The translations under genes and the position numbers were made by a program. The notes beneath the pieces are model-generated. The model was given only the letters and a program-made list of their open reading frames with translations. It was not told the origin of the DNA and did no database searches. From Thecamonas trahens ATCC 50062 (Eukaryota > Protista > Apusomonadida), in assembly GCF_000142905.1 (NCBI RefSeq), contig NW_013657678.1, positions 372,001-436,000 on the forward strand: 64,000 nucleotides of DNA, read 5' to 3'. Shown one piece after another: positions 1 to 64,000 of the stretch (position 1 is the first letter of the stretch; every line of letters starts with the position of its first letter).

Positions 1-212
1 TCTTGCCGACGCTGGAGAGCGTGACGCGGGCGTACACGCTGCGTGCGTTCCCCGACATTGCGCGCGTGGCGCCGCATGTCTATCCCGGCATTTCGCCCTC
101 GACGGTGACGTACACGGCCGATGGGCACGAGCTCGGCTCGTCATTTGCCTCGTTGCTCAAGATGGATCGCGCCAAGCCGCATCCACAGCGGGCTCATCTT
201 CGCAAGCGGTAG
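1..212 (+). CDS. 3' end of a hypothetical protein (truncated by window start)
   Basis: Frame is open from the window edge to TAG at 210-212, with coding-like codon usage. No recognisable motif. Confidence 0.45.
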   Translation, partial: LPTLESVTRAYTLRAFPDIARVAPHVYPGISPSTVTYTADGHELGSSFASLLKMDRAKPHPQRAHLRKR

Positions 213-471
213 GCGGGAGGCTAGGCGGTGACGATAGACCAGGTGTGGTGGTAAACGCGTCCATAGCCGAGTTTGCAGCCATGGCCGACTCTATGCGGGC
301 GGCGAGGTCGGGAGCGCCGGTGGCGAGGGCGGTGACAAGGGCCTGCATCTCGGAGCCGACCAGCGTCGTCATGTCCTGGAGCGAGCTGTGAAGGGCAAGC
401 ATTTGCTCTGCTAGCGCATCCTTTTCTGCGCGAAGCTCGGCCAGCCGCGCACGGACGTCGCTGTTGTCCAT
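157..471 (-). CDS. small coiled-coil hypothetical protein (~104 aa)
   Basis: ATG at 471 gives MDNSDVRARLAELRAEKDALAEQMLALHSSLQ, a heptad-like helix. Overlaps the 3' end of the + gene by 56 bp. Confidence 0.5.
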   Translation of the reverse strand: MDNSDVRARLAELRAEKDALAEQMLALHSSLQDMTTLVGSEMQALVTALATGAPDLAARIESAMAANSAMDAFTTTPGLSSPPSLPPTACEDEPAVDAAWRDPS

Positions 472-629
472 GTAAGGACTGGAAGAGAAGAGTGCAAGGC
501 TCTGGGACGATCGCGCCGCGGCTGGGGTGAGCGACCGGGGACGGGGGGGTCGAGACACACTGCTCGCGGTAGACGGCAAGAAGAGCGAACTGGTTGCACT
601 TTGTGGTTGGCGGGAGCTTACTAGCTAGT

Positions 630-1639
630 ATGAGCAGTGCAGACGATACCGTGGTGGCGGGAGACCTGGGTGCTGGTCAGGAGCCGGTGCAGCTTTCGGA
701 GGCAGGGGAGGCGGAGGTTGGAGCTGGTGTGGTGGGGTCGGGCAGGGGCAAGGGCAAGGGTAAGAGCAAGGGCAAGGGCAAGGGCAAGGGCAAGGGCAAG
801 GGCAAGGGCAAGGGCAAGGGCAAGGGAAAGGGCAAGGGCAAGTCGGACAAGGCCAAGGCGGGCAAGGCCGCAGATGAGAATGCTACATCAGCGCCAGCGG
901 CGGCCGAGCCCGAAGCCGAGGTGCAGATAGCGGTTGGTACAGAGACTGGCAAGGTCGCTGCTGCAGACCAGGGCAAGGGCAAGGGCAAGGGCAAGGGCAA
1001 GGGCAAGGGCAAGGGCAAGGGCAAGGGCAAGTCAGGGAAGAGCAAGGCGGGAAAGACCAAGGACAGCAGGGCAAGGAAGACCGACAAGGCGGAAGCGGCG
1101 GGGAGAGATGGTAAGGAGAGCAAGACGCGCGAGGGCAAGGCACGCAAGGTGCGCAAGGCGCACAAGGGCAAGCGCCGACGGCGGACTAAGGCTTCTGAGC
1201 CGTCGCCGGAGGAGGTGCAGCGGCAACTGGTGGAGTATGTGCGCGGATGCGTGGCTCGAGTCGTCAAGATCCCGGCCGATATGTTCAAGGGCGAGGCGCT
1301 GCGGGTGCTAACCCGGGCTCAGAAGAGCGCGAGTGCGTTTGCCGAGTGCACGCGGGCGCCGCTGCTCAAGCTCGACGTGCTGCAGAGCGTGTCGGATACG
1401 CTGTATGCGGTGGAGAAGCTCATGTTTGATGTGGAAACTCGTTCTGGACGCTAGCTAAGGACGCGTTCAACAAGGTGGACATGGCGCTGGACGGAACACT
1501 GATGGCGATCGCGCTCGCCAATGCCATAATGCCGCGCGAGCACGCGATTGTAAGCACACTGCAGGGCGGAGGTAGTGCAGGAAGCAGCGGAGGACCCAGC
1601 GGCGGCGGCGACGGCGATGAGGCCGAGGCTACGGCGTAG
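630..1639 (+). CDS. GK-repeat, Lys-rich hypothetical protein; probably extends past 1454 via a frameshift at ~1431-1445
   Basis: ATG 630, two (GK)n tracts and a helical C-terminal domain. The -1 frame from 1433 reads GNSFWTLAKDAFNKVDMALDGTLMAIALANAIMPREHAIV...EAEATA* (TAG 1637-1639) and looks coding. Confidence 0.6.
747..842 (+). repeat. (GGCAAG)n coding hexamer repeat, first GK tract
   Basis: Seen directly; about 16 units with a few variant units. Confidence 0.95.
972..1031 (+). repeat. (GGCAAG)10 coding hexamer repeat, second GK tract
   Basis: Seen directly. Confidence 0.95.
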
Positions 1640-1642
1640 AAA

Positions 1643-2890
1643 CTAAAGTGCTGCCCGCTCCTCCTCATCGGCAGAGCCGTTGGTCTTGCGGGCGACAAAG
1701 AATATCGAGTTGTACTCGACTCGCATGAGCGACGGCAGAGCCGAGCCGGCGTAAGTCGACGGCACATGCTCGACGCGTTCGAGGGCAAAGCCGGCTTCGG
1801 TGATGAGAAGCTCGACCTCGTCCCAGGCGAGCTCAACAGACATGTAGTTGGGCATGTCGGCAAAGTGGTAGAGGAGAGGCCCGATATTGACCCAGATGGC
1901 GCCCGGCGCGAGCATGTGGCTGATGGTGTCGAGGTACGCGCAGAGGTTGCGGGCGGTGTCGATGAAGAAGCAGGTGGCAAGCACGTCCCAGGCGCCGGCA
2001 GCGTCAGGCGCACCGTAAACTTCGAGAAAGTCCCCGGCAACCATAGAGAACTGCGCGTCGTCCGGAATGTTGAGCGGCGAGACGTCCGGGATGGTGACTG
2101 GCGCAAACTGATGCTCACGCTTAATGAGGTTGGTTGTCGTCGACGTGTTGGGGTAGAGAGTGACGGAGTTGGGCTCGGTCACGTGGTTGAGCATCCAGTT
2201 GGAGGCGAGGAGCATAAAGTACGAGAACTCGTTGCCCTGCGCGATGTAGCCGCGGTGGGCAAACTCCCACACCAGCCGACCGAGCCCAGCGCCCGGGACG
2301 GCGATGCGAACGCGTGACTTGTCGGCATCGGCAAAGGCGGCGTCGACTGCGTCGAGGAGCGGCCCGTAGCACGCGTCGCGCTCGGCTGCGCCATCGGCGG
2401 CCCAGTCGCGAACAAACTGTCGCAGTGTCGACTCGACCTTGGATGAGTCCTGTGGACGAATGTTGCCGAAGAACGCGCGATCCTTGCCCCGCATGAGTTC
2501 CACCAGCGAGTCAGACGCGTTCTGAGGGCGAGGCAGCCATGGCAGACCCAGAACATCGACAATCTCAACGAGAACCTCGTAGTTAGCCTCGACGCACGCC
2601 CGCCACTTGGTCAGCGCAGGCCCCATGATCGGCTGCAGCCGGGCACGGTGGGCTGGCGGTAGCTGGCCGAGCCGCAGCGCGCTCAGCTCAATCGACCGCA
2701 TCGAAGCGAGCCGGTAGAACAGAATGGCTCGGACAATGTCGCGAAAGTGTTCTTCCTCGCGCGCCTCCTCTTCCGCTGGGTCGAGCGCCTCGTGGACCTC
2801 GCCCGAGAGCACGACACCGTCGTCGGCGGTACCAGGACTGTGGTGAGGATGGGAGTGGGAGTGGTCATGCAAGTGGCTATGGGACTCCAT
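1643..2890 (-). CDS. CARNMT1: carnosine N-methyltransferase / N2227-family SAM-dependent methyltransferase
   Basis: Motifs STLRQFVRDW, VPGAGLGRL, QGNEFSYFML, AGDFLEVY, TCFFIDTA, WVNIGPLLYHF. Confidence 0.93.
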   Translation of the reverse strand: MESHSHLHDHSHSHPHHSPGTADDGVVLSGEVHEALDPAEEEAREEEHFRDIVRAILFYRLASMRSIELSALRLGQLPPAHRARLQPIMGPALTKWRACVEANYEVLVEIVDVLGLPWLPRPQNASDSLVELMRGKDRAFFGNIRPQDSSKVESTLRQFVRDWAADGAAERDACYGPLLDAVDAAFADADKSRVRIAVPGAGLGRLVWEFAHRGYIAQGNEFSYFMLLASNWMLNHVTEPNSVTLYPNTSTTTNLIKREHQFAPVTIPDVSPLNIPDDAQFSMVAGDFLEVYGAPDAAGAWDVLATCFFIDTARNLCAYLDTISHMLAPGAIWVNIGPLLYHFADMPNYMSVELAWDEVELLITEAGFALERVEHVPSTYAGSALPSLMRVEYNSIFFVARKTNGSADEEERAAL

Positions 2891-3066
2891 GGGGACGAGT
2901 GTGTGCGTGATGTGTGTGGTCTTGTGTAGCTGTGGGTGGGGTGGGGGTGGGGTGGGGTGGCGGGGTGGAGTGGGGGGGGGGGACTGGGGGTGTGGACTTG
3001 AGCCCGTCCTGCTGTACCGTTTTCATGCTCATTGACAAGCAGAAGACCCCATGAGGTATGAGGTCT

Positions 3067-3106
3067 GGATCAATGGATCAATGGATCAATGGATCAATGG
3101 ATCAAT
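3067..3106. repeat. (GGATCAAT)5 tandem repeat overlapping the thioesterase stop codon
   Basis: Five perfect 8-bp units starting at 3067, 3075, 3083, 3091 and 3099. Confidence 0.95.
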
Positions 3107-4096
3107 ACAGCAACGGGGCGATGTGCGCCATAAAGTTGGTCTTGTTGTGGAGCCACTGCGAGTGCTCGATACCGGGGACGGCGGTGCGGTGCAGACGGCC
3201 GAGGGCATCAAGAGTGCGGAGACCAAAGGTGTCGTCGACGTACTCGGGCGTGTCCTCCATTTCGATGAGGGTGGAGAGGTCGTTAGGGCCAAAGAAGCCA
3301 AAGAGCTCGGAGATCCACGGGACAACCGTGCCGTCCTGGGGTGAGCCAAAGAGATAGAGGTGGTCGACGTTGGCCACAAAGTTGGTCTTGTACGCGGCGG
3401 TTACGTTGTTAGCCCGGATGTTGTTGAGCGATGGGAGGTAGTCGTTGTCGGCCAGGTACGAGACTCCGAGGCAACCAGGCGTAGATTGTGCACTGACGAC
3501 GTTGCTCTCGAACGGCGAGTGCCACCAGTTGGCAACAGAAAGCGAGTCTTGAAGCTCGCGGGTGTAGAGGATCCGGGTGAGCGCGCGCTCGGTCACGTTG
3601 GGCAGGATGTGCTCGAGCACGGCGGTGCCGTAGTAGCCCTGCTGGATGCCGGCCATCGAGACAAAGTTGGCGACCTTGAGGCCATCAACAAGCTGCAAGA
3701 CGTTACGCAAGAGGAGGCCACCTTGCGAGTGGCCGAGCATGTGGAAGCCCCCGCGTACCGCTGCGGATTGCTCGCCACCGTCTTGGTCACCAGCGCTGCC
3801 GTCTCGTACAGCTGCGCCCACATCGGCTTCATTGACTCGATCCCGTTGTTGATGTCGAGCGAGACTACCGACTGGCCTGGGTGTGCCTCGCCGAGCCAGC
3901 TTATGATGTCGTCAAAGTCCGCCACCGTTCCCGCGTTGTTGGTGTATGAGAAGCCGTGCATGCAGATGACCGGAAGGTAGCCGCTGACAAGGCTCTCGCT
4001 CGCATGCGCCAAGCACGCCAGAAGGATGACAAGTGCGGCTGTGGAGCGGGTCCATGACCACGGTGCTCGGCCCGGACGCTGTGGGGACCTCTGCAT
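3102..4096 (-). CDS. PPT2: palmitoyl-protein thioesterase (PPT2-like lysosomal thioesterase), frameshifted at ~3750
   Basis: Signal-peptide-like segment, YLPVICMHG, GHSQGG nucleophile elbow, GSPQDGTVVPW, DTFGLRTLD, catalytic-type His in GIEHSQW. ORFs 3593..4135 and 3102..3821 join as YAG-GFHMLGHSQGG if the C5 run at 3748-3752 is C6. Confidence 0.85.
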
Positions 4097-4446
4097 AGCG
4101 CTCGTCTTGAAACTAGAGAGAGGTCTAGCGCTCACGCTCGGTGCTTGACATGTGCGGGTTTGGGTCGCCGCAAGCTGTTGTGCAGATCGCGGCGCAGCCG
4201 GCGATCGTACGACAGACTGCTGCCTCGATTTGTTTTCCAGCTGAATGTGCTCTTGCCTGATGTCGGGTTGATTGCACGTCCTCGATCGCTATTGGGCTTT
4301 TGTCAAGATATGAGACTTTTTAGAGCCTCCCCTACACATCAACAGATAGATCACATCATGGGCTAAAGATCTATATGTAGTAGAGGCCACTAACAGTCAA
4401 CGTTGAGCCGTAGCTCAGGCTATTCGCTCGCCGCCACGATGTCGCT

Positions 4447-4630
4447 CATATATCCAACATTAATAATCCACATTCCCAACTATATATAAATATAAATACA
4501 AATAAGAAATAGTAAAACTATTATTGTCACAAGTAAAAAAATCCAAAAACATGTCAGTATTACACACTTAAATATATAAATACACAATTTTTGGATGATT
4601 TGACTTGTTTTTGTTATAGTTACGTGTTTT
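4447..4630. promoter_or_regulatory. AT-rich island between divergent genes, with TATATAAATA motifs (putative bidirectional promoter or origin)
   Basis: 4501-4560 has 13 G+C in 60 nt against a strongly GC-rich background. TATATAAATA occurs near 4483 and 4573. Function is inferred. Confidence 0.35.
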
Positions 4631-4911
4631 GCCACTGGTGCCTGCCCTGTTGTCATGCTCGACCTACCTCGCTCTCGACAAGGCTTCCCACGCACGCCCC
4701 ACAGCTCGATCACACAGGCTAGCTACCTGTTTATCACACGCATGACGTGGTATGCTCTTTTCGCCTCTCCATCGTCCGTCTCGGAGCCTCGCACTGCGGC
4801 AAGCTCCCGCAACGACTAATGACAACTTCATTGGCATTGACCTGCTGTCCCGCATCCGCTTGGCCCTTGGCAAACGTTCCTCACCCCACCCCACTTTGAT
4901 GAGGCAAGAGG

Positions 4912-7900
4912 ATGCGATACTTGTTGTTGCTCACAATTTGCTTCGTTGCCACGGCCACAACCGTGGCCGGGTGGACTGTAGCTCCTGGCCCCTTCCTTCC
5001 CCAGCTCGCGATGACGTTCCCGGCGCCACCTGCCGATGCGGAGTCGTGGCTTGTTGGTGCGGCTGTGATCGACGGGAGCGAGCGTTCGGCGGGCCCGCCT
5101 CTCACCGCAATGCAGCGATTCCGCACCACGCTGACCGGGAGCGGAAGCGAGGCGTGGCCATACGCTCCCGAGGACAAGCTGTACATGCAAGAGCTCTCGT
5201 TGTGGGTCGACGACTCGCTTGACGAGCCTCACCTGTCGTTCTGGATCCAGACCCTGGAGCCGTATCTTGTCTTGTTCCTCGACCTCGACAGCTCAGGCAC
5301 GACAGGCGGGTCGTACCGCGGCACCTCGATCGGCATGGACGTGCGGTTGGAGGTCTTTACAAGCACTGTTGTCGTGGGCGCTCACAATCCGAGCTTCCTC
5401 AAGTCGTCGGGCTCGATCGTTGGCCCGCTCGCCTATCCGCCCACCGGCGACGCCTTTGAGGTCAACACCACGACGCCGTTCCCAGCCACGCCCGACGTCA
5501 GTGTCATGCGTTTCTCCATACCTCTCTCGGTCCTGCATGGTCTCGTTCCGGCGGGCACGCCGCTTGCCCTCGCACCCCCGACGCTTATGCCGCCCTAGTT
5601 TCCTTCCGCTTCTTCGCCATCGTCAACATCGACACCTTCCCCACCCCTGGCTTTGACGCCACCGCGCCGCTGTTTGCCTCGTTCGGCCCTACCGCCACCA
5701 CCCTTGTTCCTGCGGCGCCGCCGCCGCCAGCCCGTACACGCTTGAGCCACCGGCGCTTGCGCTCTACGACAACGTCACCGTGAGCGTCGTCGTCTTGGCT
5801 CGCGCCGCCAACGGAACCATCTTTGTCCCGCCGTCAGGCCCTGCGCCGCGTGACGTCGTCTTGCCGCGTGCCCAGCCGATTCTCGAAGTCAGTCCGCTCG
5901 GCCCGACCTCGTTTGCGCTCTCGGTCGACCTCCCGCCTGTTCTTCCTCTTAGTGCGAGGCTAGTCATCGCCCGCTCGCCCGTCGGCATGCCGGCTGCCCC
6001 GCTGGCCTCGGGTGCTCCGACAAACGTGACCATTGTCGTCGACAACGCACTCGACGCCTCCGCCGATGCCGGCGCCCATCTTGACCTCGTCGACAATTCG
6101 CCTCAGCTCGCCCCTGTCACCTCGTACTTTTACTCGGCCTTTGTAGTCACTGCGGCTGGCGACTTTCTCCCGCCGTCATATCGCTCGCACGACCGGACCA
6201 TCGGCTCGGTACTCCGCGGCCCGCTCCCAGGCATTAACGTTACCTCTGACTACCTGCTGTTCCTCTCAGCATGGACCGACGACCACATCCGCCATGCTGA
6301 GCGTTATGACCTCGTCATCTGCCATCCGGGTGGTGGCTCTTCGCTCATTACCGCAGACCAGGTCCGCGACCTCCGCGACGGGCCCGACAACGTTCTCGGC
6401 ACCGAAGACGACACCATCGTCATCGGATACGTCTCCGTTTGTGAGGACTATGGCGAGCCGCGGGTCGGCGCCACTCTCAACGATCCGCGCAACGCCTCGC
6501 TTCGTGCCGGCCTCAACTCGCGCGACGGCCCGCTGGCCCACTCGTACGAGACCGGCGCGATGTGGCTGCAAGGCCAGGGCTACCCCTCGTTCTACGTCGA
6601 CATGTCGGGCACGTTTACAGATGCCGGAGGCTCCTATTTTGAAGCCGTTCCCGACGGCAAGCCCGACCAGAACAGCGAGTGGGGCGGCTTGTACGTCAAC
6701 CCGGGCGACCCTCTCTGGTTCCAGTTTCTCAAAGAGGCGACTATTGGGACGGTCGCCATGGCCGGCTTTGACTACATCCTCAACGACCTCGGCATGGATG
6801 GCCTCTTCCTTGACACGCTCGACGCCCTCGCCCCCCAGGCCTACTATTGGCTCCGCCACGGCGGTGTGGACCTCATTGCCCGCATCGCCTACACCTACCC
6901 GGACGCGCTACTCATCGGCAATCGCCCGCTCCACCTGGCCATGCCCTCGTTCGCTGGCTCACGAGTCGACGACTTTCGCTCCTACATCAACGCCATCTAC
7001 TGGGAGTCGTGGGCCGCAGACACGAACCACTGGATGTCGCCCTCGGGGGCCGCCACCGTCGTTGCCGACATTGTCGCAGCTCAAGACAACCAAGACGGCC
7101 GCGGCTTGACCACCCTCATTCTCGACTACTGGTCCGTTGTCTTTGCCGCCCGCGAGTCTGGCGAGGCTCTCGGTGCGCCGTGGTACAGCAATCCGGGAGA
7201 CTACCTCGCCGAGACTGATGCCCTAGGATTTCCCACCTACATTTCGCCGTCGCGCTCGCTGGCCGAGTTTGACGACGTTGTCTACAACATCCACCATCCC
7301 GAGGTCTACGGTGGCGCGCCGGATCTTGTCATCGTTTCCATCATTCCTGACTTTACCCGCACCGTCGCAGAGTCTGGCTGGGTCTCTATCCCGGCTTCGA
7401 CGCCGGTCTCTGTAGTTGTTGTCAACCGCGGCGCAGGGCCGCCGCCTTTGGCAGATCCGTATTCAGCCACTCTCTCCATCTACCACAACGGCGAGCTCCT
7501 CTCCTCGCGGCTCATCTTCTTCTCAGAGGGCTTCTACACCTCGCCGGGTGGCCTTGTCACCGTCGTCGTTCCCGTCTCGCTCGGCAGCTCAACCATTGGC
7601 AACCATGTGTACGCCACCGTTGAGCTTGAGCCCGGCGTCATTGAGTATGACACGACCAACAATCATGACGACGTCCTCCTCGAGTCGTTCTTCAACATTG
7701 CCTACGGCACTACCTACAAGCACTCGCCGCCGCCAGACCTCGTCGTTTCTTCGGTTGTCCTTGATCCACCGCAGCCGCCGGCCGGCTCGTCTTTTGACCT
7801 CTTGGTAACGTACGCCAACGTCGGCGCCGGCATCGCTCAGGCAAGCAGAGCCTTCATCTGGTCGTCGTTTGCCCAAGCTCAGGTCGGCAACTTTGAAGCG

Positions 7901-10900
7901 CCGCACCTGCTGCCGTCGGCGACCACCACCGTCCGCGCCACCCATCCTCCCATCTCGCGAGTCGGCATGTACTCGCTCGCCATCACCCTCGATGCTACCG
8001 AGGCCATCCCAGAGGCCGACGAGACGAACAACGAGTTTTTCGTGCACTCCTTCGAGGTCACCCCGCCTTTCACCTCACTCGCCCTCCCATACCCCTCACC
8101 CATCACCACGGCCTCGGCCATGTCGTGGGAGTCGTCGCCCGACTCCTCGCTCGACTCGAACGCGCCCAACATGGTCTCGCTCTCGGCGGCCCACAGCCCA
8201 GTCGAGAACCTCATAGTGGCCACAATCACCGTTGATGGCGACTTTCCGCTTCGTCAGGGCGACGTCATTCTCTTCATCAACACCGACGAGTCTGACTCGA
8301 CCGGCTACCTCTCCGCCGGCTTTGATCGCATGATCCTCAACGACGTTTTCTACCGCCACGACCCGGCGGCCGGCCGCTCCTGGGGTTGGATCGTCGTGCC
8401 CACGCCTACCAACGGCCGCGAGTGGTCTGTTGGCTACCAAGACACCTCGGGACGTGTTGTCGTCATCGCCATCCCGCCCGAGCTCCTCTACTCCATCGCC
8501 TCGCCGCCTGTTGCCATCTATCTTCACGCCACCATTGTTGCCAACCCGGCCGCAGGCAACGGTGTCTCGGATGCCATCCCGGCCTCTGTGCTGACCGGCG
8601 GCAAAGGCCTTCCGCTTCGCCTACGTCACACCTCTAGCCCGGAGCTTTATCCGTTTGTTGCCACTGCGCTCATCGGCGAATCGGTCGACGGCGAGTCAGC
8701 TCTCTTCCTCGCCACCAACGTCACGGCCGGAAAGCTCTACATTCGCCTCGACTCGGTGTCGATGGCCAGGTACGGCGCCATCGATGTCGTCGCCGACGTC
8801 GCCCTCTTTCTTGCGGTTGCTGGACCAACGCCACGTATGGCCTACTTTGATGGCTCGCCTTGGCGCTTTGTCGGCTCGGGCTCGCCCGAAGCCATCCGTC
8901 CCTCGCCGCCGGCCGTCCGTGCCGCCCTCGGCTATGATCCAACACGAACAGAGGCCATGTGGGCGCCCGAGTCGAGCGCAGGGGTCAGCGCCAAGACCAT
9001 CCTCTCAAGCGGCGTCGTCGAGCTAGCCTTTGATGTCTCGCTCCTTGCCAAGGTCGGCATCTCGCTCGAGCCTACCGTCACTGCGCCGCTCCTGGTCATG
9101 GCTGCTCTAGAACAGGATGTTCTCGGTGCCAGCTCTGCATCGTGGCTTCCAGCTCGGGGTCCTGCCAGCGGCCTCCCACCGTGGGCCATCATCCCGCACT
9201 GCTCCGACGGCCGCCTTGGCCCGCTTGAGGAGGGCGTCGACTGCGGTGGGGTGTGCTCAAGCAACTGTGGTGTTCCTCACTGCTCCAATGGCTTTCTCGA
9301 TGCGGCGGAAGAGGGTGTCGACTGCGGCGGCGTGTGTGCGTGGACATGCGTTCCTGAAGCTCTCGGCCTCCCCGACTGGGCCGCTCGCACCCGCTCGCAG
9401 ATCCAGGGCCACTACGACTTTGACATCCTACCGGGCTTTCACCCTGACGCAGACGTCATCGAAGTCGTCCTTGCCCACTCGGACCACAATGTTGTAGTCC
9501 GCGCCGTCCCGCGTCGTGCCAAGCTCGACGTCCTTGCCAATCCCATCCCGCACTTTGGCTCTGTCAAGGTCTTTCTAGGTATCAAGGATCTCGACCGCGG
9601 CTACACCGGGCTTGGCCGGCCCGGCTTTTCGGCGCTTTTTGTCTTTATCGACTCGGTACTCCACGTCTACGACGAGGAAAACGCCGTGACCCAGACCGAC
9701 TGGGCGTGGATCCCCGTCCCGTCCACCGTGCCTGCGTCAGGCGTCAAGGCCGAGCCTGGCCGGCCTGGGGTCGACTTTGTCATCGCTCGTACCCTTCTCA
9801 CCACCGCCGCCGCCCTCGAGGGCCTCGAAGCCAAAGAGCTCCAGGTCTTCATCCGCATCACCATGAGCGGCAGCGACAAGGAGCTGCCGGCCTCGCCGAC
9901 CGAGGTTCTCTCGCTCACCATGAGCCAACCCGAACCCGGTGCCGGCGTCGTTGTCGATGGCATCATTGCCGAGTGGGCTAGCCTTGCACACACCTCTGTC
10001 ACCGACGGCCCCGATGACGCTCTGCGAGTCATCGACGCTCTGCCGTACCCGCACGCTATTGGACGCCAGAACGACTTTGCTGAAGTCAAGCACGCCACCG
10101 ACTTTTCCACCGTCTACGGTGCCTTTTCCATGTGGAGTGCCGCCAAGCGGCCGGTTGACGTCGAAACGGCAGTCTTTGTTGTCCCGCTCTCGGCCGCCAG
10201 CCGCGGCTATGCCCTTGGCGGCTCCGACTACGCCATCGCCATGGTCCTCGACGGCAAGGGATACCTTTACTCGGGTCCGCGGCGCTCGGCGCTTTGGTCG
10301 TGGTCGCCGGTCACGCTGCCGTCGCAGTTTGGCGTCGCCACACTTGGCCGCCACACCGAGTTCCGCTTCTCGCGCGAGCTCTGGGCCGACCTGAGCATTT
10401 CGATTGCCGAGCCGTTTAAGATTGTTGCACGCTCGACTTCGTTCCAAGGCTCGCCAACTAACTTTGGCGACGATCTCATTGACTACGTGCCCAACACCGG
10501 GCCATTTGCTGGCCCTGCGCCACCTGGCCCACCATCGCCACCGTCGCCTCCGCCTGGTTTGCCGTCACCGCCGCCTCCGCCTGGTCTCTCGGGGCCTATC
10601 ATGGTGGATGGGCTCGAAGCTGACTGGCTCGCCCTCCCGCCGACGCTGTCGCCTTTGCTTGTCTCAGACTCGCGCAACGATGGTCGCACCTCCAACAACC
10701 TCTACGCCACCGACATTGACCCGGCCTCTGGAGACTACGCTGCGCTGAAGAGCCTCACCTACGAAAGTGCCACCAGCGCTCTTGTCTCGACGTACGGGAC
10801 ACCGGCGCCGGGCGGCTCCTCGCGCCTGCACCACTCGATCTTCTTTGCCGTCTCTGCACCGAGTGTTCCTTCGGGAGGCTACGAGCTGAAGCCCGGCGTC

Positions 10901-13198
10901 TACGCCGTTGCCATGATCGCTGATGGTCTTGGCTACGTCTACAGCGGCAGCGGCCTTGCACGCGACTGGGTCTGGGCGCGGGTGAGCGAGGAGACTTTTG
11001 CTGCTGCCGCCGCTGGTGCCAACATTGAGGTCACCATGAAGCACTCTGCATTTGCTGGTCTCACACCGCCCTCCACACCTATTGCCGTCTATGCCCAAGT
11101 CCGCAACGATCGCGGAACGCTGGGCACGACCGATGACGATGTCTCTGACTACGTCCCCGAGATCAGCGCAGCGGTTCCTCCCCTGGCACCGCCAGAAAGT
11201 CCGTGGACCGGACCGCCGCGGCTGGCCCTCGGCATAGATGGCAATGGCGCCGAGTGGCCGGCGCTCGTTGCCTCGTCTCACGCTGCCGACCTCGCTGTTC
11301 GCATTATCCCTGACGCCGCCAACGACCCCGGCCATGCCGTCTCTACCCGCGCGCAACTGCCGGACCTAGCACCGGCTAACGATTTGCGCGAGGTCATCAC
11401 CGCGGCCGATGCAGACGTTGTTGCCGTCTACGCGGTCACCTACGCCTCGATCGGTACTCCGCCGACGCCGGGTGCGCGCTACCAAGTCTTTTTCGTCACG
11501 GATGCGCCGCGTGCTGGATACTTGCTCGACACTGGCAGAGTTGCCGTTGCGTATCTGGAGAACGGCGCCGGGTACGTCTACTCGGGATCCGAAGTCTCGC
11601 GGTCGTGGGCATGGACCTTGCTGCCCGCGCCATCAAGCCAGTATTCAGCTGTGGCGAGCGGCAACGCGTTTGAAGCCTTTATGGCCTCACGTTTCTGGGT
11701 TCATCTCGTCGATAGTGATGCTGCTGTGACCCCGATTGTCGCGCTTGTCAGTGGCGACTCGGGCTACGCTGACTTTGCGCCCGACGTCCGCCCCGCGACC
11801 GAGAGCTCCAAAACTGGCATTGCCGCCCACATCGAGTGGCTGATGGATCCAGGCGAGACGTGGCTCATTCGCGGCTCGTTGCTGCTTGCGCTTCTCATCT
11901 GCTGCTGTTGCAGCTTGCTTGTCCTCTGCATGTGGCGCCGGCAGCGCAAGCTGGCCAAGGCGTCGGCAGCACCTCTCGCTGCGGACAGCGCGTCGGACAG
12001 AGCCCCCACCGACGATGCCGCTGCCAGCATGTCTGCAGACCGGCAGATGGGCAAAGGTAACGATGGAGGCGGGGACTGGTCGGAGCATGGCCATGTTTCG
12101 GCGTCAACTTCGGCCGGACAAATTGTTCTGACCTCGATCTCGCCACCAGGCATCATAGTGCCAATGCCTGTGACCACGGCGCGTCGTAGCTCAGCGTCCG
12201 ACTCGAACGCATCCGATTTGTCGTCCAACTCGATACACGGCGCAACATCTCAGCCACGCGATGAGGCTCGCCTGCTTCCGCTTGTGCGTTCGAGCGAGTC
12301 CGACTCTGGCTCTCATTCGGACCATTCGCGGAGCGGGGAGACGTCGACAGCGACGTCTTCGGCGCTTGATGAGCCTGCCTACTACGAAGAAGCCGCGCAT
12401 GCCTATGAGCAGGCGGGCTATCCGCCACTGCCGCCGGAAGTTGCGCTTGCATCCAACCCGTATCAGAGTTGGGAACCGCGTGACCTGCCGCCGCCAAGCT
12501 CGTCAGGCGGGCATCTTTCCCCGCCCTCACCACAGAACATGCTGCGGTTCCAGTCGACTCTGCTGGACAATAGCGCGCGGATGCAGCTTAAGCAGTCGTT
12601 CCCGCGCTCGTTGTCGGCACGGCTGGGCCCGGGCTCGCGGCCCCCGCGCCGGGTTCCCCGCGATCGGGTCCGCAAGTCCGGTGGCGACAACATGCAGCGG
12701 ACACTCGCTGCGCTCCGCAAGAAGAAGCTGGCGGCCATGGCCCGCTCGCGGACCCTGCTCACTGAGGACATTACGTTTGGCCTGGAGGCACTCGGCCCAG
12801 CACCGCTCCTGGCCATGGCGTCGGGTCTCCTGCTCCGACACCAATCGTCACAGCTTCATGACGAGTCGGACTCGTCGTACACGAGCGAGTACGATCCCGA
12901 CCACAGCCTCTCACCGCCACCGTTTCCACAAGGGCGGCTCCCGCACAAGTCGCTCGCGCGTGAGCTGTCCAAGCCGTTCTCGCGGCGCCGATCGCGGGCT
13001 GATTGGGCCTCGCACGTCCTGGCCGCCGCTGTCGCGCAGAATCTCAACCCAGGACTCGCCGAGAACGACAACGACTCGGCTTCGGACATTGTCGTTGCCC
13101 GCCGCCGGCCAGATGTTGATCCGGACCCCATCCTTGATCGGCATCGCTCATCGTCCGTCGATCGTTTCCGCAGGCGCCGAAACATGCAGCGAGAGTAA
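4912..13198 (+). CDS. giant type I membrane protein A (~2760 aa): signal peptide, GH114/PelA-like TIM barrel, 2 CARDB, EEGVDCGG repeats, 3 x ~200-aa modules, TM with poly-Cys, disordered tail; two frameshifts (~5577, ~5713)
   Basis: Signal MRYLLLLTICFVATA; IGYVSVCED, DGLFLDTLD (6797-6823), LLIGNR, YWES; CARDB-type PDLVV...LDATEAIPEADETNNE; TM LLLALLICCCCSLLVLCMWRR. The bridging frame 5580-5712 (FFAIVNIDTFPTPGFDATAPLF) aligns with paralog B (AFASLVFDTVPTGGYAIGSPLF). Confidence 0.85.
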
Positions 13199-13337
13199 TA
13201 GCCCAGCGTAGTTGTCTCTGCCCAACCGGTGCTAAAAGCCGCCAGCCCCCCCCCCCCCCCCCCCCCCCTCCCCTCCCCCTCGCGCCACACCTCACGCACT
13301 TTACCCATCCCCCACCACCTTCATCTCCACACACCCA

Positions 13338-14384
13338 ATGGCACCAGCTCGAGTGGTATGCCTGGTGGCGGTCATGGCGCTGGTACTGGTGGCGGCGGCT
13401 GTCGTTCCGGCTGGGGCAGGGTCGGTCACACCACGTAGCTCGGACGCCGTTCTCCGCAACAACATCACGTCGGCAGACAACACGTCGCGCGACGCGCGGG
13501 TGGAGGGTGACGTCGAAGTGCTTGACCCACTGAGCTACACCGGCGAGCTGACGGTGGCCCGCGGCGGTGTGCTGCGTGTCAAAGCTGCGTTCTCGGCGGC
13601 GTCAGTCGTGCTCGAGGCCGGTGCTGCGCTGCAGACGCAGGCAGCAACGACGGTGACCCGTCTGACGGTGGCTGCCGGAGCTGGCGTTGAGGCAACCGGC
13701 GGGAGTTTGACAGTCACTGCTCTGGTCTCGGCCGGGAGTCTCAAGCTCGACGGCCAGGCGGTGGCGGTGACCGACGCCACACTCAGCCAGTCGGCGAGCT
13801 ACGAGCTGGCGGTGAGCGGGTCAGCCGACTCGGCAACGCCGCGGCTGGCGGTGGCTGGCGTTCTGCGCCTTGATGGCCCCGCCGTCATCACTCTCAGCAT
13901 CCGCCCAGGCTTTGTCTTCCCGGTCAATGCCACCATGACTGTGGCTAGCCTCGGTACGGTGCTCGGCGATTTTGGCTTTGTCCGCATCGTTCACATGGAT
14001 CGCACGGCGTCCGCTCGCTCGCTGCTGCAAGAGAGCGGCGTCGCCGACTACGGAGTTGTGCGGTGCACATCAGGCTCGGGCTGCGTCGTGACCGGCATGT
14101 CCAACCGCGGTGACATTGTTGAAGAGTTCTCCGACTCGGCCCACACCCACCTGTTCATCGGCCTTGTCTCAGCCATCGGCATTTGCGTGGTCTTTGCGCT
14201 TGCGGTTGCGTTTTATGCCGTCGCCAAGGCCCGCGAGCACGACAATGCGTACCAAGCCGTCAAGGATCGCGAGAGCGAGCTGGCGCTGCTGCAAACACGC
14301 CAGCGCCTGCGCCGTAAGCGCGACTCGCTCGGCACCACTCGGCGTGGTGCAGGCAGCGACTCGTTGTCGCCGGCCGGGTCGTAG
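13338..14384 (+). CDS. single-pass membrane protein with a beta-strand-rich (adhesin/autotransporter-like) ectodomain
   Basis: N-terminal signal peptide, G/A/V/T/L-rich repetitive strands (GGVLRV, AGAALQ, GGSLTV, AGSLKL), TM LFIGLVSAIGICVVFALAVAFYAV, basic tail. Confidence 0.7.
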   Translation: MAPARVVCLVAVMALVLVAAAVVPAGAGSVTPRSSDAVLRNNITSADNTSRDARVEGDVEVLDPLSYTGELTVARGGVLRVKAAFSAASVVLEAGAALQTQAATTVTRLTVAAGAGVEATGGSLTVTALVSAGSLKLDGQAVAVTDATLSQSASYELAVSGSADSATPRLAVAGVLRLDGPAVITLSIRPGFVFPVNATMTVASLGTVLGDFGFVRIVHMDRTASARSLLQESGVADYGVVRCTSGSGCVVTGMSNRGDIVEEFSDSAHTHLFIGLVSAIGICVVFALAVAFYAVAKAREHDNAYQAVKDRESELALLQTRQRLRRKRDSLGTTRRGAGSDSLSPAGS

Positions 14385-14397
14385 CGGCTACTCGTCG

Positions 14398-14399
<2 letters not shown>

Positions 14400-14448
<49 letters not shown>
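14400..14448. repeat. (GT)~24 microsatellite between convergent genes
   Basis: Seen directly. Confidence 0.97.
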
Positions 14449-14449
<1 letters not shown>

Positions 14450-14450
<1 letters not shown>

Positions 14451-15742
14451 CATGCATCCCCTTCTGGCGCCCATGCTGCCACCCGGTACTCGGGATCAAA
14501 CGCCGCGTTGACAAAGTGATCCACGTCGTCATCGAGGATAAAGTTGCCCATGTCCGGAACCTCTAACCCGAGCGCCGCAAGCCGCTCGGCGTCGCGCTGC
14601 AACTCGAGCGCCAGCTCCAGGTCGCGGATGCGAGCGCAATCCGCTTGGTGCACCGCGCGGAGTTCGCGGAGCTCAGTGGTGAGCTCACGGACCTCGACCG
14701 AAAGGTCAAGGACCCGCTGCTTCATGAACTTGTTTGGCGGTGTCGGTGGTGTGCTTGCCCGCGGAGCGGTGACAGTCGGTGGCGGACCAACACCAGCTGC
14801 CTCAGCCTCGCGGACCCGGAGCAGCTCGCTCTCGGCGCACTGGAGCGCCTGTTCAGTTGCCTTGAGTCTGTGAAGTAGCGCGGCGGCGTCGGCAGGGGTG
14901 ACTTCAGCTGCGACAGCTTGCCGAGGACCGGGAGACGAGCCTGTGTTGCGAAATATGTGCTTGAGAATCTTGATGCATGTTCTCGAGTCTGAATACAGTG
15001 CGTGGTCAAGCGGTGACTGGCCCTGATCATCAACAACGAACGGGTCGGCGCCCGCATCGAGCAGCGCCTCGAGTACATCGGGGTGGCCGCGGTGTGCTGC
15101 ATAGATGAGTGGTGTCCGCCCGAGTCTGTCCTGATTGTTGATGTCTGCGCCTGCTGACGCTAGCTCGAGCACAAAGTCAACATGCCCATTAAAAACGCCC
15201 CACATCAGCGGCGTCCGCCCCTCGGTGTCGACCGGATCGAGCTCGGCGCCGGCGTCGAGCAGGAGGCGTGCCATGTCAATAGAGCCCTCGTAGGCAGCAA
15301 AGTGAACCGCAGTCTGGTCGTCTGCATCGCGAGCAGCAAGCGAAAACGGGGCTAGATCACGGCTTTTCTCGTCACTTGGCGCTGCCGTGTTGTCATCCGC
15401 ATCCTGCGCCGGCAATGCATTGAGCTCAAGCCGCGGCATGGCGAGGAGCCACTCGACAATGTGGGCATGGCCGAGCGAAACGGCAATATGCAGCGGAGTG
15501 GAGCGAGCTGGCCTGTCGTGGGCGCCGAGTGAGGCGCCGCGTGAAGCAAGGAACATGACCACGTCCAAGTGACCGCTCAGTGCGGCCCAGTGGACAGGCG
15601 TCCGGCCGTGGTCGTCGTACTCGTCGATGCCGTCGGAACGCTTGTCGAGCGCCCGCGACACGCCCACCACAGAGCCCTCGTACGCAGCCTTGTGCATGCC
15701 GGTCAGCTTGGAGCCGTCTATCTTGGTGCTGGAGTTGCCCAT
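14450..15742 (-). CDS. ankyrin-repeat protein with C-terminal coiled coil and probable N-myristoylation
   Basis: Multiple ankyrin units (GRTPVHWAA, STPLHIA, GRTPLMWG, GRTPLIYAA). The likely start MGNSSTK at 15742 fits the MGxxxS/T motif; the upstream in-frame extension crosses a poly-C tract. Confidence 0.85.
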
Positions 15743-15945
15743 GCTGCGTCTCTCTCTCGGTGTTGCACACAGCAACAATGGGTATCGCGGGCGGCGGGTG
15801 GGGGGGGGGGGGGGGGCGGGAGTGAGGTGGCTAGCCTCCACCGCTTGTGGCCAGGCCGGATCGGGCTCGGTCATCGGCGGCATGCTTTACATGTGAGACT
15901 CCACACAGGGGCAAGCATGTCAGAGTGCTGGAAGAAAAGCCAGCG

Positions 15946-17514
15946 TTAGGCCGATGTTGATGCCGAAGCCGAGGCCGAGCCCCGCGGTGAGACCGAGGGC
16001 GAAAGCCAGTCGACGATCGAGCCGAAGAACCAGTTCGATGGAGTAGATGCTGCAGACGTCGGTGTAGTTGCTGCGTGGAGGTCGGCAAAAAGGTCGCAAA
16101 CAGCCTGGAGCTTGGTGGCGCGGAGGCTCAGGGCCTCGTTGCCGCGCTCACTCTCACGGGTTACGTACTGCCATGAGCCGAGCGATGACTGCAGCGCGGC
16201 AAGATCAAGTGTGTTGTGCTCGACCGAATGCGAGCGGAGGCGTGACGCCGCTGCAGGGCTTTGCAGGTCGGCGGGGACGGGCACCGGGGCGGCTGGTTCA
16301 GGATCAGCTGCGGGCGCGGGCGCGGGCGCGAGGGCAAAGTGCTGCGCGGCGATGCGTGGTAGCATGAAGAAGCAGAACGGGAGGATGTCTTCGTGGCGCG
16401 AAGCCCGATCCCTGAGCTTGTGCGAGAAGGCCATCCAGTCGTAGACTAAGGTAAAGTAAAGGATGGCCTGCGGCGAGAGCGAGGCATGAGCAAGGCCGTC
16501 GGCCCAGAGCGAGAGACGGAGGAGCGAGATGAAGAGCGGAGTGCGATCCCAGCCCGAAATGCAGTGGACAAGGAGGCCGGCCGGCTCGTGCCGATCGTCG
16601 AGGAGGCCCAGCATGAAAAGGAGATACGATTCGGTCATGGTGACGAGCGACCACGATTGGTAGTGCTGCCACGAGAGATGGGCGGCGCGCCCAGGCAGAG
16701 GAGCATCAAGCGCAAGGACCGAGTTGCACTCGGCGTGGCTCCAGTCAAAGACAAGCTCGTCGGCAGCTTCGGGTGCAGCGGCAAAGGCGGCAAAATGTTC
16801 GACGCCGGGGTAGGGGATGGCGTTGATGGAGATGCCTGCGCGCTGGTACCGCTGGAACGAATCGACCTTTTCGGATGAGCACACAAACATGCCCCACTTA
16901 ACCTTGCGGCCCTCGACCATGAGGTCACAGACGTAGCGTACCCCGAGCGCCTTAAGCAGCGCAATGTCGGCTTCGCGGGCACGATCGACAATGTCGCCGG
17001 TGGCGGCGGTCCGCGACGCGGTTGCGCCCTCGACCTCCAGCTCGCTCGCATCATCAACGGGCGTCGCCACCGCGCTTGCAAACCGCAGCGACGACTTGGC
17101 CGTAAAGAGCACGGTTTGCCCGAGTGCTTCTTTCTTGGACGCGAGCGTCGACGAGCGACAGATGAACCGCCCACGGAAGGGGATGACTGGGACCACGAAG
17201 CGGCCGCGGACTCGCGCTTGCCGGGCTTTGAAGAACAGCGCCTGCAGCGTGGCAGAGTCAGTCGGCCCGGGCGCTCGCGCATCGGCCGCCCGCGCGTTGA
17301 GGATAAGGACCCGGGCTGCGTATGTTCCACACAGAATGCCGCCCGGATTGGCCACGCGAACCACCTCGTAGTCCACAGCCGCCAGCCGCTCGGCGGTCTC
17401 CAGCGCGGCATCCACCACAGGGCACGGGGCCGCAGGCGTCGCCGACGCGTAAAAGTGTTCCATCACCTCCACCAGGCCCGCACAGAGGTCATCATCCGTA
17501 GGCAAGCCCTGCAT
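15946..17514 (-). CDS. MTMR14: myotubularin-related phosphoinositide phosphatase 14
   Basis: HCISGWDRTPLF CX5R loop, RGRFVVPVI, DLMVEGRKVKWG...SSEKVD, PYPGVE, YDWMAFSHKL. Confidence 0.9.
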   Translation of the reverse strand: MQGLPTDDDLCAGLVEVMEHFYASATPAAPCPVVDAALETAERLAAVDYEVVRVANPGGILCGTYAARVLILNARAADARAPGPTDSATLQALFFKARQARVRGRFVVPVIPFRGRFICRSSTLASKKEALGQTVLFTAKSSLRFASAVATPVDDASELEVEGATASRTAATGDIVDRAREADIALLKALGVRYVCDLMVEGRKVKWGMFVCSSEKVDSFQRYQRAGISINAIPYPGVEHFAAFAAAPEAADELVFDWSHAECNSVLALDAPLPGRAAHLSWQHYQSWSLVTMTESYLLFMLGLLDDRHEPAGLLVHCISGWDRTPLFISLLRLSLWADGLAHASLSPQAILYFTLVYDWMAFSHKLRDRASRHEDILPFCFFMLPRIAAQHFALAPAPAPAADPEPAAPVPVPADLQSPAAASRLRSHSVEHNTLDLAALQSSLGSWQYVTRESERGNEALSLRATKLQAVCDLFADLHAATTPTSAASTPSNWFFGSIVDWLSPSVSPRGSASASASTSA

Positions 17515-17823
17515 TGCCGTCGGCTCGCGAAGCGCGTGGCGGACGGGCGCAAAGTTCGACGACAAAGAGCTTCCGAGTCAGCGCTCGCGCGGGCGCGGGG
17601 AAGGTAGCCTCGCGGAGCAATGTGAGGGCGCAGGCTTGGAAGGAAGTGAACAGCACAAGGACTGAGCCGGGTGCTGTGCCACAGAGAGAGATGCGATGCG
17701 ATGCGTGGCACGGTGGTGCCTTGCCTGACGGGTGTGTGTTCCTTTTGTGGGGGTGGAGTGTGCCATCGCGTGTGACACGGGCATGCGGCGAGACGAGGCG
17801 ACAGCGGCAGAACAATGTGACTC

Positions 17824-20800
17824 TCATCCCCCAGGAAAGTCGGCCTGGGTCGCGGCGTCGAGAGCTCGCTTGAGCGAGGTGATGTTTGGGCGCTGCGACG
17901 GCTCGGCCATCCAGCAGCGGGTGATGACGTCGCGCAGGAGCCTGGAGCGGACATGCTCGAGCGGTGGGAGCTGGCAGCGCATGATACGGAAGCCTACTTC
18001 GACGGCGTTAGAGCCGGAGAAAGCTTGCATGTGTGCAGTGAGCTCAAAGAGGAGGGTGCCCATGACAAAGATGTCTGATTCCATGGCGTCCGGCTCGCCA
18101 CGGAGTGACTCGGGCGCCATGTAGGCGACCGACGGGGCGAGCGTCATCGTCGCCATGTTGTGCTTGATGGCGTTGAGGCCAAAGTCGCAAAGCACCACAC
18201 CGGAGATGTCTGCCACGTCTGAGCCGCGGAGGAGCACGTTGGTTGGCCGAAGCGCGCCGTGATACTGACCGCGGTCGCGGTGGAGAACCTCGAGAGCGGC
18301 GACGAGGGAGCGGGCGATCGTAAGCGTTGTTGCCGGAGTGAGCGGCATGTCGACGTCCACGCCGCTGCTCGCGGCCCGAAAGGCTTTCACAAGGAGAACC
18401 TCAAGCGAGCCGAGCGGGAGGTACGGGACGACGCACGAGACGAGCGGCGGAGTGGCACAGACGCTGATGGGCGCTGCCAGGAGCGGCGAGCCAGCAACCA
18501 GAGCGGCGGAGCGCTTCATCGCGCTGACGTAGGCGACGAGATCTTCGGGTGTGTAAGTTTGCCGCAGCGAGACCTTGATGAGCACCTTACCCATCCCGTC
18601 GAGCTCCGCTGGGTAGAGCGTGGCGTACGATCCGGTCATCTTTTCACCGCTCTCATCGATGAGGTCTTGGATAGCGTCGCGGGAGATTAAAAAGGTCGAG
18701 CCCACGCGATCAGGCTCAGCCTTGATACTCTGGCCCTTGGCCGTGAGCGCCAGAAGTGAGTCAAGGAGTGAGCTGTTGCCCTTCTCGGCTATTCGCGACC
18801 GCGAGTACAGGTCGGCCTTGCCCGGGGCAGCCGAGCGATCGCAGTGATCGTCAGCGGCAGCATCTGCAACGTAGCGGGCACGCCGTTCCTCAAACGAGAT
18901 GGGAATGAAGTCAAGGTCAATGTCCGACGGTCCGCCGGGAAAGGCGGAGACCAGCTCACCTTGGATATGGAAGCCGGGCTCCGACTCGACTGCGGTGAGC
19001 CGACAGAGTTCGTCGAGTGCTTCCATGGCTGAGCCAACGAGGGTGGCCAAGCCTCCGTCGCCGCGACTTTTGCTGACACCACCGTAGACAGCGACGACGC
19101 CGATCTTGCTACTGCCGAGCGCTGAATCGAGCTGGGTGAGCGATTCAAGGGCCAGGACAGCTTGGGCAGGGCGATGGAGCGCAACGGTGACGGTGGCCAA
19201 CCCCCAGTCGACGACGGTTCCGCCCGCTTCAAGGGCAGTCTCGCGGATCGAGGAGTGGAAGAGCTTGAGCGCATGGGCGGTGTGGACGAGGGCGTCGCTG
19301 AGTGCAGCCTCGATGTTTGAGAACGTGACGGCGATGACAACCACGGTGCCGGTCGGGATCGATTGCATCGACGGGTAGATAACCTCAGACGGCTCGTAAA
19401 GACTTTCGAGCATGCGCGCGGCCTCACCGAGCGAGAGCCGCTGGTGTGGATCGGCGTGCCACATGCGGGTGATGATCGAGGCGAGACTGTCGAGCTCGCC
19501 AGGCACAAGCATGATGTTGGGTCGGCGACCAGTGCGGACCTGGAGCGCGACTGCCATTGGGTTCTCGTTGGGATACGGGTCCGATCGGGCAGCAAGCTCA
19601 AAGAGCGTGATGGCCAGCGCGTACGCGTCCGACGCCACAGAAAGCGCGTCCGGCCCGCGGTCCAAGATCTCTGGCGCAGCCCAAAAGAGCGAGCCAAGGT
19701 TCTGAGCCTCAGCAGGTAGCGAGGCGTCAGCCGCCTCAACTTGCTTCACCTCTATGTCACTTCGCAGCGACGACATGCCAAAGTCGACGATCTTGGGCAC
19801 CCACGAGGCGTCAAACATGACGTTGAGTGACTTAAAGTCGGCATGGACTACCCCGGCCAAGGTGAGGAACTCGAGACCTTGGGCCATGTTGTGGGCCCAC
19901 TGGAAGACGATCGAAGCGTCCAGAAAGATGCTGCCATCATGGATGACGTCATAGAGCGAGCCGCGGTCGAGAAACTCGGTGACAATTGACGGCGGGTCAA
20001 GAACGATGCCCATGAACATGACAATGTTGCGGTGGCGAAGGCTCATTAGCATGCGCGCTTCTTCGATAAAGTCGGCGACGTCCTGGCGCTTGCTAAACGC
20101 ACGATGAGCGCGTTTGACAGCCACCTCAGTTCCTCGCCACAAAGCCCGGTACACGGTTCCAAAGGCGCCCACACCAACCACCGTGCCAACTCTGAGCTCG
20201 TCCTGCGAAATCGCGACGTCGGCGTCGGCAGAGAGCCGGAGCTCCGAGGCGCCAACCCGTGCAGACTTGCTCCGGCTCAACAAGTACCTGATGACCAAGG
20301 CAATCGCGGTTAGATACAGGACGAGCGGAACGATGATAGCGAGGAGGAGCGCAGATGACATGCCTGAATCACCGTCGTCGGCAATGTCGAGACCGTATAC
20401 AAACGTCCGGACCGGCGACGGACTGAGCCCATCGCCAGCGGCCATGGCCTTGACGACCACGTCACCCGAAGAGGCAAGCACGATTGGGCCCGAGTACTGC
20501 GCAGCGCCAGCGGTTGGAGGCGAGCCGTCAAGCGTAAAGTAAATGACAGCATTGGCTGTCAATGTGGTGAGCTGGACAGCAATCGCCGTCTTGTAGTGGC
20601 CCGGCGATGGATGGGCCTGCGGCTCCAGCGTGAGCCGGAGCCGATGCTGGAGGCGGGCAGCTTCGAGGCGCTGGAGCTCTTGGGCGAGCGAGACATTGGC
20701 CGCTGGATCTATGAACATCTCTAGCGCCGAGAGCCATGCAGAGCGGAATGACGGCGGGCTAAAGGTGATGTAGCTCCAGTCGAGCAACCTCGTGGCGTGC

Positions 20801-21831
20801 GAGGTCAGGTCGTAGCCCAGCATAGCCTCGGGCGTGGTTGCAAGCGCCCTACCTCCCACCCAGAGTGGAAAGGCCGAGCCTGAGGCAGCCACAGAGCTCC
20901 TAGCGACGTCGAGAGCGCCGAGGAGGTCACGAGAAAGCGCGGGAAAGGGCGCGTTGATAGGGACGGCAAGGAAGTGGGCAAAGCCAAGGACGCCGACGTC
21001 GAGCGGATCCGAAGCCGAGCTGGACGCCTGCGCACCCCAGGTGATCGGCATGTTGTAGTGCGGAAAGGCAATGGATGCGTTGCGGCCGGAAGCCGCCGCA
21101 TCGTAACCGCACGCCAGTAGCGGCGACTGATCGCTTGGCCCAAAGTAGCCTGCGCTAGCGAACGATCGGAGGAGGTGGACGGTGGCGTTGACTTCCGGAG
21201 ATGTGAAAGAGACGTTGAAGCCGAGCGAAAACGCGTGGGTATATGTGGCCCCGTGCATGGCCAGCGCCAAATGGTCAAACCAGAGCGACGGGATAGGAGC
21301 GTTGCCGGCTGGCCCGAGGCATCGCCTACCCAGCACGACAGCGCGGTGGCAGAAGGCGTGCAACTGCGAGAAGGTGATCGGAGGCGAGAGCTCAAACCCG
21401 GTGAGCTCATCAGGTGAGAAAGCGCAGGTCGAGATGGCACCGAAGAGCGGGAGACTGTTTGCGGCGAGGGCGGCGATAGCCGGCAGCGGTGGTGGCGAGG
21501 CAGGCGACGGAAGGTCATGAAACATCGGGTTGGGCAGAGTGCCAGGCGGCGCTGTGCCTGCAGCAGGATGCAGAGGAACGAGGTCAGGCCCCACAAGCGA
21601 CCCGAGCCACGGCGAGTAGCTGGCCAAGTCGACCGGAAGCGACTGAGCGATGACAAGGGCCGGCGTAGTAGTGTTTGCCGCCGTCACAGCGGCGGCCACT
21701 GAGTGCCCCACTCCTCCGCCGGCGGCGTCGAGGTTGAAGACCAATGCACGAAGTTGGACTCCCGAGTCAGCAAAGGCGGCCACAATGATCATCGCCACGA
21801 TCAAAGCCGCAATTTGTTTTCTGCGAACCAT
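17824..21831 (-). CDS. receptor-type TKL kinase: signal, solute-binding-like ectodomain, Fn3-assoc/CHB_HEX_C domain, TM, kinase, degenerate cyclase, pseudokinase
   Basis: IYFTLDGSPPT (Fn3-assoc); TM LLLAIIVPLVLYLTAIALVI; kinase 1 GVGAFG/VAVK/HADFKSLN/DFG/APE; PTGTVVVIAVTFSNIE cyclase-like start; kinase 2 HGALRPTN/DFG/APE. Confidence 0.9.
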   Translation of the reverse strand: MVRRKQIAALIVAMIIVAAFADSGVQLRALVFNLDAAGGGVGHSVAAAVTAANTTTPALVIAQSLPVDLASYSPWLGSLVGPDLVPLHPAAGTAPPGTLPNPMFHDLPSPASPPPLPAIAALAANSLPLFGAISTCAFSPDELTGFELSPPITFSQLHAFCHRAVVLGRRCLGPAGNAPIPSLWFDHLALAMHGATYTHAFSLGFNVSFTSPEVNATVHLLRSFASAGYFGPSDQSPLLACGYDAAASGRNASIAFPHYNMPITWGAQASSSASDPLDVGVLGFAHFLAVPINAPFPALSRDLLGALDVARSSVAASGSAFPLWVGGRALATTPEAMLGYDLTSHATRLLDWSYITFSPPSFRSAWLSALEMFIDPAANVSLAQELQRLEAARLQHRLRLTLEPQAHPSPGHYKTAIAVQLTTLTANAVIYFTLDGSPPTAGAAQYSGPIVLASSGDVVVKAMAAGDGLSPSPVRTFVYGLDIADDGDSGMSSALLLAIIVPLVLYLTAIALVIRYLLSRSKSARVGASELRLSADADVAISQDELRVGTVVGVGAFGTVYRALWRGTEVAVKRAHRAFSKRQDVADFIEEARMLMSLRHRNIVMFMGIVLDPPSIVTEFLDRGSLYDVIHDGSIFLDASIVFQWAHNMAQGLEFLTLAGVVHADFKSLNVMFDASWVPKIVDFGMSSLRSDIEVKQVEAADASLPAEAQNLGSLFWAAPEILDRGPDALSVASDAYALAITLFELAARSDPYPNENPMAVALQVRTGRRPNIMLVPGELDSLASIITRMWHADPHQRLSLGEAARMLESLYEPSEVIYPSMQSIPTGTVVVIAVTFSNIEAALSDALVHTAHALKLFHSSIRETALEAGGTVVDWGLATVTVALHRPAQAVLALESLTQLDSALGSSKIGVVAVYGGVSKSRGDGGLATLVGSAMEALDELCRLTAVESEPGFHIQGELVSAFPGGPSDIDLDFIPISFEERRARYVADAAADDHCDRSAAPGKADLYSRSRIAEKGNSSLLDSLLALTAKGQSIKAEPDRVGSTFLISRDAIQDLIDESGEKMTGSYATLYPAELDGMGKVLIKVSLRQTYTPEDLVAYVSAMKRSAALVAGSPLLAAPISVCATPPLVSCVVPYLPLGSLEVLLVKAFRAASSGVDVDMPLTPATTLTIARSLVAALEVLHRDRGQYHGALRPTNVLLRGSDVADISGVVLCDFGLNAIKHNMATMTLAPSVAYMAPESLRGEPDAMESDIFVMGTLLFELTAHMQAFSGSNAVEVGFRIMRCQLPPLEHVRSRLLRDVITRCWMAEPSQRPNITSLKRALDAATQADFPGG

Positions 21832-22318
21832 GCTGGGAAGGTCCAGATGAGTAGTTACTCACGCAGAGCCGAGTGTGTGCGTGGGTGTTGGGAGGCTTAC
21901 GCAAGCGAGTGAGTTTGTTCGGCTTTTGGGTCACCCGGGTCGCCAACACTGCCTTGGTTGCCAATTCGTATCACTCCCCCGATCCGCCGCTTCGGAGCAA
22001 TTGTAGTTTCCCCGCTGTTTTTGCTTTGATCGTTGTTGGGGGTGGGCTTTTGGACAACTGTGTGATCTTGACTCGTTCCCTTGAGCCACCCGCACCTGGT
22101 CAAGCTCGAGGCGCTCTTGCAGAGACACACTCCTCGTTTCACCCTCTTCCTCCTCCTATCCCCCTTCCCCCTCCCCCCTCCCCCTTCCTTTCTTGGCATT
22201 GGCATTGCCCCAAGACACGGGAGTGCCTAGTGCCTAGGTGTGAGTGTGGCAAGAGTGACTGCGACCACGCTGTTCGATTGTCACCCTTGACAGAACACTG
22301 CTGTCGTAGGCAAGGAGC

Positions 22319-23383
22319 ATGGCCGGTGAGGATCTAGAGACACGGTGGAATGTGCAGCTAGTGTTGTTCTCGTACTTTGCTGCGGTGTTTGGCTCGGCGT
22401 CGTGCATTCTATTTGTTGACGAGGCGGTGAGGAGCACGAGCCAGCGGCGAAGCATGCTGCTACTTGTGGGCGCGTCGCTGGTGTTTGGGGTGTGCGGGGT
22501 GTGGAGCATGCACTTTCTGGGCATGGCTGCGCTGGAGATCGGCGATCGCAAAGTCACGTTTGATCCGTTGCTCACGACGCTGTCGGCCTTTGCGCCGCTC
22601 GCCTTTGTCTTTCCTTCGCTCTACATCACGCTGGTGGGCCTTAACAACCACCGGCGGCTCGACGCGGCCGGTAGAGCGCGAAGCCAGAGCGTGGTGAGAC
22701 CGATGCGGCGGGGCGCATCGTCGTCGCGGATGACGGCCACTGTGGCTAGCATGCACACCACGCTGCGCAATGTGGTTGCCAACGCGCCGTACATGGCCGG
22801 CGGTGCGGTCATGCTCGGCTCGGGCGTTGGCGTCATGCACTACACCGGAATGGCAGCGATCGAGGTTGAGGGCGCGCGGCTAATCTTTAATCCTGTCTTT
22901 ATCGTGTTGTGTGTCTTGGTTGCTGTTGCAGTCTCATTTATCGGCCTCTCGATTGTCTTCTTTGTGCCGTACGCCTTTCTCCGCTTTGCGGCCTCGTTTG
23001 TTGTCGGTGGCGCCGTTTGCTGCGCCCACTACACCGGCATGATGGGTGTGACATACCGGTCGATCCGCGCAATCCCGTACTCGGCCACGGCTGATCTCGA
23101 GCATACCAACGACGCGCTTCGCCTCTCGTTGGTGGTCATCATTGTGTTCTCTTGCATCCGCTTCCTCGCCGAGTCGGTCCTGCACTACTTGGTTGTGCGC
23201 GAGCGCGAGGATCAGGATCTGGCGCTGGAGCGGCTGTTGGCTCTCGCCAAGGATACGCGGTCTGCTGACGCCAGCTCGCCGATGAATCGGTCACGGGCAC
23301 CGTCAGGAGCCGACCAGCTCCCGACACCTGGAGGAGGTGTCGGCACACGACGGAGCGTCGCCATGGAGCTGGGCGAGATGTAG
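22319..23383 (+). CDS. stand-alone MHYT-domain integral membrane protein
   Basis: Three motifs (WSMHFLGM, VMHYTGM, AHYTGM), each between TM helices. Confidence 0.9.
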   Translation: MAGEDLETRWNVQLVLFSYFAAVFGSASCILFVDEAVRSTSQRRSMLLLVGASLVFGVCGVWSMHFLGMAALEIGDRKVTFDPLLTTLSAFAPLAFVFPSLYITLVGLNNHRRLDAAGRARSQSVVRPMRRGASSSRMTATVASMHTTLRNVVANAPYMAGGAVMLGSGVGVMHYTGMAAIEVEGARLIFNPVFIVLCVLVAVAVSFIGLSIVFFVPYAFLRFAASFVVGGAVCCAHYTGMMGVTYRSIRAIPYSATADLEHTNDALRLSLVVIIVFSCIRFLAESVLHYLVVREREDQDLALERLLALAKDTRSADASSPMNRSRAPSGADQLPTPGGGVGTRRSVAMELGEM

Positions 23384-24243
23384 CCGTTGCAAAATTAACA
23401 AGGGCAATGATGATGTGGGTCAGGGTCGTGGCCGGAGCAAAAGTTGGGGGTGGATGGTGGAAACCATGGATGCGATTGCAGCGTCGGAGTGTTGCGCTTG
23501 CGCCGTTTTGCGGGCGCTCACGCGAGTGGGGTTTGGTGCCTGAGCTTGAGCTCTGAAGGCGAAGACGGTAAACAGTTCGGATCCGTGGGCCCGGGCCGTG
23601 TCGTGGATATGACGCCTGCTCCGGGACCCGCACGGGCCGAGGGATGTTTGGTGTGTCTGCGTGTAGTTTCAACTCTTCCGCCGAAGAGCAGAGGCGCACC
23701 GAGTCGAGACACGGCGCGCCGACGATGTAGCATGGCTAGTAAACGGACGTTTCTCCTATGAATCTTCGCTTATTCCAGATCATGGTGAAGATGTTCAGTG
23801 AAGCTCTCGAAGTATCCGTCCGCCTAGCCTTGCCGCGACACACCAACATCCCTGTGCAGCCCTGCGAGTCAGTGCAGTGCGCCGCGATGGGAGTGCGGTT
23901 GCGGGTGACGTTATGCGCAATGGTCATGATTGTCATCCAACTATAGCCAGCCACCGGCACATTGTTATTCACTGCTCGCCATCCGTTGCCGCTCTCGCAG
24001 TGGGTTGCGATGTCTGAGGTCAGCGCTGTGCGAGAGCAGACCTGTGGCCTTGGTGAGGGTTATCGCTGGCGGGAGCGGGGTTGGAAGATGGTGGAAGGTT
24101 CCACCGCCTGGGTCGAATGGAACGAGCGCGCGAGCGAACGAACGGGTCGAGTCGAGACTGGCGGTGGCGCGCCAGTTGAGCTCGCGCAAATAGCGTCGGC
24201 TGACTGACTGTTTCTCACTTTTCACACTCCTCTTTGGTCCGTC

Positions 24244-25372
24244 ATGGTGCAGCGTGTCACGTACCGTCGCCGTCTTTCGTACAACACCAAGTCCAACCGC
24301 ACGCGGGTGTACGTTATCTAGGGAGGACTAGAGAGGGGAGAGCGAGAGGCGAGCGCCACGTTACAGTCTGTGTCGCCTTGCCTGCCCTAGCCTGTCCCGC
24401 AGCCTGGAGGACGTGGCCGTCTACAGCGCCTGGGATGCTGTGTCGGAATTTGTATGCCTCGCCCAGTTACTCACCACCTCATACGCTCTGCGCTCCCCTC
24501 ATTCCTTTCACAGCGTCAAGACCCCCGGTGGCCGGCTTGTGGTCCACTACATGAAGAAGAAGCCGAAGGGCGTCTCGTGCGGTGACTGCGGTGTTCAGCT
24601 CCATGGTGTACGTCACAACTCTTGCCCGTCTGCGTGATCCGATGGCTGCCCGCCTCTTGGCTCTTTCCCCCCCTCCCCTCCTCCCCCAGCTCTTTCCTCC
24701 CCGCCTACCCTGTCCTCTGTTGCTGCGCACCTTCTCCGCTGCCTGTTTGCGCCTTTACTATCCGTCTGCTTTGGCAGGCAGTGCTTGGTCTGAGGCTTGT
24801 GCGCGGTAGGCGAGGCCGGGCGTTGCGGCACCGTCGTCGATTATTGTGTGTTGGTTCGAGTGGAGGTCGGATGCCTTGGTCGGCCTCTCTGGTCCTCTTG
24901 CTCCTCTGAAGCCGCCGCGCCCTCTCGCGGGCAACGGCCTCTATCTGCATGCATGGCTGTTCGCGGTCTCGTCGTCGCTTCTGTTTTGAGCAGGCATGCA
25001 GGTCGGCGTGCGGCAGCCAGGCCAATGATGGTGGTTGACGGGGTTTTTGCCGGTGTCGGCCTCTTCTTCCCCCTCCCCCCTTCCCCCCTCTTTCTCCGCA
25101 CACACTCACATATTTTCCTCTCTCTGTCACCACAGGTCAAGTGCATGCGTGGCATGCAGCAGTCCCGCGCTGCCAAGAGCGACCTCTCGGTCAACCGCGC
25201 CTACGGTGGCTCGCGCTGCCCGGGCTGCGTCCGCTCGCGCATCACCCGCGCCTTCCTTGTGGAGGAGCAGAAGATCGTGAAGCGCGTGCTCAAGGCCGCG
25301 GCTGCCAAGGAGGCCGCCAAGGCCAAGAAGAAGGCCAAGAAGGCCAAGAAGAAGACCAAGTCGAAGAAGTAA
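24244..25372 (+). CDS. RPL34: 60S ribosomal protein L34 (eL34); exons 24244-24308, 24514-24607, 25136-25372
   Basis: Spliced product [31 protein letters not shown]...CGDCG...[35 protein letters not shown] donors and CACAG acceptors preserve the frame. Confidence 0.96.
24309..24513 (+). other. spliceosomal intron 1 of RPL34
   Basis: GTACGT donor, TACTCAC branch-like site near 24468, CAG acceptor. Confidence 0.9.
24608..25135 (+). other. spliceosomal intron 2 of RPL34
   Basis: GTACGT donor, CACTCAC near 25103, pyrimidine tract, CAG acceptor. Confidence 0.9.
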
Positions 25373-25463
25373 AGCAGCACTGTGCGCCTTGAGAAGACCC
25401 GTCGCAATGTGGGGGGGGGGGTTGGCATCGCTCGGGGGAGAAGGGCGCTTGCTCGATCACTCT

Positions 25464-27947
25464 CTACGCATTTAGCATGGTCATGTTGTAGAGATCACGA
25501 GGAAAGATGGGCTCGTTGTGCGGCGGGAAGAGGCACGGCGCGATGAACTCGCGGGTCCACTTGAACTCGTCGAGCAGTTTGTCGAGGAGGTGGGTGACGT
25601 TGAGGGCGATACCCTCGCCGAGCGCGGTGTCGACCGGGTTTTGGATGTTGAGGAAGCACGGCGAGAGGACAGCGGGCTCGGCATCGAGGGCGACGGCGTA
25701 GTCGCGCCAAAAGTAGTAGCCCGAGTGTGCAGTCCACACGTAGCCAAAGTTGTAGACTGTGACCGGGTATGCGCCCCAAAAGGCGATGCGATCGAGCGGG
25801 ACGCGGTACGCGGCTTCGCGCGCGCGGATATTGGTCATCGCTGTCTCGAGCGCAGCCTCGGCCGTCGCCAGCCGCGCAGCCCGCCAGGCCTTGTCCTTGG
25901 ACCAGTAGTGCGCATAGTCATAGAGGGCGTAGACCTGAGCGGCGCGCGCGGCAAGAACTCGTGACGATTGGACCAGCTCGTTGTACATGGGCAGCGCGCG
26001 GGCAGGGATAGCGTCCGCGAGCTGCTCCAGTTCAACAACGAGCTCGCCAAAGGTAGTGTTCATGGCGGCGAGCAGCGGCGCGAGGTGCGTTGGGTAGCTG
26101 GAGTCGAGGCGAATGGCCTGCAGGCCGATGCGGTTCGGCTGAGTTGCGAGCGCGTGCTTGGAGAGCGCACCGATGTCTGCAAACGAATCCCAGCCTTCGA
26201 GGTACGCCTGGCCGTTGGCTTTGACCACCGACGCATCATTACCGTCAAAGATGTGCCCGGTGACGTTGCCGTAGATGAGCAGCTGCGTCTCGGCCTCGAC
26301 CATCGCCATTAGCCACGCGATGACGTCGTCCTGGGCAGAGCCAAACGGCGCGGTCGGGACGCGGAGCGCCTCTGCAAAGGCGGCGTGATCCGAGGCAATG
26401 TCGAGGCTGGGGTCATATGCGGCGCGGGCGACGACTACGTCGTGCAGCCAGTAGCCCCACTCCCAACCCGAGTCAAACACCATTTGGCCGTCGAGGCTTG
26501 GGCTTGACGACGCCAGCCGCCGCAGATCGACCAGTCGGTTGAGGCCGTAGACAGGCAGGAAGAGCGGGACGTCGATGTCATAGTTAACCCAGTACGCCGA
26601 CTCGCAGTGGTACACGACCTCGCGCTCGCCGAGTCCCGCCTGCCACGCCGTGAACGCCTCCATGTATGTAAAGTTCAGATTGCCGTACGTCGGCGCAGGC
26701 TCGTCGAGCGTGTACGTCTGGACGGTGTGCGGCATGATGCCGAGGCGCGAGTCGGCGTAGATGGGCAGAAAGTTAAAGTTGAGCGGCTTGCCTGTCCGCG
26801 GATCGTCAAAGTTCTTACACGTCTGTCCGGTCGAGCAGTGACACTTGATGTACATGCGCTTGCCGTAGGTGTCGGCGATGTAAGCGGTCGCCACATTCAT
26901 CCACGTCAACATGAGCTCGTCATCGGGATGAGTAAACTCCGAGTAGCCATTCTCGGTCGAGATAAAGTCAAAGCCAGCTGCCATAAACCAGTCGATCGAC
27001 GCGTGGATCTGCGCCTCCTGCTCCGCCGCACTTCCGGTATTGTGGACCATCGGCCACGCGTGCTGCTGGATCTCGGCAATCGGAACGTCGGCGCCGGCTG
27101 CTAGGCCCCACGAGTGGAGCTCGGCCACAATCGCAGCCAAGCGTGCCTGCCGGGTGTTAGAGGTCGCAAACTGGGCCCACTCCTGCGCGTAGAGCACGAC
27201 CCACTCGACCCGGTTCTGCAGATTGGCCACCATCCACTCGCACACGTTGGGAAGCTCGTCGGTGAGCATGTTGTTGAAAGAGGCCTCATCACCAGGCCCC
27301 TTCACGCCAAATCCGTTGAACATGTTGGTTAGCTCGAGCGGATGCATGGTGTGGATGTGGTAGCCGCGGATGCGCAGGTGCCGCTCGTGGACCGCGGCAC
27401 GCACAGCGACTGGCCCGGTGCACGGGCCGAGGCCGAGGCTCGCCACTGACGGCACCGCCGTCACCACTAGCGGATCCAGTGGGTGCAGAAAACCAAAGCC
27501 GAGGAGCTGAAGCAGCTCGTACGCCGCAAAGCCGGCTCCGCCGCCGCCATGGGTCAGCTTGCCTTCATCGGCCATGCCTGACCCGACCAGGACTGCCACC
27601 TCGCCGGCAGCGCATCCGCGAGCGACGTAGCCCTCCGGCCCGAGCCCCGCCGCCGCCGCTGATCCGTTGTACGCCTTGACAACGTCGAGCTCGCCGACAG
27701 CCACCACCACCGCTCCGGCCGGGAGCAAAGTCGGATTCACGCTCTCGCTCGCAGGCACCACCTGCAGCTCATGCGTCGCCACACTACCCAGGAGCGCAGT
27801 CATTCGCTTGGCCACCCGCGGCAACACCGAGTCGTCCACCTGCAGCATAAGCGGTGGCAGCGAAGCTGAGCTTGCATCACCCGCCGCCGCTGCCACCAGC
27901 GCCAGCAATGCGCCCAGGACGAGGGCAAAGAGAGCCGAGCGAACCAT
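25464..27947 (-). CDS. secreted uncharacterised protein (~827 aa), putative glycoside-hydrolase-like (GH20/GH67-type N domain plus TIM barrel)
   Basis: Signal MVRSALFALVLGALL; LGPEGYV...FAAYELLQLLGFGFLHP resembles the N domain of GH20/67/115 enzymes, followed by RIRGYHIHTMHP and aromatic/acidic motifs (STENGYSEF, ESAYWVNYDIDVPLFLP). Confidence 0.75.
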   Translation of the reverse strand: MVRSALFALVLGALLALVAAAAGDASSASLPPLMLQVDDSVLPRVAKRMTALLGSVATHELQVVPASESVNPTLLPAGAVVVAVGELDVVKAYNGSAAAAGLGPEGYVARGCAAGEVAVLVGSGMADEGKLTHGGGGAGFAAYELLQLLGFGFLHPLDPLVVTAVPSVASLGLGPCTGPVAVRAAVHERHLRIRGYHIHTMHPLELTNMFNGFGVKGPGDEASFNNMLTDELPNVCEWMVANLQNRVEWVVLYAQEWAQFATSNTRQARLAAIVAELHSWGLAAGADVPIAEIQQHAWPMVHNTGSAAEQEAQIHASIDWFMAAGFDFISTENGYSEFTHPDDELMLTWMNVATAYIADTYGKRMYIKCHCSTGQTCKNFDDPRTGKPLNFNFLPIYADSRLGIMPHTVQTYTLDEPAPTYGNLNFTYMEAFTAWQAGLGEREVVYHCESAYWVNYDIDVPLFLPVYGLNRLVDLRRLASSSPSLDGQMVFDSGWEWGYWLHDVVVARAAYDPSLDIASDHAAFAEALRVPTAPFGSAQDDVIAWLMAMVEAETQLLIYGNVTGHIFDGNDASVVKANGQAYLEGWDSFADIGALSKHALATQPNRIGLQAIRLDSSYPTHLAPLLAAMNTTFGELVVELEQLADAIPARALPMYNELVQSSRVLAARAAQVYALYDYAHYWSKDKAWRAARLATAEAALETAMTNIRAREAAYRVPLDRIAFWGAYPVTVYNFGYVWTAHSGYYFWRDYAVALDAEPAVLSPCFLNIQNPVDTALGEGIALNVTHLLDKLLDEFKWTREFIAPCLFPPHNEPIFPRDLYNMTMLNA

Positions 27948-28550
27948 GGGAAGGAGGGAGCGGGAGAGAGAGGGAGAGAGAGCGAGCCAGCGAGCAAGAG
28001 AGAGAGAGAGAGCAAGCGCCAGCGAGACAGACAAGGGCAAGAGGCGACTCTAGTGTCTCGGTCTGTGACCAAGGTGAGTACTACGGGTGCTGGTGTTGGT
28101 GCGGGGACGGGTGCAGGTACGGGTGGGGGGGGCCAGGGCGTGTGACTGCGCGCGTGAGTGCTCTTTCGACAGTTTTGTCGGCGTGCCGCAGGCAGCTTCC
28201 CCCACATTCCCATTTTACCGCAGGCCAACATACATCGAGCCGTCGCGGATGGTTGCCTTAGCTCCAAGCTTGTCACGACGCAACAGCGTTGGGACTGTAG
28301 CAAAGCCCACTGATGCAGTGTGTGTCCCTTGGAACGATGGGGATCGGGTCGGGCAGGGGGGGGGGGGGGGAGGGGGTGCGGTTTGAACCGTTGGTTAGTT
28401 GTCGGTCACGGCTGTCGGCTTTCAATCAGCAACAATGGCCGGCGGTGATGACCGTCTCAGCACGTCACACGCCCGTCATCCATTGCGGCCAAAGCAGAAT
28501 CGAGGCCGCCTTCGCTCTCCCCCCCAGCAAGCGACAACTCGACTCCAAAC

Positions 28551-31208
28551 ATGGTAAGCATGACGGCAAGAGGCACCACGGCCAGCCGCATACCACGCCC
28601 ACCATCTACCCCATCCCCTTCCTTGTTCCAAATTCATTCCCCCCCGCTTGTGCGCGTTCCGCTGCTATGGTCGGCACCTGTGCCGTCGAGGAGCCCGGCT
28701 CGGATGGCGCGGATGGTGGGTGTTCCGAAAACGGGCATTGCCGCCGTCCCTCGCGCCGTCCCTCGCGCCGTCCCTCGCGCCGTCCCTCGCGCCGTCCCTC
28801 GCGCCGTCCCTCGCGCCGTCCCTCGCGCCGTCCCTCGTGCCGTCCCTCACTCAACCACCGTACTCACCCTCCCCTACCTCCACGGCTTGCAGTCTTATGT
28901 GCCCCCTGCTCTCCGCAACCGCAACCGCGGTGCGGCCACCAACTCGGCCAAGCCGGCCAACCCTCCGCCGGCGCCGGCAGCCGACTCTTCCGGCCCGTCG
29001 CTCCCGCCCAACACTGCAGCCCCTGTGGCGGCTTTGACTTCGTCGGCGCCGTCGCGGTGGGCCGACTCGATCGCTGCGCCGCTGGCTCCTGTGGAGCCTG
29101 TGGCGGCGGTGGCGGCCGACGCCGCGCCGACGACCTCGTCGGCGGCGACCGACAACAACAACAAGACTTCCACTTCCGAGGCGGCAGCGGCTCCGGACGC
29201 GTCACGCGCGCCCGCGGCTGCCGAAGGCGGCCGCGGCTTTGGTGACCGCGGCGGCGACCGCGGTGGCGACCGCGGCGGCGACCGGCGCAGCGGCTGGGGC
29301 GGCGACCGCGGCGGCGACCGTGGCGGCTACGGCGGCGACCGGCGCAGTGGCTGGGGCGGCGACCGCGGTGACCGCGGCGACCGTGGCGGCTACGGAGGCG
29401 ACCGGCGTGGCGACCGCGGTGGCTACCGCGGTGGTGACCGCGGCGGCGACCGTGGCGGCGACCGCGGCGACCGCGGCGGCGACCGCGGATACGGATTCGG
29501 TGGGCGCCCGGCGCCGTCTGCAAACAACGACCGGCTCCGTGGTTGGGGACGCGATGGTCCTGCTGACGCTCCGCGTGACCGCGGTTACGGGCGTGAGTCG
29601 GGCTACGGCGGCCGGATGTACTCGCGCGGTGGGCGTGGGCGGTCGGGCCCGGTGCGCGACCCGCTTGGCAAGCCGCGTGACGTCCTGCTTTCGCGGTCGT
29701 CGCGGCTCGAGGAGGAGCTGTTTGGGACCGAGGCCGAGCGCGCCGAGCGCGGCGTCTCGTCGTCGGCCATCGACTTTGACGCCTACGAAGACATTCCGGT
29801 CGAGGCGACTGGACGCGACGTGCCCGAGCCCGGACACACCTTTGAGGAGCTCGAACTCGGCGTGGTCCTCTCCAACGTCGTCTCGCTCATGGGCTACTCC
29901 AAGCCGACGCCGGTGCAGCGCCACGCGGTGACCATTGCCAACGCCGGCCGTGACATCATGGCGTGTGCGCAGACCGGCTCCGGCAAGACCGCCGCCTTTC
30001 TCATGCCTGTCATCAAGCGGCTGCTTCTCGACGGGCCGACATACCCCGACGAGCCGGCCAAGACTGGCCGCCGTATGAAGGCCTACCCCAACGCGCTCTG
30101 CCTCGCACCTGTCCGCGAGCTCGCGTGCCAGATCTTCGAGGAGGCTCGCAAGTTTACCTACCGGTCCTCGCTCCGTGTTCGCGTGTTTTACGGCGGCGCG
30201 CCCATGGGCGAGCAGCTCCGTGAGATGGAGAAGGGCTGCGACATTATCATCGGCACGCCCGGTCGTGTCATCGACCTCATCGAGCGTGGGCGCGCGTCGA
30301 TGAAGTTCATCTCGTTCCTCATCCTCGATGAGGCCGACCGCATGCTCGACATGGGCTTTGAGCCGCAGATCCGCACCATCGTCGAAGACTCGGGCATGCC
30401 GCCTCCGGGTGAGCGCCAGACCCTGCTGTTCTCAGCCACTTTTGCCCGCGAGATCCAGCAGCTCGCTGCCGACTTTCTGGACGACTACGTCTTCCTCCGC
30501 GTCGGCCGCGTCGGCTCGTCGGCCGGCCTTGTCGAGCAGCGCGTCGAGCTTGTCGAGCCGCGCGACAAGCGCGACTTTGTCGTCGACCTCATCTCGGCCG
30601 TCCCCGGGCTCACCCTCGTCTTTGTCGAGACCAAGCGTGGCTGTGACGCGCTCGAGGACTTCCTCTACGAGGCTGGCTTGCCGTCAACCTCGATCCACGG
30701 CGACCGCGACCAGCGTGAGCGCGAGGAGGCACTGCGCTCGTTCCGCTCGGGCCGAACCCCGGTCCTCGTTGCCACCGACGTCGCCTCGCGTGGCCTCGAC
30801 ATCCCCAACGTCACCCACGTCATCAACTTTGACCTGCCCAACTCGATCGACGACTACGTCCACCGCATCGGCCGTACTGGCCGTGCCGGCAAGAAGGGCA
30901 TTGCCACCGCTCTCTTTACCCAGAAGGATGCCAAGCTCGCCAACGACCTCATCGAGAACATGGAGGAGCATGAGGATAACGTCATTCCCTCGTGGCTTCG
31001 TTCCTTTGGCCGCTCGCGCGGCTACGGCGGCGGCCGCTCGCGCGGCTCGCGCTTTGGTGGCTCCGACTTCCGCCGCTCCAAGGGCGGCGGCGGTGGCCGC
31101 TCGCGTGGCTACGGCGGCGACCGCGGCGGCGACCGCGGCGGCGACCGCGGCGGCGACCGCGGCTTTGGCGGTGGTTTTGGCGGCGGCGACCGTGGTGGCC
31201 GCTGGTGA
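28551..31208 (+). CDS. DED1: DEAD-box RNA helicase DED1/DDX3; exons 28551-28553 and 28893-31208
   Basis: Spliced N-terminus [11 protein letters not shown] (DDX3/Ded1 YxPPxLR motif); [23 protein letters not shown]; RGG/GGDR low-complexity tails. Confidence 0.95.
28554..28892 (+). other. intron immediately after the DED1 start codon (339 nt, in frame, stop-free)
   Basis: ATG|GTAAGC donor, TACTCAC at 28861, TTGCAG acceptor. Confidence 0.85.
28742..28849. repeat. 12-bp minisatellite (CGCCGTCCCTCG) x9 inside the DED1 intron
   Basis: Eight perfect units plus one degenerate unit. Confidence 0.95.
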
Positions 31209-31296
31209 GCAACCAAGTATGATTAACAACCCCCCCCCTCCCCCCCTCCTTTCCCCCACTTAGATTGCTCCAGGCAATACGATGGTGTTTAGTTTC

Positions 31297-32739
31297 TCAG
31301 TCCTGCAGGAACTCGATGCCCTCAAACTTGACGTCGCCAAACTTGGTCTCCGGCATCAGCACCTTGCCAGTTTTGACATTAAAGACCATAATGTAAGTCT
31401 CGGCAATACCAGCGTCCTCAACCGATTTGAGGGCAACGGCCTCGTCCGGGAAGCCCGGCACAAAGCGGACGGCTGAGAAGCCGTGCGATGGCACGATCTC
31501 GCCAATGTGGACCGACGACACATCGCCGAGCTTGAACGTCGGCGGAACCGAAAGGACCAGGTTGGAGCCACGGCGCTCGTCCTTGACCTCGTCGTAGGCG
31601 TCGGGTGAGACGCGGCGCGGCAAAAAGTACCACCGGCCGTGCGGCTCGTGCCACATGACGGCCTCGTGAAGGAGATAGCCCGGGTGCTCGGTGCCGGTCG
31701 CCTTGCGCAACAGGCGGTAGTTGTCGCGCCAGTCAACGTGCTCGATGCGCCCCTCAGCATCGATGAGCTTGACCCACATCGGACCCTCGGACGTGATCGA
31801 GCCGTCCTTGTCGTTGACAAACTCCTTGCCAAAGCCGCCCACAAACAGATGCCCGTTCTTCACCGACATCCATTCGCACTTGAGGTTCTTGGACGTCTCG
31901 CCGTCACCCTCGGCTAGGATGTACTTTGGCACTGCCGTGTACGTATACTCGGCTCCGGCGAGCACGGCCTCGAGCTGGTATACCACGCCGGTCCGGTCGT
32001 CGCACGTCCACAGTCCGCCGTTGTACGCCACCAAGGCCGAGAGCTCCATCGACCGCCCACCCACCGCCAGCGATGACTCGATCCGCGACTGGGTCACCCA
32101 CGTCACATCGTACTTCCCGCTCATGCTTCGCGTCAGGCGCCCGATCTTGAGAATCGACGACCACGCGTTGGCCTTTCCCTCCACCTTTGACGCCTGGTCC
32201 ATGTCCGCCACCACGGCAAAGACAAACGAGGCGCTGCCATCGGCCCCGCGTCCGCCGCCATGCCCGAGCGGATACGTGTCATCGTACTTGCCAGACGGCT
32301 TGATCCGCGTCTCGCCGGCAACCAGCACCCCGTCGTCGTCCACCGCCCCGTACCCGCTGCCGCTCCGGCCGTCCTGCTTCCCGCTCCGGCCGACGCCACC
32401 GCTGCCGCCATCCATGCCCTCGCCCGACCCCCCAGCAAGCACATACAGCATGACAAGCGCAAGCGCGACTCCGGCCGCCACCTTGCGCTGCCCGGCGTAC
32501 CGCGCAGAGCTGAACCACGAGTCGTTCCGTGGGTTGAGCATGCCTCTACCACTCTGTCCAAGTGCCGTCTTACCCTCTCCCGTCGCCTCCCCTCCTGCCG
32601 AACGCAGCGCCCATTCGTCGTCGCCGCCGCGCCGACGTGGCGGCCGTCCCCGTCTCACCAACTCGCCCAGCATGTAATCCTGGTCGAAGCCGTTTGGTTC
32701 GCCTGCTCGCTCATCACCATCTACACGTGCCCGACACAT
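31297..32739 (-). CDS. CANT1: calcium-activated nucleotidase / apyrase (type II membrane); start uncertain
   Basis: N-terminal TM; VADMD, GRSMELS, DDRTGVVY, KCEWMSVK, GGFGKE, PGYLLHEA, FLPRR, LKSVE, KFEGIEF. Confidence 0.93.
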   Translation of the reverse strand: MCRARVDGDERAGEPNGFDQDYMLGELVRRGRPPRRRGGDDEWALRSAGGEATGEGKTALGQSGRGMLNPRNDSWFSSARYAGQRKVAAGVALALVMLYVLAGGSGEGMDGGSGGVGRSGKQDGRSGSGYGAVDDDGVLVAGETRIKPSGKYDDTYPLGHGGGRGADGSASFVFAVVADMDQASKVEGKANAWSSILKIGRLTRSMSGKYDVTWVTQSRIESSLAVGGRSMELSALVAYNGGLWTCDDRTGVVYQLEAVLAGAEYTYTAVPKYILAEGDGETSKNLKCEWMSVKNGHLFVGGFGKEFVNDKDGSITSEGPMWVKLIDAEGRIEHVDWRDNYRLLRKATGTEHPGYLLHEAVMWHEPHGRWYFLPRRVSPDAYDEVKDERRGSNLVLSVPPTFKLGDVSSVHIGEIVPSHGFSAVRFVPGFPDEAVALKSVEDAGIAETYIMVFNVKTGKVLMPETKFGDVKFEGIEFLQD

Positions 32740-33161
32740 CACCGGCACTGGTCGCCCATCACCGTATCATGTATCGGGTGACTGGGTGCTTACTAACCCC
32801 GCATCGAGCTACCCAAGCTCTGGCAGTGCCTTGTGCACGGGCGCACCAGCATGCCGCCATTCCTAACATAGCCGGCTTGCCCCGACGATGGTGTCTCCTC
32901 TTTGAGCACTTTATCTTACCGCCCTCCGATCGCCCTCCTTCCCCTCGAGGTGAACGCCCCGATCTGCGGCAGACTGGCACTGACTGAGGCTTGTTCCGGG
33001 TATGCGGGAGCGGGGCGGTGAGCGGGGGCAGCGAGCCATTCGCCCATTCACGGAACCCGAGTCGACGAGCGGCGGCGAACGGGGGAGCAGGAGCAGGAGC
33101 GCGACAGGGAGCAGGGGAACACCTCTCGCTTGCACTTGTTGTCTTCTGGGACAGAAAGAGC

Positions 33162-34475
33162 ATGTCTGGCAGGAGGACATATGTGGGGCAGGGCCTGCTG
33201 TGGGCCATCGGGCAGACTGCACGCACGTGGTGGGCGTGGATGCCCGTGGTCATCCTTGCCTTTCTCGCTGCCTTTGTCTTTGGCCCTGGCTGGAACTGGA
33301 TCTCCTTCCTCATCGAGTACGAGGGCCACAGGGACTGCACCGTCACTGCCATCACCACCACATCGGCAGGCTTTTCCGCCTCTCTCTCTCTCTCGGATGG
33401 CTCTCGTGCCTACAACTTTACCGCTGCTTCAGACTTTGACGCCAACGGCATCAACTGCCGCGACTTGTCCTCCTCGGGCGGCCTCGCCTCCGACATCGTG
33501 TCCGACATCGGCGTCGGCGACCGCATCACCTGCTACCTCAAGCGTGGAAAACCCATCGCGTCGTATGATGGACCAGTCTATGTCTTTCCAACCCTGCGGC
33601 GGAACTGCTTCATCCACAAGTTCATGCCCGCCCTTGTCATCTGCCCCATCCTCTCGTTCTTCTACCTCTGCGGCGTCCTTGTCACCCTCAAGCCCAAGGT
33701 CTCCAAACCCGGCACCTGCCTCAACCGCACTGTCGGCCGGTTCTTCTCACTCTCCATCACCTACATTTGGGCCGTTCTCTACATTGTCGCCATCATCATC
33801 TTTGCCTCGCTCTTCTTCTCCAACGTCTTCTTCTCCATCACCACCCGCGCAGAGTGCACCATCCACGCCAAGGGCCGCCGCATCCACTGCCTCCGCTGCT
33901 ACAACGTGCTCAACAACAATCGTGAGCCGCGCACGCCCTCGCACTGGTGTTCGCACTCTATGGTTTGCACCAAGGGCATAACAGGCCACGCCTCGCTCTA
34001 CGACGCTTGGGTCGACGTTACCTACACCATCCCCTCGTCGTCGGCCGTCTTCTCAGTATCCGCAGACTCGGACATTGTCGCTTCACCAGAGGGCCGCGGT
34101 TCGTCGTCCTCTCCTCGCATCTCGTCCTATCTCGCCAACATCGCCATCAACTCAACCATCCCGTGCTTTGTCTCTGTTTATGGCTCATCTGGCGATGTCT
34201 GGCTCGATGGCTACAATCCTGAGGAGCGCGACCCGTACATTCTCTCGGTCACCTTTATGCTTCTCTTCCCCATCATCTTCATCCTCGTTGGAGCCTGCAT
34301 TTGTTGCCGGAGACGCCACTGCCCGCGCTTCTGCTACATCGACACCTGGTCTGAGCCCATCCGCTTTGACCCCGACTCGGGTTCGTACACCTACGACACT
34401 GTTGACACGACTGCCGACGACTACACCTACGGCGCTTCGACTGCCACCTTGACCGACGACGACGATGACGATTAA
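33162..34475 (+). CDS. four-TM protein with two tandem TM-(Cys-rich loop)-TM units (BK-beta/DUF3592-like)
   Basis: Both loops begin xCT[VI] and end with IGVGDRITCY / IAINSTIPCF before the next TM. Cys cluster CICCRR follows the last TM. Confidence 0.7.
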   Translation: MSGRRTYVGQGLLWAIGQTARTWWAWMPVVILAFLAAFVFGPGWNWISFLIEYEGHRDCTVTAITTTSAGFSASLSLSDGSRAYNFTAASDFDANGINCRDLSSSGGLASDIVSDIGVGDRITCYLKRGKPIASYDGPVYVFPTLRRNCFIHKFMPALVICPILSFFYLCGVLVTLKPKVSKPGTCLNRTVGRFFSLSITYIWAVLYIVAIIIFASLFFSNVFFSITTRAECTIHAKGRRIHCLRCYNVLNNNREPRTPSHWCSHSMVCTKGITGHASLYDAWVDVTYTIPSSSAVFSVSADSDIVASPEGRGSSSSPRISSYLANIAINSTIPCFVSVYGSSGDVWLDGYNPEERDPYILSVTFMLLFPIIFILVGACICCRRRHCPRFCYIDTWSEPIRFDPDSGSYTYDTVDTTADDYTYGASTATLTDDDDDD

Positions 34476-34540
34476 AGCGCCGCAAAGAACAGCAATGAAA
34501 TGCAAGAGCATGCCATGCGTTTACCACAGCGCACTCGCAC

Positions 34541-37500
34541 TTACCGGCTAGACCCGAGGTCGACATCCGGGAGCGAGACGGAGCCCGAGCCCGAGTCCGA
34601 GCATGCGCCCGTGCCCACTCCCGACCCTACGCCCGAGCCGGTGTTGAGCCCGTTCTCGTTGAGCCGCGGGTTCGATGCATCGTACACCCAGTAGTCAATG
34701 ACTTCGGACGCCATGCCCTCAGCAATCCAGTCGGTCTCTGTGGTCAGGACCCACGACGACTCCTCGGATCCAGCCAGGCCCGACGTCTGCCCTGACTCTT
34801 GGGTGCGGAGTGCCGATGAGCGCGATGCCACAGCGGCCGCGCCTGCTCCGCCCGCAGCCGCGGAAGCGAGCGCAGCCTGGGTTCGCGGGCCGCGGCTGCG
34901 CCGGTCAGGCCCGTCAGAGGACATCGACACGTCTGACGACGACGACGGGCTGCTGGACCGCTTGTCGGTTGCGGCGGCACCTGCTCCAGCTGCCGCAGTC
35001 AACAAGGCCGACTCGGACGCCAGTGACGACACCGTGTCGTCCGGCGATGTGTGACTCATGTCGGTATGCCTGCTCGCCTCGCCGGCGGGCGCCTTGTCGC
35101 CGCTCGCAGCGATGCCTCCCGCAAGGCTGCTTGCCGCCCGCGGACCCTTGTCGCCGCGCCTGGCTCCGGCGCTCCGCGTGCTACGCTTGCGCCGCGATGC
35201 CGCGGCTGCGCCGACGGCTGCACCAACACCAACACCAGCCGCCGTCTTGGTAGCAGCCTTTCGCCCACCAAACTTGGCTCCGTCCTTGCCTAGTTCCACA
35301 GAGAGGACCGGACGCAGTGACGAGGCCGCGGCGGCGCGCGCTGCCACCACCCGCGGCGACGTGTCGAGCTTGGTCACAGGCTTGCGCGGCTCGTCGCTCG
35401 ACATGCTGAACGAGTCGGTCTCGTCACCCAGCACAGACTGCGAGCCCGATGCCGAGACGAGGCCCTCCTGCGAGTCCGAGAGGTGAATGACCGCCACTTT
35501 CTCCACAGGGTCGACAATCGTGAGCGCCTTCGCCTCCTCAGGCTCCTCCTTCTTGCGGCAGCAGAGGAAGAGGAGCCAGAACAGGCAGCAGCAGCAGCAG
35601 AGTGCAAGGAGCGCAAGCAGCATGCCGAGGAGCCAGTCGGAGAGACCCGAGCCCGAGCCCGAGTCGCGCCCACCTCCGGTCACCGATCCAGCCGTGGTTG
35701 TACCAGGTGGCGGCGGCGGCGGCGCAGTCACGCTCCGCTCGAGGTCAGGTACATAGTCTACCGTCCCGTCAGGCATCATCAGTGCACCGACCACCCGCAT
35801 CGGCTCGCTGGTTCCGCCGACTACGGCATCAGCCCACACCGCGTTGGCCATCCACGCCTGGGTCATGTTGCCATGCGTCGCCATTCCATGTTGACGCGTC
35901 GACATCGGCAGCGCCTGCCACGTGCCGTCGACCCACAAGTACCCGATGCCGTCCTCGATCATGGCCACAGCAACAACTCCAGGCTCAACTTCGTAGCCCG
36001 ACCCGACAATCTGCGACGGATCTGTCGGCGCAAAGTACACTCGCTGCACCACATCGCTCATCGGTGCCTCACCAGCTTCGCCGTAGGTCGCCAGCATGGC
36101 AGACGTGATCACTCCGTCCGTTGCGTACGCGAGCGCCTTGTAGTCGTTGCGGTCGCCCGGAGAAATCGCAGGCGCGCCGACTTGCGGCGGCAGGCCATCG
36201 TCCGGGCCGTCGTTGATCCACTTGCCGTTGTAGAGCGGATTGGACAGCACCGGCCCACCCGGCGCCCATACATCGGCACCCAGCCCCGGATTGTTGATGT
36301 CGACCACAAGCGGTGGCACACCGCCGTATGTGCTACCCGACGGCCGCCCACCAATTTTGACCTCGGTGTTCGGCACAAAGTCAACAACATCGTCGTGCGG
36401 ATTACCCGGCGTGCCCGAGTCTGAGACCAGCGCGCCAACCACAGAAATCGGCGTCAACCGGTCGACGCCGTACTCAGGGTTGCTCCACACGTTCTTGGAG
36501 ATCTTGACCTCGGTCACCCGACCCGACCGAACCACGTCATACTCGGACGCATCCAGCGGGATCCACTTCCACTCGCCTGAGCGACCGGTCCCGCCGTAGC
36601 GGTACCCGATGCCGTTGTACGTCATTGCAACCGCAAACCGACCATCTGCCATCTCGTAGCCGGTCTTTGGCAATCCGGCAGGCGAGAAGAAGATGATCTC
36701 GTCAGCCGTCGGCTCATTGCCCGTACGTCGCGTGAGCAGCGCAGCGACCTCGTCGTCTGACGCCACTTGCAGTAGCGCCGTGTAGTCGTCAACCACATCC
36801 AGGCTACCCGAACCACCAGCATCGAGCCGCACACCGTCGTTCACCCCGTCTGTGCTTGACTCGACGTTAAACGTCGGTGCCAGCGTGGCCCAATCTGACC
36901 CGCTTCCATCTACCACCACCCACAACGGCGGGAGGGGTGATGGTGGCGGAGGCGATGGCGGCGGAGGCGACGGTGGCGGCGGCGACGGAACAACTGGCGG
37001 GAGAGGCGATGGTGGCGGAGGCGATGGTGGCGGCGGTGGCGGAGACGGGCTCGGTGGCGGCGGCGGCGGAGATGGGCTCGGTGGCGGCGGCGGCGGAGAC
37101 GGGCTCGGCGGCGGCGGCGGCGGAGATGGGCTCGGCGGCGGCGGCGGCGGCGGAGACGGGCTCGGCGGCGGCGGCGGCGGCGGCGGCGGAGGACTTGGCG
37201 GCGGCGGCGGTGGGCTTGAAGGCATACCCATAGGTGGCGGCGGAGCAGGGACCTGCCCCGGCCCCCAGGCCACAAGATCGGGACCAGCGTCGACAATGTC
37301 GTCGGTGGTGTTGTCGGGCGTGCCTCGCGTGTCAGTCAGCGTCGCCACAACCTGGGTCTCCCACTCTGGATCGACGCCAAACTCGGGATTGGACCACGCA
37401 AGCTTGGAGACTCGGTACTCTGAGATGGGGCCACCGGTGTGTGAAGTGTAGTACGAGCTCGGCAGCCGCGACCACGACCAAGTGTTCGAGAGCCCAGATC

Positions 37501-40500
37501 CAGTGTAGACGTAGCCGATGCCACGATAGATCATGGCTTGGGCATACCGGCCGTCCGCCAGTTCGTACCCAACGGTCGCGTTGGGGTGGACAAAGAAGAC
37601 GGTCTCCTCAATGTTGGCTCCGATTGATCCGTTGCCATACCGCATCATGTACACTGCCACTGACGAGTTGTCTTGCGCATACGTCACCGACGCCACATCG
37701 TGCGCAGGCTCGAGCTCCCGCTGAATCGGATAAGGATCCTCTTTGGAGAGCCCATCGTTCGATCCGTCGTAGTACCGCGTGAGCTTGAACTGCGGTCCCA
37801 CACCGCCCCACTCACCGGCATGTCCGTCGACAGTAACAGGCACGTTCCACGTCGGCTCGCCCGGCCCAAACCACACTCCCGTGCCTGGAGGTGGCGGCGG
37901 CGTCGAACTTGGCGGCGGCGCAGGCACGCCGTCCCAAACGTCCGGCACGTAGTCGATGACATCATCATACGGGTAGCCGAGCGTCCCGCCGTCGGAAAGC
38001 ATCGTCGCCACCACCGTCATCGGCGTATCAGTCGTCAGGCCGTACGTGCCGTCGCTCCACACACTCCGCCTCATGATAGCCTCCACTGTGTTGCCCGACC
38101 GGCCGTAGCCAAAGTCAGCCCCATTGATCGGCTCCCATGCCCACTCGGACGACCGCACCGAGCCGGCGTACTTGTACCCGACGCCGCCCTGGATCATCGC
38201 CGCAGCGTATGTGCCTGGTGCCACGGCAAAGCCGCGAGTGATCGTGGTCGAGTCCTCCGGCACAAAGTACACGGTCTCGTACACTCCCGGCTCCGGCGAT
38301 TCGTCCTCTTCGCCGTACGTCATCGTGTACGCCGCGAGCATGTCGTTGACGTCGACATAGCCCATGGTCGAAAAGTCGTTGCGCGCCTCCATGGCCCGCA
38401 CAGAGCCGGCCTGCGCATTCCACGTCCGTCCGTCGTTGCGCCCGTCGCTAACGTTGGTTGCTCGGCCCAAAGCCCGAGCGTGAACCACTCGTCAAGCTGG
38501 CCGTCCGCAAACACACCAGGCGGCGCCGGCGGCGGTGGCGGGTACGCAAACCCGATGACGTCCGGCACATAGTCGACCAGATCGTCGCTAAAGTCAAACG
38601 GCGTTCCAGCTGTGTTGGTCAACGTTGCCACCACAGACATGTTGATTCCAGGCGCAAGTCCCAGTCGCGGTGCCGTCCATGCATCGCGGTACATCCGCAC
38701 CTCGGTCTGTCCGTTCACCGTAACCGACTCGTAGTAGTCAGCCGGCAGCTGCGTCCACGACCACGCGGCAGACTTGGACGACCCAGCGTAGACGTAGCCG
38801 ATGCCGTTGAGAATCATCGCCACTGCATGATGGTCTGGCGCCACTGTGTACCCCGCGTCGCCAGCGCTCGCGTTGGACGGGAGAAAGAACGTCGCGTGCT
38901 GAGCCCCACCCGAGTACGTCTCACTCGGCGAGTACGTCCTCGTCATCGCCACCACAGACGCTTCGTCATGCGCTGTTTCAAGCCGGACAAAATCATCGCG
39001 CGGGCCGGTGTACCGTGGATACGGCGAAGGATCAGAAGATGTCAGCGCGTCGTCCGGCCCGTCGTTGATGACCCGGTGGCCATAATCAGCCCCAAGGCCA
39101 GGCCACTCGGACAAGTCGCCGTCCACAACCACGATGCCACCGGCTCTCGGCAGGCCTGGCGGGGGCGGCGGCGGCGACGCCGAAAACGGCGGCGGCGGCG
39201 CGCGGATTGCAAACGGACCCGAGTCTGGAATGTGGTCGATGACGTCGTCGTTGACGTCCGACGTGCCCTGGGTCTTGGCGATCACCGAGTACACGTACAT
39301 ACCGTCGTTAAAGTCGAGACCATAGTCGCGGCCCGCGCCGGCCCACACTGACCGCTCCATTCGTACCTCGGTCACATTGCCCGACCGAGCAAAGTCGCTC
39401 GACCACTCGGGCAGCTGCCGCCAGGCCCAAGTGCCGGACCGGTCCGGCCCATCATAGGCAAAGCCAAAGCCATTGACAATCATCGCCACAGCATACCCGC
39501 CCGGAACAGGATACCCGCGTGTTGCGTCGGGCGACGCAAAGTAGAACGTCGTCGTTGTGTCGGCGTCAGGCGCCTCGCTTGCCCCGGCATATGTACCCGC
39601 ACGCGCCGCCACGTACGCCGCATCCGACACGTAGGTGAGGACCGCGTAGTCGTTCTGCGGCGCAATGGGATGCGCAAAAGGCGACGTATCCGACACCAGC
39701 AACCCGTCGTTCGAGCCGTCGGTGACATCGACGCGACCCCACTGCGGTTCGTCGAGTGACGATGGCGAGACCCACTCGGAGCCGTCGCCGTCGATGACAA
39801 CAGGAAGCAGCGACGGCGGCGACGGCGGCGGCGGCGGTGCGCCGACGTCAAACGGCCCAGTGTCGGGCGCCGTGTCAACCACGTCGTCTGTACTGTCAAA
39901 CGGCGTGTTCTGCGTGTTTGTCAGCTGGACCACTGCAGCCATCAGGGCGTCAGCAGGCACACCGTACTCGGCACCCGCCCACGCCAGCCGTGACATCCAC
40001 GCCTCAGTGGTGTTGCCAGACCGGCCATAGCCGAACCGTGTCGACGCGAGCGCCGACCACGACCACACACCCGACTTGGTGTTCCCGGTGTAGCGGTAGC
40101 CGATGCCGTTGAGGATCATGCCGACAGCGTACACGTCTGGATGAGCCTCATACCCAATGAGCGTGTCCGACGCGTTGGCCGGTCCAAAGAACACCGCTGT
40201 CTCCACCCACGAGTCGGGCTCAGCGTTGTCTTGTGCGTAGGTCTTGAAGAGAGCCGCCACTCGCGCGACGTCCTCGACGTGCGCGAGCGTCGCGATATCG
40301 TTGGCGGCGCCGGTCACTCGCGGGACCCGGTTCGCTGACAGCGTCGCGTCGTTGGGCCCGTCGGTGATGTCGACTCGATTGACTGACGCGCCACTGTAGG
40401 AGCTCCATTCTGAGTCGTCACCGTCTGCCAGCAGACTTCCGAGCGCTGGCGGCGGCGGCGGCGGGCTCGGTGGGCTCGGTGGGCTTGGCGGGCTCGGCGG

Positions 40501-43500
40501 CACATAAACGTACGTTCCATAGTCCGGCACGTCGTCGTAGAGGTCGTCGGAGAGGTCGCCGGGCGTCCCGCGCGTGTTGGTCACCGTGGCCACAGCCATC
40601 ATGTGGCTGTCTCTATCGAGACCAAAGCCGGCGGCCCACGCCGACTTGGAAATCGCGGCCTCGGCGGTATTGCCGCTCGACACCGCTGAGAACGCGTCAG
40701 CCTCGAGAGCGCTCCAAGTCCATCCGCTTCCCACGGTCGTACCCGAGTAAACGTAGCCCTGCCCGTCGAGGATCATGGCCACTGCGACAATGCCCGGTGC
40801 GACGCGGTAGCCGGCGCTTGCGAGCGTCTCATCTGCAGGCGCAAAGAAGAGCACCGTCGAAGTGCCTGCGTCCGGCGGCGTAGCCGTCGGCGCGTGCGTC
40901 TGCAGCCGTGCGTACATGGTGGCATCGTCAAACGCAGTCGAGACCACGGCGGCATCGTTCTGCGCCCCGGTGACGACGTTGGTAAAGCCGTCAGCCGAGC
41001 GCGCGTCGTTAGCACCATCGATGGTGTCGATGCGGCCATAAGATGCACCGAGCGCATCCCAATCGCCGCCACTGCCGTCAATGATAATCGGTGCCCTGGG
41101 CGCAGGCGCCCATGTCGTTGCCATCTCAACATGCTCGCCGCTCTCCGGCACAACGTCCGTCCGCCGTTCGCCACCTTCGGGCGGAATGTATGTCACGGTA
41201 GCGTACGCCATGTACGTCGCGTCCGGACCCTGATCCTGAGCCAGCCCTGCATCGGCAGCTGCAGATGCTGCTCCTGGCATGATCGTGTGCCGCGGCGTGG
41301 TAAGCAAGCTCCGCACAATCGTGATCTCCAGGCCAGCAGGACCGGCTGAGATGTCGATGAGTCTGCCCGAGGTCGGATGCCGCGGCGAAATCTGCACCCA
41401 CGACCAACCGAGGCCATCTGCGCCGCCGGCAGCATCGTCGTAGGCAAAGAACACATCGTTAAACACCATAAACTGGGCGCGGAACCCGGTCCCGCCTACC
41501 AGCGAGTAGCCCGATGGCAGGCCCTTGACGCCCAGAAACACGATGAGCTCCATGTTGTTGGCAGCCGGAGCCGTGAGCGGCGTTGCCGATCCGGCCAGTT
41601 CGAGCCGGACGTGGACGTGCGAGAGCGAGTGACTAAGCTCGAGGCCGACCACATCGGCGTAGTCAGGAAGGCTGGGGTTGGCCGACGTCGCGTCGTTGAG
41701 CGCGTCGACAACGCGAACGCCGTTGTTGATGCCGGCCAACGAGGTTGGCGTCAGGCTCGGCACACACTGCCACCCGCACACCGAGCCGCAGTCGATGCCG
41801 TCTTCGGCCGGATCGATGATGCCGTTTGAGCAGTGCGCCGGCGGGCAGCTCCGTCCGCATGCGCTCCCGCAATCGACACCCTCCTCCTGCGATGAGTACA
41901 TGCCGTCCGAGCAATGAGGCAGGGGGAGCCACTCGAGCCGCGGAAGCGCCACGCCGGTCTCAGGCAGCCAGCCAGCGGTCGAGTACGTGTTGACGGCATT
42001 GCTCGCTGCCACAATCCGGACGAGCACCGGTGTGGTCACGCTCGGCACAGCAGGAAGGCCAGCAGCGGTGAGCGCGGCCTCGCTAATTGAGGCCTCAACA
42101 ATGCCAGCCGACGGCGTAACAATGATCGAAAGCGACGTTTGCGGAAGCGGCGACCACAGAAGAGTGTCGTCCGACGAGGCAAGACCAAGCGCGGCCCGGA
42201 TGCCGAGTGGCGAAGCAATCGTGCCCGAGCTCGACCCGACGTACGCGTACGGATCACCACCAAACACTGCGAGCTTTGGCTCTGGCGGATTACCAGGCGT
42301 CGCAAGAACCATAGCAAAGTCGTCGACAACCGTGATGGTAGTGTCTGCGAGCGAGAGCACGTCGAGGCGGTAGTAGGCACCGGACGATGAACTAAACGAG
42401 TACAGCGTTCCCGACGCCGAGCTCGCTGCCCGGTGAACTGCGGTGAGGAGAGGGAAAGTCGATGCGGCTGGCACGCCGGTGGCCAAGACAAGGCCGTCCT
42501 CGGCAAAGCTCACACCGTGCGGGATGGCATCGACGTCGCCCGGACCTGAGTTGTCGCGCGGAGTGGCCGACACAAAGATGCGGAGCGCGTCCGGTCGGGC
42601 CGAGTACAGCAAGTTGACATCAATGTCAAGATAGGTGACGCGGGCGAGCCGGTCCTGATGCGCGAGCGTGACGGCCGAGGTCTCGGCGTTGTACTGCGGA
42701 TGCGGAAGCCAGCCCCAGCCAGTTCCGGCAGCTGCGTCATGGATCGACGGAACGCCGTCCAGAACAAGGACGTCAAAGCCGCGAAGGTAGCCAGAGGCCA
42801 GTGAGTCGTCGGTGTTGAAGAATATGGCAAGCTGGGAGTTGTCGAGGAGCGACGGCTCTGCGGCCGAGACCATGACGGTCACCTTGGTGCGGGCACCGTC
42901 CATGACAGCGGAGACCGCAAGGAGGTCGGTGGCGCCTGCCTTGAGCTTGATGGCCGGCAGCGAGTCTGTCGAGCCAAAGGAAAGCGCGGTGGCAGTGGCC
43001 GGGTAGGTGTACGGCAGCGGGGCAATCGGCGGGCGGACCGAGAACGTCATGGAGGCTTCGTTGTTGCCTTCGTCTGCCTCGGCACGGCGAGTACAGCGTC
43101 GAGCGTGACCGCGACGGCGTAGCCGGCGCCAGGCTTGTTGATGGGCTCGTGGGGGATGTCGATGGTGGCGGTGGCGCCAGGGAGGAGCCACGGCGTGTAC
43201 ACGTTTCCGTTCTGGGCCTGGACCGACGACGACCACATGTAGGCACGGGAACTTTGCGAGATGCCGACGCCGATGTTCTGCATGGTGACAACAACGTCAA
43301 AGGCCTCACCGGCACGCGGGGCAGGAGGGCGGAGGGTCATGTTGGTAACAACCAGGTCCGGGGCCGGGTCGTGCTTGTACACATGCGATGGCGCGGTATA
43401 AAAGTACGACTCGAGGAGGACATCATCGTCGTTGTTCGACGTGTCGTGCTCGGCCGCCTGACCAACTACCTCGGCCGTCACGTACAGGTGGTTGCCGATG

Positions 43501-46199
43501 ACGACACCAGTCGTGTTGAGGTAGACGTTGACCGAGATGGTGGCGAGCGAGCCGGGAGCATACGCGCCGTCGGTGAGCTCAATCTGAGGGGTGGCGATGG
43601 TCTCGCCGTTGTGGACGACGGTGATGCGGGCGGTGAGTGGCGCAGCCGGCGGTGGTGGCGCACCGCGGTTGGCAACGGTCACTTCGACCTCGACCACGTC
43701 GGGGATCGGCGTCCACGCCGCGTTGTCGGCCGACCGACGGAAGGTCGGCAAGATAGAGACGACAACGAGGTCAGGCATGCCGGCGTAGACGTCGGGATGG
43801 TGGATGTTGTAGACGACATCATCAATTTCGGCCAGCGAGCGCGACGGCGAGATGTGTGTTGGAAAGTCGTGCGACTCGGTGGCAGCCAGGTACTCGAGCG
43901 GCGTCTCGTACCATGGCGCACCTTGCGACTCACCAGACTCACGGGCGGCAAACATAACGGCCCAGTAGTCGAGGACGAGGGTGGTGAAGCCGCGACCATC
44001 AGCGTTGTCCTGGGCAGCAACAAGCTGGTCATTGAAGACCTCGCCCGAGACCTCGCCCCACCAGTAGTTCATGTCGGCGGCCCACGACTCCCAGTAGACG
44101 CCGCTGAGGTAGGAACGAAAGTCGTCGTAGCGAGAGCCGGCAAACTCGGGAAAGGCAAAGTGGAGCGGGCGGTTACCGATGAGCACGGCGTCCGGGTAGT
44201 CGTACGCAAGGTGAGCGATAAGATCAAGGCCGCCGTCGCGAACCCAGTAGTAGTCCGAGACCATGGCCGGAGGCTGCCAGAACGACCACGGTGCCGACAC
44301 GCCGAGGGTGTCAAGGAAGAGGCCATCCATGCCGAGCTCGTTGAGGATGTAGTTAAAGCCGGAAGTTCCGTGCTCAGCTGCAGTTGCCGTAGTCAGAAAG
44401 TCGTACCAGAGCGGATCGCCCGGGTTGACGTACAGGCCGCCCCACTCAGTGTTCTGGTCAGGCTTGCCGTCGGGCACGGTGTCAACATACGCGCCGCCTG
44501 TGTCCGAGTACACGCCCATCATGTCGACGTACCACGATGGGTAGCCGCCGTTTGCAAAGGAGACCTCGCCCGTAGCGTAGTTGTACGTTTGCGGGCCGGT
44601 GCCGGTGTTGAGGGCGGGCGAGAGCGAGGCATCACGCGGAACATTGAGTCCCCCGCCGGGTCCGGGCTCACCGTAGTCCTCGCCCACAGAGATGTAGCCA
44701 ATGACGATGGTGTCGTCGGCGTTGCCGAGAATATCGTCGGGCCCGTCACGGATGTCGCGGACCTGGGCGGCGGTGATGAGCGCCGAGCCGCCACCCGGGT
44801 GGCAAATGACAAGGTCGTACTTTTCGGCCTTGGTCACTTCTGCGGCCGACCACGCCGAAAAGAAGACCATGTAGTCTGAGGTGGCGGTGAGGCCCGGAAT
44901 CGGGCCGCGAAGGTGCGAGAGGATCGATCGGTCACGCGAGATCCAGTTGCTCGGCTCGAAGCCACCCGTGTCGCTCACAACAAACGCAGCAAAGTAGTAC
45001 GATGTGATGGGCGCAAGGGCAGCGTCGTTGTCGACGAGCGCGACAGCGGCTCCGGGTGTGTGGCTCGAAAGCGGTGCGCTATACACGACCGACTCGCTGG
45101 CACCGGCGCCGCCCGGGGCGGTCGGAAAGCCGACGGTAGAGCGGACAATCTCGATGCGGCCGCCTGTGGCTGGAAAGACAGGCGGGAGGATGACGGCGAG
45201 GTCAAAGGCCGAGACCGAAGCCGGCGTGACGTCGAGGCTGGCAAAGGTCCGCGGGAGTTCGACGATGTCCGAGGTGTCAAAGACCGTACGCGAGCCGTCG
45301 TTGTTGACAGCAACGAGGACGAGCTCGTAGCCCACGCCCGGAACGATGCCGTGGTCAGCGGCCGAGACCACAACCTGAGCGTCCGAGGTGGCGGCGGTGG
45401 CGATTGTCTGGGGGCCGATAGCAAAGAAGAGCGGCGAGCCGATGGCGTAGCCGCCAGTCGGCACGGTGTCGAAAACCAGCGAGGCAAAGGCATGGGCGGC
45501 AAACTGAGCGGTGTACTCACTCAGCGAAAGGCCCGCAAGCGGCGACGTGCCCGGAACATGGTCGCGGAAGACAGCGAGAGGAATGGTGGCATTGAGCGAA
45601 TAAATGCCATCAGATGTCAGCGCGGCAGCAAGCGGGACGGTCTGCCCGGTCTCGGACCACGCCGAGGACTGAGTGGCAAACGGCTGATTGACTGATAGTT
45701 GGTATGCCGTGTTGTGCGTCTGGATGGAGACGGATGCATCAACGTGGTTGTACTCGATGCGGAGCTCGGCACCGATGGGCATGCCGTGGTGAGCAAAGCC
45801 CGTGGCGGCCGAGCCGTCGAGGTCAAAGTAGACAAAGATGTTAGTGGCGAGGGCGGTGAGGAAGATAGAGAGCGACTGGCTAGCCGCGTTGACCTCAAAC
45901 CGCACTCTACGAAGATACGACGGGTCCTCGGGAGGATACGGCCACGCCAGGTCCGGATCTTGAGACTCAAGCCCGATGCCGTAGCTGCCTGCTGCGGCAA
46001 AAGCGCCGCTTGCCGACTTGCGCGACACCTGGGCCGCACGCAGTTCCCACGACGCAACCGAAGCCGGTGCGGAAGGAAGGGAAATCGTCATTCGAGCCGG
46101 ATGCGCCTCCAACGAGGGCGTAATAGCCCCAGCGACCACACTCGCCGCAATGATGAGCACAATTACGGTCGTAAGCATCTGGATTCCTGTGCTGGTCAT
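34541..46199 (-). CDS. giant type I membrane protein B (~3890 aa), paralog of A: GH114/PelA-like domain, 2 CARDB, Cys repeats, 8 x ~200-aa modules, SP3-5 extensin tract, TM with poly-Cys; frameshifts at ~43081 and ~38470
   Basis: ORFs 43047..46343, 38320..43236 and 34541..38488 join (LAVP-EADEGNNE matches A's AIPEADETNNE; EWFTLG-LGRATNVSDGRND). DGLFLDTLG at 44301-44327, YWES, TM LLALLALCCCCCLFWLLFLCC. Confidence 0.87.
36930..37250 (-). repeat. extensin-like (S)P3-9 coding repeat in protein B
   Basis: GGC-rich repeats on the + strand, translating to SPPPP/SPSPPPPP. Confidence 0.9.
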
Positions 46200-46488
46200 G
46201 AGTGCTGGTGCGGGATACCTGAAGGTGCGGGGGGAGGGGCGGGAATACGCCGGGGATCGGTTCCGAGACGAGTGACCAAACGTGATATCAGCCGCGGAAC
46301 AATCGGTTTGCCGAACAAACAAGCGTAATAACGAGATGACCAATTCGTCATCATTTTGACGTTCCTATCAACAGCGTTGCAAAAGGCTACGTTTATGCGG
46401 CAGGCGAGAAGGCTGCGGGGAAACAAAAGGTCAGCAGTGGATAAGCGAGTGGACCGAGGTACGGGGGGGGGGGGGCGGGCATGGCACG

Positions 46489-49400
46489 TCACTCGACAAT
46501 AATATCGGCGTCGAGGTCGTCGAAAACATTGTGCGTGGTGTAGACAACGTCGTCGTTGAGCGAGACGAGGGGGATGCCATCACCGTCGTCGAGGGCGGCT
46601 GTGGCGGCGAGGGATGAGCCCGGGGCTGCGAGGGTGTGCGGCTTGGAGAGGAGCGAGTCGGTGAGGCCAACGCCGGCGCCCGCGTCATTGCCAGCGTCTG
46701 TGGCATAGATGTCCACCGATGCCGGGATCACGACCGAGTTGCGGGAGGAGGCGTCGGCCGATGCGACGAGATTGAGCGAGTCATCGATGCCGATGGAGAC
46801 GGAAGCAACGCTCTCATCGAGTTTGAGCATGGAGCGCTGGTCCTCGTTGAGCTCGCCGCGATAGGTGAGGATGTGCTCGACGAGCGACTTGTTGACCCAG
46901 TCTGGGGCATTTTTCTCGAGCTCGCGCCAGAAGATGATTTGGCGGACGTCGAGGTCAAACTCTGCGTCGGGGTTTTTGTGCAGCTTGAAGAGGGCGCGCA
47001 GCTCGACGAGGAAGGTCCAGGCGAGAATGGCGACGGCGGTGACGACGACGGCGATGCAGCCGATGATAAAGATGTACCGTGAGACCTCATTGGGGAAGCG
47101 GTCTGCGTAAAACGCAAAGCCAAAGCCGAGAACAATCATGGCGCAGACGTTGAGGCGGAGCTCGAGCTTGTTGTACAGCGGCTCGTAGTACGGCTCGTGC
47201 TGCGAGTGGAGGACGGTAGCGGTAGTGAAGAGAGCGAGCAGGGCCGAGACCTGCCAGATCTGGGCTTCAGAGAAGAAAAGCGAGGCGCCGACGACAACGA
47301 GGCGCTTAAAAAGGAGCGGGAGCTCGGTGAAAAGTAGGCGTTGCGATAGAGCCGGTAGGTCGAGCCGAAGCGGCCGAGGATGGATGGCTCAGCGAGCCTG
47401 TGGCGGAAGCGGTAGAGCGCGACGCCAATGTAGAGAGGAATGCCAATGACGTAGATGCAGACGGCGATGAGACCAAGCGGAAGGAGCCGGAGCCATGCAG
47501 CGTCAAAGCAGCGGCGTCCAAGGTCGGCGTCGAGGTAGTAGTTGCCGTCGGCGAGCCGCGAGCAGTCGAAGAGAATGAGCGACGACCGTGAGAGAGGGAT
47601 GTACAGAAGCGGCGCAACAATAATGACAGTCCGTTCAAGGACAATGAGCGTCGGCGCGTCAAAGGCAGGGAGGGTGCGGAGGCGGGCAAACGAGTAGCGA
47701 ACCGACTTGATGAGGATCCAGGCGAGGGTGGAAATGAGGAGGAAAAAGAGCGGGTAGAGGGTCGAGAGCGCGTACTTGGCCTCAAACGACGAGAGCGAGC
47801 ACTCAGAGGCAAAGATGTCAAGGTCAAGATTGATGACATTAAAGATGAGGAGCGTCTCCTGGACCCGAGACGGCCACTGGAGCGAGGACTTGGCAATGAC
47901 GCCGAGGATCTGGAAGAACACAATGGCCTGCGACAGCGAGTGCGGGACGCGGCGGCGGTGTGAGTACGAGCCGCGTGTGTATCGCATCTCGGCGGTGACG
48001 AGCGCACCCTGCCCGTCCGCAATGGCGGTCGCTTCGCCGGCATAAGTGAGGAGCATAAAGACGACAACGCCGATGGCGGTGACGACGATGGCGAGAACAA
48101 AGGCGATCATGAGGCCTGACGAGCCGGGCGGGCACTTGCGGCATGCGCCCGAGCCATCCGAGTAGTGATTGGCGGAGCACGTGTTGCACATAAAGCCCTC
48201 AAAGCCTGCAGCACACTGCTGGAAGCCGCCTGCACACGCGCCGGGCCTGCGGCACTGCTCAAACTGCGAGCCGTCGCCGTTGGGCGAGACGTCAAAGAAG
48301 CCCTTGGCGGCAACGGGCGGAGCGAGGCCGCCGCGGCACTCGCCGCCGCGCGGGCAGGCGACACAGCCGGCATTGCGGCGGTGGCCCTCGAGGCCAAGCC
48401 AAAAGTTGGGCGCGCACGTGCAGTTGGCCCACGACGGCGAGATGGAGGGTGACCGCATGTTCTCAGGACAGAGCTCGCAGCGGCCGGCGTTGATGACTTC
48501 TGAGAAGGTGTTCTCGGGGCACTCGGCGCACGTCGACTCGTCAACCGACTGGAAGCCGGGCGGGCAGATGGCCGAGACGACAATGACCCACGGCGACGAC
48601 GGGTGCGGCAGGCCATTAACGACAACAGAGATGGTGTAGAGGCCTCCCTCGACAGGTGTAAACGAAGCCATGTACTCGGCGCTGCCGAGGTTGCCGAGGC
48701 TGACTGGAAGGCTCAGGGCGCCGCGCTTGGGCACGACCTCGATGAGACCTGCATCGTCCGAGCTCACCCGCGCGTTGCCGTACAGGTCGCGGACAACAAT
48801 GGTGAGCGTGACAGTGGCGCCGGAGAAGGAGCCCTCTGTGAGCGCAGAGCCGGAGACTTCCGAGCCGGCGGCGGCAGCAGCGGCAGGGACGACGACGTAG
48901 GTCAGCGGCGAGATGGCATGCTCGCGCTTGTTGACCAACATTGTGGCTTGGTACGTGCCTGCAAGCGCGGGCGCAGTATCGGCCGCGCCAGTCATATCGA
49001 CCGAAATGTTGTAGATACCCCCGTAGCCCGCATAGCTCCCGACAGCAACGATGCCAAAGTCGGGCAGGGTGACTTCCATGAGGTCGTCACCAGTGTCGAC
49101 GACGGAGCCAAGGCTGTTGCGGGCGACGACTCCGATAGAAAACGACTCACCGGCCTGGTAGACGGTGCCAGGCCATTAACGACAACAGAGATGGTGTAGA
49201 GGCCTCCCTCGACAGGTGTAAACGAAGCCATGTACTCGGCGCTGCCGAGGTTGCCGAGGCTGACTGGAAGGCTCAGGGCGCCGCGCTTGGGCACGACCTC
49301 GATGAGACCTGCATCGTCCGAGCTCACCCGCGCGTTGCCGTACAGGTCGCGGACAACAATGGTGAGCGTGACAGTGGCGCCGGAGAAGGAGCCCTCTGTG

Positions 49401-50496
49401 AGCGCAGAGCCGGAGACTTCCGAGCCGGCGGCGGCAGCAGCGGCAGGGACGACGACGTAGGTCAGCGGCGCGAGATGGCATGCTCGCGCTTGTTGACCAA
49501 CATTGTGGCTTGGTACGTGCCTGCAAGCGCGGGCGCAGTATCGGCCGCGCCAGTCATATCGACCGAAATGTTGTAGATACCCCCGTAGCCCGCATAGCTC
49601 CCGACAGCAACGATGCCAAAGTCGGGCAGGGTGACTTCCATGAGGTCGTCACCAGTGTCGACGACGGAGCCAAGGCTGTTGCGGGCGACGACTCCGATAG
49701 AAAACGACTCACCGGCCTGGTAGACGGTGCCAAGAGGCGGCGCGTCAACAAGTGTTTGCGTCACGTCGGTGGCCGAGCAGAAGAACGACAACGGATGCGG
49801 CTGCCAGTCGCCAAGCCCACCCGGTCCGCAGGTGTAGGTGCTTGTCCCGACGGCCAGAAAGCCCGTATTACAGGTGTAGGTGCAGCTCGAGTTGTAGGTA
49901 GAGCCGGTGCACAGAACTTGCGACGCAGTGGGGATGCCAAAGTCGGGATCGGTGGAAATGTCGCCGCAGTTCTTGATGTTGCANNNNNNNNNNNNNNNNN
50001 NNNNNNNNNNNNNNNNNNNNNNNNNNNNNNNNNNNNNNNNNNNNNNNNNNNNNNNNNNNNNNNNNNNNNNNNNNNNNNNNNNNGGCGGCGGCGGCGGTGG
50101 AGGAGGAGGCGGCGGAGGCGACGACGGCGGCGGCGGCGGCGATGGCGGCGGAGGCGTAGGAGGAGACGGCGGCGGCGGCGGCGGCGATGGAGGAGGAGGA
50201 GGAGGAGGTGACGGCGGCGGCGGCGGCGGCGATGGAGGAGGAGGGGGAGGAGGTGACGGCGGTGGCGGCGATGGAGGAGGAGGGGGAGGAGGCGACGGCG
50301 GTGGCGGCGGTGGCGATGGAGGAGGAGGAGGGGGAGGTGACGGCGGCGGCGGCGGCGGCGATGGAGGAGGAGGGGGAGGTGACGGCGGCGGCGGCGGAGA
50401 TGGCGGCGGCGGCGGCGAAGATGGCATCTGGGCCATTGCTGGCGAGCAGCTGATTAGGCAGACGATGAGGAGCAAGGCGAGGCTCGTTGGCTGCAT
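46489..50496 (-). CDS. large multi-pass receptor-like protein: signal, SPn extensin, [gap], sushi-like, filamin/Ig-like, Cys-rich repeats, ~7-8 TM; disrupted by a gap, a duplication and a frameshift (~47331)
   Basis: Signal MQPTSLALLLIVCLISC; CTYTCNTGF..TC..GDW (CCP-like); VRDLYGN, YMASFTPVEGGLYTISVVVNG (filamin-like); CPENTFS/CPRGGEC repeats. The TM block continues YFFTELPLLFKRLVVV...EPY if A4 at 47330-47333 is A5. Confidence 0.8.
48611..49732. repeat. direct tandem duplication (560 bp + 562 bp), probably a misassembly
   Basis: 48611-49170 and 49171-49732 appear identical apart from an extra CG at ~49471. It lies ~250 bp from the scaffold gap and breaks the reading frame. Confidence 0.9.
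49984..50083. other. assembly gap (100 N)
   Basis: Run of N adjacent to a GC-rich poly-Pro repeat. Confidence 1.
50084..50420 (-). repeat. extensin-like (SP4-6)n coding repeat
   Basis: GGC/GGA triplet repeats on the + strand. Confidence 0.9.
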
Positions 50497-51529
50497 GGCC
50501 AATGGTGTACAAGCTGGCATGCAAGGCGAATCTGTGTGTTGGTGACGGAGGGTAAGAGAGCGTGCAAGGGGGGGGGAGGTTGCTGTTGTTGTTGTTGTTG
50601 TTGGGGACTGAGAGGAAGCTGGCTGACGAGCCCGTACCAAGTGCTGGGATATGTTCTTGTCGTTTGTGGCGGAGGCCAGGGGTGGTGGGGAGGAGGGCGG
50701 TGGTGTTGGAGGTGGCCGAGCGGTGAGCAGGGGGTGGAGGAGGAGGAGGAGGAGGAGGAGGAGTGTATGTGGTGGTGTATGCGTTAGTGGGTGGTGGGTG
50801 AAGTATGTCGCTGCCTGTCTTCTCGCTCCTCCTCAATGCGAGCGTGCTACCTCCCTTCCCGTGTGTGGAGCCTCCCATTGCTTTGCATACTTTTTTGCTC
50901 CGAAATGGGAAAAATTCCGCCCTTATCTAGCGGCCTCCACGTGGGGCGATCGTGACGGCGGTGGTGGAGCAGCCAGCTAAGGACTACAGGAGTGCGAGCG
51001 ATGTTTCGGGCACGGCTAGTCCCGTCCTCGGCGTGTGGGCTCGTAGCAGCAGGCGGTGGCGTCGAAATAGGGGAGCTGGGGAACGTTCAAGTGAGAAAAC
51101 GTCGCGGGAGGTGCGGGCACGTGAGAGAGCTGGAGCACGTGCAGCAAATTCATGTGAGCAAGGCAGATCATTGCCTGATCCCAGTGATGCTGCTGCAGTA
51201 GAGCTGTGTAGGGCCCGGGGTCGGGCCCGGGACCGGGGCTGGGGAGTGAGGCGTGGCGGCGGGCAGCTCCTGGAGGCGTTGGCCGGGTTGAGACATGGAG
51301 CTGTCAGGAGAGAGAGAGTGTGTGTGTAGTATGTGCGGCGAATTACGAGTGGCAGAGAATCACTCGACAAAGCATGGCCAACTGTATTCGCGCCAAGTTC
51401 CGCTGTCAGCTACTCGGCCACAAAATTTGCCTCATTCATTTCATGCTTTGACAAGCAGCCATGGAATCGGCCAAGGTCGGAGGGCTAAGGCTGAGGACGA
51501 GCCGAGGCCGGCACCACTCGACCGATAAC

Positions 51530-52729
51530 ATGGGGAGGAAGCGGACGCGTGACGGAGCAGCCAAGGCGTCGCCTGCAGCGACCCGGTCAAGGAAGGAGAA
51601 GCGGCATGCGCGGAAGAAGGGCATTGTGGAGGAGCCGGTTATGTCGGACTCGAGCTCGGCGAGCCCTGCCCCAGAGGTGGCGTCGTCTGATGGCGAGGAG
51701 GATGGCGATCAGGATGGGGCGGCGTCGGCCTCGTCGGTGGGCTCTGTCGACTCGGAGCTGGCCATTGAGGAGGGAGCGGGCCTGAGCCTTGCAGAGACGA
51801 TGGAGGTGGTGCGGGCACGTGCTGAGGCTGAGGCTGCCGAGGGCGTCGAGTCTGGCGACGACGACCTGGTTCACCCGTCCAAGAAGGTCAAGCGGATCGC
51901 TGGCACGGCCCACCCGCGCAAGGCCAACACACTGTGGACGACGCCCAAGTACCGCAACAAGCAGCGGACGCTCGTCTTTGGCACCCGCGGCCTCACCACT
52001 CGCTTCCGCCACCTGCTCAACGACCTCCGCCTCCTGCTCCCGCACTCGAAGAAGGAGGTCAAGATGGACGCCAAGGATAAGCTCTACATCATCAACGAGA
52101 TTGCCGAGCTCAAGGCATGCAACTCGTGCATCTTTTTTGAGGCCCGCAAGGGCCAGGACCTGTACCTCTGGATCTCGCGCATCCCGCACGGCCCCTCGGT
52201 CAAGTTCCATGTCCTCAACATCCACACCCTCGACGAGCTCAAGCTGACCGGCAACGCCCTCCGCGGCTCGCGCCCGGTTCTCTCCTTTGACGCCGCCTTT
52301 GACGAGCTTCCGGCGCTCAAGCTGCTCAAGGAGATCTTCATCCAGGTCTTTGGCACGCCTAACCGCCACCCCAAGTCCAAGCCGTTTGTCGACCACGTCC
52401 TCAACTTTGCCTACATCGACGGCAAGATCTGGTTCCGCAACTATCAGATGTTCGACGAGCAGAAGACTGCCCGCGACGCCGACCTCAAGCTGGTCGAGAT
52501 CGGCCCGCGCATGGTCCTCAACATTGTCCGCATCTTTGACGGCTCGTTCTGCGGCGCTACGCTGTACGAGAACCCCAACTACGTCTCGCCCAACCTCGCC
52601 CGCCATATCCGCCGCAAGCAGACCGCCCAGCGCCAGCACAACCGCTCGCGCAACGCCAAGGAGCTCCGCCGCAAGAACAACATCATCTACCAGCCCGAGT
52701 ACAACGAGCTGGCTGACGTCTTTGCCTAA
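51530..52729 (+). CDS. BRX1: ribosome biogenesis protein BRX1 (Brix domain)
   Basis: NKQRTLVFGTRG..RFRHLLNDL..LLPH, GPSVKF, HTLDELKLTGN, KSKPFVDHV, IWFRNYQ, EIGPR, GATLYENP. Confidence 0.95.
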   Translation: MGRKRTRDGAAKASPAATRSRKEKRHARKKGIVEEPVMSDSSSASPAPEVASSDGEEDGDQDGAASASSVGSVDSELAIEEGAGLSLAETMEVVRARAEAEAAEGVESGDDDLVHPSKKVKRIAGTAHPRKANTLWTTPKYRNKQRTLVFGTRGLTTRFRHLLNDLRLLLPHSKKEVKMDAKDKLYIINEIAELKACNSCIFFEARKGQDLYLWISRIPHGPSVKFHVLNIHTLDELKLTGNALRGSRPVLSFDAAFDELPALKLLKEIFIQVFGTPNRHPKSKPFVDHVLNFAYIDGKIWFRNYQMFDEQKTARDADLKLVEIGPRMVLNIVRIFDGSFCGATLYENPNYVSPNLARHIRRKQTAQRQHNRSRNAKELRRKNNIIYQPEYNELADVFA

Positions 52730-52749
52730 ACTCTCTCCACACTTCCAGG

Positions 52750-54141
52750 CTACGCTCGCGGCCACGCTCGCGAGACCTCCATCTCTGGACGCCCTACCAC
52801 TGCTATCGCCTCGCGCGTCGTTGGGTGCGGAAACGCGACCCGAGCCGCATGCAGATGCAGGATTGATGCCGCCGGATCCCCATACCGCTCGCGGTTGCCA
52901 AACTCGCTGTTGTACACATCGTCGCCAAGCAGTGGCGCTCCCAGTGCAGCAGCGTGCACCCGCAGCTGGTGTGTCCGCCCGGTCAGCGGATACATAGCCA
53001 GAAGCGTGAGCGGCGACCCGTCGCAGCTCTCCAGCCCGCGGCGCAGGACCCGAACCACCGTCATCGCCGGTTTGCCCACCCCGCTGGAGATCGGCGTCGC
53101 CACGTTGAGCATGCGAATATCCGGGTGCGACGCAAGGCCTGAGACGACCACAAGCGCTTTGTGTGTTGCGTCCCACTCGAGCTGGAGCGCGGGCCAGCCG
53201 ATGCAAGGCTCTGACGGGTGTACTTGAGCTGCCTTGGCCGCCGCCAGCACCGCGGGATCAACGTCGCCACATGCCAGCGCCACGTACGCCTTGGACACCA
53301 ACCGCGACTTGAACGCCAGCGAAAGTTCGCGCGCCGCCATCTTGCTCCGCGCCATCACCACCAGGCCGGACGTGTCGCGATCGAGGCGATGTACATACTG
53401 CAGCTCAGGCGAGACCAGCTCTGGCGCAACTCTGGCGAGCTCGTCCATCATCTGAAGCTCGCCTGAGCGTGACGACGCTGTCAGCATGCCTGCCGGTTTG
53501 TGGACGACTGCCAGAGCATCATCGACGTAAGCCACTCGTAACCGCTCGGCAACGCCGCTCTCAGCAAGTGTAGACACCGTCGGCGCGTGGGCATCGCCGC
53601 GCGGCGGACGCCCAGCCTGTGGATCCGCCCCTGCTGCGCGGCACATAAAGACATGGCCGTGGTAGTCGCGCAGTTTGAGCTTGTGCGACGGATCCACAGG
53701 ACATGTCACCGGCGACGGCTGATGCGAGTGGCAACGCTTCAGCCCGCGCACCGCCACCATCTTGCACCGTCGCCCGCCCTTGTGCGCCATCTCCTCTGCG
53801 CATTGTTCCTGCGAGCCCATGTACGCCGCCTCTAACTCGCCCAGCTCCTTCCGCAGTCTCCTCCGCAGGAGCTCGCACAGCGCAAGCTCCTGCCACCATC
53901 CTTTGGCCTCGAGGTCAGCGCTGGGGTCAGAGCTGGGGCCAGAGTTGGGGTCAGAGATGGGGCCAGAGCTGGGGTCAGAGCTGGACCCAAGCGCGTTGTT
54001 GTGGCCCATGTTCTCGACCTCGTCAGCGCCCACGCTCTCTCGCCGCCGCTTCCTCCGTCCCATGCCGCCACCCAGCCCATCGTCCCCGACACCAACTAGC
54101 CTAGCGTCTCCAATCCCACCTCCTCCATCCGCAGCTGCCAT
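52750..54141 (-). CDS. RluA-family pseudouridine synthase with N-terminal CCCH + CHHC zinc fingers
   Basis: HKPAG, catalytic HRLDRDTSG, KAYVAL, TGRTHQLRVH, LLGDDVY, LHLHA. Upstream C..RRC..C.SH and CPVDPSH..H...C. Confidence 0.9.
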   Translation of the reverse strand: MAAADGGGGIGDARLVGVGDDGLGGGMGRRKRRRESVGADEVENMGHNNALGSSSDPSSGPISDPNSGPSSDPSADLEAKGWWQELALCELLRRRLRKELGELEAAYMGSQEQCAEEMAHKGGRRCKMVAVRGLKRCHSHQPSPVTCPVDPSHKLKLRDYHGHVFMCRAAGADPQAGRPPRGDAHAPTVSTLAESGVAERLRVAYVDDALAVVHKPAGMLTASSRSGELQMMDELARVAPELVSPELQYVHRLDRDTSGLVVMARSKMAARELSLAFKSRLVSKAYVALACGDVDPAVLAAAKAAQVHPSEPCIGWPALQLEWDATHKALVVVSGLASHPDIRMLNVATPISSGVGKPAMTVVRVLRRGLESCDGSPLTLLAMYPLTGRTHQLRVHAAALGAPLLGDDVYNSEFGNRERYGDPAASILHLHAARVAFPHPTTREAIAVVGRPEMEVSRAWPRA

Positions 54142-54277
54142 TTTGATCAATCTCGCTCACGTTGTCGGGAGGGGTGGCGGTGGTCGGCTTGACCCAGCTG
54201 ACCGCCACGATGCCCCCCTCCCCTCCTTCCTCCTTCCGCCTCCCACACAGCGCCACACTCCACCCCACCCCCTCCAC

Positions 54278-57200
54278 ATGCTCTCATTCGCCTCCCTTCC
54301 GGCCCTTCTCCAATTCCTTAGCGCATGTAGGGCGTCACCGCAGGCGCGGGCACGTGCGCTGGCAGTGGCCGGACTGACTGGGGGTGATGCAGAGCTGCCG
54401 GCTGCCCTGCTCGAGCTGTACGAGGCTGCGTCCAACGAGACTGTCAAGGTTGTGCTGCTGGCGTTTCTTGGCGAAGTCGGTGTCTTGCTCTATCCAGAGC
54501 CAGACGCGTTGCGGACAGAGGGCCCGCGGCTGCTGCTACAGGGACTCATGGCCGGCCTCACAGAGCCCGGCTCGGAGCTCTCGGTCTTGCTGCGGAGCTC
54601 GCTGCTCTCTGCGCTGGCCACACTGCTGCTGAGCATGAATGCAGTTGCCCATGCGCCAGACATGGTCGACTCGCTCGTCTGCCTCCTCCTCGACAACATC
54701 GCCACCGTCAACGCAGGCTCGGATCTCCTGCGCGAGGCCATGTGCGAAGCTCTGCTCCAGCTCGAAGCTGCCGCGCCAGGCCTACTGGCTCCCAAGCTGC
54801 CAGCGCTGGCTTCGCTGGCCCAGGCCGAGGCCGGACCGGCCTGTCAGGCCTACATGCGCCTGGTGGCCCTCGTACTCGACAACGTCCTCACAGCTTTTGT
54901 CCACCTCCATCCGGGCGACGACGTGAGCTCGACCCACTCGGACGCGTCGGTCCTCGACGGAGCGCTAGCACTTGCTCTTTCCCAGCCAGCTGGCCCTGTC
55001 ATCCCGGACATGTCGTACTCGCTCCCGCTTCCGGTCGTTAATGCTGCGCTGGCCGCCTCGGTCGCCTCGGGCTTGGTCCGCATGCCGCACCCGCTCTCTG
55101 AGCGACACGCGCGCGACGTCCGCACCCTCATCACCCTCTTATTTGACTCGCTGCGTTTTCTCAGTCCACTCGCGGTCCACGACGTGCTCATGGCTGTGGC
55201 CTCAGTCCTCGCCTCGTCCGGCCTCCCACATTCGCTGCTCAAGCTACCCGCCGCCAAGCTCCTCGCCTCGTCGCACATTGTCTCGCTTCACACGATACTC
55301 TGCCTCGTTCGCACTGCCCCATGGCAGGCCTTTCTCTCGCGAGCCGACGTTGAGGTCACGCTTGTTGCCCGGCTCACTGCGCTAGTCAACGGCCTTGCCT
55401 CCCCGCTCGCCCATCGGCTCCTCGCCCTCCACTGGCTCTTGTCGCTGGCTTCGACTGTGGGCCTCCATTTGGACGCGCTCTTACCTGCTCTCATGCCATC
55501 GGCGCTTGATCCACTCGAACTTGTTCATGCCAAGCTTGTGGCGCTCCCGCGACTCATCCCGCTTGCGGGCCTCGATCTCGGCGGCGGAGCGTTCCTCTGG
55601 CCGCACGCCGCGCTGGCAGCGCTTACAGCACTCGACGACTTTATGTACTGCGAGCCCAGCTCGCGCCTCGCCGCCATCTGGTTCGACGTACTCACTGCAC
55701 TCTGGCGGGCGTATCCTCCGCTCCGCCGTTCGCTGCGCAACGCCTCGTTTGCGCTTGTCGCCGCCGCGCCACGCTTCATCCCGGCGCTCCTGGCCTGGAT
55801 CCATGTCCTCGCAGCGCTGCCCGTCGACGCTTCGGAGTATTCGGCGACTTGGCTCATGGACGAGTATGCGAGCATGCTCGGTGAGGCGTGGCGGGTGCTG
55901 GCAGCCTCGCCGCTGGCAGCCGGCGGTCCTGCTGGCCACGTTGCCCCAGTGCTCCGGGGCCTCGCGCTCGGCGGCCTAGTCCCGTACTTGCCGCTTGTCG
56001 AAGTTATGGCCTCTCAGACTCGCATCGCACCGAGACCGCTCATCTCGGCGCTGGCAGGCTACGTTCGGCTGGCTCTCGGGAAGAGCTCGGCACTGCCGCC
56101 CGCAGACTGGCGGACAGGAATGGTCATTCTCGACATTGCCAACGTCTTCATGCTCGTCCATCCACTCGCGCTCTTGCTCAAGCCACTCGGAGCCCTCCTT
56201 ACTCTCCTCCGCATTCACTACCCGGAAATTGTCGTCCGTGACCGTGCCGAGCTCCTCTTCCGTCTCCTCACCCATGCCCCGGCCGACAAGCTGCACCTCC
56301 TGTGCGACGACGCTACTGTCCTGCACGATCCGATCGCCACCATGCTGACTGCCATCGACAAGGCAAACGAGGCCTCGCGCGCGGCAGCAGGGACCAGCCC
56401 GGGCCTCCGCCCGCGCTCGCGCTCGCGTTCAGACTCGCTCTCAGCCTCGCGAATGCGCTCACGCTCGCGTTCAGACTCGCTCTCGGCCCATCTCGATGCC
56501 CACGATCCAGTCGACGAGCTATATGCCGCCCCCCCTGGCTTCCTTGCCCTCCAGCGTGCTGCGCGGCTGCGTACGGCTCCCGCTGCAAACGCGGAGCTCG
56601 CTTCCCCGCCCCCCAGCCCAGACCAGCCTCTCCTCACCGTCGCCGCCTACCTCGACTCGCTCGGCGACGCCGCTCACTCCCTCGACCTACACTTTCGGGT
56701 CCAGTATCAGGACGAGGACACGCTGGCCGTACTGGCGGCCACACCGCGGCCGACTGACGACTCGGGCGTAGTCCGACCATCGCGGCCGATCCCATCGTCG
56801 TTGTTTGGACTTGTGTTGCGGTTCAAGACGCCGCCAGCGCTCGGCACCGCCGCCGAGGCGACGGTACCGTACCTGGTCCGTGCTGGCGACGCAGCCGCCA
56901 CGTCTGCGCTTGTCACCGTCGCACTCACCCCGCGCCGCCCACTCCCGTGTCTTGTCGAGGTCGACATGATTTACACTGATCAGTCGGGCTTTGCGGCTGC
57001 GGCCGACCTCGGCATGGTCAAGGTCGAGGTGGAGGACCTGTTCCTCGCGCCGCCGTGCCTTCCTCTGGCGCTTCTCGCCCCGCTCTGGGACGAGCTGTGG
57101 CAGAGCCTTGCCGGCGTCCACGACTCGATCCGAGTCTCACCGCAGCATGGGCTACTCGCACGGTATCTGGCAGGAGCTGTTGGCGCTGGGCTGGTCGTTG

Positions 57201-57412
57201 ATGCATCCCGCTCGCTCGTGTTTGTTCCGCCGCGGCACCACGTTGTCTTCTTTGACGCCGCTGGCGGCAGCGCTGATGTGGATGCAACGAGTGGCGGTGA
57301 CACACCGGGTCATGCCGACACAGGCTCGGTTGTCCACATCCGCACTGACGAGTGGTCGCTTCTTGCGCACCTCGACGAGTGGCTCGACCGGGCCCTCAAG
57401 AGCCAGTCATGA
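54278..57412 (+). CDS. AP5B1: AP-5 adaptor complex subunit beta-1
   Basis: Helical solenoid with LREAMCEALLQLEAAAPGLL, VRDRAELLFRLL and C-terminal FVPPRHHV / IRTDEWSLL, all recalled as AP5B1 features. ATG 54278 is divergent from the RluA gene. Confidence 0.8.
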   Translation: MLSFASLPALLQFLSACRASPQARARALAVAGLTGGDAELPAALLELYEAASNETVKVVLLAFLGEVGVLLYPEPDALRTEGPRLLLQGLMAGLTEPGSELSVLLRSSLLSALATLLLSMNAVAHAPDMVDSLVCLLLDNIATVNAGSDLLREAMCEALLQLEAAAPGLLAPKLPALASLAQAEAGPACQAYMRLVALVLDNVLTAFVHLHPGDDVSSTHSDASVLDGALALALSQPAGPVIPDMSYSLPLPVVNAALAASVASGLVRMPHPLSERHARDVRTLITLLFDSLRFLSPLAVHDVLMAVASVLASSGLPHSLLKLPAAKLLASSHIVSLHTILCLVRTAPWQAFLSRADVEVTLVARLTALVNGLASPLAHRLLALHWLLSLASTVGLHLDALLPALMPSALDPLELVHAKLVALPRLIPLAGLDLGGGAFLWPHAALAALTALDDFMYCEPSSRLAAIWFDVLTALWRAYPPLRRSLRNASFALVAAAPRFIPALLAWIHVLAALPVDASEYSATWLMDEYASMLGEAWRVLAASPLAAGGPAGHVAPVLRGLALGGLVPYLPLVEVMASQTRIAPRPLISALAGYVRLALGKSSALPPADWRTGMVILDIANVFMLVHPLALLLKPLGALLTLLRIHYPEIVVRDRAELLFRLLTHAPADKLHLLCDDATVLHDPIATMLTAIDKANEASRAAAGTSPGLRPRSRSRSDSLSASRMRSRSRSDSLSAHLDAHDPVDELYAAPPGFLALQRAARLRTAPAANAELASPPPSPDQPLLTVAAYLDSLGDAAHSLDLHFRVQYQDEDTLAVLAATPRPTDDSGVVRPSRPIPSSLFGLVLRFKTPPALGTAAEATVPYLVRAGDAAATSALVTVALTPRRPLPCLVEVDMIYTDQSGFAAAADLGMVKVEVEDLFLAPPCLPLALLAPLWDELWQSLAGVHDSIRVSPQHGLLARYLAGAVGAGLVVDASRSLVFVPPRHHVVFFDAAGGSADVDATSGGDTPGHADTGSVVHIRTDEWSLLAHLDEWLDRALKSQS

Positions 57413-58817
57413 CCGCCACAGCGGCGTCATCGCTCGCCTTGGCGTCGTCATCTTTCGAGTTGGGCGAAAAGTCAATGATGCGGATGGCTGACTCGTCGCC
57501 AGTGGTCACAATCTTCATGTCGTCAAAGTAGACCCGGCGGACAGCGCCAGCGTGGATGGAAATGGTGAAGAGCAGCGGGTAGTCGGGCCCGAGCTGCCAG
57601 ACGGAAACAGAGCCTGAGGCCGAGGCCACGACCAAGCGGACGTCGTCAAAGACCAAATCGGTGATGATGCCAAAGTCTGGCGCCGTGTGAATGACCGTCA
57701 TGGCCAGCGTGTGCATGTCGAAGGCGACCAGGCCGCCACTAGAGTCACCGGTGATGATGCGCTCGTCGTCAAACTCGACAATCGACGCGTTGAGCCGCGG
57801 CCGGCGCGCAGAGCGCAGCAAGTCGCCGGTCTCAAGGTCCAAGACCGAGACGGTCTCGGATGCACCAACAAGATACACGTCGTTGAGCGCGAGATCATGG
57901 TGGACAAGCCGGAGTGTCGACGTGTGCTCGCCGGACGCCAATGAGTAGATCTTGACTGACGACTGGAACGGCGATGACTTGACAAGCTTGGACGAGCCAA
58001 AGTACACACCCTCAGCCGTCCACCCGTTCGCGTCCTCAAAGGCATGCACAAGCTCGCCGCTCTCCATGTCCCACACCCGGAGGTACGTCCGCGCAATGCC
58101 GGCCACTAGCGAGCCGTGCTTGTACGGAAAGAACATGAACCACTTGAACCGTGACCGCGCGCCTGAGAGCGAGAGCACGCTCTGGACATGGCACGCATCC
58201 ATGGCACTAGTTTCGTACGCCGAAGAGAGCAACTCGCCGAGATCGCTGTCCTCGGGCTCGGACGGTCCATCAGGTAGAGGGAGGGGAGCAGAAACCACGG
58301 CCGCCGCCAGCTCCTTGGCGCGCGCCACCCGGCGCTCAAACATTGATGGACCGGCGTTGGCATCGCGGTCGTGGCCCTGTGGTGGAGCATTGGCAATGTC
58401 CCAGATGTGCAGAGCATCGTCCCACCGCGAGGTCGTCGACACAATGGTGCCATTGACCGAGAGATCGGCGACGACCTCGGGCGTCTTGACCTCACGGACG
58501 GTAAACTCGCCCTTTGACCAGTTGAACTGGGCCCGATATGCATCACGCCACCGCCACAAATCCAGCGAGAGCCTTGTTGGACAGTGTGCATACAGTGAGC
58601 CACCCTGAGCTTGTAACCGCTCGAACCGCTGCTCCTGGAATCGTAAATACAGATACTTCCACAGCACGGTGTCGCCCGTCAGCCGGTGCCACCGCCGGCA
58701 TACGCTCGCCGCCTTGCACACATCAACCGTCGGCAAGAACTTGAACACGTGTAGTACAAGCTCATCCGGAAGGTAGTCAAACAAGTCTTCGTCTGCCAAC
58801 ATGGTCATCATTGCCAT
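57396..58817 (-). CDS. F-box / WD40-repeat protein
   Basis: F-box LPDELVLHVFKFL..VCRRW..LW; degenerate WD repeats (LRVWD, FDDERIITG, FDDMKIVTTG). Confidence 0.9.
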   Translation of the reverse strand: MAMMTMLADEDLFDYLPDELVLHVFKFLPTVDVCKAASVCRRWHRLTGDTVLWKYLYLRFQEQRFERLQAQGGSLYAHCPTRLSLDLWRWRDAYRAQFNWSKGEFTVREVKTPEVVADLSVNGTIVSTTSRWDDALHIWDIANAPPQGHDRDANAGPSMFERRVARAKELAAAVVSAPLPLPDGPSEPEDSDLGELLSSAYETSAMDACHVQSVLSLSGARSRFKWFMFFPYKHGSLVAGIARTYLRVWDMESGELVHAFEDANGWTAEGVYFGSSKLVKSSPFQSSVKIYSLASGEHTSTLRLVHHDLALNDVYLVGASETVSVLDLETGDLLRSARRPRLNASIVEFDDERIITGDSSGGLVAFDMHTLAMTVIHTAPDFGIITDLVFDDVRLVVASASGSVSVWQLGPDYPLLFTISIHAGAVRRVYFDDMKIVTTGDESAIRIIDFSPNSKDDDAKASDDAAVAVMTGS

Positions 58818-59265
58818 GCCCTCCACCTCAGAGCGGGGGTGGGGGAGGGGAGGTGGGGGAGGGGAGGTGGGGGTGGGGGGGGGGGGTGGGGGTGGGGGAG
58901 AGGGGCGAGAGCGAAGAGGGTGAACGAGGAGAGCGCGATAAGGGGACTATGGGTGGCGACGAGAAGGGTGGGTGGGTGGGTGGGTGGGCGGTGGGGGGAA
59001 GATACAGAGACAGAGAGAGTTGCCCCCCCCCCCCCCCCCCTTTCTTCGTCGTCACCCTCTCGTCCAAAACACGGCTCAGCAAGCAACCAGCACGCGTGTG
59101 CCCCACCATTTGGGCAAAGTCCAGCCCGAATGATGAACGGTGGGCGATGAGCGGCACCCGGAGCTGCCCTCCCCTCCTCCCTCCCCTCCCCCCTCCCTCC
59201 CCCCTCCCCCACCCCCACCTCTCGGCCCCCTCCACGCCTCTCTCTACATCACCTTCCTCCCTGCG

Positions 59266-61211
59266 ATGCTTGGACGACGCGTGCTACAGAGTGCCCGGCC
59301 ACTGGCCAAGCCTTCAATGGCTGCTCTTGCCCGTGCATATGCCAAGCCAGTTGCTTCTGCGGGAAAGGGGTACGTTTGTCATGCCCATACCCGTCGTCGG
59401 TGGCCGAGTCGTGAGCCGCGCGAGTCACCAAAAAATGGCCACCAGCCAGAGAGCCGACCACTGTGACGGGGGCGGAAGGAAGGAGAGGGAGGAGGGGCAT
59501 GCCGGAGGCTAGCCCGCCGAGGGTGACTCACAGAGTAGATGGCGGGTGTGGTGTGCTGGGTGAGAATAGCTCGGGGAAGTCTTCTGGTTCTTCTGCCGCC
59601 GCAAAGGGCGCTGCGCCCGAAGCCGCCAAGCCGCCGCCGCCGCCGTCGGGCTCAGCGGCCTCGGGCCCTTCGGCCGCCACGTACATGCTCGTGGTGGGGT
59701 TGAGTGGCCTGGCCGGTGCCTCAGGCTGGGTCTGGTCCAAGGCCCACGGTGATGACGCCTTCAACGACCGGCTCCACCGCGAGTGGCCGACCATCGGCGC
59801 AATCCTCGGCGCCTCAAACGGCGCTGCCGCTGACGCTGCCCTGACCAAGCCGCTGTCGACCCCGCTCCCGCCGCCCTTTGTGGCACCGGAAGCCTCTGCT
59901 GCAATTGGCAGCGATCAGCCGGCGGGTACCTCACCCTCTGCTCCCACCGACGCTGCTGCTTCCGCGCCCGCCGCCGATGCTGCCGCCGACGCCCACAAGC
60001 GCAAGGCCACCCGCATTGCGCATCAGTTTGACCCGCCGGCCAAGCACGCCGGAAAGGCGAGCAAGAAGAAGGCAAGCAAGAGCCACGGCAGCGCCACGGC
60101 TTACGACGGGCGGCTAGAGACGCTGCTGGCCACGCCCGACGACGCGCTCTCGCTCGAGGACCGTCTCCACAAGCAGGCCGAGATCATCCGCCGCGAGAAG
60201 GAGCAGATTGCTGCCCTACAGACCGTCATCGAGCAGCAGGCGCTAGCCCAGGAGGAGCGAATCCGCGAGCGGGTTGATGACGCCATTCGCCGCAAGGAGG
60301 ACATTGACGCCAAGGCCTTTGACGAGGTTGTTCGCCTCCAGGAGCAGAAGCACGCTCTTGAGCTCGAGGAGGAGCGTGCCCGCCTCGCCACCATCCACAA
60401 GCTCACTCTCGAGCAGAAGGAGGAGAAGCTGCGCGAGCTCGCGCAGCAAAAGGCGCACCTGGCGGCAGAGAAGGCTGCCCAGGACGCTCGGCTGCAGGAG
60501 CTCACCGCGGCGTGGGAAGAGGAGCTTGCCGAGCAGCGCGTCCTGCTCGAAAAGTCGTACGGCCGCGAGCGCGAAGACCGTCTCGCCAAGATTGCCACCA
60601 TCGAGCACAAGCTGACCAACGTCGAGAAGGCCGCCAGCGCCCTCGCCCAGTTCAAGTCGTTCTCCGCCCTCGTCCACACTCTCTCGGCAGACACCTTTGG
60701 CCTCACCAAGGTCCTTCTCGAGTCGCAGCCGTTTGACGACGCCCTCGACCAGCTCCGCCGGACCGCCCTCAACGGCGGCGAGTCGGTCATTGTCCTCGCC
60801 ATCGACGCCATCCCGCCCGCTCTCGCTCGCGAGGGCATCCCCACCTACAAGCACCTCTGCGACCGTTTCGAGGAGGTCCGCAAGCGCGTCCGCCGCGTTG
60901 GCCTTGTTCCCTTCAACGGCGGACTCGGCGCTCACATGCTCTCCTACCTCCACGCAACCCTCACCTTCCCCAAGGAGGGCCGCGTCGCCGGCGACGACGT
61001 TGACGCCGTCCTTGCCCGCGCCCACGCCTGCCTCTTTGCCGAGGACCTGCCCGGCGCCGTCGCGGAGCTCGAGTCACTGCCGTCCGCAGAGTGGCCTGCC
61101 CGCCTCGTCGCTTCCTGGATCGCTGAGGCCCGCGACCGTCTCCTCGCCGAGCAGTCGCTTCAGGTGGTCCAGTCCGAAGTTGCCGCCATGGCTGCCTCGC
61201 TCACAGAATGA
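59266..61211 (+). CDS. MIC60: mitofilin / MICOS subunit MIC60; exon 1 59266-59369, exon 2 from ~59570
   Basis: Exon 1 is a mitochondrial presequence-like segment (MLGRRVLQSARPLAK), with a GTACGT donor at 59370 and an in-phase AG at 59569 (alternative 59533). Then TM, long coiled coil and mitofilin domain (EGIPT..L..RF, DVDAVLARA..DL..AVAEL, WIAEAR). Confidence 0.9.
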
Positions 61212-61275
61212 ACTTGTCTGTCTACCAATGTCAGAGTCTTTACCCCTGCACGTCGGCTTCCCCGCGCGTGGCTAG

Positions 61276-62841
61276 CTAGCTCTCGTCCCATGCAACTGCC
61301 CGGATGCGCCCGCCCTCGGGTGAGCCGTCATCAAACGCCACGCTCACAACATATCGCTGGAGCGTCACTTGCTCCGATGCAATCATCCGGTCATACGGGT
61401 CCACCACGTAGCTCGCCGGCTTTTTCCAGTTGTACTTGACTCGCTTGGAGCTCTGCGCGTAGACCTTGGCCACCAATGGTGTCTCCAGCTCGAGCACTTC
61501 GCCGACCGCCGGCCCGAGCGAGAGGTGGACAAAGGCAAAAAGCATCTTGCGCTCGCCTTTGCTGCTCAACTCGTCGAGTCCAAGCTCTGCGTCGAGTGCC
61601 GGCGGCCAGTCGGCATGGACGCGGAGGTACCGCCCATCCGGCGACGGCTCGCTCTTGACAATCGGTAGCGGCGCGCCCGAGTGCGCTACCGGCGACGTCG
61701 AGATGTACACAGCAAGCACGTCCGAGACAAACACCGCGTCGGAGCCCATGCCTCGCTCTGCAATGTGAAGTACAAGCTGCCGCGGCCATCCGCGGCGCAG
61801 CACTAGATGCTTGCCCGATGCCTTGGTCTTCCACGCTACCCGCTCGTACCTGGGCGGCACCGCTCGCGTCATCTCGTGCACCGTCGCCTTGAACGCCACA
61901 AACATGTGCACATCGTTTGGTCGCAGCGCTGAACTCGCTCCAGGCTCGTTCGGCAACTCTGCTGCAAGCACCACGTCGGGCGTGACTCCCACAACTCGGG
62001 TATGTGGCGTCGTCACGTACGCACCGGTCCGATTAGACCATCGCGTTGCCTCAGCCTCAAAGCCTCCAGGTGTGCCCACGCCACCAGGCGCCCCATCCGA
62101 GCCCTGTCCGCCACTGGGTGACGACGATTGTGCACGTAATGCAGCCATCCGCATGCTGGTCTCGACCAGAGCCTCGGCATCACCACCGGGCGACTGCGAC
62201 CGCGGGCGTTGCCCGCCTCGTTCCGTCTCGACTCGCCACATACCCGGCGAGCTCGGAACTGCGGCGATCGGTGACGCTGGCGCCATTTGAGGTGCTTGCC
62301 GCACAGGCGCCATCGCTGGCTCGATCAGAGGCTCCGACTCGGGCTCGGGCTCGACTGACGAGCGCGCTGCGGCCGCAGCAGCCTCGCGCGCCGCCCGCCG
62401 TGCCGCCATCACTGCCGCCACCCGCGTCTGCGAGCCACTCGCATCCGCCAGCGCCACCGGCGGCGGTGAAAGAGCGACCGTTCCAGGCCCGACTGGCCGG
62501 CCAATGCACATTGCCGCCTCTGGAGGTGGGACAGAGGCCGTCACGGCCGGCGGCGCCTCTTCCCGCACCGTGCCACGTTCCGCGCCGGCGCGGAGGGCGG
62601 GAGGCGGAAGCGAGCTTGCTGGTCGGGAGCGGAACTCTGTACCGCCACGACCAACACTCCGTGCAGGAGGTAGCGCCGACGAGGCGCGGGCGTACTCACG
62701 GAGCGAGAGGTTCCACAACTCGCGCTGTTGCTCATGCCGGGCGCGCCGGGCACGGATGCGGGCCTCCAGGCTCTCCAGTTCAGCAGAGAGCGCCCGCTGC
62801 GGGCTCGACGAACCATGGACCCGCGCTTCCAGGGACGACAT
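61276..62841 (-). CDS. hypothetical protein: N-terminal coiled coil, disordered linker, C-terminal DUF3694-like domain (start could be 63012)
   Basis: TVHEM...YERV...LVLRRGWPRQLVLHI...ADW...LDELSSKGER resembles the kinesin-3 tail domain DUF3694. Confidence 0.65.
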   Translation of the reverse strand: MSSLEARVHGSSSPQRALSAELESLEARIRARRARHEQQRELWNLSLREYARASSALPPARSVGRGGTEFRSRPASSLPPPALRAGAERGTVREEAPPAVTASVPPPEAAMCIGRPVGPGTVALSPPPVALADASGSQTRVAAVMAARRAAREAAAAAARSSVEPEPESEPLIEPAMAPVRQAPQMAPASPIAAVPSSPGMWRVETERGGQRPRSQSPGGDAEALVETSMRMAALRAQSSSPSGGQGSDGAPGGVGTPGGFEAEATRWSNRTGAYVTTPHTRVVGVTPDVVLAAELPNEPGASSALRPNDVHMFVAFKATVHEMTRAVPPRYERVAWKTKASGKHLVLRRGWPRQLVLHIAERGMGSDAVFVSDVLAVYISTSPVAHSGAPLPIVKSEPSPDGRYLRVHADWPPALDAELGLDELSSKGERKMLFAFVHLSLGPAVGEVLELETPLVAKVYAQSSKRVKYNWKKPASYVVDPYDRMIASEQVTLQRYVVSVAFDDGSPEGGRIRAVAWDES

Positions 62842-63070
62842 GACCTCGTGTAGCTCACTCTCTATCCTCTTTGGAGAAGAGTGGTCGTGGCTGTGACTGT
62901 GACTGTGACAAAGGCAATGATGCCGACAGCGAGATGCCGGACGTTTGCAGCTCAACGGACTATGCGCTCGAGCGGCCGGCCGTGACCAAGACGACCGGCT
63001 CGGCGTCATCATTGCCCGATGACTCGTGTGTACTAACTCCGCAGAGGCACTGAAGGCTTTGGAAGAGGGA

Positions 63071-64000
63071 CTACTCTTCGCTTGATGGCAACTGCATGTC
63101 GTTGGCTGCAGACGGTGAGAGTGAGGCGCGGAGGAGAGCAAGCTCAATGTCGTCGGAAAAGTCCGAGGTTGACGAGAGGTTCTCCACAAGGCGGATGTAG
63201 GTGGCCGGGACGTCAGGCAGCGGTCCGGGCGGGCTCTGGCGGAGCTTGATCCAGGTCTTGGCGGTGATAGAGCACATAATGATAATGGCGCCGACGATGG
63301 ACCACGGGAGCGGGCGGTCGTGGAGGATGATGATCTGCCAGATAAAGGCAAAGACGACATCGAGCAGTCGGATGACCGAGGCCGTGCCGGCAGCAGTGCT
63401 CTGGACGCCCAGATTGATGAGTGACTGGCCGGTAAAGCCGCAAATGCCAATGCCAATAGAGCCGAGCCACTCGCTGGCACCATGCGGTGCGCGCAGCTCG
63501 CCTTGGCCAAGCGCGATGAGCGGCGGGACGATCACGCCCACAACGGCCATGTAAAAGGTGAGGATCTGGTAGTTGGCCGACTTGCCCACAATCCGGATAC
63601 ACACGTACGAGCCGGCCGAGCACCACGCGCCAAAGAGCGCCAGGCCGATCGCAAGCCACCGCTGGCCAGAGGTGACCGACGCATCGCTCGCCGCGCCCGA
63701 CGACGAGCCAAAGATGGCTACCGGCTGGGCCACACACACCACGCCGACCATGGCCACCAGCGAGATGGCCAGGTCGAGCGCCGTAAACCGCTCGCCTAGC
63801 ACAATCCGCGCCGCCACGCCGGCAAAGACCGCTGACGAGAAGAACAGCGCCTGCGAGTCACCCAGAGGAAGGTATTGCATGGCAAAGTAGATGGCCGAAA
63901 CGCCCGAGATGCCAAAGACGCCGCGCATGACCAGCACGATCTTGCGCTTGAGTGGCCACTCGGCCTTGTACGGCGAAATGGCATGGTACCACAGATAGAA
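63071..64000 (-). CDS. EamA/DMT superfamily transporter (SLC35G-like), 5' truncated
   Basis: RGVFG..YFAMQYLPLGD, ARIVLGE, YVCIRIVG, GQSLINLG, VVFAFIWQ. Frame is open to the window end. Confidence 0.9.
   Translation of the reverse strand, partial: FYLWYHAISPYKAEWPLKRKIVLVMRGVFGISGVSAIYFAMQYLPLGDSQALFFSSAVFAGVAARIVLGERFTALDLAISLVAMVGVVCVAQPVAIFGSSSGAASDASVTSGQRWLAIGLALFGAWCSAGSYVCIRIVGKSANYQILTFYMAVVGVIVPPLIALGQGELRAPHGASEWLGSIGIGICGFTGQSLINLGVQSTAAGTASVIRLLDVVFAFIWQIIILHDRPLPWSIVGAIIIMCSITAKTWIKLRQSPPGPLPDVPATYIRLVENLSSTSDFSDDIELALLRASLSPSAANDMQLPSSEE

What the first reader, a model, noticed from the sequence alone, without database searches (positions are those of the whole stretch)
4912..46199. 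Two paralogous giant cell-surface proteins with a bacterial GH114/PelA-like hydrolase domain: candidate biofilm-grazing machinery
Seen: once four single-base frameshifts are repaired, 4912-13198(+) and 34541-46199(-) encode collinear paralogs of ~2760 and ~3890 aa. The order is signal peptide, N module, TIM barrel, 2 CARDB, Cys repeats, repeat array, Pro linkers, TM with 4-5 consecutive Cys, disordered tail. The barrel is by far the most conserved part (YDLVICHPGGG, DDTIVIGY, DGKPDQNxEWGGLYVNPGDPLW, DGLFLDTL, GNRPLH, YWESWAAD). Established: IGY.S.GE, DG.FLDT.D and downstream .ES motifs typify GH114 (Ega3) and GH166 (PelA hydrolase) enzymes that cleave alpha-1,4-GalN/GalNAc polymers such as Pel and galactosaminogalactan; CARDB is mainly prokaryotic. 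Inference: a horizontally acquired glycosidase was rebuilt as a long, palmitoylated, membrane-tethered enzyme-adhesin that lets a surface-feeding bacterivore bind and dissolve biofilm matrix. I know of no described eukaryotic protein with this architecture.
Basis: partly seen in the sequence, partly recalled or inferred. Interest (0 to 1): 0.82.

Follow-up and report, generated by a model that had tools for sequence, protein, structure and literature searches.

The report
Bacterial-derived giant surface glycosidases in Thecamonas
Two huge membrane-anchored surface proteins of the gliding protist Thecamonas trahens carry a sugar-polymer-cutting domain of the PelA/Ega3 biofilm-hydrolase superfamily, and almost their whole outer part was taken over from giant bacterial surface proteins; the fold and origin are shown, the biofilm-eating role is not.

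Summary
4912-13198(+) and 46199-34541(-) encode collinear paralogs. Each is split by two 1-nt frame changes. The order is signal peptide, N module, a conserved ~370-aa domain, CARDB, two Cys repeats, 3 or 8 repeats of ~200 aa, Pro linkers, a TM helix with CCCC/CCCCC, and a long tail.

The conserved domain gets no Pfam or direct PDB sequence hit. Its AlphaFold model (pLDDT 89) is a (beta/alpha)8 barrel. It is closest to GH191 (Z 24), PelA hydrolase GH166 (Z 21.9) and Ega3 GH114 (Z 19). A family profile hits PelA at E 2e-13, with the FLD Asp on PelA D160 and the WES Glu on PelA E218.

New here:
- The genome is Thecamonas trahens and holds four paralogs.
- The N module, barrel and CARDB are all collinear (31-35% identity, E down to 1e-159) with giant surface proteins of Spirochaetia and Verrucomicrobiota. 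An ectodomain cassette was acquired, not a lone glycosidase.
- The repeats look CBM9-like.
- Barrel dN/dS is 0.10-0.33, which argues against old pseudogenes. All four paralogs nonetheless show frame changes in the assembly.

Substrate (Pel/GAG-like) and the biofilm-grazing role stay inferred. The scan noted the same kind of protein on another piece of this genome (s1-743441).

The parts
4912..5598 (+). Protein A, first ORF piece: signal peptide (about 4912-4974) and the N module
   Evidence: 27% identical to the B N module
5570..5740 (+). Protein A: two 1-nt frame changes (frame 1>0 at the C5 run 5575-5579; frame 0>2 near 5715-5735)
   Evidence: the alignment to B is continuous across both
5780..6211 (+). 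Protein A: end of the N module and an fn3-like domain before the barrel (by eye only)
   Evidence: no Pfam hit; bacterial kin carry a faint fn3 hit
6212..7315 (+). Protein A barrel: (beta/alpha)8 glycosidase-like domain with Asp201 (FLD) and Glu265 (WES). Derived features: Cys for the near-invariant Gly77, and a 10-aa deletion after FLDTL
7316..7723 (+). Protein A: CARDB-like domain 1 (not recognised by Pfam)
7724..8059 (+). Protein A: CARDB domain 2 (PF07705, E 1.5e-11)
8060..9181 (+). Protein A: unassigned beta-rich module(s) with a D.D/TG-type motif
   Evidence: no Pfam hit
9197..9349 (+). Protein A: two 4-Cys repeats
9932..11809 (+). Protein A: three repeats of the ~200-aa CBM9-like module, with Pro-rich linkers
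11879..11947 (+). Protein A: TM helix containing CCCC
11948..13198 (+). Protein A: low-complexity cytoplasmic tail of 414 aa
45309..46199 (-). Protein B: start codon at 46199, signal peptide, N module
   Evidence: atlas lead to Glucodextran_C, weak only
43779..44912 (-). Protein B barrel with Asp201 and Glu275 (B numbering), invariant across 11 close kin
43098..43364 (-). Protein B: CARDB (PF07705, E 3e-8)
43077..43085 (-). Protein B: first 1-nt frame change, inside the CARDB end motif
41764..41913 (-). Protein B: two 4-Cys repeats
35654..41103 (-). Protein B: array of eight ~200-aa CBM9-like repeats with Pro/Ser linkers (long PPPSP tract near 36929-37216)
38444..38463 (-). Protein B: second 1-nt frame change, inside a repeat
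35546..35620 (-). Protein B: TM helix containing CCCCC
34541..35545 (-). Protein B: low-complexity cytoplasmic tail of 334 aa

Best explanation
These are two of four paralogous Thecamonas trahens genes for giant type-I cell-surface proteins. The ectodomain is a bacterial cassette: an N-terminal beta-sandwich module, an fn3-like domain, a strongly acidic (beta/alpha)8 glycoside-hydrolase barrel of the GH114/GH166/GH191 superfamily, CARDB domains, and arrays of CBM9-like modules. It was acquired from bacteria whose nearest sampled relatives are Spirochaetia and Verrucomicrobiota. In the protist it gained a Cys-cluster TM helix, a long cytoplasmic tail and Pro-rich stalk segments, and then duplicated. 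By analogy with PelA and Ega3, the barrel most likely works as a retaining endo-glycosidase. The Asp at the end of beta4 (FLD) would be the nucleophile and the Glu at the end of beta6 (WES) the acid/base. The flanking beta-sandwich modules would hold the polysaccharide. The most likely substrate is an extracellular, partly cationic alpha-linked hexosamine polymer of Pel/GAG type made by prey bacteria, so the protein would bind and loosen biofilm matrix at the feeding surface. Shown: anatomy, fold, catalytic-pair alignment, bacterial kinship, purifying selection. Inferred: activity, substrate, surface location, palmitoylation, role in feeding.
For: Fold: AF2 model with pLDDT 89 and pTM 0.91. 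Foldseek tops are GH191, PelA and Ega3. VIA-align gives TM1410/GH191 Z 24.0, Env-GH191 Z 22.1, PelA hydrolase Z 21.9, Ega3 Z 19.0, all over about 240-250 residues. Sequence: family profiles hit PelA at E 2e-13 and 3e-10. They align GLFLDTLD (D160), NRG and VES (E218, which is Ala in the E218A entry 5tsy) to the invariant D201, N237-R238 and E265. PMC12054363 gives Asp as nucleophile and Glu as acid/base for Ega3, PelA and GH191. 13 of 48 homologs hit PF03537, and 28 of 30 top ESM-atlas clusters are PF03537. Origin: B residues 105-1065 align with P0005 residues 578-1490 at 35% identity, E 1e-159. The kin lie in bacterial contexts and named MAGs. In the tree the four paralogs form one clade (100) inside a 100-supported clade with bacterial sequences, within a wide bacterial family of 241 clusters. 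Constraint: barrel dN/dS is 0.10-0.33. Charge: barrel D+E 50-53 against K+R 14-19, like the electronegative clefts described for Ega3 and GH191. Repeats: best fold matches are carbohydrate-binding modules (4jpq Z 8.7, Sas6 Z 8.1, CBM9 Z 7.7). One bacterial homolog sits next to a Spherulin4 (GH135-like) gene.
Against: No enzymology. No Pfam GH114 hit for the Thecamonas domains even at E 10, and no direct PDB sequence hit. Identity to solved enzymes is only 13-19%. The same fold group holds endo-fucanases (GH168, PbFucA; Z about 18) and GH66 dextranases (Z about 17.5), so the fold does not fix the substrate. TmGH191, the top structural match, showed no activity on GAG in PMC12054363. In every characterised system (PelA, Ega3, Sph3) the hydrolase serves the producer's own polymer, not predation. 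All four paralogs carry frame changes in the assembly. The rest of the ectodomain is also acidic (157 D+E against 80 K+R), so charge is a weak argument.
Confidence: 0.55

Rival explanations
1. Same enzyme class but another substrate. The barrel would cleave a different extracellular alpha-linked glycan, such as sulfated fucan, dextran-like glucan or another algal or bacterial polymer, as a general surface polysaccharidase inherited from polysaccharide-degrading bacteria.
For: GH168 and PbFucA endo-fucanases and GH66 dextranases share the fold at Z 17-18.5 and are weak profile hits (E 2e-4 to 7e-4). 7 of 48 homologs also hit the GH66 Pfam model. The donor-like lineages are Verrucomicrobiota and Spirochaetia.
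Against: Profile similarity to PelA is six or more orders of magnitude better than to the fucanases or CITases. The barrel has a net charge of about -31 to -39, which is an odd fit for a sulfated anionic substrate.
Confidence: 0.25
2. The proteins act on Thecamonas's own surface coat or adhesive trail. They would trim or remodel an endogenous glycan for gliding, theca turnover or detachment, as PelA, Ega3 and Sph3 do for their producers.
For: All characterised relatives process the producer's own exopolysaccharide (PMC12054363). The architecture is membrane-tethered, stalked and has a long cytoplasmic tail.
Against: No canonical GH114 (PF03537) or Spherulin4 (PF12138) match was found in the genome. 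This test is weak: the Spherulin4 control rang in no genome, and synthase and deacetylase genes were not searched. No GalN polymer is known to me from apusomonads (own knowledge).
Confidence: 0.15
3. The genes are decaying pseudogenes. The frame changes are real and no full-length protein is made.
For: Two frame changes in each of A and B, and at least two more in each of the paralogs on C19 and C7. Only some sit at homopolymers (C5 in A, G4>G3 in C19). The public gene models bridge them with implausible gaps of 2-50 nt, or start downstream of them.
Against: Barrel dN/dS is 0.10 between the youngest pair (dS 0.19) and 0.15-0.33 for the others. Catalytic and motif residues are intact in all four paralogs. 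The frame changes lie at different positions in each paralog. Apart from these shifts there are no in-frame stops across ORFs of up to 7.4 kb. This pattern fits scattered assembly indels or very recent lesions.
Confidence: 0.15
4. The barrel is a non-catalytic lectin-like domain, and the proteins are purely adhesins or receptors.
For: Protein A has Cys in place of the near-invariant Gly of the Y.S.GE motif, a 10-aa deletion just after the nucleophile strand, a longer branch and a higher dN/dS.
Against: The Asp/Glu pair and 14 or more other family-invariant residues are kept in all paralogs, including A.
Confidence: 0.05

Closest known systems
PelA hydrolase domain (GH166), Pseudomonas aeruginosa, PDB 5tcb
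   Same: (beta/alpha)8 barrel at Z 21.9. It is the best sequence-profile match (E 2e-13). The motifs Y.S.GE, N..W.S, G.FLDT.D, NRG and .ES are shared, with D160 and E218 aligned to the invariant Asp and Glu.
   Different: Only 16-19% identity, and no single-sequence hit. The Thecamonas barrel is about 110 residues longer, with a much larger beta3-alpha3 insertion. PelA is a periplasmic bifunctional enzyme in a biosynthetic operon, not a giant membrane-tethered multi-module protein.
GH191 (TM1410 of Thermotoga maritima, PDB 2aam/9eux; Env-GH191, PDB 9ep5)
   Same: Best structural matches, Z 24.0 and 22.1. Env-GH191 acts on Pel, and the family is described with an electronegative cleft and an Asp/Glu pair (PMC12054363).
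   Different: No sequence-profile hit at E<=1. These are small secreted enzymes of about 280 aa.
Ega3 (GH114), Aspergillus fumigatus, PDB 6oj1
   Same: Fold at Z 19.0. It is a eukaryotic membrane-anchored endo-alpha-1,4-galactosaminidase with D189/E247.
   Different: PF03537 does not hit the Thecamonas domains. Ega3 is a small single-domain fungal enzyme inside the GAG biosynthetic cluster.
Giant surface proteins of Spirochaetia and Verrucomicrobiota MAGs (P0005-P0010; loci L006-L013)
   Same: True homologs. Barrel identity is 43-52%. N module, barrel and CARDB are collinear over about 960 residues (E 1e-121 to 1e-159). They have CBM9-like modules, signal peptides and, in some, a C-terminal TM anchor.
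   Different: They are uncharacterised themselves. They lack the Cys-cluster TM, the long low-complexity tail and the PPPSP linkers.
CBM9 / glucodextranase C-terminal / DOMON-like beta-sandwiches (PDB 1i82, 1ulv, 4jpq, 7uwu)
   Same: Best fold matches of the ~200-aa repeat, Z 7.0-8.7 over 153-173 residues. The repeat shares the opening DG...[DE]W motif (from my own knowledge of CBM9).
   Different: The Z values are only a little above the Ig-like background of about 6. There is no Pfam hit, and sugar binding is untested.

Membership tests
GH166 (PelA hydrolase) | (beta/alpha)8 barrel superposable on PelA hydrolase | tested here: met
   VIA-align Z 21.9, rmsd 3.1 over 242 residues; Foldseek E 9e-11
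GH166 (PelA hydrolase) | Asp (D160) on beta4 and Glu (E218) on beta6 conserved and aligned | tested here: met
   Profile alignments put D160 on the FLD Asp and E218 (Ala in 5tsy) on the WES Glu. Both end predicted strands, 197-201 and 261-265
GH166 (PelA hydrolase) | Significant direct sequence similarity to a characterised member (CAZy-style criterion) | tested here: inconclusive
   Single-sequence phmmer against PDB gave no hit at E<=10. The family profile gave E 2e-13 and 3e-10, but only over the second half of the barrel. dbCAN was not available
GH166 (PelA hydrolase) | Endo-alpha-1,4-N-acetylgalactosaminidase activity on Pel | not testable with these tools
   Needs enzymology
GH114 (Ega3; Pfam PF03537) | Match to PF03537 above the gathering score | tested here: not met
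   No hit at E<=10 for either window domain. No PF03537 match anywhere in the genome. 13 of 48 bacterial homologs hit weakly (best E 5e-7)
GH114 (Ega3; Pfam PF03537) | Fold shared with Ega3 | tested here: met
   Z 19.0 over 238 residues
GH191 (TM1410 / Env-GH191) | Fold shared with TM1410 and Env-GH191 | tested here: met
   Z 24.0 and 22.1
GH191 (TM1410 / Env-GH191) | Sequence similarity to family members | tested here: not met
   No GH191 chain among the profile hits at E<=1
CARDB (PF07705) | Pfam match above the gathering score, two copies per protein | tested here: inconclusive
   The second copy is met (E 1.5e-11 in A, 3e-8 in B). The first copy (7316-7723) has no hit at E<=5
CBM9-like carbohydrate-binding module | Beta-sandwich fold matching CBM9, or a Pfam CBM9 hit | tested here: inconclusive
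   Model pLDDT 86.6. Foldseek CBM9 E 3e-4 with TM about 0.4. VIA-align Z 7.7 (CBM9) and 8.7 (4jpq), against a background near 6. No Pfam hit
CYSTM (PF12734) Cys-rich TM module | Pfam match above the gathering score | tested here: not met
   E 0.035, 14.7 bits against a cut-off of 25.2, in B only

The most novel reading that the evidence does not exclude
A free-living protist captured an entire giant bacterial surface glycosidase-adhesin ectodomain, about 1000 or more collinear residues. It welded this to a eukaryotic palmitoylatable TM helix and a long signalling or cytoskeleton-linked tail, and amplified it to four genes. The result would be a prey-matrix-degrading feeding receptor. The barrel clade, together with about 240 bacterial clusters, would form a new glycoside hydrolase family beside GH114, GH166 and GH191.
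Probability: 0.25. Interest if true: 0.75.

Novelty: new variant of a known kind. Interest (0 to 1): 0.58.

Why it matters
Enzymes of the PelA/Ega3 group are the main tools under study for dissolving Pel- and GAG-based biofilms. So far they are known only from the organisms that make those polymers. A predator-side, surface-tethered relative would give a molecular handle on how gliding bacterivores deal with biofilm matrix. It would also be a clear case of a very large multi-domain bacterial surface protein being domesticated by a eukaryote, not only a single enzyme domain. Separately, the roughly 240 bacterial clusters that Pfam leaves largely unannotated point to an unclassified glycoside hydrolase family. 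The public records call these proteins only 'CARDB domain-containing' or 'uncharacterized'. I found no paper linking Thecamonas to GH114-type enzymes.

Tried and rejected
- Pfam on the whole pieces and on the isolated barrel found only CARDB, with nothing for the barrel even at E 10.
- Single-sequence PDB search of the barrel found nothing.
- The word-index protein search with the 368-aa domain gave only 2 hits because of its length window. With the long ORF it found only the three annotated T. trahens models, so there is no independent assembly to test the frame changes.
- The introns explanation for the frame changes is rejected. Paralog alignments are continuous across every site, with no spare sequence.
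- A pure homopolymer-error explanation fits only partly. One of the four window sites (C5) and one C19 site (G4>G3) lie at runs; the others do not.
- Bacterial contamination is rejected. There are four copies on three contigs of 0.5-0.68 Mb, with host-like GC and eukaryote-type tails.
- Pfam on the repeats, the Cys repeats, the middle modules and the N module found nothing usable.
- The atlas search on the N module gave only sub-threshold leads, with Glucodextran_C at 0.88.
- The fold search 'atlas' library was unavailable.
- The Spherulin4 search of the genome is uninformative, because its control rang in no genome.
- An attempt to tie contig L018 to Thecamonas through its upstream ORF found no match.
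All pieces were searched separately.

Full report
**Observation.** The window is G000:C2:372001-436000 of a 28.7-Mb genome in 131 contigs with 63% GC.

Protein A is read from ORFs 4912-5598(+) and 5780-13198(+). Protein B is read from three ORFs on the minus strand: 46343-43047, 43236-38320 and 38488-34541, with the likely start ATG at 46199.

Three-frame translation shows two frame changes in A. The first is frame 1>0 at the C5 run 5575-5579. The second is frame 0>2 near 5715-5735. B also has two, near 43077-43085 and near 38444-38463. At each site the alignment to the paralog runs on without any spare sequence, so these are single-base indels and not introns.

BLASTP of the pieces confirms collinearity. 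Identity is 27% over the N module, 55% over fn3-like+barrel+CARDB, and about 30% over the rest. The barrel is A 6212-7315 and B 43779-44912.

The other listed features are also present:
- two 4-Cys repeats in each protein
- the ~200-aa repeat array: three repeats in A; in B seven aligned here plus one that spans the second frame change
- Pro/Ser linkers
- TM helices with CCCC (A) and CCCCC (B)
- low-complexity tails of 414 aa (A) and 334 aa (B)

Pfam finds CARDB only for the second of the two presumed copies. No read-through or joined sequence was given to any tool; the pieces were always searched apart.

**What the conserved domain is.** Pfam gives nothing for the isolated domain even at E 10. 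A single-sequence search of PDB chains also gives nothing. The exhaustive HMMER search of 1.84 billion cluster representatives gives 241 relatives at E<=1e-3.

With 48 of these as an alignment (A1), AlphaFold2 returns a confident eight-stranded barrel (pLDDT 89.2, pTM 0.91). It has a large beta-rich insertion after strand 3.

Foldseek ranks GH191 alpha-galactosaminidases, PelA hydrolase and Ega3 first. VIA-align gives these Z-scores:
- TM1410 (GH191): 24.0
- Env-GH191: 22.1
- PelA hydrolase (GH166): 21.9
- Ega3 (GH114): 19.0
- GH168 and PbFucA fucanases: about 18
- GH66 enzymes: about 17.5

Profiles of the family (A1, A2) hit PelA at E 2e-13 and 3e-10. The printed alignments place PelA chain residue 135, which is D160 in GLFLDTLD, on the invariant FLD Asp. 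They place the PelA NRG on the invariant N237-R238. They place chain residue 193, which is E218 and reads Ala in the E218A entry 5tsy, on the near-invariant WES Glu.

In the model the Asp ends strand 197-201 and the Glu ends strand 261-265. PMC12054363 names the equivalent Asp as nucleophile and Glu as acid/base in Ega3 (D189/E247), PelA (D160) and GH191. It also describes a beta-sheet insertion after beta3 with a lid Trp, and an electronegative cleft.

Further support:
- 13 of the 48 homologs weakly hit PF03537.
- 28 of the 30 nearest ESM-atlas clusters are PF03537 (a lead only).
- The barrel is strongly acidic, with 50-53 D+E against 14-19 K+R. The rest of the ectodomain is acidic too, so this argument is weak.

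The domain is still not a formal member of GH114, GH166 or GH191 by sequence criteria. It looks like a separate clade of the same superfamily.

**Organism and origin.** Cluster look-up names a 70%-identical paralog as AMSG_01807 of Thecamonas trahens ATCC 50062. Its contig length equals that of C7 in G000. The genome has four copies: two in this window, one on C19 (AMSG_11831) and one on C7. Public records call them 'CARDB domain-containing' or 'uncharacterized'. The model for A starts downstream of the frame changes.

The closest non-Thecamonas relatives have barrels 43-52% identical. They are giant proteins of 960-2670 aa. Their contigs are bacterial, including 4.3-Mb and 10.5-Mb chromosomes. 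Genome records name Spirochaetia, Spirochaetales, Verrucomicrobiota and Limisphaerales MAGs.

The similarity is not limited to the barrel. B residues 105-1065 align collinearly with P0005 residues 578-1490 at 35% identity, E 1e-159. The alignments with P0006-P0010 are similar, and the later repeats align weakly as well.

The bacterial proteins have signal peptides. They open and close with modules of the same DG...[DE]W type. Two of them (P0009, P0165) end in a TM helix with a short tail.

A quick maximum-likelihood tree of 53 barrel domains gives these results:
- The four Thecamonas copies form one clade (SH-aLRT 100).
- This clade is sister (91) to a sequence from a 3.8-kb, 65%-GC Logan contig of unknown source.
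- Both sit inside a 100-supported clade with the Spirochaetota and Verrucomicrobiota proteins.
- That clade lies within a broad bacterial radiation.

Bacteria-to-eukaryote transfer of a whole ectodomain cassette is therefore the best reading.

**The repeat module.** Ten repeats align well, with 13 invariant positions, and fold confidently (pLDDT 86.6). The best fold matches are all carbohydrate-binding beta-sandwiches:
- 4jpq (putative carbohydrate-binding protein): Z 8.7
- Sas6: Z 8.1
- CBM9 (1i82): Z 7.7
- glucodextranase C-terminal domain: Z 7.0

These stand only modestly above an Ig-like background near Z 6, and Pfam is silent. A sugar-binding role is plausible but not shown.

**Are the genes alive?** All four paralogs show frame changes in this assembly, and the changes are at different places in each. 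The public models bridge them with gaps of 2-53 nt.

Only some sites lie at homopolymers: C5 in A, and G4 against G3 in C19.

Against old pseudogenes:
- Barrel dN/dS is 0.098 for C19 against C7 (dS 0.19).
- It is 0.15-0.17 for B against C19 or C7.
- It is 0.26-0.33 for pairs that include A.
- Every family-invariant residue is kept.
- Apart from the shifts, ORFs of up to 7.4 kb are free of stops.

I rate assembly indels, or very recent lesions, as more likely than long-standing decay. No independent assembly or transcript was found to settle this.

Protein A is the most derived copy. It has Cys for the near-invariant Gly of Y.S.GE, a 10-aa deletion right after the nucleophile strand, a longer branch and the highest dN/dS.

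**Mechanism and rivals.** The best reading is a surface-tethered retaining endo-glycosidase, flanked by glycan-binding sandwiches on a stalk, that acts on extracellular polysaccharide.

A Pel/GAG-like cationic hexosamine polymer is favoured for three reasons. The sequence profile is far closer to PelA than to the fucanases or dextranases. The top fold matches are galactosaminidases. The domain is very acidic. One bacterial homolog also neighbours a Spherulin4 (GH135-like) gene.

Even so, the fold group also cuts fucans and dextran. TmGH191 was inactive on GAG in PMC12054363. All characterised relatives serve the polymer's producer. A different substrate, or action on the protist's own coat, therefore remains open.

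Searches of the genome for PF03537 and PF12138 found nothing. The PF12138 control was uninformative, and synthase and deacetylase genes were not searched.

**Novelty.** I found no paper linking Thecamonas with GH114-type enzymes. The fold and chemistry belong to a known kind. What is new is the clade, the giant membrane-tethered eukaryotic architecture, and the whole-cassette bacterial origin. The scan flagged the same kind of protein on another piece of this genome (s1-743441).

Noticed in passing
L006/L007 8075-9886 (bacterial contigs carrying P0151): The gene just upstream of the 2501-aa bacterial homolog carries Pfam Spherulin4 (PF12138), the family of the GAG hydrolase Sph3/GH135. dTDP-sugar synthesis genes lie downstream. 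This hints at a galactosaminoglycan-related neighbourhood.
   Followed up: no
L018 (Logan SRR10663363 contig, 3798 nt, 64.6% GC): This contig holds the nearest relative of the Thecamonas clade (53% identical to the B barrel). It has an N module in another frame, the protein ends just after the barrel in a Cys-rich tip, and the upstream ORF is a Ser/Pro/Arg-rich, eukaryote-like, low-complexity protein. It may come from a second eukaryote.
   Followed up: partly
window 6428-6445 and about 6815-6830 (protein A barrel): Protein A has VSVCED where all kin have a Gly (Y.S.GE motif). It also lacks about 10 residues after FLDTL that B, the C19 and C7 copies and the bacterial kin all keep. A also has the longest branch and the highest dN/dS. 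This suggests altered specificity or relaxed constraint.
   Followed up: partly
G000:C19:232389-238894 and G000:C7:191797-199400 (L014-L017): The two other paralogs (AMSG_11831, AMSG_01807) have barrels 95% identical in DNA to each other. Outside about 2.9 kb they are too diverged to align by blastn, which may reflect gene conversion of the N module-barrel-CARDB part. Their public gene models patch the frame changes with gaps of 2-53 nt.
   Followed up: partly
window 49462-50878(-), 51587-54150(-), 61276-63937(-), 46489-49079(-): Several other same-strand ORF pairs in the window overlap or abut in different frames. These could be introns or further 1-nt indels. If they are indels, the assembly has a general indel problem, which bears on the pseudogene question.
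   Followed up: no
P0009 and P0165 C-termini (Spirochaete-type homologs): Some bacterial homologs already end in a single TM helix plus a short basic tail. Membrane tethering of this ectodomain therefore predates the transfer.
   Followed up: no
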